DNA from: Pecten maximus | Lineage: Eukaryota | Direction of reading: 5' to 3' | DNA length: 64,000 nucleotides | Assembly (NCBI RefSeq): GCF_902652985.1 | Contig: NC_047019.1 | Span: 23,808,001 to 23,872,000, forward strand | In this document: one piece after another, positions 1-64,000 of the stretch | How positions within the stretch are numbered: the stretch's first letter is position 1 | How the letters are laid out: each line of letters opens with the position of its first letter | The notes under the pieces: model-generated | Databases searched by the model: none | What the model was told of the DNA's origin: nothing | What the model saw: only the letters and a program-made list of their open reading frames with translations | Made by a program: the position numbers and the translations under genes

Positions 1-1100
1 CTGGCCTACAACCAGAAGTAAGTAGACTAGCCTACAAAGAGAAGTAAACTGGCCTACAAACAGAAGTAAACTGGGCTAAAAACCAAACTAAACTAGCCTG
101 CAAACAAAACTAAACTGGCCTACAAAAAACTAAACTAGTCTACAAACCGAACTAAATTGGCCTACAATTAGAACTAAACTAGGATACAAACAGAGTAAAA
201 CTGGCTTACAAGCAGAAGTAAGTAAATTGGCCTACAAACCGAACTAAACTGGGCCTACAAACCGAACTGAACTGGCCAACAAACCGAACTTAACTCGCCT
301 ACAAACAGAAGTAAACTGGGCTAAAAACCAAACTAAACTAGCCTGCAAACAAAACTAAACTGGTCTACATAAAAAACTAAACTGGCCTACAAACCGAACT
401 AAATTGGCCTACAAACAGAAGTAAACTGAGCTAAATACCAAACTAAACTAACCTGCAAACAAAACTAAACTGGTCTACATAAAAAACTAAACTGGTCTAC
501 AAACCGAACTAAATTGGCCTACAATTAGAACTAAACTAGCCTACAAACAGAGTAAACTGGCTTACAAACAGAAGTAAGTAAACTGGCCTACAAACCGAAC
601 TAAATTGGCTTACAATTAGAACTAAACAGCCTACAAACAGAGTTAAACTAGCCTACAAACAGAAGTAAATTGGCGTGTAAACCAAAATAAATTGGCCTAA
701 ACACTGAACCAAACTAGCCTACAAACCGAACTAAACTAGTCCACAAACAAAACTTAACTGGCCTTCAAACAGAAGTAATTTGGCCTGCAAATAGAAGTAA
801 ACTGGCCTACAAGCGGAAGTTAACTGGCCTACAAACCAAAATAGATTAGCCTAAAACCGAGCAAGACTACCCTACAAACAAAACTAAACTGGTCTACAAA
901 CAAGTAAACTGGCCTACAAGCCAAACTTAACTGGCACACTAACCGAACTAAACTAGCATACAAACCGAACTAAACTGGCTTACAGGCCAAACTTAACTGG
1001 CACACTAACCGAACTAAACTAGCATACAAACCGAACTAAACTGGCTTACAAGCCAAACTAAACTGGCACAGAAACCGAACTAAACTAGTGTACAAACCGA
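1..1100. repeat. 22-bp-unit minisatellite (consensus ~AAACTGGCCTACAAACCGAACT), ~50 diverged copies, runs off the window start
   Basis: CTRGCC motif recurs every 22 nt (27, 49, 71...). Multi-unit blocks recur at ~61, ~306 and ~416. Confidence 0.95.
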
Positions 1101-1456
1101 AGTACATGTACCTGTTTGACCCCACTTTATTCCGAGAGAAAAATAAATCAATATATTTCTAATATCATATAAGACAGCTCCAACCCTCCGTCAGCCGTGA
1201 TCGATTAGGCTTCAGTCTTGTCTTCTATCACTCTCAGTGTTCACGTATTTAATATGCATCAGATCAGTTAATCTCATAGTGAAGATTGACAAGTTTTAAT
1301 TATCTTTTTAAAAAGTTTCTCTTTGATATGTAAATTATGTTTAATCAATAACGTAAAGAAGATAGCAAGCTACTAATAGCAATGATTGATTCTAGAAGAA
1401 AAAGTTGTGGGTTTGAATTCCTCCTCAAGTATGCATAGAAATGTCTTCGAACATTA

Positions 1457-1655
1457 GGTGGGCGGGTGGCACAGTGGTAACACACTAGACTTTTACCTCG
1501 GTAACCAGGCTTTGATTCAACGATCGGACATACAATGGTATGGGGTTCCCTGCCCGACCACGTGAGTTATCTACAAGTATTCCTGTTTACCTCTCACACG
1601 CCTCCATCCAGGCCAACAAGAGTAGTTAATCAAAAGATGTATAACTTGTTTCGCA
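1457..1655 (+). mobile_element. Degenerate tRNA-derived SINE (V/Meta-domain-like)
   Basis: A-box-like TGGCACAGTGG and decayed B-box GGCTTTGATTC, followed by a degenerate GGGTTTTCTCCGGGTACTCCGGTTTCCTCCCACA-like core at ~1563-1598. Confidence 0.55.
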
Positions 1656-2282
1656 ATTTCTCATTTAATGTCTTCAAGAAATTATAAACGTCTTTAGCAA
1701 ACATCAGTATTAAAATGATATCTAAGTGTAAAATTAATTAAAAACGTATATACTGGGTATTGTCGAAGGTAATTAATAAGACTTCATTGTATTGACAAAT
1801 GGATTAGAATTGATCTTCAGTGGTGCTTTTTACTGAATCGTACCTGAGAATTACAATAATCGCAAAAATATATTGAATATTAATATGTCAAGCTATTCAA
1901 AACATTGTTAAGTCCCCAATGTAATAAAGGAGACAAACATCGAGCATACCTGGGTAGGGTCGCGCGTGTATTCTATGACACATGTGAATTTTCTCTAAAT
2001 GATCAATAATAAAATACTTATAACCTTTTAAAAGAATCCGACGTGTTAACGTTCACATGGTTAGGCTTATATGAGTATACAACTGTCTAATGACTGCTAT
2101 ATATGGTTACGATTGCACGTCGTGTCATGCCATTATTGGTACCTACGACGTGTCCAATGTAAATACTTGAAATATGAACTTAGTGATGTCAGACATCTGT
2201 GATACAGTACATTCCCTGTTTGTAATTAGAATATAAATAATGAATAGCAATTCCTAAATACTATCTGTTTCAAATCATGTAT

Positions 2283-3030
2283 GTTGTCTCTATACTAGAA
2301 CAGTTCTACCATATTTATATCTATAGAGACATCTTGTGGTGTCTCTTTACTAGAACAGTTCTACCATATTTATATCTATAGAGACATATTGTGGTGTCTC
2401 TTTACTAGAACAGTTCTATCCTACACTATTTATTAGTAGAGACATCTTGTGGTGTCTTTTTACTAGAACATTTCTACCATATTGATAACTATAGAGACCT
2501 CTTGTGGTGTATCTTTACTAGAACAGTTCTAGCCTATTTATGAGTATATAGACATTGTGTAGTGTCTCTTTACTAGAACAGTTCTGCCATATTTATGAGT
2601 ATAGAGACATCTTGTGGTGTCTCTTTACTAGAACATTTCTACCGTAGATGTATCTTTACTAGAACAGTTCTAGCCTATTTATGAGTATAGAGACATCTTG
2701 TGGTGTCTCTTTACTAGAACAGTTCTACCATATTTATAACTATAGAGACCTCTTGTGGTGTATCTTTACTAGAACAGTTCTAGCCTATTTATGAGTGTAT
2801 AGACATTGTGTAGTGTCTCTTTACTAGAACAGTTCTGCCATATTTATGAGTATAGAGACATCTTGTGGTGTCTCTTTACTAGAACAGTTCTACCATATTG
2901 ATAACTATAGAGACATCTTGTGGTGTATCTTTACTAGAACAGTTCTAGCCTATGTATGAGTGTATAGACATTGTGTAGTGTCTCTTTACTAGAACAGTTC
3001 TGCCATATTTAAGAGTACGGAGATACTTTG
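2283..3030. repeat. 55-bp-unit minisatellite, ~14 copies, with ~165-bp three-unit higher-order structure
   Basis: TAGAACA recurs at 2296, 2351, 2406, 2464, 2519, 2574, 2629, 2660, 2715, 2770, 2825, 2880, 2935, 2990. Confidence 0.95.
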
Positions 3031-3554
3031 TAATGTCTTTGTCCTCACTGGCCTATCCGCCACAATAGCATGTCGACATCACAGCCTTCAGTGCCATTGT
3101 TATGCCGACGACACGCAAATTTACATGGTTTTCAGATCACAAGACAGCTGGAACACAATAACAGCAAGTCTAGAAGCATGTCTAAATGCCATCAGTACTT
3201 AGATGAACTGCAATATGCTCCAGTTAAATCAGAAAAAAAAGACATAACTAATTGTCTTTTTCCTAATATTTTCAGCATACTAAAAGTCTCAAGCTAAATG
3301 TTTGTGCCAAAATTATTGAGACAGTCCAAGCTGTGAGGAACCTTGGCTGTACACTCTGATAGCTCCCTGGACTTAATTGGTTAACACTATCGCATGTTGC
3401 TGTTATTACCAAATCAGAAACAAACATTGGGTGTGTCCAGCAGTTCATCACCACATATGCAGGCCAGACATGGTTACTTCGCTTTTTACTTCTCGAATAG
3501 GCTATGTTAATGTTTTGCTCTTCGGTTACATGTATCTGATGCACTGATTAGCGG

Positions 3555-3930
3555 CCTGTAGAGGATCCAGAAAACTGCAGCACGCCTGGTTTCCCGTGCT
3601 CGAAAGACGGATCACATCACACAAGTGCTTTATTCATTGTATTGGCTACCTGTGCGTTTTAGGTCAAAGTACAAGATTTTGATGTTCACATACAAGGCAG
3701 TTCCGGAGTATTTACAGGAACTTGTCCCTCTCTACTAGCCGTCACAATCTCAACGATCCTTTCTATGCGTTCCAAACTCTCGTACTGTGGCTTATGGTAA
3801 CAGGTGCTTTGGAAAAGTAGCGGTCACTTTGTAGAACAGCTAGCTTACCATCTGTTACCACGAAGTTAAAAACCCTGTCCAAATTCAAGAAGGGGTAAAA
3901 ACTCACTGGTTTATGTGTGCTTTTTAGAGT
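3555..3930 (+). mobile_element. L2-clade LINE ORF2 3' fragment (decayed)
   Basis: Translates as IQKTAARLVSRARKTDHITQVLYSLYWLPVRFRSKYKILMFTYKA, matching the L2 C-terminal motif QNAAARL..HITPVL..LHWLPV..RI.FKIL. Stops and frameshifts follow. Confidence 0.8.
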
Positions 3931-6900
3931 CTCGTGTAGAGGTCATTATTATCTAACTGCTCGTGTTAACATGTAGGTTATATAATGTACACTGTGTAAC
4001 ACTTGAAACGAAATGTAGCATTATATTATTTAATGTGAAGCGCATTAGAGTATTTTTTACAAATTACCTAGTGCGTCATGAAGATGTTGTATATTATAGT
4101 TATCAATAATAACAAGTACCGTTTCACTGCCTTCTCCATCACAATAACATATTCCGTTCCACTGCCCTCTCAGTCACAATAATATATGATACATCATTTT
4201 GAGTAAATTCATTGATAGTCTTTTCACAACTAGATTTGTTTTCTCAAAGAGTATCGAAAAGACAAACAAATAAACACCGTTTTAATTATTTTTATTTAAC
4301 TTTTGCAAGTCTGGTGTATTACAATGAGCTCACTGAAACTCCAGAGAAGTAGTCATACAATGAGTTAAGATGTAGATCTAAACGACTTTAGTAATGAAGA
4401 CCACATCCAAACAATACGTATACAATATATCTATAAACTGACAATACCTTCCTGACATTTAAAATCCTGCTGTAGTTTTAAACCGATTCTAAAATGCTCA
4501 CGTACAAACTATAAATATCCATTACGAGGTTCGTTCATTCAGAGAGTATTGTTGAATTTGTAAATTTTTTTAACCATACCGCAAAAGGATATGTTATTAA
4601 GCTCATAAGTTCTTTTTAATATATGTATCTACACAATTAACATCCATAGCGTTTATTCATTGTACAAAACTCTATTCTATGCGTGCACAAACAAAACGTT
4701 ATCGTGCGAAGTGCATTACATATGTATGGGAGCTTATATAAAGCTGTCATTACTTTACATGCTTATAAACATTGGTCATTGTGTTTATACAAAATAATGT
4801 AGTTTACTTCAATACGTCGACACCATTAAACTTGAGAGAAAACTCGTTATCATTCGAAAAATATAACGGCCAACTGTTAACAAGTTATTCAGTAGAAGCC
4901 AGCCGAAGTTTAGTTTGCGACTTTATGATATTCTCTCAACAAGTCGGCACCTTTGATTATTTTTTTCGATATGACTCATTGCATCTTCAACAATTTATCT
5001 GGCGGCCATTTTCAGCTTCCATACGTATGAGGAAGCAGGTTATACAAAAACATTATTCGTGTGGTGATGATCAACAGCATTATCCATTTAAATTTTAGAA
5101 AAATCCATTAGTCTCATGATAAGGAGTTGTATTAGGAAGATGTTCTTAACAAATGTGTTGAGTTTGGAACCCTCAATAATATGGCTAATATTTTAATCTA
5201 CTCTATGATAATATCTCGTCAGACAAACGGCAAGCTGAACACAGCATACGTGGCAATGAGTTAGTATTACCATCCAAATTACAGAATCACATTAGGTAAA
5301 CTTATATACAGATTACTCAATATACGATGTTCTCTTTTGTATCAATATTTTAATGGTGTCTGTAAACTCCTAACAAAGAAGTGAAGTATTTTGCCTTTAT
5401 CAATATTTTTTTTTTTTTCAAATATGGAAATCTTTGATTTCTTAAAATGGTTTTAATGTGAATTTAGGTAAAAATGTCAGAATAAGCATGTACAGTGTAT
5501 ATGTTAACCTAACCAACATAAAACGTCGTGTCTCTAGACTGGTGCCTTTATAAGTACCACTAGAAAAAAAATATATATAAGACAGTAAAAAGCAGTACAA
5601 GAGTACAGTAACACTTAAACGATCAAGAATAAACACGTGCAGTATATAATCATACCGCTGACATTGTAAACGAACTACACAAATGACTCATTCATGTTTC
5701 CTATAAAACCTGCATGTAATTTATAGATATTTTCAAGTTCAAAATAAACGCTTTATAATATAAACTAATTAAGATTTCTTGTTTCCTAGTTTTGGTCCCT
5801 AACATTACTGAACAGGAGTACAAGGACAAAACACATGTCTGTTACAGTATCATTTGTCATTCTTTTTCATAATATTTAATAATGACACCATTTAAGATTC
5901 ATAAAGAAAATATTTCTTTCCCAATCTTTAAAGATGGGACGCAAGAGACAGACTTTAGGCACTGAACCAAATATATACTTTATACCGTTACTTTACCAAC
6001 AATTGACGTAAACTATCTTCATACGTATGCAAAAGTAAAACACATATATGAAAACATGATAAAAGGTCCCCAATCCAGATATTGTAATAATGTTATACAC
6101 AAGGCAACGGTGCTACATCTTCGATAAAGAGCAATCAAGATCAATCAAACTGAAACATGTGCTGTTTTATATTTTATACGATACCAAAAGTTCCACATTT
6201 TAGGCTATTTATCCTCGAAAATTTGAGCTTTTAATATCATCCAATAAATTGTAAAAAAAAAAGTTAATAATTGATTCAGAACGAACATTTGCTATCGTGT
6301 CCCGGCTCTATATTTTGAAGTCTTATAAACTATCATTATTAGGACGCAATAGCAATTTTGTCCATTATTGATGTTAATTTAAGACATACGTATTTCTATA
6401 CCGTATGCTATTTTATGGATTTTTGTTAGAAGCAGTGTATACCGGCGAAGTAGCATCTCTAACGATTACAATAAATTACAGTGACATACTTCTATAGCTT
6501 TATATTTTATATCTACTGTAGAATTACTACGTTCATATATCCATCTGATGATGTACACCATATAAATGTCGGTATAAAAACATTAATCCACATTTTATGT
6601 TGTAAATGTAAGATAAATACATGTACAGTGTACTGTGAACAGTAGTCATGAATGGAAATATATTTTTCTATCAAACTATATGGCACAAAATGGTTTGATT
6701 ATCATATGTTTGAACATTCTATAATATCTTTACATTACCCACCATCAATAAATTTGCATGAGTGGAGTCCATCATAAATTAATTAAAGACAAATATTTAA
6801 AATTTGAAGAAGCAAAAAAACGAAATTCAGGAATTGTTCGAACAGTATCAGTGCAAATATTCATTAATGTCTTGTGTATATAAATACTATCTAACTATAG

Positions 6901-7333
6901 CCCAAAATACACACAATGCAATTCTTGAAATTAAACTTATGACTATAATAATACAGTAAACTTTTACAATACTGTAAACCTTTATCTGTTTAGAAATAAA
7001 AGTATCTGTGTCCAAGTATAATGGGCATATAATGAATTTGATTGGTTTACCTTTCCAAAACTCTCTTAATCAACCACACCTTGAACTTGTCATTGAAATA
7101 GATACCAAACATTTTTTCTCACTATATTTATAGAGAGAAGATTAAAAAAACAGAATCTTTATTTTTTGTTAAAATATTTAGTAAAACATTGGTCCATTTT
7201 ATTAAAATAACAACAACATATGCACCTTTAATAAAGCTGAGTGACTTATCGATATTGCACATCTACATGTTAATTACTACTACAAAAGCAGTGTATATCA
7301 AAACAATGCTTTTCACGATAAAGATAAATATAT

Positions 7334-10300
7334 ACAAGAGGCCCAGAGGGCCTGTATCGCTCACCTGGTTTCGTGAGATATGAAACAAGAATGATGCTTA
7401 AGTATATTTGTCACTGGTATTGCTATGTCAATATATATCATAAGCATTTTATATGGGTACATGTATTGGTTTTATTTTAATACTAACAAGAGATCCCAGA
7501 GGGATCTTGGCGCCCACCATTGAATGATCTTCATAGGTTCCATGTCAGATTGATCTTTTCTCTACTTTTCCCTTCTTCTAAGTCTTACTAATCTGTGTAA
7601 ATTCAGAAACAGCCCTCTATAGCTAGTACTTTTCAAACAAGGGGAAGCTATATATAAAATTTAAGATTTAGCGATAATGGCTGTCTGTCGACCATGTTGT
7701 TTTTGGATTGGTCCCAATATGCAAAACTAGGCACTGAGGGGAACCTACATATGAAATTTGAGAAAGATCCCTTGAGTGCTTTCTGAGAAATAGCGATAAC
7801 AAACTTCAATTGTCAAAATCCAAGATGGCTGCCTGTCGGCCAGGCTGTTTTCCGATTGGTCTCAAAATGCAATATGCATAACAAGGCACCAAGAGGAACC
7901 TACATATGAAATTTGAGAAAGATCCCTTCAGTACTTTCTGAGAAATAGCGATAACAAACTTCAATTGTCAAAATCCAAGATGGCTGCATGACGGCCATGT
8001 TGTTTTCCGATTGGTCTCAAAATGCAATATGCATATCTAGGCACCAAGGGGAACCTACATATGAAATTTGAGAAAGATCCCTTCAGTACTTTCTGAGAAA
8101 TAGAGATAACAAACTTCAATTGTCAAAATCCAAGATGGCTGCCTGTCGGCCATGTTGTTTTCCGATTGGTCTCAAAATGCAATATGCATAACTAGGCCCC
8201 AAGGGGAACCTACATATGAAATTTGAGAAAGATCCCTTCAGTACTTTCTGAGAAAAAGCGATAACAAACTTCAATTGTCAAAATCCAAGATGGCTGCATG
8301 ACGGCCATGTTGTTTTCCGATTGGTCTCAAAATGCAATATGCATAACTAGGCACCAAGTGGAACCTACATATGAAATTTGAGAAAGATCCCTTGAGTGCT
8401 TTCTGAGAAATAGCGATAACAAACTTCAATTGTCAAAATCCAAGATGGCTGCCTGTCGGCCATGTTGTTTTCCAATTGGTCTCAAAATGCAATATGCATA
8501 ACTAGGCACCAAGTGGAACCTAAATATGAAATTTGAGAGAGATCCCTTCAGTACTTTCTGAGAAATAGCGATAACAAACTTCAATTGTCAAAATCCAAGA
8601 TGGCTGCCTGTCGGCCATGTTGTTTTCTGATTGGTTTCAAATCGCAATATGCATAACTAGGCACCAAGGGAAACCTACATATGAAATTTAAGAAAGATCC
8701 CTTCAGTACTTTCTCAGAAATAGCGATAACAAACTTCAATTGTCAAAATCCAAGATGGCTGCCTGTCGGCCATGTTGTTATCCGATTGGTCTCAAAACGC
8801 AATATGCATAACTAGGCACCAAGGGAAACCTTCATATGAAATTTGAGAAAGATCCCTTCAGTACTTTCTCAGAAATAGCGATAACAAACTTCAATTGTCA
8901 AAATCCAAGATGGCTGCATGTCGGCCATGTTGTTTTCCGATTTGTCTCAAAACGCAATATGCATAACTAGACACCAAGGGGAACCTACATATGAAATTTG
9001 AGAAAGATCCCTTCAGTACTTTCTGAGAAATAGCGATAACAAGAATTGTTTACGGACGGAGGGACGGACGGACGGACGGAGGGACGGAGGGACGGACGGA
9101 CGGACGACGGACCACGGACGCAGGGCGATTTGAATAGCCCACCATCTGATGATGGTGGGCTAAAAATGCCAAAAAGTGCATTAATCCATGAAATGAAATT
9201 GTCTTTTGGCGTGACCCCATAGGGATGCTACCACACAAATGTGAGTGATATCCATTGCTTAGTTTCAGAGAAGATCTTGTTTAGATTAATTGACCCCTTT
9301 TGACCCTGCCCTCTGCCCCCTGGGGGGTCAGCTCCTTCCTTTATACAATTTTGAATTCCTACTCCAATAGGATGCTACCAGTCAAACCATTGCTAAGTTT
9401 CAGAGAATACAGTAAGTTGTTTAATAATTTAGCCAAATTGACCCCTTTTGGCCCCACCCCTCAGCCCCCTGGCGGCCCGGGTCAACCCCAACATTTATAA
9501 AATTTTGAATCCCAACCCCATAACCATGCTACCATACAAATGTGAGTAATATTCATTGCTTAGTTTCAGAGAAGTTGTTTAAACAAATTGACCAATTTTG
9601 GCCCCGCCCCTCAGGGGTCAGCCCCACCATTTGTACAATTTTGAATCCCCACCCCATAGGGATGCTACCAGGTAAATATGAGCAATATCCATTGCTTAGT
9701 TTCAGAGCAGAAGTCATTTATATCAATTCTGCAAAACTGACCCCTTTTGGCCCCACCCCTCAGCCCCCAGGGGGTCAGCCCCGTCATTTGTACAATTTCA
9801 AATTCCTACCCGAAGGTGATGCTACCAGTAAAATATGAAAGATTTCCATTGTTTGGTTCCAGAGAAGAAGTCAATTATATGAATATAGCCAGATTGAGCA
9901 CATTTGGCCCCACCCCTCAAGCCCCTGGGGGGTCAGTCCCATCATTTGTACAATTTTGAATCCCCACCCCATAGTGTTGCTACCAGGCAAATAGGAGCGA
10001 CAGGCATTGCTCGGTTTCAGAGAGGAAGTCGTTTATATCAATATAGCCAAATTGACAACATTCGGCCCCAACCCTCAGGCGCCTGGGGTGTCAGCCACAT
10101 CATTTGTACAATTTGGAATCCCCACCCCATAGTGATGCTACCAGGCAAATATGAGTGATAGCCATTGCTTGGTTTCAGAGAAGAAGTCGTTTATATCAAT
10201 AGCGCCAAAATGACCCCTTTTGGCCCCGCCCCTCAGGCCCCTGGGGGGTCAGCCCCATCATTTGTACAATTTTGAATCCCCACCCCATAATGATGCTACC

Positions 10301-10619
10301 AGGCAAATATGAGCGATAGCCATTGCTTGGTTTCAGAGAAGAAGTCGTTTATATCAATAGCGCCAAAATGACCCCTTTTGGCCCCGCCCAAGAGGCCCCC
10401 AGGGGGTCAGCCCCATCATTTGTACAATTTTGAATCCCCTACCCATAGGGATGCTTCTGACCAAATTTGTGCAAATTCCGATCAGCGGTTATGAAGAAGA
10501 AGTCAAATAAGTCAATTGTTGAAGGACGGACGGACGACAGACGGACGGACAGACGGACGGACGACGGACGCCACGGTATGGCATAAGCTCACCTTGGTCC
10601 TTCGGACCAGGTGAGCTAA
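7334..10619 (-). mobile_element. Non-autonomous Helentron-like element (HINE/DINE type), outer element, with internal ~158-bp tandem array (~9210-10500)
   Basis: On +: ACAAG end, short palindrome and subTIR GCTCACCTGG at ~7359. Other end has a (GGAC)n microsatellite (~10525-10570) and stem-loop AGCTCACCTTGGTCC-TTC-GGACCAGGTGAGCT. GATGCTACC recurs at ~158-nt spacing. Confidence 0.8.
7485..9164 (-). mobile_element. Second Helentron-like non-autonomous element nested in the first, carrying ~9 copies of a 155-bp satellite-like unit (~7640-9040)
   Basis: AACAAG end, palindrome AAGAGATCCC..GGGATCTT, subTIR GCCCACCAT, (GGAC)n at ~9052-9120, and perfect 12-bp stem TAGCCCACCATC-TGAT-GATGGTGGGCTA (9135-9162). 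GAACCTACAT recurs at 7741, 7896, 8051, 8206 (155-nt period). Confidence 0.85.
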
Positions 10620-10904
10620 TAAGTATAACGGGTAATTTTACCCCCAAGGGGAGACGTTACATATCTATTATATCAAACGTTTCCTCCCTCCTAAACGATT
10701 CTAAGTTTGTAACCATAGAGGCTTGCAGTCAGTGTTTGTAAACTACTACCAGCATGAGTGGAGACCCCCCTGCCACACATCCATGGGGCTAAATAGGTTT
10801 TCTCTTACCCTCCTGGTGATCTTATTGATGCAAGATTTACGTTCCTTCATTGCCTGTTGCCGTCAAATCAGCGTTGTTTCTATGAAACGATGCAATTAGT
10901 CTGA

Positions 10905-11122
10905 ATTGTTTGTTTTTGTTTAACGTCCTATTAACAGCTAGGGTAATTTAAGGACGTGCTAGGTTTTGGAGGTGGAGGAAAGCCAGAGTACCCAGAGAAA
11001 AACCAACGGCCTACGGTCAGTGCCTGGCAACTGCCCCACGTAGGTTTCGAACTCGCAACCCAGAGGTGGAGGGCTGGTGATAAAGTGTCAGGACACCTAA
11101 ACCACAAGGCCACAGTGGTCCC
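10905..11122 (-). mobile_element. tRNA-derived SINE with Meta/V-type conserved core
   Basis: Minus strand reads A-box TGGCCTTGTGG, B-box GAGTTCGAAAC, core GGTTTTTCTCTGGGTACTCTGGCTTTCCTCCACC, then an (AAAC)n tail. A close copy lies at 58345-58567. Confidence 0.8.
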
Positions 11123-11419
11123 TTCCGACTAGAAACGTCTACCTAGTATAACATTGTAGGGAGAGACTAATAGAATGTTCATCTCCTTTGGGGTGAGAGA
11201 GGGAAATGTCAGCCTAATGGCGGTTTCTAACTTGACAAGCACAAGGATTGCGGAGTATTTGGAAACTTAATAATACAAGACATTCTTAATGCGATATGAT
11301 TAAATTATCATCATGACACTGTTGTATTGGTGACGTCATGTTCTGTTATTGTTTTGGTCTGGTTTCCTCATTTTAACTATATGGTGATATTAAGAAGCAT
11401 CTCACTGGTAAGAGTGACG

Positions 11420-13200
11420 AACAAATTGTTCAGGTTAAGAGAAAATGAAGTTTCACCTTAGGATGAGTGTGAATACATATGTCCATTGTAGGAATGCAGG
11501 AAATCTCACCCAAGGAGGCTTATGGGTACACCTGTCCAAGGTAAGAAAAGGGACGTCTTACCGTAGGAAGAGTGTGGATACACATGTCCAGGGTAAGAAA
11601 AATGTAAAACTCGTCCAAAGATGCTTGAGGGTACAACTGTCCAAGGTAAAAAAAAAGTCAGTCTTACCGCAGGAAGAGTGTGGATACATATGTCCAGGGT
11701 AAGAAAAATGGAAAACTCATCCTAAGAAGCTTGTGGGTACACCTGTCCAGGGTAAAAAAAAGTCAGTCTGATCCTTGAAAGAGCAATGACAAAAGGATGC
11801 CTCAAGCCGGGAAGAAAGTGGATACACCTTTCCAGTGTATGAGAAAAAGAAGTCTTATCCTGGGAAGAGTGCGGATACACCTGTCCAGTGTACCATAAAA
11901 AGGAAATCTGATCCTAGGATAGTGTGGATCCATCCGCACCTGTCCAGTGTATCATAAAAAGGAAATCTTATCCTAGGATAGTGTGGATCCATCCGCACCT
12001 GTCCAGTGTATCATAAAAAGGAAATCTTATCCTAGGATAGTGTGGATCCATCCGCACCTGTCCAGTGTATCATAAAAAGGAAATCTTATCCTAGGATAGT
12101 GTGGATCCATCCGCACCTGTCCAGTGTATCATAAAAAGGAAATCTTATCCTGGGAAGAGTGCGGATACACCTGTCCAGTGTATCATAAAAGAAAATCTGA
12201 TCCTAGGATAGTGTGGATCCATCCGCACCTGTCCAGTGTATCATAAAAAGGAAATCTTATCCTAGGATAGTGTGGATCCATCCGCACCTGTCCAGTGTAT
12301 CATAAAAAGGAAATCTTATCCTAGGATAGTGTGGATCCATCCGCACCTGTCCAGTGTATCATAAAAAGGAAATCTTATCCTAGGATAGTGTGGATCCATC
12401 CGCACCTGTCCAGTGTATCATAAAAAGGAAATCTTATCCTGGGAAGAGTGCGGATACACCTGTCCAGTGTATCATAAAAGGAAATCTGATCCTAGGATAG
12501 TGTGGATCCATCCGCACCTGTCCAGTGTATCATAAAAGGAAATCTTATCCTAGGATAGTGTGGATCCATCCACACCTGTCCAGTGTATCATAAAAAGGAA
12601 ATCTTACCCTGGGAAGAGTGCGGATACACCTGTCCAGTGTATCATAAAAGGAAATCTGATCCTAGGATAGTGTGGATCCATCCGCACCTGTCCAGTGTAT
12701 CATAAAAGGAAATCTGATCCTAGGATAGTGTGGATCTATCCGCACCTGTCCAGTGTATCATAAAAGGAAATCTGATCCTAGGATAGTGTGGATCCATCCG
12801 CACCTGTCCAGTGTATCATAAAAAGGAAATCTTATCCTAGGATAGTGTGGATCCATCCGCACCTGTCCAGTGTATCATAAAAAGGAAATCTTATCCTGGG
12901 AAGAGTGCGGATACACCTGTCCAGTGTATCATAAAAGGAAATCTGATCCTAGGATAGTGTGGATCCATCCGCACCTGTCCAGTGTATCATAAAAAGGAAA
13001 TCTTATCCTGGGAAGAGTGCGGATACACCTGTCCAGTGTATCATAAAAGGAAATCTGATCCTAGGATAGTGTGGATCTATCCGCACCTGTCCAGTGTATC
13101 ATAAAAGGAAATCTTATCCTAGGATAGTGTGGATCCATCCCCACCTATCCAGTGTATCATAAAAGGAAATCTTATCCTAGGATAGTGTGGATCCACATGT
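11420..13200. repeat. Minisatellite with 59-bp and 54-bp unit variants; homogeneous core 11880-13195 and degenerate leading units 11420-11880
   Basis: Unit CCTGTCCAGTGTATCATAAAAAGGAAATCTTATCCTAGGATAGTGTGGATCCATCCGCA (59 nt) is interleaved with a ...CCTGGGAAGAGTGCGGATACA variant (54 nt). Confidence 0.95.
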
Positions 13201-13209
13201 TCAGGTTAT

Positions 13210-14412
13210 TAAACGAGACCCATGGGCCTAAACGATCATCTGACAAACACTTACAGCAGGAACACAGCCCTTTATCCAGCATCATTACCATAAATTGTCT
13301 GTTTGCAGACAGTTATGTTTCAGATCAAATCTGGTTTTATCCATTTTGGATTAACGAAGGATATCTTAAAGCACTTTGGGGCCACGCCCCTTTATTCCCA
13401 TTGGTCGGACCAGCCTCATTTATATACATTTTCTTCCCAAATGATGTTTCATGATAAATATGGTTGTAATCAAATAAGGCATTAAGGTGGAGTAGCGTTT
13501 TAAAGCAATATTTAACCTAAGTTCTCCTTTTGGGGGCCCCGCCATTCTTTCCCCTGGGGTCGGACCTGGCTCGTTTATATAAATTATGATTGTCGTCCCT
13601 TATGAATTTTCAAACGAAATTTGGTTGTAATCCATTAAGGCATTAAGTAGGGGTAGCATTTTAATGCAAAATTTCTGCTAAGTTCCCTTTTTGGGGCCTC
13701 ACTCCTTTGTCCCCAGGGATCACACCAGCCTCATTTATATATATTATGATTGCCATCATCTTATGATGTTTCACACAAAATTTGGTTGTAATCCACTGAA
13801 CAGTTTTGGAGGAGTAGCGTTTCAAAGAAAACTCACAGCAAAGTTCCCCTTTTCGGGCCCCAGCAATCGGGCTCTATTAGTCACACTAGCCTCATTTATA
13901 TAAAATATAATTTCCCTCCTGCAATGATGTTTCACATTAAATTTGGTTGTAATGAATTCAAGGGTTAAGATGGAGTAAAGTTTTAAAGCAAAACTTCACC
14001 AAAGTTCTCCTTTTGGGGCACCGCCCCTCAGGTCCTAGGGGTCACACCAGCTTCATTTATATAAAATATGATCGCCCTCCCCAAGGATGTTTCACACGAA
14101 ATTTGTCTGTAATCCAACCAAATATTAAGGAGAAATAGGATTTTAAAGCAAAAATTCACCAAAGCTCCCCTTTTGGGGCCCAGCCCCTCCGGCCCCAGGG
14201 ATTAGATCAGCCTCATTTATATAAAATATGATTGCCCTCATCCCATGATGTTTCACACCAAATTTGGTAATAATCCACAGTGATGTTAAGGAGGAGTAGG
14301 GTTTTGAAAGAAACAGTCTAACAGCGGATGGCGGGCGGAGCATGACGGACGAGGACAGACAGAGCATGATGGCTATAGGTCATCCCGACCCTTTGGGTCA
14401 GATGACCTAAAA
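13210..14412 (-). mobile_element. Helentron-like non-autonomous element with diverged ~160-bp internal repeats
   Basis: AAACGAG end with subTIR GATCATCTGA. Other end has GACGGA repeats and stem-loop GGTCATCCCGACCC-TTT-GGGTCAGATGACC. AAATTTGGTTGTAATCC recurs internally. Confidence 0.7.
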
Positions 14413-14587
14413 ATGTATGTTACTTTAGGCATAAGACATCATACATTGATCACACAAGGGCAGAACTCCTTCAAATGGCTATCTTGACCTCTATATATTT
14501 ATCATCAAGATCAGTTAAAACTCTCATTTGGTATGGAAAGTTTGAATCTAGCTGGCTTGAATTCCCAATTGACCATCAGTTAGCATG

Positions 14588-15010
14588 AAACAAGAAGCCA
14601 GTTAGCCTGCATAACTCACCTGGATATTTAATCTGATCAATATCCCTTTACTGTAACAGGAGAAAATTTTGAAATATGTTCCTATATCTTTCCCTTGGGG
14701 TCTGCCCCTCAACCTCCCAGCTGACCCTCCATTTATATAACACTGTATCTCCTTTTTCCCAATAATCTTCTAGGCCAAATTTCATCAAAATCCATTGTGC
14801 AGTAAACAAAAGAAGATTGAAGCAGTTTTCATCTAAAGGATGTATCTCTCATCTTCCTTTTCAACCCTGATCCTCCAACCCATGAAGAGCCAGTTTATAC
14901 AAAACTACACTGTAGTTCCCACTCACTCAAGGATGCTCAGACCGAATTTGGACAAAATCCTGTTATTGCTACAAAAGAATGATTATTGGCATCATATAAG
15001 AATACACTTC
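14588..15010 (-). mobile_element. Old truncated Helentron-like element remnant
   Basis: AAACAAGAAGCC..ATAACTCACCTGG resembles the 7334 terminus. Internal units resemble the arrays of the other elements. Confidence 0.45.
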
Positions 15011-15567
15011 CCCTATACAAATCTCAGTAATAAATACAGTTGATAATAGCAAATTAAACTAGAAATCACTCTCTTCTACATACTGATATTTGCTGACATA
15101 TTTAATCATGTGGATGAGGGGTTCTTATTACCAGGCATAGGCCTATTGCTGGTTATATACAGCAAAACTAGTGATACATAAGTGTCGGTGTTGTACTAAT
15201 AAAAATAAATGTGATCATTTAGAACAATGGTATCTCTATTTGACCATATATATTTGTATGTCATGTAAAATATGATATGTCCTCTGAAATGGCTGAGAGT
15301 CCATGGTCGATTAAAAGCATGTGTCTTATATGTAACTTGCTGTATTTTGTACAAACTAACACAAATGCTGAAAAAAGAAATTGATCCTACATGTCAGTCA
15401 TTGCAGGAACAACTCTTACCCTGCATACACTGTGATGTTATCGGAATGTATGAAATATAACAATGTATTTAAATAATATTTAAATGCTACTAATTGACAT
15501 GGAAATCATCTCTAAGGAATCTGGCCTTCTAGCTGTTGCACATCTCCGTGCCCTGATTAAACACGCA

Positions 15568-15830
15568 TACTGGGTATTGCTAAAGCAATACTTATCCCCT
15601 ATCGGCCTCCACTAAAGATAGTAAATATGACCTTGACCAAAAACCCGCAAAATCAACTTGTCTGGGATATAACAGTCCTTTATCCTTGTGTGAATCGTGA
15701 TCAAAAATCCCTTAAGGAATGAAGCTGCTTGAGTACTGAAAACTTTGGTGTTACATACATACATATATATAATATGCGGACGGAAAGGAAACCTAACGTC
15801 CCCCTGGTTTCACTGGTTGGGGACTAAAAA
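15568..15830 (-). mobile_element. Short Helentron-like non-autonomous element
   Basis: Palindrome GTATTGCT-AA-AGCAATAC with subTIR TCCCC at one end. CGGACGG and stem-loop GTCCCC..GGGGACTAAAAA at the other. Confidence 0.5.
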
Positions 15831-16338
15831 CCGTGAAAGTTTGTTGAAATCTGTCAAGCAATTTTGAGGGAATTACAGATTAACAAAGTGGACCAACACT
15901 GATGATGGGCAATGACAACAGCTAGTGATCGTGGCAGTAATAAATTTACCATACAAGCATGTCTGGTAAGGACAAGACTTAACCGACTGCAAAATTATGA
16001 AACAGACACCACTTTCTGTAGTTCATCCTATAGGGTACAATGAGAAGTCATGAGTCTGGGACCTTTAAAGGACAGAACAAATTAAGTGTGTGACTCACTA
16101 TCACATACTTGTTAACAAGCATGCTAAGTTCCATCCCTCTACTAAGACTAGTTACAAAGTTATGAAACAGACACGAATACTGATGTTTTGGACAGATGCA
16201 CTGGTGCACAGACAGACATTCACTATTGGGTGTCGGCCACTATGTGGTAGGGCCATAATATCATCAACAGAAAGAAGTGTACACAATATGTACACCCATA
16301 CTAGAACTCAATGTATAAGATCTGACTGTACTTGTTAT

Positions 16339-19300
16339 CTACCAATAAATCCGTACTTTGTCTTCAATTGCACCTCGACAGATTGGGCATTCATACAGGA
16401 GAGATGCACATGAAAAACAGCAGACCAAATGGCCACAAGGTAAAAATACTACACACACATCTTCCTCCATACAGATCTTACACTGGGAACGCAGCTTCAG
16501 ACTAAAGTGTTCCTTCGTCAGAGAATGTAGTTCTGTAATGAAAGAAATTATTCACAGCAAAGAACAATTATAGGTTAAGGTCCAAGATATAACATGGTAT
16601 ATACAAGTAAAACAAACACCATTATTTCTGCCGTTTTCTAATGTATTGCATGTATATGTTTAACAATGGTATATACATGTATACACATTTTCCCTCATCG
16701 CTTATCAACCTGTTTTTTATCTCAAGAGTTTTAAGAAGAAACACAAAATGGAGGGGTTGTTCTGATTGAAATCCCAAAGTTAACATTCAGTAAAGACATA
16801 TTGTGTACATTTGCTGTATATGATATTTGCCTTGAAGAAAAAAAATTGTAAATATAGTGACCTTCCTGAAGTTGTATTAATTGTTCAATACAGAAATAGA
16901 AATCTCAATGAATTATTTTTTGCCAGAATATTAAAATGTATTACTTAAATCTTCCATTGAAGTGTCATGGGGGATGGCAGTCTGAGCACCAGATGCTTGC
17001 ATAGGATCACTAGGTACCAGAGAAGGGGAGGACACTCCTGCATGTTCTGGTGGAGTAAGATCTGGTCCATGTGGTTCTTGTGGAATAACGACCGGAACAT
17101 TGTCAAGGTCCATTATTGTTTTGAGCAATGACTGAAGGTCAAACTGGGGTCCTGAAGTTTTGAAATCAAACAAATGTTTTTTAAATAATGCCTTTCAATT
17201 AGTTCATGAACAAATGTCAAATAAGTTATCTTAGGTAAGACATTTTTGAATATTACAGATTTGATAATTCAATAAATAAAGAGAATACAGAAAGTAAGAC
17301 ACTGAATTGAACCAGTATTTTATTTCATTAAGGGGATATGACAGGGTCAGGAAATAATAAACCAAGTATCACAAAAGATGACAAGAGTGATCTTTGCGTC
17401 ACCATTTGTTTTGTTGAAAAAAATTACTGTGCCTTTCTATACTAATTTATATATCTATTTTTTTTTGGAGAAAAATGCAGTTTTTCAAAAAAAGAATTTT
17501 TTTTTTCAAAATAAGGATGAAAAAAAACCCATAATTATCTGTAAATGTTTAGTGGTTACTGGGAGAATCTTATTTTCATTCAAAAACCCTACCTTTAAGA
17601 AAGAATTTTATTTTTGAGGACTTTTTTATTTCACCAAATTATGGAATTTTGATTTTGATTTTCCAAAAAACTATTTTGACATGAATGAAATCATATCTCC
17701 ATCTTACAGTGATAGATTATGATAAATATTAGAAAACGGAAAAATGAAAGCACAACCTTACCATGAAAAAAAAATAATCATGCAACATATTGTGGTTTTT
17801 CTTTTTATCGCGTAAAAATGACTTATCTCCCCTTTATATTTCACAGACCAACATGCATGGCTCCTGACTTAATTGGCATATGTATCAACACTCCCAGGAA
17901 ATAATTTTTACGAGCTTAACTCAAACATAGGTCTGACATTCGATTGTAATCTTTTTCTCAGGAGATAGCATTTCATGAGTGTTTCATATCACATAAATTA
18001 ATTATTTTGGGTAATCAGTGCTTTTTATACTAAAAAAGAATATAAGAAAATCGTGGTACAAATTACAGGGCACTTTAAGTGCATGTGAAAAAATTTTCAC
18101 AACCTCATCAAAAAAAGAAGCTGCAGTATGTAGGTACATGTATATATATTGATCAGACTGGCTGCATAAAATTATGATTTTAACATTTTTTAATACATTA
18201 CATTCCAATTCAAGGCATATTGATCAATCCTGTTGTGATTGTGAACATAAGTTTTTGAAGGGAACAAAAAAAAGACTTCGGGAGATCTGTGCCTGACTTC
18301 TGTACACATGATTACTTATAAAACCTCCCTGAATGGCTCAAAATGGAAAAGAACAAACCTAGTTTCTCAACAGCCTTCTGTATCTTGTCTGGTTGATAGC
18401 CCATCTGTCGTGCACGGTCTAATGGATCGTCCTCTTGAGGTTGTCTTACAGTCAGGTTTTCAGAAGACTGGGACTGTAACCACATAAAGGTGTTAAACAA
18501 ACGAGAAAACTTTAAAGATTGACTTAAACAAAACAAAGAGTTACCTGTACTAAAGAGACATGCACCTGTATGCTTTACTCTTTATATTCATGATAATATT
18601 GCAAGCAACCTTGCAGTGGTAGAAACAGAGGGATATAAAGCTATATAATGAAAATAAAAGACAGATACACCTGTCCAGAACAAAAAATTACTGAAGTCCT
18701 GAACTATTCAGGAGACATAAATTTATGTGTGTGACATGTCAAGCTCAGATATGACTGAAAGTTTGGATATACATGTACCCATACGTGGCATTTAAGTTTA
18801 AATACAAAGCATTTTACTTACATTGATGATTTCTTGTATGACTTTTTCTCCCTTTAGAATGACCATCCAACTACAGGTTGCAGACCAACGAATATGTTCC
18901 AGTACAGGGTCGTCAGTAGGCTCCCAATCCTTCAGTACTGTTCCACACCAATAACACTGCACCTTGTCCCCTACACCTGTACAAATACAGTCAATAAAAG
19001 GTGAAATTCAACAACTTTACCTGGTTGTACAGTACATGTATACTGCTGCCATTTATCTATTTTGTGTTTTAAAGTATGTAAATTTGGTAATGGGATGGTG
19101 GAAAGCAAGGTGAATATATGCATCTGAAATTTAATCATGAAATGAAATTAAAAAACACATTCATCTTGGAATTGAATTTAATTGAATTTTAAATCTGTTG
19201 GAACTATTATTTTCTTAGTATGTAACACAAAATATTAATGTAACTCATCAAGATTTTTATAAATTGTAAGCCATTTTTTTTTTTTTATTATATTCTGCAG

Positions 19301-19851
19301 ATGATTTTTATTATGAAAAAGAATTATATGAAATTTAAATCTATATAATTATTAATTTTCTTGGTATATAACACAAAATATTTATGTAAATCATTGATAA
19401 TTTCATAGATCTTCACAGCTATGACACACAAAGTCATGTACATAGATGACGTTTCAGACTTACCAATATAAAAAAATCCAGCTTTGGACATCTGCCGAGG
19501 TTGCTGCTTTAGTTGAGACGGCCAATCAGTAAATGATGCCAGTCTTACCTCAAAATCACAATATTTAGGATGTTTGAACACAGATTTCACAAATGGACAC
19601 TGCGGAAACAGTCTACAATGCTCGAGATAGACATCATCCCCCTCGACCCAGTTCCTGATGATGCCCCTGCAGTATGTACACTGGACACTATCATCTCCTC
19701 TGCCCATACAGTAGAATCCTTCCCGTATCAGCTCATCTACAGATATGTATGGCTTACTGGATGGCCAATGCTTCGCAAAGGTTGTCCTCCGCTGTTTAGA
19801 ATCATCTCTCAATCTTACAAGATATGCTCGGTCATCTTCTGGCTCCGTCAT
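16339..19851 (-). CDS. Inhibitor of apoptosis protein (BIR-BIR-UBA-RING, XIAP/BIRC7/DIAP-like), 352 aa, 5 coding exons
   Basis: Exons 19851-19464, 18976-18822, 18473-18359, 17151-16945, 16532-16339, all GT-AG with consistent phases (1059 nt). BIR1 is VQCTYC..W..EH..FPQCPF, BIR2 is VQCYWC..WEPTDDPVLEH..C, UBA-like segment ARQMGY, RING CKICMEEDVCVVFLPCGHLVCCFSCASLLYECPICR ending IYW*. An in-frame TAA lies upstream of ATG 19851. Confidence 0.9.
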
Positions 19852-20175
19852 ACTGGATCCCAATTCACCAATTTATTTCCTGATGCATGTTCTTGGAGGT
19901 GGGGGGGGTGACACTGCCTTTCTTTAATTACATTGCAGAACTCTTCAGCAGTTCATGTAATATACTTTCTTAGAAATTTGATCTGATATTTGGGTGCTCA
20001 GATAAAGGACAATAAAGATTGTAAAGCCTGAAAGATTGAAAAAAACATACTTCAGCAATACATCAAATAAAAACAATCCAATAAATGGTCCTACAATTAT
20101 AATACATTTTGTTAATAGATTTTTACAATGCCGCTTGGGCATGATAACTTGTTACTGTGTAAAAAAATCTAACAT

Positions 20176-20354
20176 CTATGGAGTAAATGATAAAGCCAGC
20201 ATGTGGATAAAAAAATACTCTCAGACAGAGAACAGTGTATACTTGTGATTAAAGAATATATATTTTCTGACTGGGTTTCAATCACAAGTATACACTGTTC
20301 TCTGTCTGAGAGTATTTTTTTATCCAGGTGCTGGCTTTATCATTTACTCCATAG
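20176..20354. repeat. Long inverted repeat (75-bp arms, 29-nt loop)
   Basis: 20176-20250 is the reverse complement of 20280-20354 with only 2 mismatches. Confidence 0.95.
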
Positions 20355-21670
20355 TATCTAAGCTTGTGACAGAGAAGAGAATAGTTCACTCTGTCAAACG
20401 CCTGAGAGAAGTCCATGATGAGGACATCACTCTGCCTTCTGTCATCTATAGTCTGTGATACATCATTTAGGAAATCTAAATGCTGACTCTCGCCCGATCT
20501 TAATTCGTAGAAAATGTATTGTAGTGGGTAAAGGATATGTTATGGTTGTCAGCAGGGTTCACAATGTTGAATAATATAATGATTTGCAGCATACAAAGGT
20601 TTATGATATTTGCCTATAATTTTCAGGATTGAACCTAGGACCTTTTTTTATTTTAAATATATGGGTGAGACATATGCTAACTTCCAATCCTTTAGGACTT
20701 TACTAGAATTTAATGATTTGCTGAAAATTATTTGTAGGATTGGGCAATCTCAGGAGAAAGGTATTAAGGTGTTATTGGTTTCACACTCACTGGACCTGCA
20801 TTGCTCCTTTAATTTGCCTGGATTTAGATGACTCAAGTTCTGGGTAATATCTTTTGATGTGATAGTAATGTCAGGCATGACTGGAAATTTCGGAATGAAA
20901 TTGTGCATTTAAAGCATATGTGCTTTGGAAAAAGGATCATGTACTACTTTCCCTTCTACTTTAAGAGATGACACGTCGTTGTTGTCTGTTCTTTTTTGCT
21001 TTATATATAAGATCAAAGTGTTTCCATACAACTGTTTTTCTTCATTATTTTTAGTTGCCCTCTATAGCTACATGTATGTATTGCCAGTATGATTGACGTG
21101 GAATGAATATTCATACCCTGCCTACACTGCTCTGTGACGACGACCAACTGTCAGAAATTGTCCGTCCGTCGTCCAGAGCTTCGTTATCGCAGCTATGATT
21201 GACGTCGCCTGACTTTCCTCTGGCCCTGACACCATGCATGTCTGGTGTAGGACATGGTGTAGGACATGGTGTAGGACATGGTGCCAGGGCCAGAGGAAAC
21301 TCTGGCTATGATTGACGTCGATCTTACTTAATAACATATATTGTTTTAGTTTTATGCTTAATTTGTAAATAGATATATTGTGCATTGACCTTATAAATTA
21401 AGCATGCGATTGTAATAAGGTAATTTACTCGTCTAGATAATCTATAATGTAAAACATTTTGATTAAAAACATAATCATGTCCACAGTCTAACCTGTGGGG
21501 TGCACGAGATTCATCAGTTCATCACCAATATTTACCATATGTTGGGTAAGGCCATTGGCATTTTTTGAATAAATGACATTTAGCAAGTTCTTCATGGGCG
21601 AAAATATATATCCATATCTTCAACTGACAGACTGGCTTTCTAGTGGGTACAAATCATCGCTGGAGACATC

Positions 21671-21682
21671 GGGGAATTCCCC
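21671..21682. promoter_or_regulatory. Perfect palindromic NF-kB/Rel site GGGGAATTCCCC
   Basis: Matches the kB consensus GGGRNNYYCC and lies upstream of the IAP CDS in the divergent intergenic region. Confidence 0.6.
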
Positions 21683-21941
21683 GCGTTTGTTTATTTATCT
21701 AAAAATAAAAACAGCTTAGAAATGGAATTCCGTATTTTATTACTATTTATGGATTATCAAACTTATGCAATTCGAGAACCGTTTCAAAGGTTATGGAAAA
21801 TTGTAAACATAAATTGAAAGAAAAAAAGCGCAATTTAGTTATTCAAGCATATTTAAAAAATAACTTGACATTTTCTCTGTTTTTCATGTGTGTAACAGTA
21901 CCGGTACTGGTATTGCCGTTTAGAATGCTTATGTTATATCC

Positions 21942-21951
21942 GGGGAATTCC
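21942..21951. promoter_or_regulatory. Second NF-kB/Rel site GGGGAATTCC
   Basis: Consensus match ~270 nt from the first site. A weaker TGGAATTCC is at 21723-21731. Confidence 0.55.
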
Positions 21952-22297
21952 GGATGCTGCTGTTTATCTGGTCCGACCGCCTCAATTAGATCTAATGCGG
22001 ACTTCACTAGATTGGAAGACGTTTAATCTCAGAAGAGTTTTACTTATAAAGAACTAAGACTACCTATGTGTCTTCATTTTGTTGTATTTATTCTCAATCA
22101 GTGTCAATGTGTACCTTAAACACGAGAATTTTCGCAATGTCTGTTCTACTCATGCATGGCTATCTCCGGTAATTTATTCCGAAATCTATCTAGATCGGTA
22201 CACCCGTGTAAACGAAAGCAACCGTCATTTTTGTCCAAATAATGTTTCCAGTGATGAGACAATGGTGTTAATGAGGCCCGTGTACAGCATGTAGAAC

Positions 22298-24339
22298 ATG
22301 TCGGATACCAGCAATCTTGATCCTGCTTCCCTTAGTTCAAGGAAGGATGAAATTGCACGCAGGGAGCTGCAGCAGAGGAGACACTACTTTTTACAGAAGG
22401 AGCTTCAGAACATGGCCAGAGAGCTCCCTGGGTTCGTAAACCATAGATCAATTAATGGAATTGTAATTAATCCATGATAATAGGCTAATATGGGCGTGTA
22501 CATGTAGCTAAACTTATTTGATTATTCTGTATAAATCGCACCAATGCAAGTAATCGTGACAGTTATGATCAACACTTTAAACACGTCGTCTACACACATG
22601 AATTATCTTCTTTTTTTTTCTACAAAATTGTACACCAACTCGTAGCCATAAACCCAACACACATACTCACTCCTACAGACCCTCGAACGAGACATGCACA
22701 CCCTCAAGCATACAAACACTAAGCTGCTATAAAGGGCACCTACAAATATTCGTTCTTCCCTCACACAATAACACACTGGAATCCACTTGAGCTTCCAATA
22801 CTGGCAACAGCAGCAGTACAGTGCTCAACACTAGACGACTTCAAGGCACACATAACCTATATACCGCTCTTGAAGTCTAAATCACACAATAAACCACACC
22901 ACTGTTTTTTATCCTTTTTACATTTTATCTATACCCTGCACACAAAAAATCACTTGTCAATTACCCCATTAACAGGCCTCTGCGCCAGAACCCCCAAGGG
23001 TATTATCGTCTTTAAGATGGCACCCCCGTAAAAAGAAAAAGGTGTGTGTTTTTACAGATGTTTTTCGCAGGTCGAAGAGACCACTATAATTTAGTCTAGT
23101 GGTTTGCAATTCCAGTGGTTATGATAGATATTACATGTACTATTTGTTAGCCACCTATGAACCACCATATTATATATATTATTGCCATGAATCTCTCCAT
23201 TGTGTTTTCAGTAAGTATCAGCAGCGGATGCCATACAATGTACTGTCTGGTCTAGCCAATGTTCTTCTTGATGACACCATGTTTGAGATTGTCCGAAGCC
23301 TTCAGGAAGTGCAGCAGCTGGAAGAGAGACACCTGTCTAGTCAGCGCATCAAACTCGTCAATGACCATAAAGGTGTGCAGCCATATATTAAGTCACACCC
23401 TGAATAATATTCACTCATTTTTCAAGCCCAGGCTAGTGAGAATTTCCCATTTTTTATATATATTCTGTTTATTTTATAAATAACAGTGAAAAAATCGAAA
23501 TAAGTCATTATGAAAATATTACTGTGGCTGTATTTTTACTGACATTACAGCACAAAGACATGACCTTCAGAAGAAACACAAGGAGATGTTACAGTCTTGT
23601 CAGACCAAACCACACAACCTCCCTATAGTGGAAAGTACCATTGAAAGGGAGAAAATTGTGAGTATACATAAAGTGGAATTTGCAAATAGGCAAATAGTTA
23701 CACATGTAGACAGATGCACAGCGGCTAATACTTATGTATCTGACCCAAATAGGACTAGAACAACATTTAGTACCTGTATTTCATTATCCTTTGTCCATAA
23801 ACTTTTATTTAAAAGACTACTCTTTTAGCACAGCCCTCTCCATATCTGACAAGACAAGCTATAGCTACACAGGTGAACAAGTTTTGACAGATGACCACAG
23901 TAATCTGCAGGTGCAATAGTCGCACCCAATTACTCAGAACACTTCTGCTATTAGAATCATGATCATGACTGTCAAATTACGAATTTAATAACATAAAATG
24001 CTTGTATATCAAACACTGGAGTTTGGTAAGCAGACAGTCATCAAATAGTGTACTCTAAAGTTGATAAATTCTCTAAATGTTTACAATATTATAACATGAT
24101 GACTGTTATGTGCTTGCTGTATGTTTCAGACACTAGAGCGGCGCTGTGAAGAAGAAGTGAAGAAGCGGGACATGAAGATCATCCTGGATCTGGATCAGAA
24201 GGTCATGGATCAACAAGTGATGCTGGAGCGGGCTGGTGTTCCTGGATTCTTCGTCACCAACAAAAAACAAGACATTCAGCTTCAGATGTATCTCCTTGAG
24301 TTCATACAGAGACTTAGTCATATGGATATTCCCTCCTGA
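22298..24339 (+). CDS. DGCR6: DGCR6 / gonadal protein (gdl) homolog, 203 aa, 4 exons
   Basis: Exons 22298-22431, 23212-23372, 23551-23657, 24130-24339 (612 nt, GT-AG, phases consistent). The peptide QQRRHYFLQKELQNMARELPGKYQQRMPY..LLDDTMFEIVRSLQEVQQLEE..KPHNLP..DMKIILDLDQKVMDQQVMLERAGVPGFFVT..LQMYLLEFI follows the DGCR6 family along its length. Confidence 0.92.
22615..22900 (+). mobile_element. CR1/L2-group LINE 3' fragment in DGCR6 intron 1
   Basis: Translates FYKIVHQLVAI..RTRH..*..YKYSFFPHTITHWN, matching the ORF2 C-terminal SFFPRTIxxWN motif, with an internal stop. Confidence 0.7.
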
Positions 24340-24790
24340 CCTTTGCTTCTGAGACTTTTTTATTTAGAGGTCATTACTCAAGTCTTCTTCATAGAGACTT
24401 TGTCATTTAGAGATCAGTCTTATTTTCTGTATTTGTAGACTACCTGATCTTTTGCATACAGATTCAGCCATATGGAGATCACCCTGGTCTTTTTCATAGA
24501 AACTCAGTCATTTAGAGATGAATCTGATCTTGTTCATAGAGACTCTACCATTAGAAAAATCTCTGATCTTTTTTAAAATGAGACACAGTCATTAGGAGAT
24601 CACCCATATTAGGAGGGACAGTAGCCATTTTCATATCTACCAGGTCTAATTCTTCATCATTAAAAGAACATTATGATCTTTGTTGTAATCATTTATATAT
24701 TTTTTTTATAATAATCCTTTTTATTAGATGCTCTCCCATTTTGAGATCTCTTTCGTTATTATTCAGAGACTTGATCAAATGGATTTACAA
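24300..24790 (+). repeat. Decayed ~40-bp tandem repeat spanning the DGCR6 stop codon and proximal 3' UTR
   Basis: TTCATAGAGACTxxGTCATTTAGAGATCxxxCTGATCTT-like units recur about 7-8 times starting from the last codons. Confidence 0.65.
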
Positions 24791-25666
24791 AAAGAATGGT
24801 GGAACCCAAGTTGTTCCATCATATATATCATTGTTTGTCAATGTTATTGTTAACATTAAAATGCCATTCTGTTGATAGGCTCAATGATACCATATAATGC
24901 ACTGTTCAGAATATCAAGTAAAATTATGTCTTTGATTCCTGTGCACACTTAACAACTTGGATTGTATATTCAATTGATTATTATAATGAAGAATGAGATA
25001 GTTTGAGAGATAGATATGTAGGTGTGATATATATGTACAGAGTTTATACATGTACTTTCTATATGATTATGAATGAACACTTTTGTGATAAATAAATATG
25101 CTCACTTATTGAAAAGTATCGAATATTTGATATAAGTTGTTTGACAAATTAAAATTGTATATTAGAATGGAATCAAATAAAATTTCTCATTATCGGAAGT
25201 ATCATTGTGGACCTGGTGATTCCTCTGCTTCTAGTTAGGTAGACTACAGTGTCATGGACAGTCTTAAATTAAGTCAATACAATTAATCGATCATTAGATA
25301 AGACGGCATCTATTGTGTCAATACTGTTGAATTTATTGTCCTATATCACATTTACATTCAATTTGTTATAAAATGCAAGTTGATGAAATATGCACCTACA
25401 TGTATGGTACATCAAGTACATATTTAACAAAATGGATCTCTAGAAAATGAGAAACTTGAAGGATGTACAAGAAAATATAATAGGTTAGACAAGATATTTA
25501 ATTACTTAGTGTTGATTCTTTACACTCAATTGACTTTTGAACTTAAGGTCATAAAGTCACAACAGTTTACTGACAGAGCAATGCATTTTATCTGGGATGA
25601 TAAAGGTATATACAGTAACTTTCATTGTTACCTCACAAACAGCTAGTTTTTGGAGGGGATATTGGA

Positions 25667-26228
25667 TTTAGCCCATACGCAACGAAGTTAGGGGGGTAAG
25701 GCCGGTATACTGGAATCAGGTTGTCTGTCTGTTGTCCGTCCGTCTGTTTGTAGACACATCTTGTCCGGACAACTCCTCCTTAACCGATGGGCCGATTCAA
25801 ATGAAACTTCACACAAATATTAATGATCATGTGTAAATGTGCATGCCACTTTCTTTTCCTCAAAATTATGGTTGCTATGGCAACTGGTCACTATAAACAG
25901 GTTTTTTTTTATCAGAACCATAACTTAAAGTTTGTCCAGAAAACTCCTCCTAAACACAAGGACCGATTCCAATGAAACTTCACATCAATCTAGAGGACCA
26001 TGTGTAGATGTGCATGCCACTTTCTTTTTCTCAAAATTATAGTTGCTATGGCAACCGGTCACTGAATTCTCTTTATTGTGAACAACACATATTTCAGACA
26101 TTCTGAATTTGAGAAATATCGGCATGCACGGGTTATCTTAGTTAGCCTCTAATTAACAGTTCCAATTCACCATTGACTCGTGCAGATTGCGGGGGTATTA
26201 GTCGGCCATCCTGGTGACAGTTCTAGTT
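25667..26228 (+). mobile_element. Helentron-like non-autonomous element with two ~175-bp internal repeats, nested in an older degenerate element (~25625-27075)
   Basis: Starts ..CGCAACGAAGTTAGGGGGGT..TATACTGGAATC, then (GTCT/GTCC)n, two AACTCCTCC..ATGAAACTTCACA units, and ends GCGGGGGTATTAG..TTCTAGTT. The flanks carry ~125-bp units with CCCTTAGTTTATTTCAC. Confidence 0.65.
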
Positions 26229-28776
26229 TCTCAGGGAAATTTCATGAAATTTGTTACACAATGTACAGGAGTTTAATATAGCAAGATCGCAAATGAGATT
26301 CCATCTTCAGAACATGCGCTTCTTTATTTGCACAATTCTTGCCCTTAGTTTATTTCACACACTTCAAACTATCCACGCTCTAGATCTCACAAGGTCACAT
26401 TTCAAGGGAATTTCACGAAAATTGTTACCTGACATTTCTAAGACAACATCTGTGATAAGTTCCAGTTTCAGAACCCGCACTCCTATCATTACACAGATAT
26501 TGATCTAAGGAGGTAGTTTATTTCACTCAATTTAACTTTGTCAGAGCTCTCACGAGTTCATTTCTCAAGGGTATTTCATGAAACTTAACATTTCATTTCA
26601 TTATGGCAATATTTGATGTTAGTTTCATTTCCAGAGACTTCACTCCTTTCTTAACAGAATAATTACCTTTAGTTTATTTCAAACTTGATGTATGATTTTA
26701 TTATGACAATCGCTTGAATGAGTGAGTTTCAAAACTGACGCTCTGTTATGTAAAGAGTTATTGCCCTTAGTTTATTTCACTCGTATCTATCTTTGTTAGT
26801 GCTCTCACAATTGTAATTCCAAATTCACGAAACTTTTTATTATAACAATATCTCGAATGAATTTAATTTCAGAGCCGGCACTCCATTGTTTACAGTGTTA
26901 CTGTCCTAGTTTATTTCACTCAAATATATAATTTTCTCAGCACTCTCAAAAAAGTTGCTTTTCATGAAATTTTGTTGAGAAATCATTTAAATTAACATAT
27001 TTAACCCTACTCCTATACGTATATGAGGTCTTATTCCACCTGATTACATTGGTGGATATTGCGACAAATATGCAAGTCGGAAATAACCCTGAATCACCGA
27101 ATCACTGGATGACATCGATATAAGTCTTATTGGACTTCTTTGATGTATCTTGGCGTTTTCCCATAAAACCCACCTGTGCAAGTCAAAGCACAGCTTACCG
27201 AAAATTTATAGTTTTAACTTTGAAACATTTTCATATCTAAAAATACTGTTGAATTTTTGCACATACACTTTGATGTACAAAATCTATTTATTTCATCGCC
27301 CAATTCTCACAAATGGTCAATACTGGATATTTAAAATGCTTTTAAAATGTGAAAATATCTGCATTATTTGTAACGTGGCAAACGCCTTAATGCGAGTTTT
27401 ATTTGTTTAGAAATTTGTCAAACACGCAAAGATGATAGTGTTTAGTATTTATAGTAGATACCATTGACGTTGATATTCTACCAATGCTCAGTAAGAAATG
27501 CCACTTCGCTACGAAAACAGATTTCACTCTCAATTTACTTCCGCAGAATTTGTATTTTTGATTATTTGGATATTTAGATATTGTTCTGCGTCCATGTGGG
27601 CTGAGAAAGTAAACTGAAACAAATAAAAAATATTGATTACCTTGTTAATGAAAACATTTTGAACTAAAATTTACATTGGACAAAATGACAAATGTACTCA
27701 TATAGTATCGTCACCACTTTTAATGATACTGTCCTCGTGAGTGATAAAGAGAAAAGAATAACTATTAACTCATAAATTACATTTATTTTAGTCATGGCCT
27801 GTGGAAACATCATTCTCACGGGTATACATAGTAAAGACAAAGAATACTGAACAATAAATGACCTTTAGCATACTGTGTCCTATTTGACGTGGCTGGATGT
27901 CTACATTATATTTGGACTGTCAATATAAAGTAGTTTGTATGTTTTTTGTTCCTTTACATAAAGACAAGCTCTTCCTTTTCTTTTTCTTGTGTAATTTTCA
28001 AACGACCTTGATCAATTTTAATTGATTAAAACATATCTTATTACGTAAATGAAGCAAACGGATTGGGCACAAATTTTAGACTACTTCGCATTACAAAGGT
28101 CACCATCATAAACAAATTACATATAATCTGACCACAATGCCTATCAATTTTCATATAATCAAAACAATAACTCAACATATACAAGGTGATAGGTGTAAAT
28201 TTTAAATCACATTAACTTAACCTTTATAAAATTGTTGTGTTTGTTTCTTTTTACATGCTTCCTAAGGGCAGTATTTGAGAGTAGAGTAAGTCTTAGTCTG
28301 TATAAAAACTCGTCGGCTAATTAACAAATATTGCATAACTTAAGATAATCTGTTCTAGATATCAAGATATCAAATAAGCTATATACTCCTAAAATATATT
28401 ACCTTTTTTTAATTTGTTAAGTTTCATATCACAAAATCAAACCGATCGCCTGATAATTTGTGTTTTACATACATATGCTGAATTTCCCTTATTTATAGCA
28501 GCGGAGTAGTGTCAATATCAAGTCCTGTGTCCGGTATCTTCGCATGAAAGAAAATCCTCGTATTTCAATCCATGTAGACCACAGTAATTACGATTGGAAT
28601 AAACCACTTCATATTGACCCTCTCTCTAATACTATATGAAGGTTACATCAATAAGTATTACAACATTTAATGTATTTCTGTCATTATTCATCTCTAATAA
28701 TTATCTTCTATTTTCACAGTCTGACACGACTTCCCAGCCGTTTTGAGTGGTAAGATCTACATTTGTAAATCAAAGA

Positions 28777-31700
28777 TTATCTCCCTTGTTCACGTTTTGA
28801 CATGGCTTCTCTGCCGTGTGGAGTGGTGAAGTCGATTTCTGGTCCAATGGATACAATTCTTGTTGGGTTGATAGATTCATGACTTGTCTATAAAATAACA
28901 ATAAGAGAGATATAAGTCGTTAGTTTCTACACGAATCATCATACTGTATCCTGTATTTCTGAAGGATGATTTCAGGGTCTAATAAAATAAATAAAAATAC
29001 CAAAACGTTAAATGAAATACGACCCTGGACATATAAGTCCCAATCCAGTGGAGGGTTTACAGTTGTAATCAGTAACTACAAGTTCGTTTTTATGGATACG
29101 CTAAACATTCAAGGTCGACCGCGGACTCACCATGTAGTGCTTTGTGATGTGTTCAAAGTTCACGGTGTCGGCCACCCCTGGGATCTGGTATAACTCCCTC
29201 AGGTATCCCCACATGTTAGGGTAGTCAACAATCCGCTTCTTGTTACACTGGACAAAATGTAAATAAAATTGTTTATGTTTTGGGGGGAAAATCTAATTTG
29301 AAATTACTAAAGATAAATATTCTTTCAAGTAGATCTCATTCACTGCATGTTATAGTTTAACTATAAGATAATATAAGATAAGATAAGATAAATTTGTGGA
29401 ACAAATACATGGATGTTAAATTCCTTTCCCGGCACATGCTAACATTGCAGACATCACTAACATACTCCGAACACTAATAATCAATACAGAATAATCATTC
29501 ATTTATTTTGAACTACCTTGAAATGTCCTACGTAGACCAGATCAAACCGTATAAGTGTTGTGAATAGACGGATATCCGCTTCCGTCAGCTCCTTCCCGGC
29601 TAGGTAGCGGGTTTTAGACAGGATGTCTTCCACCTGAAGCAACAAAAAGGTGTTTTCGAAACAATTACTAATTGCAACAACACAAACTGGTGATTTTGAA
29701 TGCATTTGACAATTCTGACCTTATCAAGCATCCAATGTAATTATCTCAAGGATAGTTAATGGTGATACATTGTACCTTGCGGTATAACCTTTACTAATAT
29801 ACAATGTAGGCAAAAAATAAGAATTGTCCAATGGTAGTTGTTTACGAAAATGATGACAGCGAAATGGTGTTACAGACAATGCGTTGCCAATAGGATACTT
29901 TAACAACTAGGATCCACTGATATTGTGTCCAGGACAATAAATAAGCTTGAATTAGGGATTTCTATGTACAGTACCTTGTCCAGACCCTGGAATAACTCTC
30001 GCACTGCTACATCATATGCTTCTTGAGTTCTTGCAAAACCGCTTCTGTACACACCATTGTTAACCATCCTGTAACGTATCGTGTTTTTCAGTAACACAAA
30101 AAGCAAATGATACCGACATAATAACAATACTGTAATTCTAATAACTTTCATGAGTCACTAACGATGCAATATTGAAACCTTAACGTACGTAGTCAGTTTG
30201 AATTCAGGCATAAACATCACACACTCTATTCTAACTTGAAGTTATGTATTTGGTAACAAGGGTCAAAATTAATATTCGCTTGCTTTACTGATTTCAATGA
30301 ATTGACTCTGACTTTTATATAAGCTTGCCAAGTACAACTCCGAAATTTAGTACATGGATTTGTATCAAAAGCTTGTGTGAGACAATGTAAGGGCTGATGC
30401 AAATGGTAAAGCTTTTGGCTACCTATTCTACATTGACTTATTCCCCTTTGAACAAGTACGTACAATAGGCCAACTCCCAAACGATAGTTATATAATAACT
30501 CGAAGTCTGCAATTGTCTTATGAGGATTATAAGTAATAATACAGTTATAATTTTCGCATAGGAATGGCGTTTTAAGTTGGTATACATTTGTAAACTATGC
30601 ATCAGGAATTCAATGTGATATTAAAAATCAATACAAGATAAAGTCAGTAATACGTATAACTAATTACCTATTGAAGACGACCAAGGAAGAGAAGCGCGCA
30701 TCTTAATCTACCTGATTTAATATGACAAGGCTTTTGCTGGTTTAGATTGTGTGAAAATGATCTCGAAATAGGTAAAGGTAAATGAGAAAACATTACAAGA
30801 TTCCCAAAACTATGCATAAACTGTAAATTATACGATGATAATTTGCATTATTTCGTTTTCATTCTTCCACTAAGCAATTGCTTAGATCCAAGTTATATCA
30901 GATTGCTGAAATCCTCAACTCAACTATAACTTAAACGATAACAAATCTTACATGCATCATGTTGCTATCCGATACGAAGATCATATTCCAGACATATTCA
31001 TTAGACAGGTTTGCATCAAGTTTGAATTAGTATTATGGATATATCAATGTGGCGATCAACAAGAAGTAATTTACCCGACATTTATCTGGTTGACATCGAT
31101 CCCTGATCATACATACGGATAAATCCATTCGTTGACTCCATCTATGTCCTTCTGGAGGGTTTTAGGATAAAAGTCTAACTTCTTCTGTTCTTCGTTGGCA
31201 CAGTAAGCATTGAATTCTGAGTTTAACATCTGGATAATCTCGCTCGACTCGTTGTTTACAATGGTTTTCTTTTGTTTATCCCACAGGACGGGAACGGTGA
31301 TACGACCTTCGTAATCTAAAACGGGACATATGGCTGTCATAGATTTGTAATATCAACATGAGCGATGAAGACGTAGCGATTCGACACAGCTCTAGAACAG
31401 GACACGAATAGTAGGAAGAAAGTGGCATGATTTATACAACTAGGCTGAAGGTCTCGAACACTGAAATACTATGAAACCTCAGATTTAGGCAGCTGTATAC
31501 TTTTTCTTAAAATGCCTCAAACACATCTTTTTGACGTATAAATGTCTTATGTGTTTCATTTACATCATGTATATGTAAAAACATCACGAATTATTATATT
31601 TGCCTGAAATGATTAAATTAAATTGGTATATTGAGACTCACTGACCTGGGTTAGCTATCCGGTAAACCTCCCGCAAACGTGAGCAACAATTCACAGTGTC

Positions 31701-34700
31701 CAAATTACAATTAGGTTTCTAGATATATAAAACGGAATGAATACTCATGTAAAATACATTTTACAGACGGATTCTACAACTTTTTTCAACGGTATCATTA
31801 TAACTAATAGACGCATTGAGTATTACAAACAATGGTTGACAATCAACACAATTTTGTCACTTCTAAGAATCTATCAATTTGAATGTAAATTGCATTGACG
31901 GAATGTATGCTTATCGGACATAAGAAATGAATAGACAAAGAAAGCATTTCATTTCATTTCCAGAGTACAACTATTATAACGATGGATATATATAAACATA
32001 ACTATATCCATACCTTGTCCGTGAAAGACCACCCTTGTCCGTCCATGAACCAATCTACAACGTCACAGGAGATGGTCTGTTCCAACCCCTTGAGTTTCCT
32101 AACGATCAGGGTACGGTGAGCCCATGGACAAGCTAGGCTGACATACAGGTGATACCGCCCGGACTCTGCCTTATACCCAGACGATCCATCCGCTGTATAG
32201 GCGAGAAGCAAATCAAGAGGCAATGTGAGAGAAGATATTATCATTAATGCCTATTTATAAGCCTATAGTTTTGTTTCTTTCTTTTTCAGTTTTCTTCTTC
32301 TTTCTATTAAATACTTCAAAAGGTCTTGATTGAGGATGTCTCTGCGTTAAGTCAAATGGTGTCTGAAAGTAAAGCGCGCGTGTTTTCTTTATCCTTTTCA
32401 AATTGATTCCTTGCTGACATATTGCGACTCTGTAACATTTCCTATAATAAGTGTGCCACTTGGCAGAAAACTAGTTTTGCGAGCCATGGATATTGTTAAC
32501 TAGCCACATACACAATTAGTATCCAGAGATTATGCTTGGAATGTCCATCAATTGTTTGTAATGTGATAACAGCTAGATCGACAAAAATATCGTTTCCTTC
32601 CTTATATTCAATATACATTGTTACAATACATACCCTTATCATTCGGGTGATTTCCCTGTTATAACACTACTGTATTACCTTATTATTCCCGACTGGATAT
32701 ATTACATGTACCTACTGTAGTTCAGCGTGTGTAAATCCTCACTATTTATGATGACATTCTCATTCAGATGTCACTTACCAGTTATCCTACAAAAAAGAAT
32801 ATCCTGACATTAAAACCTTTTTATTATTTCAAAAGTACAAATTTAGGTATACCGTTATGTTCACAGAAATGGCATGATAAGTACATGTATAACACAGGTA
32901 TACCAAATAAACACATGCAATGTGCATACCTACATGTGTAACAATATATTTCAAACTGAAAGTACGCATTTGTAATTCTACGAAAAGGAGTGCAAAATAT
33001 TTCCAGAAGATTGAAAAAAGGAATGAGTGTACACATCTTTTAATCGAGACACTCGCAATGGAAAAAGTCAATAGATATAATAGTAATGACAACGACCGAT
33101 ATAAAGCATTCAGTTGAAAAGCTAGAACGCACGTTTGTTTATTTCATTCATCAAGCAGACAACCTTGTCTGTAAAGCGATAGATATCTGCTTCTACCATG
33201 GAATGTGTATAAAGCAGTCAGTTGAAAAGCTAGAACGCACGTTTGTTTATTGCATATATCCAGTTGAAAAATTAGAACGTATGCATGATTACCTTTTTAG
33301 CATGGCCTAATCAACGTTTCAGTGATCTCGTTTGTAAAACTATTACAAGGAACATACTATGTAACCAGAGATGTTTTCTTTTTCCCTTTTAAAGGGTATT
33401 TGAATCCTCAGGCGATCACATTTGTTTTCATCGTGAAATTATTTTTGTGATTAAAAGATAATAAATATTAATTATTCGCACTTGTTTTCACATATGTATT
33501 ACGATGTTATCGGATTGAGGATTATCGGTGAGTTTTAGATTTGATTTTAAGCTTAATTTACGTTATGATGTAGGAATAATGCATATTATTTTGTAGAATG
33601 GTATATATTAAATCATGATAGCATACATTTTGGATATGGAGTTTAACTGAATTCGGCTTATATCGAGCTTGAGACTGAGTAAGCATTTCCATACCTAAAA
33701 CTCATACTTGTGATAGGATTACATTTGTGATAAACACGATGTCTATATTTTGATTATGTTTTTGTTGAAGGACGTAAGTTGCAATTTAACGATAGAACTA
33801 CTTTAGAGAGTCAACAAGGATATCCCGACTATGTGTAATGTAAGCGTAAGTGCAAAGTAAACCGGAAATTCACGATGAGATCAGTGTCAGTGTTTCTATA
33901 ACAGTGTACGTGACCCTATGACCAATAATCGGTACACGATATCTAGACCGATATATGATTCTACCGAGGAATGCGTATACTGCGATCATCCAGTTGAAAA
34001 GCTAGAACGCACATTTGTTTACTGTATTCGACAAGCGGACAGTCTGCTCTATAAAGCAGTGTATTTATCCAGGTGAAAAAATAGAACGGATGTATGACTA
34101 CGTAGCATGGCTTAATCAACCGTTTTAATTATCACGTTTGTATAACCAAAACCTGCGTCCTTTTTTGTAACAACTGGTAGGGACATAACCATGGATATTC
34201 TGATCATTCGATTGTCTCTTTAAGAGCGCATAGTCATTTGAAGATTTGATTCCACAATTATTGTTACAAAACCGGTAATAAATAAACAAATAAATGCATT
34301 AAATTTCATAGCCGCTGTCACATACGTATTACGATATATTGGATTATGGATTATTGTCGAGTTTTATATTTGATTTCAAACTTATATTAAGTTATGTTGA
34401 TAAAGGAGTTTTTTTTAGATCATAATACATTATGAGAAACATTTCTTTATAGATATGGAGTTGTTAACTCTAAGCTTCAAAGTGAATGCTGTAATCTCAG
34501 ATCATCCTCCTGTTATAAATGCCTGTTTACTATAACTCCCTATAGGTGATCAGTGTAAACAAATAACTGCTGAAACACTGTGATAGTAATGGATTGAGCG
34601 AACATTTCAATACCTATAGCTTCTACTTGTGATAGGATTTCATTGTTGTTTGGCGTGTGCCTATATTTTGATTATTATTTGTTGAGTAATGTAAGCTGGC

Positions 34701-36226
34701 ATTGGATTACTGCTCTCAGAAAGACAGCAAAGAAATCTTTATCACGTGTTATGATCAGAAGTAAAACGAGTTCAAGATAAACCGGAAATAAAACAGATAA
34801 TAAACAGGAGTAATTCTATAGTGGAGTGAGTTTCCCTTGGACCAATCTTCGGTAGGCAATATCTAGATCGATATCTGGTTCCGCAGAGTAGCGCGCAATC
34901 TCTTATCAGTTGAAAAACTAGAACGTTTGTTCAGTTTACAAACAGGAATGCATGTTTTATTGTACAAGTAATGATAATACATAATCGTTTTTTAGTATCT
35001 CATTGATATCACCACTGTCCCTTACCACCCAGGCCTAGTTATATGTTATTATCATACTGTTTTTATCGATAAGTTTGTCATATTTTAAACTTGATCGATG
35101 TATCATAAGTACGCTGTGTCTGTATACATATGTATTGTTAAGGATTTCAACTTATACACACATACATGTTTTCATAAACATTGTCGAGTTTGTCATATCT
35201 GTGAAAAGCTAACATCGCGCATACCTGACACCAATCTAGACGTTACCTATACAGTTCAATTTCTACACAAGTTAGATTCAATGACACCAAATGTCCATGA
35301 ATTTGACCAGATTAACTGACCGCTTCGCTACTGCACATGATGTAAAAAACATTTTGCAGGAATGATTTTGTGTCAGAAATATCACACATTCTTCCCGATC
35401 CTGTAAATCGCCCGAATGGACCGAAAACTGTGAATTCGTGTCAAATTCCTGTCTTAGAGGTGGTCGAAACGTAACGCGCTCCATAAGGAACTGCTCTATC
35501 GATCATAAAGAAATATTAGTAAACATCCACGTTCTTAAAACTATGATATTCTCCCAAATAAAATGAATAGAATATAACATAGGTCTGTTTCTCACACATG
35601 ATTATCTCAGCCCGAGTGTTAGTGTTTTGCCAGTCAGTACGAGACGTGCCGAGTGCAGGCCAGCCAAACTCTTACACGAGGGTTGAGATAGCCTTGTTCG
35701 CGGAACAGACCCATGTTAACTGTTTTTCTCAGAGACCTGCAAGCAAATGTAAGTTTTTAAAAAAGTTTTTTCATAGCGAAATATAAAATGCTCCTCTCTA
35801 TTCACATGATCAAAATATCATATATTGGGTTTTGCGGACGTTTTAAATGATTTAAGTCATTTTTTAAATGCGCAGATCGATATTGATCTGGTCAAATACA
35901 TGGACAAATGAAACTGATAGGTTTCAATTAGCCCAATTCAACTAGACGTCGGGATATGATGTGTCGAGAGCAACTTAAATTCGTCACTCCATGAAATCAA
36001 CCAAAGAAAGATATGATTCTAATATGATCTTATAGTCAAATCATAATATGCGTTGTATTGTTGTCTGGGTAAATCTTAATAAGATAGATGTTGACATGAA
36101 TAAATTCATTTTTATACTAAAAATAAAGGATGCTTACCAATCGCGGAAGGAAGACTTTACCCTAATGAACTCTCCTTTCATTGAAGTGGGTATTTCAAAC
36201 CCGGCCTTGGGATCAGGAACCGCCAT
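28777..36226 (-). CDS. yqjG: Glutathionyl-hydroquinone reductase (YqjG/ECM4, Xi-class GST), copy A, 328 aa, 9 exons
   Basis: Exons 36226-36138, 32786-32779, 32192-32014, 31718-31646, 31315-31117, 30068-29975, 29633-29517, 29247-29131, 28887-28777 (987 nt, open frame). Motifs: [96 protein letters not shown]. Confidence 0.9.
32779..32786 (-). CDS. 8-nt micro-exon (GATAACTG) of copy A
   Basis: Context ttgtag|GATAACTG|gtaagt. It joins phase-2 exon 1 to phase-1 exon 3, giving W-I-T-A. Confidence 0.85.
33105..34930. repeat. Diverged ~900-bp tandem duplication in copy A intron 1, punctuated by CAGTTGAAAAGCTAGAACG motifs
   Basis: Collinear matches: ~33490/34318 (CACATAxGTATTACGAT), ~33705/34624 (ACTTGTGATAGGATTT), ~33859/34779 (AAACCGGAAAT), ~33920/34840 (GACCAAT..ATCTAGAxCGATAT), 33991/34907. 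Confidence 0.8.
35574..35720. repeat. Imperfect long hairpin, probable terminus of a non-autonomous DNA element
   Basis: TAACATAGGTCTGTT..TATCTCAGCCCGAGTGT pairs with ACACGAGGGTTGAGATA..AACAGACCCATGTTA. Confidence 0.6.
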
Positions 36227-38733
36227 TTCCAAGAGCTGATGAACATATGTATTTTGTTGGCTGTATCTCGTCCTTCCGATGCACGTCCACGTGTGTAGCG
36301 AGTTTTGATTAACACAAGGAGGTTGATATCACGTGGCCACAGTAAACTACGATCGATATACCCGACAGTTTGATACACATGTGAAAGGTACATATGTAAT
36401 CGACATGCACCACTGAGTTCCTAAGCTATATATTGGTTAGGTGTGCATTTTTCTGATCGGATTTTTCATGACCTCGTACAAATACATTATCTTGTAGACT
36501 CTCTCATCATTAGAAGACCGTCAATTTTAACAAAAATGTCAGGTTTTGTCATGTCATACGGCCATGTCAAAAATATCTTAAGACACGTGTAACAACACTA
36601 AGTAAATAACATCGTGATAATGTCACACGATGTTTTGGTGATGGAAATCATACCGTTCGAGTAGAAAATGGTCTTTTAGGGAAATTGATTTGAAAGTTAT
36701 TTTCTAATAATTATTAGTTATTATTACACATAATCATTCGGTTGTGTCGTTGCAATATTGACTTTATTAAACTTGTTTAATTAACTACTCGCTTACGACT
36801 CGTGAGATAGGAAATCATTGAACTTGCTTAAGGAAAGACACTTGTATAAGATCCTCTATATATAATATGGCGGCTGCTGATCAAACTAAAATCTAATTTA
36901 TTGTTAACATTAACCAATTCATTAATAAAACCAGTTATGTGTGTATACCAAACATATATCTGTAAATGTGTTTAAGAGTAGAGTGTTATAGGAAGCCATC
37001 GTGTACAATATCAGTCTGTCAAACTGTCATTTTTTCCGAATGTCTTTTCCAGATGTATGTTTTCCGTAAATATTTTTAAGAATGTTATAGGAAGTCACTC
37101 TTTATCATGCCAGTCTGTCAAACTGTCACTCGGTCTGAAGTCTTTACCAGATCAGTCTCTCATGAGTTGTCTCCTATTGGATCTTGTCGTGTATCCAAAT
37201 ACATTTAATCTAGCAACATTGAAAGAATTCCCAAACTGTTTTCTCTGCTTTTTGAAATCTAACATCTCCCTAATACTGTATACCATTATTATCAATTCAA
37301 TCAATAAAGACAATTAGGATATCTTAACTATTTTGTCTCACACCAAGTGAAATACCTTATCGTCGATTATGATTAGAATATAATATTAGAAGAAAAGCAA
37401 ATTTATTGTTAGTTTTTCAGGGGATAGTGTTCAGTCATATAAGGTATGAAAAAATGTTATCCTTTTGAAACACATTATTTTCTGTGCTGTTCTTGACCCG
37501 GTAACACAAACGCAGGTCCACAATTGTCCTCACAGTTATCCGTGACAGTCGAATTCATGTGAATTAAATTTTTTATTTGTATGCGATATATACCTGTTTC
37601 CATTTCCGAACAAGACAGAGTGATTATTGTTTTTATTAAGTACATGTACATCAAAAGAAATACAACTTATTGCGTTTCTTATTTTCATTATCACAATGAT
37701 AAGGATGAGCATATTTCCTTACACTTATACGTTAGTATCACAAATGAGAAACCCTTATTATGTAAAATTACAAAATGGATATGAAATTCTATATGACTAC
37801 AGGTATATTATGCACTGCAAAAATGCTTCCTAAGTTCAAGAGAGAAGTATTTTGATTGATAAGTAATGAAGCTGTTACAATAACTACTATATTCGAATGA
37901 ATCTCTATTAGATTAACGGCAAGAGATGAAAAAGTTTTCATAAGATTTATGTTTTGTCTTACTCCAATGCTTTCAAGTAACGATAAACTAATAATTCTGT
38001 TTCGTTGACCGTTTCGTTGGCATTTTAACATGTGAACAAAAGATGATAGCTGTTGTAAGTTGTTAACATGGTCCAGCCGCAGTCACCGTCAGACATCGGT
38101 GATCTGCATTCATATAGATCCGATCGATCCTACTGGGGAAGTTGGACAAAGAGTCTCGTGTTCATTATCTAAATAGTTCCGTTGAGTATTTTCGGTAAAC
38201 ATGACCAATCCGACCTGCCGTTATATGTGCCCTTGGTTTTTTTTGGTAATGTTGCAGATACAAAACAATGCCGACACATGGCCACGGCCATATGAATTTG
38301 GATTGTCAATTCTCCAATGAAGTAGAGTCTTTTTGAATTCAAAACATTTTGAATGATCGATATAAATAGAAATTTTCACGTCAAATCGACAATTTTTAAG
38401 CTGGCCCTCCAACACAGGTCAAACGCGTCAATAGAAGAAAGGATTCTGTGGGGGCCAACGATGCTCTGGAATGGTGAAATAAATAGAGTTGGAAACCAAT
38501 GTATACCTTCCGTTTTAAGTTTCTTAACATGACCTCTCTAGCTGCCATATGGAGTGTTAATTATGTTGAAAGACGATTTTTTTTTTAAATCACAGAGACG
38601 AAAATCTTTAGCCAATTGGCTGATTTCAGCCTTTTTGGCTCGCAAAAAATGGTTAATTCCACTAAAGAAATGAATTTCTGCCTTTCTTAAGATTTTCCAT
38701 TTTCATCTCTGAATCTGCAAACAAATGAACAAC

Positions 38734-41700
38734 TCATGTTTTCTGCATGGCCTCCCTGCCATGTGGAGTAGTGAAGTCGATATCTGGTCCAATGGATACA
38801 ATCCTTGTCGGGTTGATCATAGCGTGGCTTGCCTGTGAAAATAACAAAAGAAGATGTATCACATTCCATTACCTTGGACAGGGCGGTCCACACTTGTAAT
38901 GGGTTGAAGTCAACTGCAACACTTTAATGTCATCAGTTCAATCACGCCACATCGGCAATGATTTGTATTGATGAGGTCATATCGACATTACATAACACAG
39001 TTCTAGCTAAGGGAAACAATATTTCACTCTTTTTGGTATGGGTTGATTTCAACCTTCGATTAAACCTCATGTTTGTCACTTTTAGAGCCTTCTCCCCAAG
39101 ATTGAGATCCTGTGTTATCTTCGGAAATGAGGGATTCTATGTATTTGAAGCTTTTACTATATACAAGCATTTATCAAATAAATAATGATGATTATTTTGT
39201 CGATATCATTATCTTGACAACGATTACAGCTAGCAGGGATATGTTACTGTTGCTATAATTTATATTTTGTAACAGACTCACCATGTAGTGTTTAGTGACG
39301 TGTTCAAGGTTCACGGTATCAGCCACCCCTGGGATCTGGCACAATTCCCTCAGGTATCCCCACATGTTAGGGTAGTCAATGATCCGCTTGTTACACTGGG
39401 CGAAATGTATAGAAAAGAAACATATGAAATAAGTTATCTGGGCACCATTGACATTCAAGATTTAAGCATCTTTTTTTTTAATTAGAGAAAAAAAAATTAC
39501 ATTACAACACATTGACATAAATTTACATGTTAACACTTTGATTCCAAACTTACAAACATTTCTTTTAACAGTTATCCGTTTATTTGTTGCAGAGTTTAAA
39601 CGTTCCGAATTTTGATTATCAAGACTGATTATTCAGTATATAATCTTCAAAATACCTTAAAATGTCCTACGTAAACCAAATCAAACCGTATCAGCGTTGT
39701 GAATAGACGGATATCTGCTTCGGTTAGATTACTCCCTGTTAGATAGCGGGTTTTGGACAGAATATGTTGTACCTGTAAAAAAAACAAAGGCACTCAAGCA
39801 AAATGATCAAACCCACAATATCAATTAATCCAAATTTTAGCGACGGAGCTGTCGGCAGCCAAAAGATGAAGATGATCAACCTGACTGTGTATCAAACAAG
39901 ACAAGAAATAGGATGTATATACGTAGACATGATCGTTTTGTATACGAAAGGTGAGAAACATTGTTGCTATGTTCAGAACAAAGAATATGGATTGAGTAAG
40001 TCCTGTGTACCTTGTCAAGACCCTCGAATACTTCACGTACAGCTGCATCATAGGCTTCTTGACTTGTTGCAAAACCGCTTCTGTACACACCATTGTTGAT
40101 CATTCTAAAAAATAGTTTGTATATCAATGTCTGGTGCTTTAGCATCAAAACATGTAATGAGTTGGCCCTATAATAAGTGAATAGAAATGAAAGTTCTGAA
40201 ATAGTAAGTGATAGTTTAGGATAGTTTGTATCAGTTGTCATATGGCGTTCGCAACATATCATATAATATCATATAATAGAAGGAAGGCAAGACACCAGAT
40301 TTTTCTTCCAAATAAATACAGCATGATTAACATGTTAAATTCTCCTCTTTATTTCATATCTACAGGCTATAATCGTATGTAAGCCCCCAACTTAGGATGG
40401 ATTAATGACCTGGAGTGTAGATATTATAATTTCAAATTCTTGTAAATATCACTACAACCAGACCGCAAATTGTCAATTACCTCCCTTACATTGTGTTCAA
40501 AAGCTAAAAACCATTTTTGATACATCAACCAACCTAGGCTCAGAAAGGGATGGTAAATGTATGGAAGTACATCAGATAAGACTTGTTTTGCTAGTCTTTA
40601 GAATATTTTGCAATGTCATAGGGGCTGGAGATGTAAATAAAAGCAGCGTTCAATTTAGTTTGAATTTAGAAGAGACTTTACTGGGATATAGTGAAGTTTC
40701 AAATATCGAATCTGTTCGATGTCTGTCACGTGGTTATGATTAGTCTGTCTCACACTAGAAATTGTGAAAAAACCTATAAGCGATGCTTCATTAATTATTG
40801 ACCGATATCACTAAAACTCTGAAATATATGTCTTCAGCTGGTGATTAATGTTAATGATAATAAAAATGATAAATAACTCTTAACGTAAAAGTAATTCAAA
40901 TTTTGTGCCATGCTCAGTAGTCCAACTAAATATAAACAGAAAAAAGTAATGGATTAATGACTCTACTAGGAGAGGTCTTACATATTGTACCTACGGATAA
41001 CTCCATCGATGTCCTTCCGAAGGGTTTCGGGATAAAAATCTAACATCCGCTGTTCCGCGGTAGAACAGCAACCATTGAATTCTGAGTTAAACATCCAGAT
41101 AATCTCGCTCGACTCGTTGTTTACAATAGTTTTCTGTTGTTTATCCCACAGGACGGGGACGGTGATACGGCCATCATAATCTAAAACATGGCATGCACTG
41201 GTGGTAACATCAAAGGTTAAAAAAATCGGCTAGGGTGAAGGCATATTGATGTTACTGACAAAGTTTCCAAACACAACATGGATTGGAATGGTACTGATAC
41301 TGTTTTAACAGGAGGAATAAAGTGATAGGTTGACTGAATCTAAAAAAAATCAGAACTAGGAAGCGATGTAACTTTAAACATACTTTCAAACACAACTTTA
41401 CTGCATCCTTTTTCTTATAAGTGCCATTTAGATGTTGTAAAATGCATTGTAAAATGCATTGCTAACGTGAAGTACATGAATTGAGAGAAACTAACATCTT
41501 AATAGGCCAACAATGATGAAATTCAATCGCCATAACGAGAATTTGACTGACCTGGGTTAGCTATTTGGTAAACCTCCCGCAATCGTGAACAACCGTTGAC
41601 AGTGTCAAAAGTACAATCAGCTTTCTGTGTAAACATAAAACAAGATCTACATTCATTTTCTTTATGACGGAATTTCGGAATGGCACGTTAACGAGTTTTC

Positions 41701-44700
41701 TATAGACTCAATGAATGGTGAAGGGGAGGGGGGGGGGGGGGGGGGGGGGGGGGCAAAACAACATTTGAACATAACATATATATAAACGGATATCAGAAGA
41801 GAATAGACATACAAAACATTTTGTTTTATTTTTCTACATATTATACCTGTTGCAAGTTTATAACCATGAATACATACTTTGTCTGTGAAAGACCATCCTT
41901 GTCCATCCAGGAACCAATCTACAACGTCATAAGAGATGGCCTGTTCCAATCCCTTGAGTTTCCTAACGGCCAGGGCACGGTGAGCCCAGGGACAGGCTAG
42001 GCTGGCATACAGATGATACCGCCCGGACTCCGACTTATACGCAGACGATCCATCCGCTGTACGTGCGAGACCAATGAATAGCGTGAAATAAGCAAAAATG
42101 CATATTGAGAGAAGAATTCGTCGTTATTGACAGTCATTCATTATTGGCAGTCATTAAAAAAAATTCTTGCTTTTTCAACATGAAATTTTGCACTTACTCA
42201 CTTTTAGGCTACATCTTACATATTCCATCTGTTCGATTATGTCAATGCATTAAACAAAGAATAAGAAGAATGTCAAACATGGAGAAAAAATATAATCAAC
42301 CTTATACATGTAGCATGAATCATATGCAATTCTGCTTCAAAACACTTATATGCATTTATATAATGTTAAATCTATTGAGAAGCATTTGAAATATCATCAC
42401 CAAATTGCTTGATCTGATTGCTATCTAAAAAATGGCGAACTAGTAACATTTCTTGTGCTGTCGTGGGATATTAATTACAGGTTAATTCGATTAACAAGAA
42501 CAAGTCTTCCCAACCTTCCTAAGAAGAGTGTTATTCAATACTTTCACAACATGTTGTTACAGTACAGGTAAACTTATCATTAAGTAATTTGATTGTGATG
42601 ACACCCTATAATTCTCCAACGTTATACTTTAAAACTTCTTACTTCACTCCAGCATGTGAAAATCCTACGGCTCATGACGTCATCATGTAGCCATTCAAGT
42701 TTCACTTACCCGTTATCCTACAACAAAGTAAAATCCTAATGAAAGCAAATATAGGTTTAAAGCTATATATTTAATCATTATATGAATAATCTTCATAACA
42801 CAGGACTTTAGAAGATAAATACATTTATACATGAAAACCTAATTATGTATGTCATCATTTTAAACCGAAAGTGCGTCCATGAATAGGTAATACCAGAAAT
42901 TGTACATCATAATAAGGAGAGATAATTCGGCCATAGTTAAAAATAAATACAATTTGTTGATACTTTGTTCTACTATAAACTACATGAAGAAATATAACAG
43001 GAAATTATATGTCCATGGGTGGTACAGGTAAATACTCCGCGAAAGGTCTTGTCCTAAATGGCTTGCTAAGTAACTATTTCCTTTCTTAGAGAACAACAGT
43101 AACTGGTAGAGAGTAATTATCTAAGTATTCATCTCATAATCAATTGTTTTCACAAAACCACTTTTCACAAGTCGCTCATATTATTTTTATTGTGTGTTTT
43201 TTTCTGTTATTTATCGAAATACGTATGATTGTCTAGACCGATGAATTTTACTCGTCCCCTTCGTCCCTTTAAGTTATATTAATTACAAGGGGACTTGTCA
43301 CGAATCCCAAACCCATAATATATCATACATATATACATGGACCATGGGTTAGGATTTCGTGAAAGGTCCATATGATTTCAAAATTGTACTTTATGACATC
43401 CTCTGATTAACCATGATTTCATCGTCTAACAGTAACATTGGTGATGTGATTATAACGACCGGAACTACCACCCCAGACCTGCCATGTAGTAGCTAATGAT
43501 ACAGTACACATTTTACATATCGATAAATCTACCGTAATTTCCTGCGTATTGCCCGCGGGCTATACGATTTATTTTACACCAGAAGATGTCTAGCGCAGGC
43601 CTTATGCTGATGTAGCCTATCTGTGGATTTTTTTTACTAAATCAAAAAAAAAAAAAAAAAAAAAAAGGTGGGCTATACGTTGTTAACTTTTTCCATTTGT
43701 ATTGAAACAGCAGATAAAGTAACTGATTTCAATGCGTTATATTCATGCATATGTAGGCTAGATCTAAGCTAGTTGTAAACAAAGTAAAGTGTGATAAGTT
43801 TAAATATAGATATATTTACAAAATAAACACAATATTTCCATCATATGTCTATGATTTCTATCATTCAACACATCATCGGTAAATCACAAAGTCACCATCC
43901 GTCAAAGTATGATGGCTCAGAATCACTTTTAAATAAATCCAGATTGACCTGGTCTAGTCGAGCAATCTAGGTAAGTGGTAAGTCTTCGTCGCTGTCGACG
44001 TATAACCTGCGGGCAATCTGCTAGTGCGCGCTATCTGGAATTTATTTTACAAAAGCATAAAAATGCCTTAATCCACTTCCCGGGGCTATACCCCGGAGCG
44101 GGCAAAAAGCAGACAATTACGGTACTGTAATAAGTTGCTTTCCAAAAACGGCCGATATAACCAGGATGCATGCAATTTTAACCTATGGCCTGTTTATCAA
44201 ATGTCCATACAGACATTTTCATATTGATATTAACATTTCGTTTCAGATACAACATATAAGTACATTTATAGGAATCATAATCTTTATTCAAATATATCAC
44301 CAAGATTTTTGCTATGATTTTTTTCCGAGAATTCCTTTATGAAATTACCCTGGTGATCGTGCTGTAAAAATGTCTACATCAACAATTTTGAATGAATTCG
44401 GACGCCGATTGTTAAAACACATAAAGGATTGCAATGGATAATCCATTTTTAAGCAACAATCATATTTGAATATGATTAGCAAGATCAAATAATTGTATTA
44501 AATATCAGTGTTCAATGTAAACAAACTTGTATCATCATTATTGAAAACAATATATTTTACTTCCTGAGGTAAACTGAGCCATTAATTAATGTATCACTAG
44601 ACTAGATATACGTATGTATTGTGAAAATGAGGATGGGGAGATTACCTTGTTCAAATTTTCAACTAGGTCATCAATGCCAATATTCTACCTCATCTCTGCT

Positions 44701-45980
44701 GTTAGATTACAAATGTTGATTTCTCCAATCTTATTATTTTTTGGAGTATACCATTAACCTTGTTATGTAATTGATATTCAAAGACAGAATTTGAAGTCCT
44801 TGATAAATGACATTTGCAACACGTATTGGTCTCCATTATCATTCTTTGTTATTTCTAACAGCTGCTGTCTCTTGGCTCAGTTTCTTGACAGAGATGACAT
44901 CAATGACATGTTTTTCACATCATCATAAACAGCCTTAACAAAATGTCAAACTATTATTGAAAGGTAGATGCGTTAACCATTCAAGTCAACATATATCAGC
45001 TGAAGAGTAAACGCCGTTATCATATAAATTCTACAACACTATTAATAAAAATGCAGAGGTTACTGATCGACGATGAAATTATAGTTAATCAGTAATTGTT
45101 TAAGTACATGTATTATAAATCAAACAGTCGGATGGGAGGAGTAATGTTCAGGGGTCAGGAGTATGTCATCTCACCTGTACTAATGGTCAATGCCACAGTT
45201 ATAGCTTGACACCTGTTTACAGTATACTGGCTACATTGAGCTGACGACGGCTTAAGATTTACAATCCAATTACTACCATCCTAGATTGATGTTGTAGTGA
45301 CAAGATAATATCTATTCTGTTATGCTGAAACATCACATGTACTAAATTCCATTCCAAGAACATTTCATAAGGAACATTTGTAGGAACTATATCCTGTGAG
45401 AAATACGATGAGGTATTCATACACGGAAATACAAAGAAAAAGGGAACTATCAAATTGTAACATGGCGGAAACAATTATTTTGGGTTGTCTCAAAGGGAAC
45501 GGGACCAAAATGGATGAGTACAGCTGCTCGCAGCTATTGAAGTTAAAATTCTACCGTCCAAAAACACTGCTGAAAAAGATAGCGACTTGCTGTGAAAGCC
45601 GTGAGCCATTCGAAAACAAAATATAATATCCCATTTGCAGTAAACAACCGTGGCTAATGCAGTGATGTCCAGGCGCCCACGCAATAAAGTGTGCATGTAA
45701 ACACAATGTGTTGTTTTGCAACCTGATATTTTTAAAAACTTATATAATGCATACAAATGTACACGCTATGCCTTTGATTGCAATGATTAATCAGTGAAAA
45801 TATTATCTTCCATCGAAGGTTTGTGAATATCTAGAAATGAATGTTGTTGTGTTTCACCTGGGATACACCTTTACACTAATTCTATGCTTACCAATCCCGG
45901 AAGACTGATTTTGTTCTGACGAATTCCCCTTTGGTTGAGGTAGGGAATTTTAACTCGGCATTGGGATCGTTGTCTGCCAT
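38734..45980 (-). CDS. yqjG: Glutathionyl-hydroquinone reductase copy B; 13-nt deletion in exon 5 (pseudogene, or rescued by a shifted donor)
   Basis: Exons 45980-45892, 42717-42710, 42056-41878, 41624-41552, 41180-40995 (or to 40982), 40104-40011, 39772-39656, 39395-39282, 38832-38734. CPWA is retained. Exon 5 is 186 nt versus 199 nt in paralogs; exon 8 has an in-frame 3-nt loss. Confidence 0.8.
42710..42717 (-). CDS. 8-nt micro-exon (GATAACGG) of copy B
   Basis: Context ttgtag|GATAACGG|gtaagt. Confidence 0.85.
43530..44124. mobile_element. Tc1/mariner-pogo-type MITE
   Basis: 25-bp TIRs CCGTAATTTCCTGCGTATTGCCCGC / GCGGGCAAAAAGCAGACAATTACGG (4 mismatches), flanked by TA on both sides. Confidence 0.8.
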
Positions 45981-46299
45981 TTGCCTAGCTGTATCCGTCA
46001 ATGTGAAACGTGTGTAATCACTACACATGTACATGTGCTGTGTATGCATGCGCGTCCGAGTATATAATGTATATAGGCCATGCTTCATTGGTCCCACTAA
46101 GAAAATCTGTTTTTGCTTATCTGGTATAACCCTATTTATCCTTTTCGAGTAGTCAGCAGACGGTTTGCATTATGTTGAAGAACTTCTTATTAATCAGTAT
46201 ATCATAAAATGAAAAAATGAGCAAGGGTGGTCTTTTCAGGGCCATTAGGCTTATGCTATAATTGTATGTCAGGTTAAAAAAAACCTCATCCGTCTTTCA

Positions 46300-46690
46300 A
46301 TTCGAAGGACCAAGGTTCGCTTTTGCCATGCCGTGGTGTCCGTCCGTTAGGCCGTCTATATATCCGTTTATATACAATTTAAGCGCCGGCTGTTAACTAG
46401 TATGTATTGTCAATGTAGATGAAATTTGTTCAAAGAATTCAATTCACAAAAATATATGCTGAAGTAGAACATCAAGGTAAAGGTCGAGGTCTTTTGGCCA
46501 AGAGGTCGATGTAAAAGTTTATATCTTCATCGATGGATATTACGTTTGTGAGAAATAAATAAGGAGCCAAACAGAAAATATCAAGGCCACGGGGTCAAAT
46601 GTCACGGTCATTTTGGTCCAATGGGAAATGTTTTGCCACAATCACTGAAATAACCAGGTGAGCGACACAGGCCATCTGGGTCTTTTGTTC
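46300..46690 (+). mobile_element. Short Helentron-like element related to 7334-10619, opposite orientation, no internal array
   Basis: The end ACCAGGTGAGCGACACAGGCCATCTGGGTCTTTTGTT closely matches the reverse complement of 7334-7369. GTCCGTCCGT lies near the other end. Confidence 0.65.
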
Positions 46691-46931
46691 ACTTCTAGAA
46701 AACTGCATTAATAACTGCTTCCTTCATTAATGTTGGTTGTACATGCTGGCTGCATATCACCATTTTATGAGCCCCAGCTATCCTTTAACATACACCCGTT
46801 TATTATGACGAAATCGGTGTGGAGTATGTCCTCAGAATGTCTTTACCAGATAATCTTCCTGTATGAGCGTAGAGGGGTGTGGCATCCTAAGCCACACCCG
46901 TCTAAGGTCACTGTGGGGGTATATAGAGAGC

Positions 46932-47630
46932 GATTTGAATTTCCTGTCGTAGTTGTACAGAGAGAAATATTTATAATATATGTACAATTCGTATCCATGT
47001 ATATAAATACATTGCGATCCAGGTATTCATATCATCTTATAGACGACATCCACAGTGATCATGTCAGGGAATCGGGCCGACCATCACTGTGCCATTGAAA
47101 CGTTCATTTTTAAGAACGCCGATGTTGCGCAGCGGTATAAGCTGCGGGTATTTCTGGCTAGGCGATTGGGCGCCGTAGATCGTGAGTTCGAGGTCCGGTC
47201 AGGGCACGAGTCAAAAGTAGTCTTCCTTCATTTGTGTAACTGTGTTATATATCCATTTATTAGCACAATGTATCATATACACTATGTGTTGGTAATCCCA
47301 AGATATAGATTTGAATTTCCTGTCGTAGTTGTACAGAGGAAAATATTTATAATATATGTACAATTCGTATCCATGTATATAAATACATTGCGATCTAGGT
47401 ATTCATATCATCTTATAGACGACATCACAATGATCATGTAAGGGTATCGGGCCGACCATCACTGCGCCATTGAAACGTTCTTTTTTAAGAACGCCGATGT
47501 GGCACAGCGGTATAAGCTGCGGGTATTTCTGGTTAGGCGATTGGGTGCCGTAGATCGTGAGTTCGAGGCCCGGTCAGGGCACGAGTCAAAAAGTAGTCTT
47601 TCTTCGTCATTTGTGTTACTATGTTATATA
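46932..47630 (+). repeat. Tandem duplication of a 376-bp unit, each copy containing a tRNA-like (A/B-box) segment (47118-47206, 47493-47581)
   Basis: GATTTGAATTTCCTGTCGTAG at 46932 and 47308, with high identity between units. A-box TGGCACAGCGG and B-box GAGTTCGAGG. Confidence 0.85.
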
Positions 47631-48223
47631 TATAACCGCAGACATTGCTTTTGATACATGTACGTATATAGAATACGTGTGACCCCTTCGATCTGAATCA
47701 GTAGATATAGTTAGTGTTCATACAAACATGAATGACAACGTTTATTTGTTTAATTTTTGCAATTGTAACAAATGGTAAACACAACATGAGTATTAGACCT
47801 AATGATAAGAAATGGATGACTAATGATATCAGACTACATATAAGGCAAAGGAATAGAGCACACAGGAAAGCAAAAACCACTAATTCAATTATACATTGGG
47901 AGAATTATAGAAACAAAAGAAATGAAACCATAAGTAAGATACGGGAAGCAAAGAAAACATATATTGAAAATTTACAAAAATTACTTAATGACAAAACTAT
48001 ACCTCCCAACAAAAGGTGGAAAATTGCACGGAATGTTCTAAATATAAATAACAAATCCACGTCTATCCCCCCACTAGTACACAATAACAATCTTACCCAA
48101 CATCCATTTGACAAAGCTGAGTGTCTTGATAAATATTTTGTTTCTATATATATACTACCTCACCTGACACTGGACCAGTACCTGAAGTTTCCAACAATCC
48201 CCAGCATTCCATAAACAATATCA

Positions 48224-48845
48224 TATTCTACCATGTTTGCTATGTAACGCCAGTTTTGATTGGTTAAAATCATGTATTATTTTCCAATAACCCACGCTCG
48301 TGCCAATAATGCACGCTCGTGAGTCACGGCTGTTGCAATTTTAAATATCTAATATTCACCCGTTTCATGAAAGGTTACTGTAGCCGAGTGGGCTAGTGGG
48401 TTAGTCTTTCAATATATTTTTATCACGACGCGAGTTCGAATCCTACGGAGGCCCCAACTTTTTTCTTTTTTTTTATCCTTTTTTTTTATTTTCAAAATCA
48501 ATGCCATATGCTAGATGCTCTTGATCGTAGTACTGTATTGCCTGTATATTTCATCAACAAATAATGCAATACTCAAGAAATAAATTACAAGGTTTTCCCG
48601 GGGTTTCTTTGCTGTTTTTCTATTAGAAAGAGGTCGATCTCAGAACTAAACAGTACATGGTAGAATAGAAATAATCAACTTTGACTCGTGTATTGTTGCA
48701 GGATATACAACTCGGACTCGGATATTTTGCAATTTTAATTAATAACTCAGGCCTGCGGCCTTCGTTATTAATTTAATTGCAAAATATCCTCGTCCTCGTT
48801 GTATATCCTGCAATAATACACGAATCATCGTTAATTATTTCTTAA
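48224..48845 (+). mobile_element. ~620-bp non-coding insertion in the LINE ORF2, with asymmetric inverted repeats, a tRNA-like Pol III unit and a terminal ~87-bp-arm hairpin
   Basis: LINE peptide ..HSINNI | ITEQDVKDQL.. is split here. IR TATTCTACCATGT (48224-48236) / ACATGGTAGAATA (48655-48667). Hairpin 48667-48842. Confidence 0.75.
48373..48460 (+). ncRNA. tRNA-derived Pol III-type unit (not a canonical tRNA)
   Basis: A-box TAGCCGAGTGG, B-box GTTCGAATCC (48434-48443), 5' GGTTACTGTAG able to pair with 3' CTACGGAGGCC, and T-runs from 48459. Confidence 0.5.
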
Positions 48846-50238
48846 ATAACTGAGCAGGATGTTAAAGATCAGCTATTCCTTTTGAATGGAAACAAACCAT
48901 CAGGACCCGATGATATGATCCCCAAAATAATCAAAAACCTTCACCCCTCTATACTCCTTCCTCTCACTCTTTTATTTAATAAAACACTTGAAACAGGTTC
49001 AATTCCACTTAACTGGAAAATGGCTAATATCAATGCCATATATAAAGGAAAAGACTTAATCAATGAAGTGTCAAATTACAGACCCATCTCGGTTACATCA
49101 TGTTTTAGTAAAATGTTAGAAAAAATTATATTCAAATACCTATACAATTACCTGACTACTTATAGAATTATTACTAAACATCAATTTGGATTTACACCAA
49201 AAGATTCTACTGTTAATCAATTATTGTCTATCTACCATACCATTGTTAACTGTCTGGATCAAAATAAAGAAATCAGATTCATTTTCTGTGACATAAGTAA
49301 GGCTTTTGACAGGGTTTGGCATGAAGATCTACTTTATAAATTAGAATCATATGGTATTAAAGGGAATCTCTTAAACTGGTTCAAAACATTTTTATCGGAC
49401 AGAAAGCAGAGAGTTTTAACTGAAAGTCATGCATCTACATTTGATCCAGTCCTGGCAGGAGTTCCTCAAGGGTCTGCCTCGGACCATTAATGTTTTTAAT
49501 TTATATTAATGAAATTGTTGATTGTGTCACTAACAAAATTAAGCTATTTGCCGATGACACTTCTCTTTAAGGTATAAGTGATAACAACCCCATGGAATCA
49601 GCTCAAAACTTATCTGATGATTTAAATAACATTAAAAACTGGGCAACTAAATGGGATATTAAATTTAATCCTGCTAAAACACAATCAGTAATTTTCTCTA
49701 GAAAAAATGATAAAAACCATCCTATTATAAATTTCTATGATGAACCAATTACTGAAATCAAAGCACATACACATCTAGGTCTAACTCTGAATGATGATGC
49801 CAAATGGAACCAGCATATATCTAATGTTTATGATAAAGCATTTAAAAGGATTAACATATTAAGACTACTGAAAAATAAAATAGATAGGAAATCTTTAAAT
49901 ACTATTTATACTGCCTATATAAGACCAATTATTGAGTATGCAGATGTTGTTTGGGATAACTGTTCAAAAGCCCAAAAAACTCTATTAAAATCAATCCAAC
50001 TGGATGCAGGACGATTAATTACAGGCCTACGAAAAGGTACTTCACATGATAAACTGTATAATGAACTAGGATGGGAAACATTAATACAGTAATAGAAGAA
50101 ATAAACATAAACTTATTTTAATGTACAAGATAATGAATAATGAACCCCCAGATTATTTAAGAGGAAAATTATAGAACCGTATATTCATGATGAAACTCTT
50201 GATCGTTATACTCTTCGTACAAACAGATTATTTATTTG

Positions 50239-50271
<33 letters not shown>

Positions 50272-50944
50272 TTGTGCCGAACAGTGAATTATTTTGAAAG
50301 TTATTTTCCATCTATGTTAAACGAAATGAATAGTCTAGCCCCTCAACTCATAAATATCAACTCTACAGCACAGTTCAAAAAATCATTAAACACAAACTTG
50401 CATAACAAATCTGATACAACTGATGTCTTTAAATATCTCGGTAGTCGTTGCATAAATATTGTTCTATGTCAACTACGAAATAAGGCAAGTAATCTCAATT
50501 ATGATCGTTATAAAGATCATCTAATCGAATCCCCAATGTGTGATTGCAACCAGTCTTTTGAAACTGTAACTCATTATTTTACTGAATGCAATAAATATCA
50601 GAATCTCCGCCAATCTCTTGAACAACAATTAATACATCAATATCACAATCACATGGTTGTGTCAGCTGCAATGACAACCAGAATAAAGATATATTGGTAC
50701 ATGTATCAAACTTTATAGTACAGTCAAAGAGACTCTAAAATTTATTTATTATTATTATTTCTTTTTTTTTTTAATGAAATTCACATATACTTTGAACTAT
50801 TTATTCTTCAGTATGAAATAATATCTTAACCCTAAGATGACCACCATGATACAGCAGGCTATGGGCAGCCGTACTAAATCTTAATTACATCAATTCACTT
50901 ACAATTATGTTATGTATGTTTTATTATATTTATATATCAGATAG

Positions 50945-51238
50945 AGGCAACTCCTATTAGTAAATTTCTCATAAATATTAATCTATCAGATCAAGTTGGT
51001 GTAACCCACCCTAAAAATACGTATCTATTTGGTGAATTTGGGTTTTGATCCCTATCAGTGGATGGCTATTGTGTTACACAAATGGACTTTAAGGCCTGTA
51101 TCTGTTGGGGGAATAAATTCAATTTGACCAAATAGATGCACTCAGCAATCAAAAAATAACATCCAAAATCATTTTAGAGTTTCACCTCATTTTTGTATAA
51201 TAAACCTTTGTCTTCACATTGAGGAGTTGCCTTCCCTT
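50945..51238. mobile_element. MITE-like insertion in the LINE 3' UTR
   Basis: Inverted repeats AGGCAACTCCT (50945) / AGGAGTTGCCT (51222-51232). Confidence 0.55.
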
Positions 51239-51709
51239 TTGTTGCACCATTGTTAATCTTAATTCATGTGTGTATATATGTTTATGTTTGTTTGCCACCT
51301 ATTATAATAAGGAGAGGACTAATATAGGCAATGCCTGATGTCTAATCCTATTGACAAAATTACATCTTATGTCAATAAAATATGTTGAAATTGAAATTGA
51401 ACATGAGTATCTATTTCCCCATACATGTACGTTAAGAGCACACACACATGGTGCACTCTGATAATATAAAATGGAAACGGATGCATGTCTATACATTTAC
51501 ATAGTATGCACGTCCAATACAAAATCATCATTTTGTGTTATAAAACTTCAAATAGTTGAAAGAAAAACTAAAATTGACTGAACGCCATTGGAATGAATAT
51601 TATATTACGGCTTCTGTCAGATCTCATTCAAGCTGAGGGAGCATATGTTCATTTTTATATCATATTAAAGATAATTGTTGAAATCTGTAAATCAATGTTA
51701 TCTCCTGTT

Positions 51710-54700
51710 TTAACTTCTTAACATGGCGTCCCTGCCATGTGGAGTGGTGAAGTCAATATCCGGCCCAATGGATACAATTTTTGTCGGGTTGATTACAGTA
51801 TGACTTGTCTATAAAGAAAATAAATAAAGCAATATATTTAGATATAGGGTGTTTCAGCTGTGTTGAATGAAATGAAATATGAATTGGTTGATAAAAAGGA
51901 TCTCAACATTACATAATAAACCATAACTATAATATATGTCAATCGATATACGTCCTCATAATATCACTAAATATCGCGATTCCGTACGTACAACGTGTAG
52001 TAGTGACATGTATAATTGTTTATTGATAGATATCACCTACACATGTACCAAACAGTACGACGTGTGTTACATTGTGATTATGATCAATACTAACAATGGT
52101 TAAGAAAATGCAACTATAAAGTTTATATCATTTTTCTAAAACGCTGTCAAATAATCATTTTTTACCAAAATCATTGTTTTGAGGACGAAGCAGCTGTATG
52201 ATGCAGGTCGATCTGTTATTTCATGCCTTTTGTAAAATCCTCTTAAACGTAATGAAGGAATTGACCGTAAAGGAAACTTACCAGATAATGTTTAAAACAT
52301 AACATTGCTACACGTTTTACATATTGTTTGTATACAATATTGATTAGGTTTGCAACAAACTCACCATGTAGTGCTTAGTGATGTGTTCAAAGTTCACGGT
52401 GTCAGCCACCCCCGGGATCTGGTACAACTCCCTCAGGTATCCCCACATGTTAGGGTAGTCTACAATCCGCTTCTTGTTACACTGGGCGAAATTATATCAT
52501 ATATTACGAGGTTTCATATCAAATTAAGATTACCATAACAATTTGAAACCGAACATAGTCATATCTTTCGTAACTGTTATCCGTTGAATTAGTGCTTATT
52601 TGTTCCGAATACTGATTATCATGATCAAAAGTTCGGTATATAATCTTGAACTTACCTTGAAATGCCCTACGTAGACTAGATCAAACCGCATAAGCGTTGT
52701 GAATAGACGGATATCCGCCTCTGTCAGATTACTTCCGGTTAGGTAGCGGGTTTTAGACAAGATATCTTCTACCTAAAGAAACGGAAACAAAAATAACGCT
52801 TTAATTGAAACAGAATTCTTAAAGCCGACATACACATCCATTTTACATTTAAACAAGGGAGCTTATATTAGTCAGAAGCAAAAGGATGTAGATACTCATC
52901 GTGATAGTGTCGCCCTACATAAGGCTAGGTTAAAAGTATTCTAAAAGAGAGCATTATTACTATACATTTACATATCTCCCTTCTTAAGCTTCATAAACTC
53001 TGACTGCGAATAAAATAGTAAATACGCAAAGAAAAAAAAGCTCAGCGTATTAATAAGCGCGGGAATCGGTAATATAATTCATGACATCGTCTTTTTGTGA
53101 CGTGATGAAACGTCAACTAGACGGCGCCCTATTGTAATGACTGATCAACGTAATTCTAGTGTTTTCTCCTTTTACCTGATGATCTCTGTACAAAAACGAC
53201 AAGTGAGTTTTTGTTAAAAACTATACTGAATATTACGGAAATGCATAGGTGCATATTTAACTTTCCACGAGAAAGGCTAACAACAAATAACTGAGACATA
53301 CAGCTCCAAGAACATTCGAACACATCACTACTATATCTGTGTCAATGCGCTCTGTGCATGACAACCATGATTAATCTGAGACGGAAATTGTGGATTGTGA
53401 ATATATCAATTCATTAAAGACGTGAAAGATATTAAACAAAAATGTTTAGTTCTTTTAATTTTGTTAACTATACTGGTGTATTTACGTAGATTCACTGGAA
53501 CTATATTAGCTTAACAACCATAGTTACCGACGTCGCAACACATCTCGACTTTCATTTTCTTCGTAGGTATTTCAACGATTTGTTTGCTGTAATCATGAGG
53601 ATTGTACCCTATTTTGACTGCCTATTCGGTAGTATGTCCGCAGTTGGCAACGGACATATTCTATGGAGCGCTATCGCGCTAATCATAGAAAACGTTCATT
53701 GCCTCCTGCGGATAGTCATAATGAGGTACAATCTTTAATTACAGACCAATAAGTACGCATCGAGTAAGCATGTGTACCTTGTCGAGACCTTGGAAAACTT
53801 CACGTACAGCTGCATCATAGGCTTCTTGACTTGTTGCGAAACCGCTTCTGTACACACCGTTGTTGATCATCCTAAAACAAGGCTTGTATATCAACGACTG
53901 GTGCTTTGACATCAAAACATCTAACGATGTGGCCTTATTATAAGTGAATGTAAGTGAATGTACGTAAATATGTCATGCATGCGAAGAATACTTACGTTTT
54001 TATGCTTGATATGTAGACTTACTTATGTTTTGTTTTTTGATGGATATCCGACATATATTATGACGTTCGCAAGAGTGTTCTTTGTGAAGGAATGAATACA
54101 TGGTACCAGATAAATACAGTGTGTTAAATGATTCTCCCCTTTATTCATTATCTATATATCAGGGGAAAGAAAAACAAATCTTGATCTAACCAGGATTCTT
54201 GACGCTAAACAGGTATCCGTTTTAGTTTATTTTTGTATTCTTCTTTACTACTTTTACCAATACGATAATGCATGCAGCTTCCTATATTGTAGTTTGAAAA
54301 TGATATATAATGTTTGAATATTTCATCTTTCTCTCTGTGGAGCCTTAAAGTTTCAAACGAGGTAACAAATGATTCTTTCTTAAAATATGTGCGATTATCA
54401 TGCTTGAAGCGTTGTGATATATTAACATTGCGCTAAATTAATCATTGATAGATAGCGTTTGAAAGTATGCATTGTTTTGGAAACAGAAGAAAAAAATACC
54501 TTCAGTCGGTAATTAACAATGAAATACTTATTTCTTAACAGTCAATCATTAATTTCACTTTTCAAATACATACGGATAAATCCATTCGTTAATTTCCTCG
54601 ATGTCCTTCTGGAGGGTCTCAGGGTAAAAGTTCAACTTCTGCTGTTCCTCGTTGGCACAGTAAACATTGAATTCCGAATTGAACATCCGGATTATCTCGC

Positions 54701-57587
54701 TCGACTCGTTGTTTACAATGGTTTTCTTTTGTTTATCCCAAAGGACGGGAACGGTGATACGGCCATCATAATCTAAAAACAGGACAACATGCCATGCACT
54801 TGTAGTAATATCAACATCGACAAAAGTAATGATAAGTCCTCCAAGGTGAGGCCAGGATAATGCTGCTGACATAGCTATAGAACTTGATAACAAAAGATAA
54901 GTAAGAGATTGATAAGGTTGATCGTAAATAGGAATTGATAGTTCAACAACACTACGCGGGTACCTATATAAAATGAAACATCAGAAACTGGGCAGCGAGG
55001 ATACCAATTTAAACTGAAACATCAGAGACTGGACAGTGAGGATACCAATTTAATCTGAAACATCAGAGAATTGGCAGTGAGGATACCAATATAATCTGAA
55101 ACTTCAGAGACTGGGCAGCAAGGATTCCAATATAAACTGAAACATCAGAGACTGGGTAGCGAGGATAACATATAATTTGTAACATTTGCGACTAGAGGCA
55201 TTGATGTAACAATTGATCTTTCTGTATTTTCTTTAATAATTCATTAATATTGTGTAAAATACACCAGCAATGTTACAAACCATATACCAGAACAGATTAA
55301 CGAGACAATATGTCTAAACTATTCAGGGAAAATTGATACTGAGAGTAATTTACCGACCTGGGTTAGCCATACGATAAACATCCCGCAACCGCGAACAGCC
55401 GTTGACTGTGTCCAAAGTACAATTGGGTTTCTAGATAAAGAAAACCAGATTAACATCCAGAAAATCAAAATGATTGACAACGAAATATTATCAAATATTG
55501 AAAGAAAAAATAACAACCAAGCATCAGCCATTTGGACCTAAATACCGAAAGCCTGCTAAAAGGTATGTTGCTTTCCGCAATGAATGCTAATTAAGTATAT
55601 GAAATGAATATGATTATGATGATGGCTGGTTTTATGTACATGTTTTGTATGGTGGGAATCCAATGATTGCCTGGATGAACGACCGTTGTCAGTGATGGCC
55701 ATGGTTATTTCGTGGTTCGACATTTAGATAGTGTGATAGGATTCTTCACTGAACGACACCTAGGATCGCTGATCTAATTTTCAGTGGCTAAGATGATTTG
55801 ATAATAATTGTAGTTATATATAAATTATATATTTGCTTGTTAACGTGCATCTCTGAGAGGGCTAATATGGCATGTTGCCAAATAATTTTGTGTTAACGTT
55901 GTTTGAAATGAATTGATACCCACAAAGTACTGAATCCTTTCTATACCAAGTGTAACCATTATTTTATTGGAATAGAAAATACAAACATACCTTGTCTGTG
56001 AAAGACCATCCTTGACCGTCCAGGAACCAGTCTACAACGTCATAAGAGATGGCGTGTTCCAACCCCTTGAGTTTCCTAACGATCAGGGTACGGTGAGCCC
56101 AGGGACAGGCTAGGCTGACATACAGATGATACCGCCCGGACTCTGCCTTATACCCAGACGATCCATCCGCTGTATATGTTAGAGTCATTGAATGGCGAGA
56201 TATCAATATAGGTATATCAGAATAAGACTTTATGGATCATGTATTTTCAGTCCATTTTCTTATTTGTATTCTTTGTTAAATGTTCAATTTTATCTTTCTG
56301 ATTTTTAATCGTCATCTTATCTCATTATTATCTAATACACGTAGGATGTACTCTACATTACCGTCTTTAAAGTTATAACATCTCCATAAAGTGATGGTAA
56401 TTCAATACAGACTCGATCACACAAAAAAAAAAGAAAACAAATCTGTCCAGTGTATACTTTAAAACGAATTTGCCTTTTATTGCTTAAAATTCGTGGCAAA
56501 GTGTGTTATATATTATTCATGGAACTATATCAATAACACCACTTCATTCTCACCACTATTAGTGTCTGTTCACGTTACTACACAGGAATATTGTGTAACG
56601 GGGATTACCTCCCCTGTACGCCTTTCCATTTCGTTTGGCTGATAAGAAATTGAAGCATAGCGACTATTTATTATATTATGAATTAATGAAGTAAAGGAGG
56701 TGTAAGCCACGAAACTGTTGAAAATTAACCTTCTGTATAAGCATCCGGGAATCATGTGGCCCATGATGTCATCTAAGGTTATCAAGTATTACTTACCGGT
56801 AATCCTACAACAGAGAAAAAATCGTGATGAATACCTTTGTGTTTACCCTGTTTACATTTAGGTATACCATATATGGGTAGTATTCATCACACAGACACAC
56901 CAAATAGACATGTAGATATGTATTCGGTGCACATGAACAGCTAATGATATATTAAAAAACGACAGTTCATGTACATAATTGTATGTAATATCGAAATGGT
57001 AACCAACTTTTTTTTTTTAAATATATCAAATATGGAAAACAATAAGGTCATAGACAGAAAGATCATCTGATTGATAAGATATTTTCATTGTAAGGAATTG
57101 AACCTTTAGTTTCTGTAAACATTTTTATGATCTCTTAGTAGTAGCTAGTTTTGTATAGCGGTGTGGCGTACCTAAACATTATTCTGAGTTCATCGAAGAA
57201 TTAACTCAGTGGTATTGTCAGTTCAGTTGAAAAACTAGAACGCGTGAAAAAATCAGAATGACCGCACCCCCACAGGTCTAAGTATAAAATTTGAACTAAC
57301 AATACAGTAATAAATAACACTGTGTACCGGTCGATAAATATACGGTACATATATATATTCACGTTTGTAGAGTATGAAAACACATTGTGGTGAAACGCGA
57401 AAGCATGTACGTGAACACAAGTGCTCCCTAGCCCAGACAGCCCATTTGTATATGCCGGGAAAATAAAATTAGCGTTTTATCAAAAGATCAATGCTTACCA
57501 ATCACGGAATACTGATTTAGCCCTAAGGAACTCTCCTGTGGTTGACGGAGGTAATGTAAACTCTTTCTTGGTATCAGGGACAGCCAT
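51710..57587 (-). CDS. yqjG: Glutathionyl-hydroquinone reductase copy C, 324 aa, 9 exons
   Basis: Exons 57587-57499, 56804-56797, 56169-55991, 55430-55358, 54772-54574, 53871-53778, 52772-52656, 52481-52365, 51808-51710 (975 nt, open frame). All family motifs are intact. Confidence 0.9.
54970..55172. repeat. 41-bp-unit minisatellite, ~5 copies, in copy C intron 4
   Basis: GAAACATCAGAGACTGGGCAGCGAGGATACCAAT recurs at 54975, 55016, 55057, 55098, 55139. Confidence 0.9.
56797..56804 (-). CDS. 8-nt micro-exon (GATTACCG) of copy C
   Basis: Context ttgtag|GATTACCG|gtaagt. Confidence 0.85.
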
Positions 57588-57976
57588 TCTCCTACCAGTA
57601 TATAGGTCGTGTGTAGTAAGTACACAAGGACTTAGTTTACTACGGTTGATATATCCGACAGTGTGCTACGTGTGTAGTCGGTACATGTGTATTATTGATT
57701 CATGGATCACTGAGTTACTGTTTACATAGTTAAAGCTATTAAAGAGGAAGAATTTTCCGTTACAGATGTCGACTTCTGAGGGCGAAATTAACAATGCCAT
57801 GTTTAAAAGATACAGGTTGATGAAGACCAAGGGACAGTTTTATGGACAACATCATTATATCATTTGAAAGTATTCTATTACCTTATATGTGGTATGAAAA
57901 CCTGTCTGTTATTTACTCCCGCTTAATCCGTTTTGAGTTTGATATATGGTTTCCTTATCATGTAAGGATTCGTTTC

Positions 57977-58010
<34 letters not shown>
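57977..58010. repeat. (TGT)n microsatellite
   Basis: About 11 perfect TGT units. Confidence 0.95.
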
Positions 58011-58013
<3 letters not shown>

Positions 58014-58344
58014 TTAAAAGAAATGTAGCAATATCATTATTCACATCAACATGCTCAAGGGTTCAAACCTTAGATCTGATAAAGAAATAGCAGATAATTT
58101 CAATAATACTAAATAATGGGATATTTAACAAAGCTCAGATGAGGAACAGGAATATCGATGGTTATGATTTAGGGTTTCATGTAATCGTTTAATTACTGTT
58201 TTAATACAGGCTTTGTGGCATTTGAATTATAGACAGATTCTGCTGAAATGGAGATTATATGTTTATGTGTTTCTACACGTTTCACATAAAAGTTGCCTTA
58301 ATAGAATGTTTTCTTTTTCTACCCTATCGAATCGTTTTTATATA

Positions 58345-58567
58345 GTTTGGTTTGTTTGGTTTGTTTTTTATTTAACGTCCTATTAACATCCCAGGGTCAT
58401 TTAAGGACGTGCAAGGTTTTTGAGGTGGGGGAAAGCCGGAGTACCCGTAGAAAAACCACCGGCCTACAGTCAGTACCTGGCAACTGCCCCACGTAGGTTT
58501 CGAACTCGCAACCCAGAGGTGGATGGCTAGTGTCGGGACACCTTAACCACTCGGCCACCGCGGCCCC
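58345..58567 (-). mobile_element. tRNA-derived SINE, same family as 10905-11122
   Basis: A-box TGGCCGAGTGG, B-box GAGTTCGAAAC, core GGTTTTTCTACGGGTACTCCGGCTTTCC, and an (AAAC)n tail. Confidence 0.85.
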
Positions 58568-59189
58568 GTTTTTATATAGACAGCGTTTCGTTAAAGTTGA
58601 CCTTTATAAAAGGCAGTTTGTTATATGGAGGTGTCTTTGTTTAGAACATAATGCTCGATGGTACGAATTATGGTATTTTTATAGTGGTGGTAGATATCCC
58701 AATATCTCTAAGGATATCTCGAGAATTATTCGAAGTTTATGGATAAATGAAGTTGTTATGACAGTTCATCCGCATAACCGGTTTCATCGTTATGGGTAAT
58801 GAAAGATGACCACATTACATGTTTTCGTCTGCTGACCTAATTAATTAAGTATATCAATAAAACATTAGACAGCAAATCATCAATCCTTTATTATGTGAAT
58901 AAAGATAATAATAACAAGTACAAGAAGCCAATGTTTATTATGTCACTCGAATATAATATTTTATTATCATCCTTACATGGCCAATCTTTTCAAGAGTTGT
59001 CCCGTTGATCTTTAATTTGTTTTATCATTAGTACCTATACAGTTAGTACATGCCTCTCTTGTCTATATGGTAAACTATCTGTTAACTCTTCTTCGGGTGT
59101 GACTGATGTGACTGTAAAAGATATGTAGAAGATGTGGTCGTCTTATAATCCACGGTTTATCATGTATACCGTGTAGTGTCCTACTCTTA

Positions 59190-59358
59190 TTCTGTGTCGA
59201 CCTGGTCACAGCCTAGTTGTACTTATTGACACGTTTCTGTGTCGACCTGGTAGCAGTCTAGTTGTACTTATGGACACGGATTCTAAGTTGACCTGGTCAC
59301 ATTTTAGTGGTCCTTTAAAAACACGTTTTCTACATTGATTTGGTCACAGTCTAGTTAT
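59190..59358. repeat. Degenerate ~46-bp tandem repeat, ~3.5 copies
   Basis: TCTGTGTCGACCTGGTCACAGxCTAGTTGTACTTATxGACACG units. Confidence 0.75.
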
Positions 59359-60303
59359 CTGAGCCATCGTCTGTAATAATAACTTCCACGTAATTAACTT
59401 CATTTTGCACCCTTTTCTTTTTTAATTCCTCTGTCACCTCCAAGGTATGAACACTTTAGCATCACCATCGAGTCATAGAATGAAACAGCTGTATGATGTT
59501 ATTTAATATATACTTTGGTTCTACTGTATCTAATTATCAATTGGCATTGAAGAGTTTTAATATTGTCTGTGCCTTTTAAACTCGGTTTATGTGCATGCAA
59601 TACATATAATTTACAAGATATGGTGAATATGTGTCACCAAGACAAACAAATCCAGTAGATATTTCTATTTAGTGTACAAATAACCAGATAAAGGCCTCAT
59701 TCGTTTCATTGTTTAATTACAATAGTAACAAAATATATAAGAAAATATGTATATATCACCTCATACATATTAGCATCTCAAATAGACGAAACACTATGTA
59801 TATATATATATAAAAACGTTTATGGAAATGAAAGTATAATTAACTACTATGAACTTTCAATATATATATTAGATCTTCCTTAGATCTTGTACAGGTAAAA
59901 ACCCTTCCCAATCATCGCGTCTAGTGGACTACCGTCATCCTGTTTTATTACACTTCAAACGCTCGTACGAGAAAATCAATCTGATTGGTTAAGTGCTTAG
60001 GATTAGTATTACGACTCTGCCATACCGTTTGTGAAAAAAATTAGAGCATATGTGATTGTCATTAGATTCTATAAATGTGTTGATATCAACGTAGATACAC
60101 CAATGAATCTTCAAATGTACCAGTACTAGTCATCGCGTTGATTGACGAAACATTATATAGACTGAGGTAGCAGCTGTATAATCTTTGTAATTTATTACGA
60201 AGTAATTAGATAGTTCATGTATCATGTTTTCAGCAGCTTTTCACATTGCATTCCTGTCGTCTGAAGTGGCGAAGAATTCGAATTTGTAAATCTACGGCTA
60301 TTT

Positions 60304-63300
60304 TTACGTCTGTTTTAAGTTTCTGACATGGCTTTCTCTGCCGTGTGGAGTAGTGAAGTCGATATCAGGTCCAATGGATACAATTCTCGTCGGATTGATC
60401 ATGGCGTGGCTCGTCTATAAAGACAACATATGAGTGTCAATGTCGGGGTAAATGATTTCGATATTTAGTTTCATTTTAACATGCACAGGTATAATTGGGT
60501 TAATAGGAACTCGAATAACTTTCTCTAAGAAACATATAACCAATCTTAGTTAAAGTAGTAGCATATGAAGCAGCATTCAGTGGTTCATATGAAGCATGTC
60601 ATATAATGACATGAAAAACGAGAGACATTAGTGACTTGCGTTACAAGATTTACTTACCTGACAGTACATACTTTTACATGTGTGTCTCCAGTAAATGATT
60701 AAGTGATAATTAATTGGGGAGTTACCTGACAGTGCATACTTTTACACGTGTGTCTCCAGTAAATGATTAAGTGATAATTAATTGGGGAGTTACCTGACAG
60801 TGCATACTTTTACACGTGGGTCTCCAGTAAATGATTAAGTGATAATTAATTGGAGTGTTACCTGACAGTTCATACTTTTTACATATGATTCTCCAGTAAA
60901 TGATTAAGTGATAATTAATTGGGGTGTTACCTAACAGTACATACTTTTATATGTAACTCTCCAGTAAATGATCAGTAAAACAGTAATATACTCTAGTTTC
61001 CCGTGATACGCTATAACTCTTTTTTAAATACAACCTTACCATGTAATGTTTAGTGATGTGTTCGAAGTTAACGGTGTCGGCCACCCCTGGGATCTGATAT
61101 AAATCCCTCAAGTATCCCCAAATATTAGGGAAGTCGACAATTCTCATCTTGTTACACTAGACAAAATAGATAGAAAATATTTACATTAAGAAACATTTAT
61201 TTTGGGCATTATTAAGGATAAAGATAAAATGTATCATAAACATAAGAATAATCAAATACTCATCTCTTATTGGCTGTCCTTCATACAATGAACGAAATGC
61301 AGTTTTAAGATGTTCTAACGTTATGGCCTTGGAGGCTAGACATATATATATATGTTTGATTGTTATTCGGTGCATTTGTATTTGATAGATAATACTTATT
61401 CAGACAGTTCATTTTTTTCTCTCTCACTTCTACGTGGTAATACTGGTCTGTCTAGGACAATGCATCAGTGATCGCTATGGTTGTATTACACATGCCCATC
61501 TATCAATTCAATACAGTCTCGGTTTTGACAACATTTTGTAACCCCTCAGGTGGAATATCCCTACATCCCAACATAGGTAAAAGTCTTATAATCTTGCACT
61601 AACTTTAAAATGTCCGACGTAGACCAAATCAAACCGAATAAGAGTTGTAAATAGACGGATATCTGCTTCTGTCAGTTCACTTCCGGTTAGATAGCGGGAT
61701 TTAGACAAGATTTCGTCTACCTGTGGAAACAAAATCGAAGATCAGTATTCCTAAAGCATTAATATAACCGTCCACAATACGTAATTTTAGACATAACCTA
61801 TAATTCGTGCAAGGGATAAGAAATATGAAAGGTTATACTTAACAACGAAATAAAGTTAAGCATTATACTTTTTCTCTAAGGATGATTTGTAGCAAGTTTC
61901 GACAAAAATCCCGTATTTTCAAGTGAATCGAAGAACTTCCTATATATATATATATATTACACCTAGGCCCCTGCAAAATAAGATGGAGTTTAAAGAAAAT
62001 TCTACCCTGGGGTGCAGACCAACCGCTTCTACTTAATTTGCTCCTCTTTATACAAGGATGCTTGTGGTTGATATGGATAAAATCGTTTCATTCCTATAGA
62101 ATAAAAAGTAATTTTCTAAACAGGCATATTTCCTTTATTGTGCCCCACCCTTTAAGTGTCTCTGGGAACAAATAAACATATCTTTTTGCAGGGGTATTGT
62201 GAAAAATGTGTCAAATTACCTTTGGGATCACGTCACTGAAGCCCATCGGGCCCAAACTAAATATTTATAGAAAACTGATTCTCTTTTACGTAAGGTGCTT
62301 TAGATCAAATTGGGTGAAAATCCAAGAACTCGTTCATGACAAGTAGCAAACTTGAGGAAAAGTTGTCGGACGGACCAATTCGGGCCATGTGAGCTATAGG
62401 GAACAACCAACCAATTGAAAAAAAATATATTTTTGAAACAGCCCCTGCGTATAGAAAGTTGAGCCAAGGACAAAATGTCTGGCAGCCACTGATTGGCCAG
62501 TATGTTATGAAGCGAGAAAATAGATATGTAGCCTGATAGGTAACTATCAATAAGAAATTTTGATATAAATTTCGTAAGTCCGATTGATTTTTTCCCAAAA
62601 AATTCAGGTAATAATAATTAACAGGTAAACATTTAAGATTTTTGAGATTTTTTACTGCGAAATTCACCCATTTTCAAAATGGCTACCCTGGAGAAAATTT
62701 GAGCTGAAGGACCCAACTTTTTTTTTGATAAGGTGTTATATCAGACCCTAAACTTTTGTTATAAACCATAATTGTCGTATTAAATTCAAGAATTTGAATG
62801 AAATACTCCAAAACGTTAACACTAATGTCTATGGGAAAACAATTGGTTGGTTGGTCCCTTTATAAATACCATGGGAGCACCGACTCTAGTCGGTAAGACG
62901 AACCTTAGCAATAGATCGAGAGTCATGTTGGTTGTAAACAAGTAGCTGTGTATACCTTATTGAGACCCTGGAACAACTCCCGCACTGCTACATCATAAGC
63001 CTCTTGAGTTGTAGCAAAACCGCTTCTGTATACCCCGTTGTTGATCATCCTGTCATTTAATTAAATATTTATTTTCTATTAGTTGCATTTATTGCATTGA
63101 AAAGGTGATAGCTAGTCCTAAACATGCGAATTATAGAAGCAATAGACGTCAAAGTCGCCTTAACTGAAGTTAAAATACACATACGAGTAAATCCATTCGT
63201 TTACTCCATCGATGTCTTTCCGGAGGTTTTCAGGATACAAATCCAACTTCCGCTGTTCCTCGGCTGCACTGTAAGCATTGAATTCTGAGTTTAACATCCG

Positions 63301-63383
63301 GATTACTTCGCTTGACTCGTTGTTTACAATTGTTTTCTTTTCTTTATCCCACACGACGGGAACGGTGACACGGCCGTCGTAAT
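60304..63383 (-). CDS. yqjG: Glutathionyl-hydroquinone reductase copy D, partial (exons 5-9; 5' exons presumably beyond the window)
   Basis: Exons 63383-63185, 63049-62956, 61720-61604, 61156-61040, 60414-60304. Exons 5-8 match the paralog lengths (199/94/117/117). A 1-nt insertion near the end alters the C-terminal tail. Confidence 0.88.
60654..60975. repeat. 68-bp-unit minisatellite, ~4.7 copies, in the last intron of copy D
   Basis: TTACCT recurs at 60654, 60722, 60790, 60858, 60927. Confidence 0.92.
62398..62859. mobile_element. MITE (unclassified) with 20-bp TIRs, abutting a decayed Helentron-like remnant (~61960-62396)
   Basis: AGGGAACAACCAACCAATTG / CAATTGGTTGGTTGGTCCCT (1 mismatch). 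Confidence 0.75.
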
Positions 63384-64000
63384 CTTTATAAGAACAAAAA
63401 CACCGGTGCATGTGTCACATTTAATGATTACATATATGTTATTACTTTACACACAATTACAGGTATAATGAATACTTCTGTACGTTTGACTTGTGGGAGC
63501 ACTTGCTTGACAAACTTCGATTTAACAGGAATATTGATAATTTGATCGACCAATCAAAATCTCTTCGTCCGGAAAATGGAAACAGCATTCCAAGATGGCT
63601 ACGCCAATATATCGTCATGTTTTGTATTTGCCATCTCGAAAAAAAAACAACAACAACATTAAACGACGTTTCGGATTGGTCAGATTTTCTTGACCATAGT
63701 ATTTGGAACCAATCAGATTACTGGAACTGGTTCATGAACAAATCATGATTACGAGATGTTTTATATAAATGCCCCCACGATATCGAGCTATGTAAAGACA
63801 GATGACGTGGGTACCGACGATGGGTTAGCGATGACGCTCGTATTTTTCCGCATGAGGAAGGAGAGTGATATGGAGGACAGATATTGAAAACTCGTATACT
63901 GTGAAACATAAAAATGCTGCTGTTAAATTGTAAATATAATGCAAAATTACTTTCTAGGATAGCTTTATGTCTCTGTTGTTAAATATACCACTCAAGCCTT

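What the first reader, a model, noticed from the sequence alone, without database searches (positions are those of the whole stretch)
28777..63383. Tandem expansion (at least 4 copies) of intron-rich glutathionyl-hydroquinone reductases in an animal
Seen: four same-strand paralogs with the same exon layout, the catalytic CPWA motif (in A, B, C), and the three conserved Tyr contexts (NGVY, FDLVY, KHY). Established: YqjG/ECM4/PcpF-type Xi-class GSTs are characterised mainly from bacteria, haloarchaea, fungi and plants and have no mammalian counterpart. Inference: an amplified invertebrate module for recycling glutathione-quinone adducts, for example from dietary algal phenolics or tyrosinase-derived quinones of shell tanning and melanisation. 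Eight introns argue for long residence rather than contamination or recent transfer.
Basis: partly seen in the sequence, partly recalled or inferred. Interest (0 to 1): 0.72.

Follow-up and report, generated by a model that had tools for sequence, protein, structure and literature searches.

The report
Scallop cluster of quinone-salvage enzymes
Four tandem scallop genes encode a glutathione-quinone recycling enzyme family that several specialist papers say animals lack, yet relatives occur across many invertebrate groups; three copies are intact, one is damaged, and one keeps a predicted mitochondrial targeting leader that two others have lost.

Summary
Confirmed. Four minus-strand paralogs (A-D), each with 9 exons and 8 introns, including a conserved 8-nt microexon; two exon searches of the assembly find exactly four copies. 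All keep CPWA and the Tyr triad. Copy C is 58% identical to E. coli YqjG and folds like Xi-class GSTs (TM 0.83-0.89), not omega (about 0.5). The copies are diverged paralogs (dS 0.47-0.65, dN/dS 0.16-0.21), not haplotigs. A, C and D are intact. B has a 13-nt deletion that removes two residues invariant in 69 of 69 other animal sequences. RefSeq already calls A, B and C 'YqjG-like' (Pecten maximus). Named homologs span ten invertebrate phyla, often as 2-4 copies, so the gene is old in animals and the expansion is unexceptional, although three papers say the class is absent from animals. New here: many animal homologs carry a basic, acid-poor leader before a second Met; D keeps the scallop version, A and C have lost it, which suggests mitochondrial and cytosolic forms split among duplicates (untested). 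The diet or shell substrate idea has no support here. Earlier scan notes cover only E. coli yqjG.

The parts
28777..36226 (-). Copy A, intact, 328 aa. Exons 36226-36138, 32786-32779 (8-nt microexon), 32192-32014, 31718-31646, 31315-31117, 30068-29975, 29633-29517, 29247-29131, 28887-28777
   Evidence: Model; 328 of 328 residues identical to P0006 = XP_033740534.1
36227..36334 (-). Remnant of the leader-coding region upstream of copy A: homologous to the scallop leader, but with no in-frame Met and an in-frame stop at the place where copy D has its upstream start
   Evidence: scores 53 against the Ylistrum leader, 0 of 2000 shuffles as high; 44 of 2000 against Mizuhopecten; 609 of 2000 against Argopecten
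38734..45980 (-). Copy B, damaged. Exons 45980-45892, 42717-42710 (microexon), 42056-41878, 41624-41552, 41180-40995 (13 nt short), 40104-40011, 39772-39656, 39395-39282 (3 nt short), 38832-38734. The ancestral donor gives a stop after 179 aa; donors 4 or 13 nt downstream keep the frame (320 or 323 aa) but without N178 and W180
   Evidence: RefSeq XP_033740538.1 (P0098) uses the +13 donor
51710..57587 (-). Copy C, intact, 324 aa, most conserved copy, no upstream in-frame Met. Exons 57587-57499, 56804-56797 (microexon), 56169-55991, 55430-55358, 54772-54574, 53871-53778, 52772-52656, 52481-52365, 51808-51710
   Evidence: 324 of 324 residues identical to P0004 = XP_033740535.1
60304..63383 (-). 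Copy D, exons 5-9 (63383-63185, 63049-62956, 61720-61604, 61156-61040, 60414-60304). Exons 1-4 lie beyond the window at L001:3521-3433, 2591-2584, 1810-1632, 1117-1045. Intact 328-aa frame, plus an upstream in-frame ATG at L001:3623 that adds a 34-aa basic leader
   Evidence: no identical protein among the hits (best 84%)
32128..32130 (-). Catalytic Cys codon of CPWA in copy A (Cys54; aligns to Cys63 of YqjG); equivalents start at 41994 (B) and 56107 (C)

Best explanation
These are four tandem, intron-rich scallop copies of a Xi-class glutathione transferase that likely work as glutathionyl-hydroquinone reductases, likely inherited from an early animal ancestor, with copy D predicted to supply a mitochondrial form, copies A and C a cytosolic form, and copy B likely decaying. 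Shown: gene structure, copy number, conserved active-site residues, purifying selection, spread across invertebrates, B's lesions, presence or loss of the leader. Inferred from family knowledge: Cys54 attacks the sulfur of a glutathione-(hydro)quinone adduct, frees the hydroquinone and becomes glutathionylated; a second GSH removes it as GSSG; Tyr190, Tyr248 and Tyr291 shape the site. This salvages quinones that glutathione has trapped and stops the adducts from redox cycling. Inferred from sequence only: the ancestral gene made a long (leader-bearing) and a short form from two in-frame ATGs, and the duplicates split these roles. My odds: GHR-type activity of A, C and D about 0.9; vertical animal ancestry about 0.8; leader is a mitochondrial presequence about 0.6; partition helped retain the duplicates about 0.4.
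For: Sequence: YqjG E 1e-116; all 11 PDB hits at E<=0.001 are chains that the fold search titles or PMC4138524/PMC5063366 place in Xi/GHR; omega GSTs only E 0.3-1. Fold: pLDDT 93.8; TM 0.83-0.89 to ranks 1-30 and 0.75 to rank 31 (all Xi/GHR), 0.44-0.52 to the omega, tau and other GSTs listed after them. 17 of 17 checked active-site positions are kept in all four copies. Selection: pairwise dN/dS 0.16-0.21; each copy has fewer private amino-acid changes than neutral (p<=0.006). Spread: named homologs in sponges, cnidarians, molluscs, a brachiopod, a bryozoan, an annelid, tardigrades, echinoderms, hemichordates, amphioxus and tunicates. Trees: bacteria 98/95 and fungi 99/97 each exclude all 22 animal rows; pectinid copies form one clade, 100/99. 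Leader: 19 of 78 named animal proteins have a Met-started extension before a second Met, with 15% R/K and 2.7% D/E against 12.7% and 13.2% in the mature parts; 16 of 19 have net charge +3 or more. D's 34-aa leader has 8 R/K and 0 D/E (0.8% of 5000 stop-free random translations have >=7 R/K and no D/E) and matches the leaders of three other scallop genera (0 of 2000 shuffles each). A YqjG-labelled protein is listed in a quagga mussel proteome table (PMC11036304).
Against: No enzyme assay and no expression data for any copy. Animal monophyly is only moderately supported: SH-aLRT 98 and SH-like 98 (there the bryozoan fell outside), but 49/83, broken with 46% of bootstrap trees holding it, 78/54 with named rows only; not rejected by AU (p 0.73). 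No choanoflagellate or other unicellular holozoan was identified, so the origin before animals is open. The leader's hydrophobic moment (0.54) is not above the random median (0.49; 95th percentile 0.73), no targeting predictor was available, and transcription starts are unknown. 59 of 78 named animal proteins show no such leader in their annotated form. D is missing from the database hits. B has an upstream in-frame Met too, though its extension does not match the scallop leaders (315-1117 of 2000 shuffles as high). The excess of amino-acid change in B is significant against C (p 0.013) but not against A+C+D (p 0.09), and A is nearly as relaxed.
Confidence: 0.7

Rival explanations
1. Ordinary birth-and-death duplication of a detoxification gene: the extra copies add dosage or drift, and the leader was lost by chance without any partition of function.
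For: Two to four copies in many unrelated invertebrates; B carries lesions and A has a raised private dN/dS of about 0.35; Ylistrum's two copies group with each other (97/94) rather than with Pecten copies, as recurrent turnover predicts.
Against: A, C and D have kept full frames, all splice sites and the microexon over dS of about 0.5-0.6; a leader-bearing copy is seen in each of four scallop genera.
Confidence: 0.35
2. One reading: an adaptive amplification for handling dietary algal phenolics or tyrosinase-derived shell quinones.
For: The chemistry fits family knowledge (PMC4138524 passages); Argopecten has 3 copies, Ylistrum 2 and Mizuhopecten 2 (one partial), each set on contigs of equal length, while most other bivalves list one cluster.
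Against: Sponges, tardigrades, hemichordates, urchins and tunicates also have several copies; all checked active-site residues are identical among the four copies, so there is no sign of substrate divergence; no tissue data.
Confidence: 0.2
3. Assembly artefact, contamination or recent transfer from bacteria.
For: 58-59% identity to E. coli YqjG is high for an animal gene; B's 13-nt deletion could be an assembly error, which I could not check against reads.
Against: Copies are 78-86% identical in protein and only 2 of 48 intron pairs align; 8 spliceosomal introns; a 51-Mb contig with animal neighbours; closer homologs in other scallops and other invertebrates than in the sampled bacteria; the bacterial clade excludes animals.
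Confidence: 0.02

Closest known systems
E. coli YqjG (PDB 3R3E, 4G0I/K/L) and other Xi-class GSTs / glutathionyl-hydroquinone reductases: PcGHR1 3PPU, poplar GHR1 4USS, yeast ECM4 5LKB, PcpF 4FQU, NmGHR 6GZF
   Same: Length about 325 aa, CPWA, Tyr triad (Y190/Y248/Y291 align to YqjG Y195/Y253/Y296, read off the alignment), fold (TM 0.83-0.89), 58% identity to YqjG.
   Different: Animal host, nine exons with an 8-nt microexon, tandem array, an optional basic N-terminal leader. Activity and dimer not tested.
RefSeq 'glutathionyl-hydroquinone reductase YqjG-like' models of Pecten maximus (XP_033740534.1, XP_033740535.1, XP_033740538.1) and of many other invertebrates
   Same: A and C are letter-for-letter these models; B matches with a different donor and start.
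   Different: These are automatic labels. D was not among the hits, B's damage is not flagged in the name, and my searches found no paper that studies an animal member.
Plant GHR families (Arabidopsis GHR1-4)
   Same: 2-4 genes per genome, some with N-terminal organelle targeting (GHR1 and GHR4 predicted chloroplastic; PMC4138524 table passage).
   Different: Plastid rather than predicted mitochondrial targeting; plant rows form their own clade.
Omega-class GSTs (human GSTO1/2)
   Same: Catalytic Cys in a CP-aromatic-A motif; GST fold.
   Different: About 240 aa, CPFA, 15-17% identity, TM about 0.5, sequence E about 1; they do not reduce GS-quinones (PMC4138524 passage).

Membership tests
Xi-class GST / GHR | CPWA catalytic motif | tested here: met
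   4 of 4 copies; 68 of 69 other named animal rows have CPWA, one CPFA. Feature from PMC5063366 section 14.
Xi-class GST / GHR | Tyrosine triad | tested here: met
   Y190, Y248, Y291 in 4 of 4 copies and 69 of 69 other animal rows; they align to YqjG Y195, Y253, Y296.
Xi-class GST / GHR | G-site and H-site residues named for ECM4 (Arg, Trp, Arg, Val-Pro, Glu-Ser; Trp, Phe, two His) | tested here: met
   R22, W87, R121, V124-P125, E139-S140, W56, F194, H290, H295 in 4 of 4 copies. The mapping to ECM4 numbers is by motif context, my inference, not a direct alignment.
Xi-class GST / GHR | About 330 aa with long N-terminus, extended beta2-alpha2 loop and C-terminal extension on a GST fold | tested here: met
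   324-328 aa; in the model the first strand starts at 46, the loop runs about 77-107, and a tail follows helix 284-294; Foldseek ranks 1-31 are all Xi/GHR chains. Features.
Xi-class GST / GHR | Dimerisation through the C-terminal helical domain | not tested
   No complex prediction was run; a pass would mostly reflect likeness to solved dimers.
Xi-class GST / GHR | GSH-dependent reduction of GS-(hydro)quinones | not testable with these tools
   Needs an enzyme assay.
Xi-class GST / GHR (copy B only) | Intact helix alpha4 leading to the first triad Tyr | tested here: not met
   All three splice options examined lose N178 and W180 (69 of 69 conserved; within helix 168-186 of the model) or truncate at 179 aa.
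Omega-class GST | About 250 aa, CPFA, close similarity to GSTO1/2 | tested here: not met
   E 0.3-1 by sequence, TM about 0.5 and 15-17% identity by fold.
Mitochondrial presequence (leader of copy D) | Basic, acid-free, Ser/Thr-rich N-terminal peptide | tested here: met
   8 R/K, 0 D/E in 34 aa; conserved in three other scallop genera. The criterion is from my own knowledge.
Mitochondrial presequence (leader of copy D) | Amphipathic helix and import in cells | tested here: inconclusive
   Hydrophobic moment 0.54 against a random median of 0.49; import not testable.

The most novel reading that the evidence does not exclude
Animals have an overlooked, ancient branch of glutathionyl-hydroquinone reductases, present from sponges to tunicates and amphioxus and lost in vertebrates, made as both a mitochondrial and a cytosolic form from two in-frame starts; in this scallop the duplicates have split the two forms. 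A mitochondrial form would point to an endogenous quinone substrate (for example intermediates of ubiquinone or rhodoquinone metabolism) and offer an animal model for the open question of what these enzymes act on in vivo.
Probability: 0.35. Interest if true: 0.62.

Novelty: new member of a known kind. Interest (0 to 1): 0.4.

Why it matters
Three papers state that Xi-class GSTs are absent from animals (PMC5063366 abstract; PMC6345682; PMC11673678 of 2024), and a review calls the physiological substrate an open question (PMC4138524; its table does list 'Some metazoan'). The data here show the class is widespread in invertebrates. That corrects a standing statement and adds an unstudied arm to invertebrate quinone and xenobiotic metabolism, relevant to shellfish toxicology. 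The cluster gives a natural test set: a leader-bearing copy, two leaderless copies and a damaged one. The cluster itself is an ordinary tandem duplication that databases already label.

Tried and rejected
Omega-class identity: rejected. Haplotig duplication: rejected. A fifth copy: none in two genome searches or in 103 kb of local tblastn. Seven introns without a microexon: rejected because exon 1 and exon 3 are out of phase in all four copies. NCBIfam gave 0 families for 3 of 3 proteins; Pfam gave only generic GST domains. The ESM Atlas returned YqjG-like clusters but no usable range. Whether the four Pecten copies form one clade is unresolved (not recovered, p-AU 0.36). The sister group of animal GHRs is unresolved: of 20 representative or unnamed proteins looked up, seven could be tied to an organism (two clusters inside the animal clade were a tardigrade and an annelid; none was a unicellular holozoan). 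Tree rows dropped: 17 of 171 added proteins were too short and 25 rows were thinned by hand; searches use hand-picked subsets of 46-54 rows; 19 of 40 bacterial loci were used. No read or RNA evidence was obtained, so expression and B's deletion are unchecked. The one supplement of a Pecten digestive-gland transcriptome paper could not be read (PMC8150855) and may bear on expression. Literature searches that found no study of an animal GHR: 0 papers; 0 papers; the library lacks most subscription papers, so this is not proof of absence from print. Earlier scan notes concerned only E. coli yqjG.
Full report
Observation. A six-frame motif scan shows four sets of GHR-like exons on the minus strand between 28777 and 63383. 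The window is G000:C5:23808001-23872000. Searches of the whole assembly with exon 5 and exon 3 each return four places, all in this cluster (4 of 6 and 4 of 5 candidates). I fetched 39 kb beyond the window; it holds exons 1-4 of copy D and no further copy. Each gene has nine exons with coding lengths 89, 8, 179, 73, 199, 94, 117, 117 and about 100 nt, and GT-AG junctions. Exon 1 and exon 3 are out of phase unless an 8-nt exon lies between them. Such an exon, with a pyrimidine-rich acceptor and GTAAGT donor, is present once in each copy, and the pattern matches nowhere else in 103 kb. My models of A and C equal database proteins P0006 and P0004 letter for letter, microexon included. The source names them 'glutathionyl-hydroquinone reductase YqjG-like [Pecten maximus]'.

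Paralogs, not artefacts. Protein identity is 78-86%, dS 0.47-0.65 and dN/dS 0.16-0.21 over six pairs. Only 2 of 48 intron pairs align by blastn, both B with C. Private non-synonymous to synonymous changes are 16:14 (A), 23:17 (B), 7:20 (C) and 20:27 (D) against about 3.3:1 expected if neutral. All four have been under purifying selection, C most strongly.

Copy B. Exon 5 is 13 nt short just before its donor. The ancestral donor gives a stop after 179 aa. Donors 4 or 13 nt downstream keep the frame, and RefSeq uses the second. Either way N178 and W180 are lost. Both are invariant in 69 of 69 other named animal rows and lie in the helix that leads to the first catalytic Tyr. In the +4 reading B departs from 8 of 121 strongly conserved columns, against 3, 1 and 6 for A, C and D, and it has a further 3-nt deletion in exon 8. 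B is probably impaired or a young pseudogene. I could not check the deletion against reads.

Family. The best solved relatives by sequence are YqjG (E 1e-116) and ten other Xi/GHR sequences; omega GSTs score E 0.3-1. An AlphaFold2 model of C (pLDDT 93.8) matches Xi/GHR chains at ranks 1-31, then drops to TM about 0.5 for omega and tau. CPWA, the Tyr triad and the other site residues described for yeast ECM4 (PMC5063366, abstract, passages and section 14 read) are kept in all four copies. The reaction is therefore most likely the family's: the Cys takes the glutathione from a GS-(hydro)quinone, and a second GSH regenerates the enzyme. The glutathionylated Cys is shown for ECM4; the second step is from my own knowledge. 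Activity and dimer were not tested.

Distribution. Three searches, each listing the best 120 of 8000 scored candidates, plus look-ups, give named homologs in sponges, cnidarians, molluscs, a brachiopod, a bryozoan, an annelid, tardigrades, echinoderms, hemichordates, amphioxus and tunicates (phylum assignment of genera is from my knowledge). No listed name is a vertebrate, arthropod or nematode. That is weak evidence of loss, as the lists are capped and many rows are unnamed. Several copies are common: Argopecten 3, Ylistrum 2, Mizuhopecten 2 (one partial), Patella 2, Anneissia 2, Glandiceps 4, Paramacrobiotus 3, Oscarella lobularis 2. All ten pectinid sequences tested form one clade (100/99); whether the four Pecten copies do is unresolved (p-AU 0.36). 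Animal sequences group together with SH support 98 in two large trees (the long-branched bryozoan fell outside in the second). Careful small trees are weaker: 49/83, broken in the best tree, and 78/54 with named rows only. One clade is not rejected (p-AU 0.73). With named rows only, the 14 bacteria (98/95) and 5 fungi (99/97) each exclude all 22 animals. Recent transfer to scallops is excluded; a single origin at or before the base of animals is likely but not proven.

Leader peptide. Of 78 named animal proteins, 19 have a Met-started extension before a second Met at the usual start (2 lacked the anchor motif and were not scored). These extensions hold 15% R/K and 2.7% D/E, against 12.7% and 13.2% in the mature parts and 11.1% and 6.5% in random stop-free translations of this DNA. 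That composition is typical of mitochondrial presequences (my knowledge). Copy D has an in-frame ATG 34 codons upstream; the peptide has 8 basic and no acidic residues and matches the leaders of Mizuhopecten, Argopecten and Ylistrum (0 of 2000 shuffles each). In A the region is still recognisable, but the aligned position has no ATG and an in-frame stop. C has no upstream in-frame Met and no detectable match. B has upstream Mets in a peptide that does not match. Against this reading: the hydrophobic moment is not above random, transcription starts are unknown, most annotated animal proteins show no leader, and D was not among the database hits. I read it as an ancestral dual-start gene whose two forms were split among duplicates, at about 0.4.

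Literature. PMC5063366 (abstract) says GHRs are in 'all but animal kingdoms'; PMC6345682 (passages) and PMC11673678 (passages) say not in animals. PMC4138524 (passages) says 'excluding mammals', lists 'Some metazoan but animals', and calls the physiological substrate open. A YqjG label appears in passing in a quagga mussel proteome table (PMC11036304, one passage) and a red coral transcriptome (10.1101/2025.05.12.653513, one passage). Ten searches (listings seen) found no study of an animal member; the library lacks most subscription papers. The supplement of PMC8150855 could not be read.

Verdict. The cluster is an ordinary tandem duplication of a gene that databases already label and that most invertebrate groups carry. 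What lifts it above routine is that specialist papers still state the class is absent from animals, and that a conserved leader suggests a mitochondrial form kept by one duplicate. The diet or shell substrate proposal remains untested. Novelty: new member of a known kind. Interest 0.4.

Noticed in passing
window 32779-32786, 42710-42717, 56797-56804 (-); L001:2584-2591 (-): An 8-nt frame-shifting microexon kept in all four paralogs; skipping it would break the frame at codon 30, so it could act as an on/off splicing switch. Its presence in other phyla was not testable.
   Followed up: partly
window 16339-19872 (-): Inhibitor-of-apoptosis-type gene: BIR exon at 19324-19872 and RING exon at 16339-16551 (Pfam).
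   Followed up: partly
window 24103-24339 (+): Last coding exon of a DGCR6-family gene, convergent with the GHR cluster (Pfam).
   Followed up: partly
window 47732-50718 (+): Broken non-LTR retrotransposon (RVT_1 at 48846-49490, several frames) between copies B and C, next to a short duplicated and palindromic repeat at 46932-47634 that recurs about 10 kb beyond the window.
   Followed up: partly
window 7332-10598 and L003 (extended 85450-90893): Two satellite arrays of about 155-bp period occur on both sides of the cluster, one in the same and one in the opposite orientation, 83-94% alike.
   Followed up: no
P0001 (Actinostola), P0002, P0003, P0005 (plants), P0240-P0244: Proteins of 600-750 aa with two GHR domains in tandem; may be real fusions or merged gene models of tandem copies.
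   Followed up: no
P0299 (Watersipora), P0210 (Oscarella lobularis second copy): Divergent animal GHR-like proteins with CPFF and CPYA in place of CPWA.
   Followed up: no
window 40982-40995 (-): In copy B a strong donor lies exactly 13 nt downstream of the ancestral one, so the exon can regain its ancestral 199-nt length after the 13-nt deletion; chance or compensation is unresolved.
   Followed up: partly

Follow-up and report, generated by a model that had tools for sequence, protein, structure and literature searches.

An 8-nt coding micro-exon in tandem, predicted glutathionyl-hydroquinone reductase genes of the scallop Pecten maximus: required for the reading frame, likely constitutive and probably born by intron gain

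Introduction

In the available text of PMC7821500, a mouse study, the strongest splice signals are those of constitutive microexons. For C. elegans, the accessible sections of PMC13247117 report that NMD can hide heavy exon skipping at steady state, the inclusion of fubl-1 exon 2 being 83% in the wild type versus 22% in NMD mutants. Regarding the enzyme family concerned here, a CPWA motif near residue 50 and a protein of about 330 aa are given as Xi-class features in the accessible parts of PMC4138524 and PMC6345682. In these same parts, PMC6345682 describes the Xi class as absent from animals, whereas PMC4138524 places it in “some metazoan” and excludes mammals alone. A literature search outside subscription papers and supplements returned no paper on the 8-nt exon described here or on the structure of a mollusc Xi-class GST gene. 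Here, such a gene cluster was analysed in a stretch of 64,000 nucleotides of Pecten maximus (the window), to which the positions below refer.

Results

The GHR cluster comprises tandem nine-exon genes on the minus strand, paralogs A, B, C and D. Paralog B (324 aa; 51710..57587) has coding exons at 57587-57499, 56804-56797, 56169-55991, 55430-55358, 54772-54574, 53871-53778, 52772-52656, 52481-52365 and 51808-51710. The nine coding exons of paralog C (38734..45980) lie at 45980-45892, 42717-42710, 42056-41878, 41624-41552, 41180-40982 (or -40991), 40104-40011, 39772-39656, 39395-39282 and 38832-38734, and those of paralog D (328 aa; 28777..36226) at 36226-36138, 32786-32779, 32192-32014, 31718-31646, 31315-31117, 30068-29975, 29633-29517, 29247-29131 and 28887-28777. 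Paralog A, 328 aa in all, has exons 5-9 at 60304..63383, exons 1-4 being located past the right end of the window. The original prediction spoke of three complete GHR paralogs; three copies are indeed present in the window, but there are four paralogs in all and gene C is not plainly intact. In comparison with A, B and D, exon 5 of gene C is missing 13 nt at its end, the homologous donor leads to a stop at codon 180, and a shifted donor is needed in the predicted model, candidate donors for exon 5 being located at 40995, 40991 and 40982; exon 8 displays a 3-nt loss.

Assignment to the enzyme family draws on several comparisons. Residues 14-320 of the gene B protein in RefSeq (P0001) align to PDB 3r3e (E. 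coli YqjG) with an E value of 1.4e-116, and 11 solved sequences were matched at E <= 1e-20. CPWA is located at residue 54 in all four models, which are 323-328 aa long. Moreover, NNGVY, RFDLVY and KHY match, in the alignment, the tyrosines that form the triad of the H-site in YqjG and NmGHR, and all three tyrosines are retained in 4/4 paralogs. The N- and C-terminal GST domains were recognized as PF13409 and PF13410, respectively, while NCBIfam returned 0 families for 3/3 proteins. The cluster genes are predicted glutathionyl-hydroquinone reductases, that is, Xi-class GSTs.

Exon 2 of each gene is a micro-exon of 8 nt. It can be observed at 32779..32786 in gene D (GATAACTG), at 42710..42717 in gene C (GATAACGG) and at 56797..56804 in gene B (GATTACCG), so that the three exons previously claimed are exact in sequence and position, with the strand being minus. 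The copy of gene A, again GATAACGG, is located beyond the window at G000:C5:23873584-23873591, as obtained by a pattern match to the genome. The pattern YAGGATHACNGGTAAG has 3 matches in the window; 0/100 shuffles reached 3, the largest count being 0. Across the 918-Mb genome, TTGTAGGATHACNGGTAAGT has 4 matches, every one within the GHR cluster, with 0 for the reversed control. With a looser YAG-8nt-GTRAG pattern, 7 matches were obtained in the window, and the micro-exon is therefore identified by its coding fit rather than by the splice pattern alone. The phase is 2 at the end of exon 1 (89 nt) and 1 at the start of exon 3; the 8 nt complete Trp30, code Ile31 and Thr32 and begin Ala33 (W-I-T-A), and the copies differ at third codon positions only. 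The phases and the third-position differences are as originally proposed. These 8 nt form a genuine coding exon, required for the reading frame.

Assembled contigs from four runs, including X1 (study P1) and X3 (study P2), were aligned to gene B only and were taken as RNA because they are spliced. In X1 and X3, from two studies, 8 letters fitting GATTACCG join exon 1 to exon 3. Joints for introns 3-8 were present in 4/4 runs, and one bridged joint for introns 1 and 2 in the 2/4 runs with cover of exon 1; X6 had none and X2 had a 12-letter overhang, neither being counted for or against. These contigs reflect the presence of the micro-exon in one gene of four rather than its inclusion level. Furthermore, the 3/3 RefSeq cluster proteins among the matches contain FRDWITADG (WITADG in P0004, gene C), two of them (P0001 and P0003, genes B and D) being equal to the models letter for letter, contrary to the expectation that gene predictors would miss the exon. 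The frequency of the loose pattern and the existence on paper of in-frame alternatives, an acceptor at +55 (B, C, D) and a donor at -7 (B, D), could be taken to mean that the 8 bases are a chance motif and that another donor or acceptor restores the frame. Such alternative sites would delete conserved residues, however; the residues coded by the micro-exon are present in homologues from bacteria to amphioxus, and 4/4 genome matches fall in GHR cluster genes. A chance motif is refuted for gene B by the RNA contigs carrying the 8 bases, and its probability overall is negligible.

The splice sites of the micro-exon are the most uniform in the GHR gene, exon 2 being the sole internal exon with 4/4 copies agreeing in both the last 6 bases of the acceptor and the first 6 of the donor. 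A perfect GTAAGT donor and a ttgtag acceptor were found in all four, and the acceptor tract contains 10-12 pyrimidines in 15, according to simple consensus counts rather than a trained model. The segment is thus internal, no longer than 30 nt, flanked by canonical AG/GT in 4/4 copies and present in spliced RNA of gene B, as expected of a microexon, and the strong flanking signals characteristic of constitutive microexons are present in 4/4 copies. An upstream UGC is a feature of SRRM4-type microexons. Within 25 nt of the acceptor, TGC is absent in 4/4 copies, one being located at -30 in gene C. This absence, the 8-nt length and the strong sites do not match a neural microexon of the SRRM4 type.

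Skipping of the micro-exon was computed for all four genes. As had been claimed, the resulting frameshift acts before the catalytic Cys: the stop arises at codon 37, ahead of Cys54, and lies 157 nt upstream of the junction between exons 3 and 4 in 4/4 genes, exceeding the 55 nt before a downstream junction used as the NMD criterion. In gene B, exon 3 (179 nt; 55991..56169, minus strand) both codes the catalytic-type CPWA and carries this premature stop. Later in-frame Mets in the paralogs are located at residues 82-146, all beyond Cys54, and re-initiation after a skip would therefore yield no active site. These properties would suit a regulated “essential” micro-exon, whose skipping in certain tissues or under stress leads to frameshift, NMD and lower GHR output, a regulator being bound by the conserved downstream stretch; non-triplet essential exons masked at steady state do exist in C. 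elegans, according to the accessible text of PMC13247117. Nevertheless, frame dependence is common to 5/7 internal exons, exons 2-6 being non-triplet in 4/4 genes, and the splice sites are strong and invariant. The skipped junction was listed in 0/4 runs for gene B (56169-57499), in contigs that cover exon 1 in two of these and that drop rare or NMD-degraded isoforms. Moreover, the NMD-coupled cases in the same portion of PMC13247117 show an enrichment of genes for RNA binding and splicing.

Evidence from the downstream flank points both ways. The surrounding introns had been described as diverged, which does not hold wholly: the 80 nt 3' of the micro-exon (56711..56790 in gene B, minus strand) keep residual similarity among the four paralogs, with 19 invariant columns in 4 copies compared with a mean of 6.9 and a maximum of 13 in 8 shuffles. 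Shared stretches include ATG-N2-TCAT and an AAG(T/A)AGG-like sequence, and the flank could act as either kind of enhancer. It is the best conserved of 16 flanks (19/80), in favor of regulation, but the flank following exon 7 comes close (16/80) and the paralogs are young enough for the similarity to be neutral. A Nova-type YCAY cluster downstream of the micro-exon was not enriched, the counts of 3, 2, 2 and 2 being matched or exceeded in several other flanks. On balance, regulated skipping, and with it the splice-controlled switch originally suggested, appears quite improbable. The same doubt applies to the broader proposal that a lineage-specific intron gain made the 8-nt essential exon an NMD-coupled dimmer on a tandem quinone-detox array, controlled via the conserved downstream stretch.

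Regarding origin, the 11 scallop proteins all fall into a single clade of the tree (100/100), with Pecten B, C and D together (97/86), and the paralogs differ by 0.23-0.35 at four-fold sites. In the read-throughs P0083, the N-terminus of which is identical to Ostrea edulis P0117, and P0031, FRxWIT-G is followed by 45 or 48 unrelated residues and then ADG. This arrangement is consistent with a single intron, located at the Ala position. Seven ORFs with coral, octocoral or sponge best matches, on contigs of 246 kb-1.16 Mb, have the motif unbroken with neither intron. A pattern scan of metagenomes provided 6 loci: L011-L013 share the Ala-position acceptor and a 179-nt exon 3, with no micro-exon candidate within the 157, 533 and 257 nt available upstream, the introns of L008 and L009 lie at other positions, and L010 has none. 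Searches for ORFs holding exon 1 alone returned 2 weak matches and 4 long proteins, in which the matched stretches were short or absent. No intron 1 was found in non-scallop sequence, the scan and the ORF searches having reached no informative case in either direction.

Since the oyster and P0031 ORFs display the downstream intron only and the coral- and sponge-like ORFs neither, the micro-exon probably came about through the gain of an intron 8 nt upstream of one already present, an origin resting on two read-throughs known as protein rather than DNA. With just these two ORFs lacking intron 1 alone, and with plant micro-exons merging into their neighbours on loss of a flanking intron (PMC8831610, accessible part), an ancient micro-exon lost through loss of intron 1 in oyster and others may be considered; the origin would be altered, not the constitutive function. 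That history is rather unlikely: both informative ORFs are without intron 1, neither intron is present in the coral-, octocoral- and sponge-like ORFs, and no intron 1 was found in the non-scallop sequences reached. As a separate observation, Argopecten P0006 reads WITETADG, for which a doubled micro-exon was considered, but an acceptor 6 nt upstream would explain it equally well.

Discussion

With good confidence, the 8-nt segment is regarded as a real coding exon that is spliced in gene B and likely constitutive, probably born in the ancestral scallop GHR gene when a new intron entered 8 nt 5' of an older one. Strong splice signals would keep inclusion near complete, as suggested by the fact that a transcript without the micro-exon would meet a stop at codon 37 and be lost. 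Presence in all copies would then reflect inheritance via scallop-specific duplications together with coding constraint, rather than conservation of a regulatory switch.

A constitutive micro-exon is of little import, since such exons are well described and that of the scallop is already in RefSeq models. Modest value lies in a tidy case of micro-exon birth, the second intron lying 8 nt from the older one and being absent in oyster-like sequence. Spliced, intron-rich Xi-class GST genes are, moreover, confirmed in animals, which PMC6345682 denies and PMC4138524 allows in their accessible parts. If regulated skipping were true, it would represent a young NMD switch on the detox enzyme array of a filter feeder, and a datable birth of a splicing switch.

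Compared with Xi-class GSTs and GHRs such as E. coli YqjG and the yeast ECM4 type, the same full-length similarity, CPWA and conserved tyrosines can be observed, whereas the scallop gene belongs to an animal, has nine exons and stands in a tandem array of four copies, its activity being predicted. Like the neural nSR100/SRRM4 microexons, the scallop exon is an internal exon of very small size in an animal gene; most of the neural ones keep the frame and have weak splice sites (PMC7821500, accessible text), while the scallop exon is 3n+2 with strong sites. Exon 2 of fubl-1/fubl-3 in C. elegans, in the accessible sections of PMC13247117, is likewise non-triplet, and its skipping brings a stop over 55 nt ahead of a junction; that exon is skipped, whereas the scallop host is a metabolic enzyme rather than an RNA-binding protein and the gene B contigs display inclusion only. 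The scallop exon also resembles constitutive microexons of mouse (PMC7821500) and small plant microexons (PMC8831610), which in the available text share a length of 15 nt or less, AG/GT, strong signals and a conserved protein motif, about half of the plant ones being non-multiples of three like the 8 nt here. The scallop micro-exon differs from these in residing in a mollusc gene, in being apparently lineage-restricted rather than deeply conserved, and in being already represented in RefSeq.

Micro-exon and gene array

The 8-nt exon 2 is a real, RefSeq-annotated and most likely constitutive exon of the tandem paralogs A-D, predicted to encode glutathionyl-hydroquinone reductase (GHR). Copies are located at the originally given positions in genes D (32779-32786), C (42710-42717) and B (56797-56804); all three are on the minus strand. 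The pattern YAGGATHACNGGTAAG matched three times in the window and 0 times in 100 shuffles; its 20-base form matched four times in the 918-Mb genome, always inside the GHR cluster (control matches, 0). The fourth copy belongs to paralog A and lies 1.6 kb past the window's right end, exons 5-9 of that gene being within the window. Each gene comprises nine coding exons of 89, 8, 179, 73, 199, 94, 117, 117 and 99-111 nt, with 114 nt for exon 8 of gene C.

The top protein matches are labeled "glutathionyl-hydroquinone reductase YqjG-like" from Pecten maximus. Our models of genes B and D are identical, letter for letter, to RefSeq proteins P0001 and P0003, and FRDWITADG is also present in P0004 (gene C). 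The micro-exon, which gene predictors had been expected to miss, is annotated in all three RefSeq models found. The gene A protein was absent among the 120 matches listed. Two models of other bivalves (P0008, P0140) begin just before ADG, which may reflect mispredictions or alternative first exons. E. coli YqjG (3r3e) was aligned to P0001 at E 1.4e-116, and all four paralogs carry CPWA at 54 along with the tyrosine triad; an NCBIfam search returned no family for any of three proteins. GHR activity would be expected from family membership.

The original description of three complete paralogs needs a caveat, as gene C may not be functional. Its exon 5 (40982-41180, minus strand) lacks 13 nt at the end in comparison with A, B and D, and use of the homologous donor (GTAGGT) leads to a stop at codon 180. 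The frame is recovered with either of two later donors, 4 or 13 nt beyond it. The second, GTAAGA, also restores the 199-nt length and is used in RefSeq, giving IRRYNI in place of NEWIYP. The donor may have shifted in compensation, or the copy may be decaying.

Identity between the paralogs forms a mosaic across exons: 96% for A-B in exon 3, 96% for B-D in exon 8, 93% for B-C in exon 6 and about 80-89% for the others. The exon 6 likeness sits in a 230-nt similar block that takes in intron. Such a pattern is as gene conversion would give. Elsewhere in the window are a fragmented reverse-transcriptase element between genes B and C (47732-50718, plus strand; RVT_1 E 1.7e-20 at 48846-49487), a BIR (inhibitor of apoptosis) domain ORF (19324-19872, minus strand; E 1.7e-27) and an exon of a DGCR6-family gene (23090-23407, plus strand; E 5.6e-16). 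Self-comparison displayed tandem-repeat arrays at 1-1107, 2282-3038, 7677-9042, 9214-10455, 11405-13204, 13375-14313 and 60654-60972, with periods of about 55, 68 and 135-160 nt.

Splicing of the micro-exon

RNA contigs from four runs were aligned to gene B, reflecting the presence of inclusion rather than its level. Introns 3-8 appeared as joints in every run. In X1 and X3, from two studies, a single joint links 56174 to 57498 with "AT" in between. In the X3 contig, exons 3 and 1 are separated by exactly 8 letters according to the record positions; these (five aligned with one mismatch, the mismatched letter itself not printed, then AT and one more) fit the reverse complement of GATTACCG. The X2 contig aligned up to 56174, followed by 12 further letters, and in X6 exon 1 was not covered. 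For gene B, inclusion was observed in X1 and X3, and no direct exon 1-exon 3 joint was listed among the contig joints of the four runs. Within intron 6 of gene B, many short, deep contigs with loose ends pile up at 53000-53740, where depth in X1 exceeds 1000; a dispersed repeat would give such a pattern.

Translation confirmed the proposed frameshift: in all four genes, skipping leads to a stop at codon 37, upstream of Cys54 and 157 nt ahead of the next junction, and nonsense-mediated decay would be expected. Since exons 2-6 are all non-triplet and loss of any one truncates the protein, frame dependence is not peculiar to exon 2.

It is likely that the micro-exon is constitutive. Exon 2 is the sole internal exon with acceptor and donor hexamers both identical in all four copies, its donor being a perfect GTAAGT. 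According to PMC7821500, strong signals mark constitutive microexons in mouse; according to PMC8831610, about half of plant microexons no longer than 15 nt have a length not divisible by three. A regulated switch is improbable. The 80 nt 3' of the micro-exon rank first for conservation among 16 flanks, which would favor regulation, with 19 invariant columns (the next, after exon 7, has 16; shuffled mean 6.9, maximum 13, in only 8 shuffles) and pairwise z of 1.8-7.5. Skipping of essential exons can also stay hidden in steady-state RNA, according to PMC13247117. Some residual intron similarity is expected given the youth of the paralogs, with differences of 0.23-0.35 at four-fold sites and a single clade uniting all 11 scallop proteins at support 100/100 (tree of 39 rows, none dropped).

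Origin and comparison with known systems

The 120 matches listed include ORFs called on unspliced DNA. In two of them, P0031 and P0083 (the latter sharing an identical N-terminus with Ostrea edulis P0117), FRxWIT is separated from ADG by G plus 44 or 47 unrelated residues, as would be expected if the Ala codon held an intron and the Trp codon did not. In P0009, P0015, P0039, P0091 and P0094, similarity ends near the same point, exon 1 not being shown. Metagenome loci L011-L013 share this acceptor, and the exon of 179 nt, with the scallop genes. Searches for the micro-exon in other genomes retrieved no locus that showed it. The motif is read through unbroken in seven long-contig ORFs (coral, octocoral or sponge best matches) and P0035. 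The simplest reading of these proteins is that an older intron at the Ala position was present first, and that a later one, 8 nt upstream, would have severed the micro-exon from coding exon 1, ahead of the duplications in scallops. Possibly the Trp-codon intron was instead lost in the oyster lineage.

Argopecten irradians P0006 reads WITETADG, with two extra residues at the junction that could derive from use of an acceptor lying 6 nt before exon 3. At locus L010, a 2-kb metagenome contig carries an animal-like GHR ORF that lacks introns and has 68% identity to P0001; it may be a transcript, a retrocopy or a gene of an intron-poor lineage.

Among the papers listed in literature searches, none on this micro-exon was found. 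PMC6345682 places Xi-class GSTs outside animals; PMC4138524 includes some metazoans. Contrary to the former, database matches include Xi-class GST among named sponge, coral, mollusc, echinoderm, hemichordate and amphioxus proteins. Separate tandem expansions of these genes are observed in scallops (window 28777-63383 and protein matches), and a table of PMC11036304 includes, for quagga mussel, one protein spot labeled YqjG-like.
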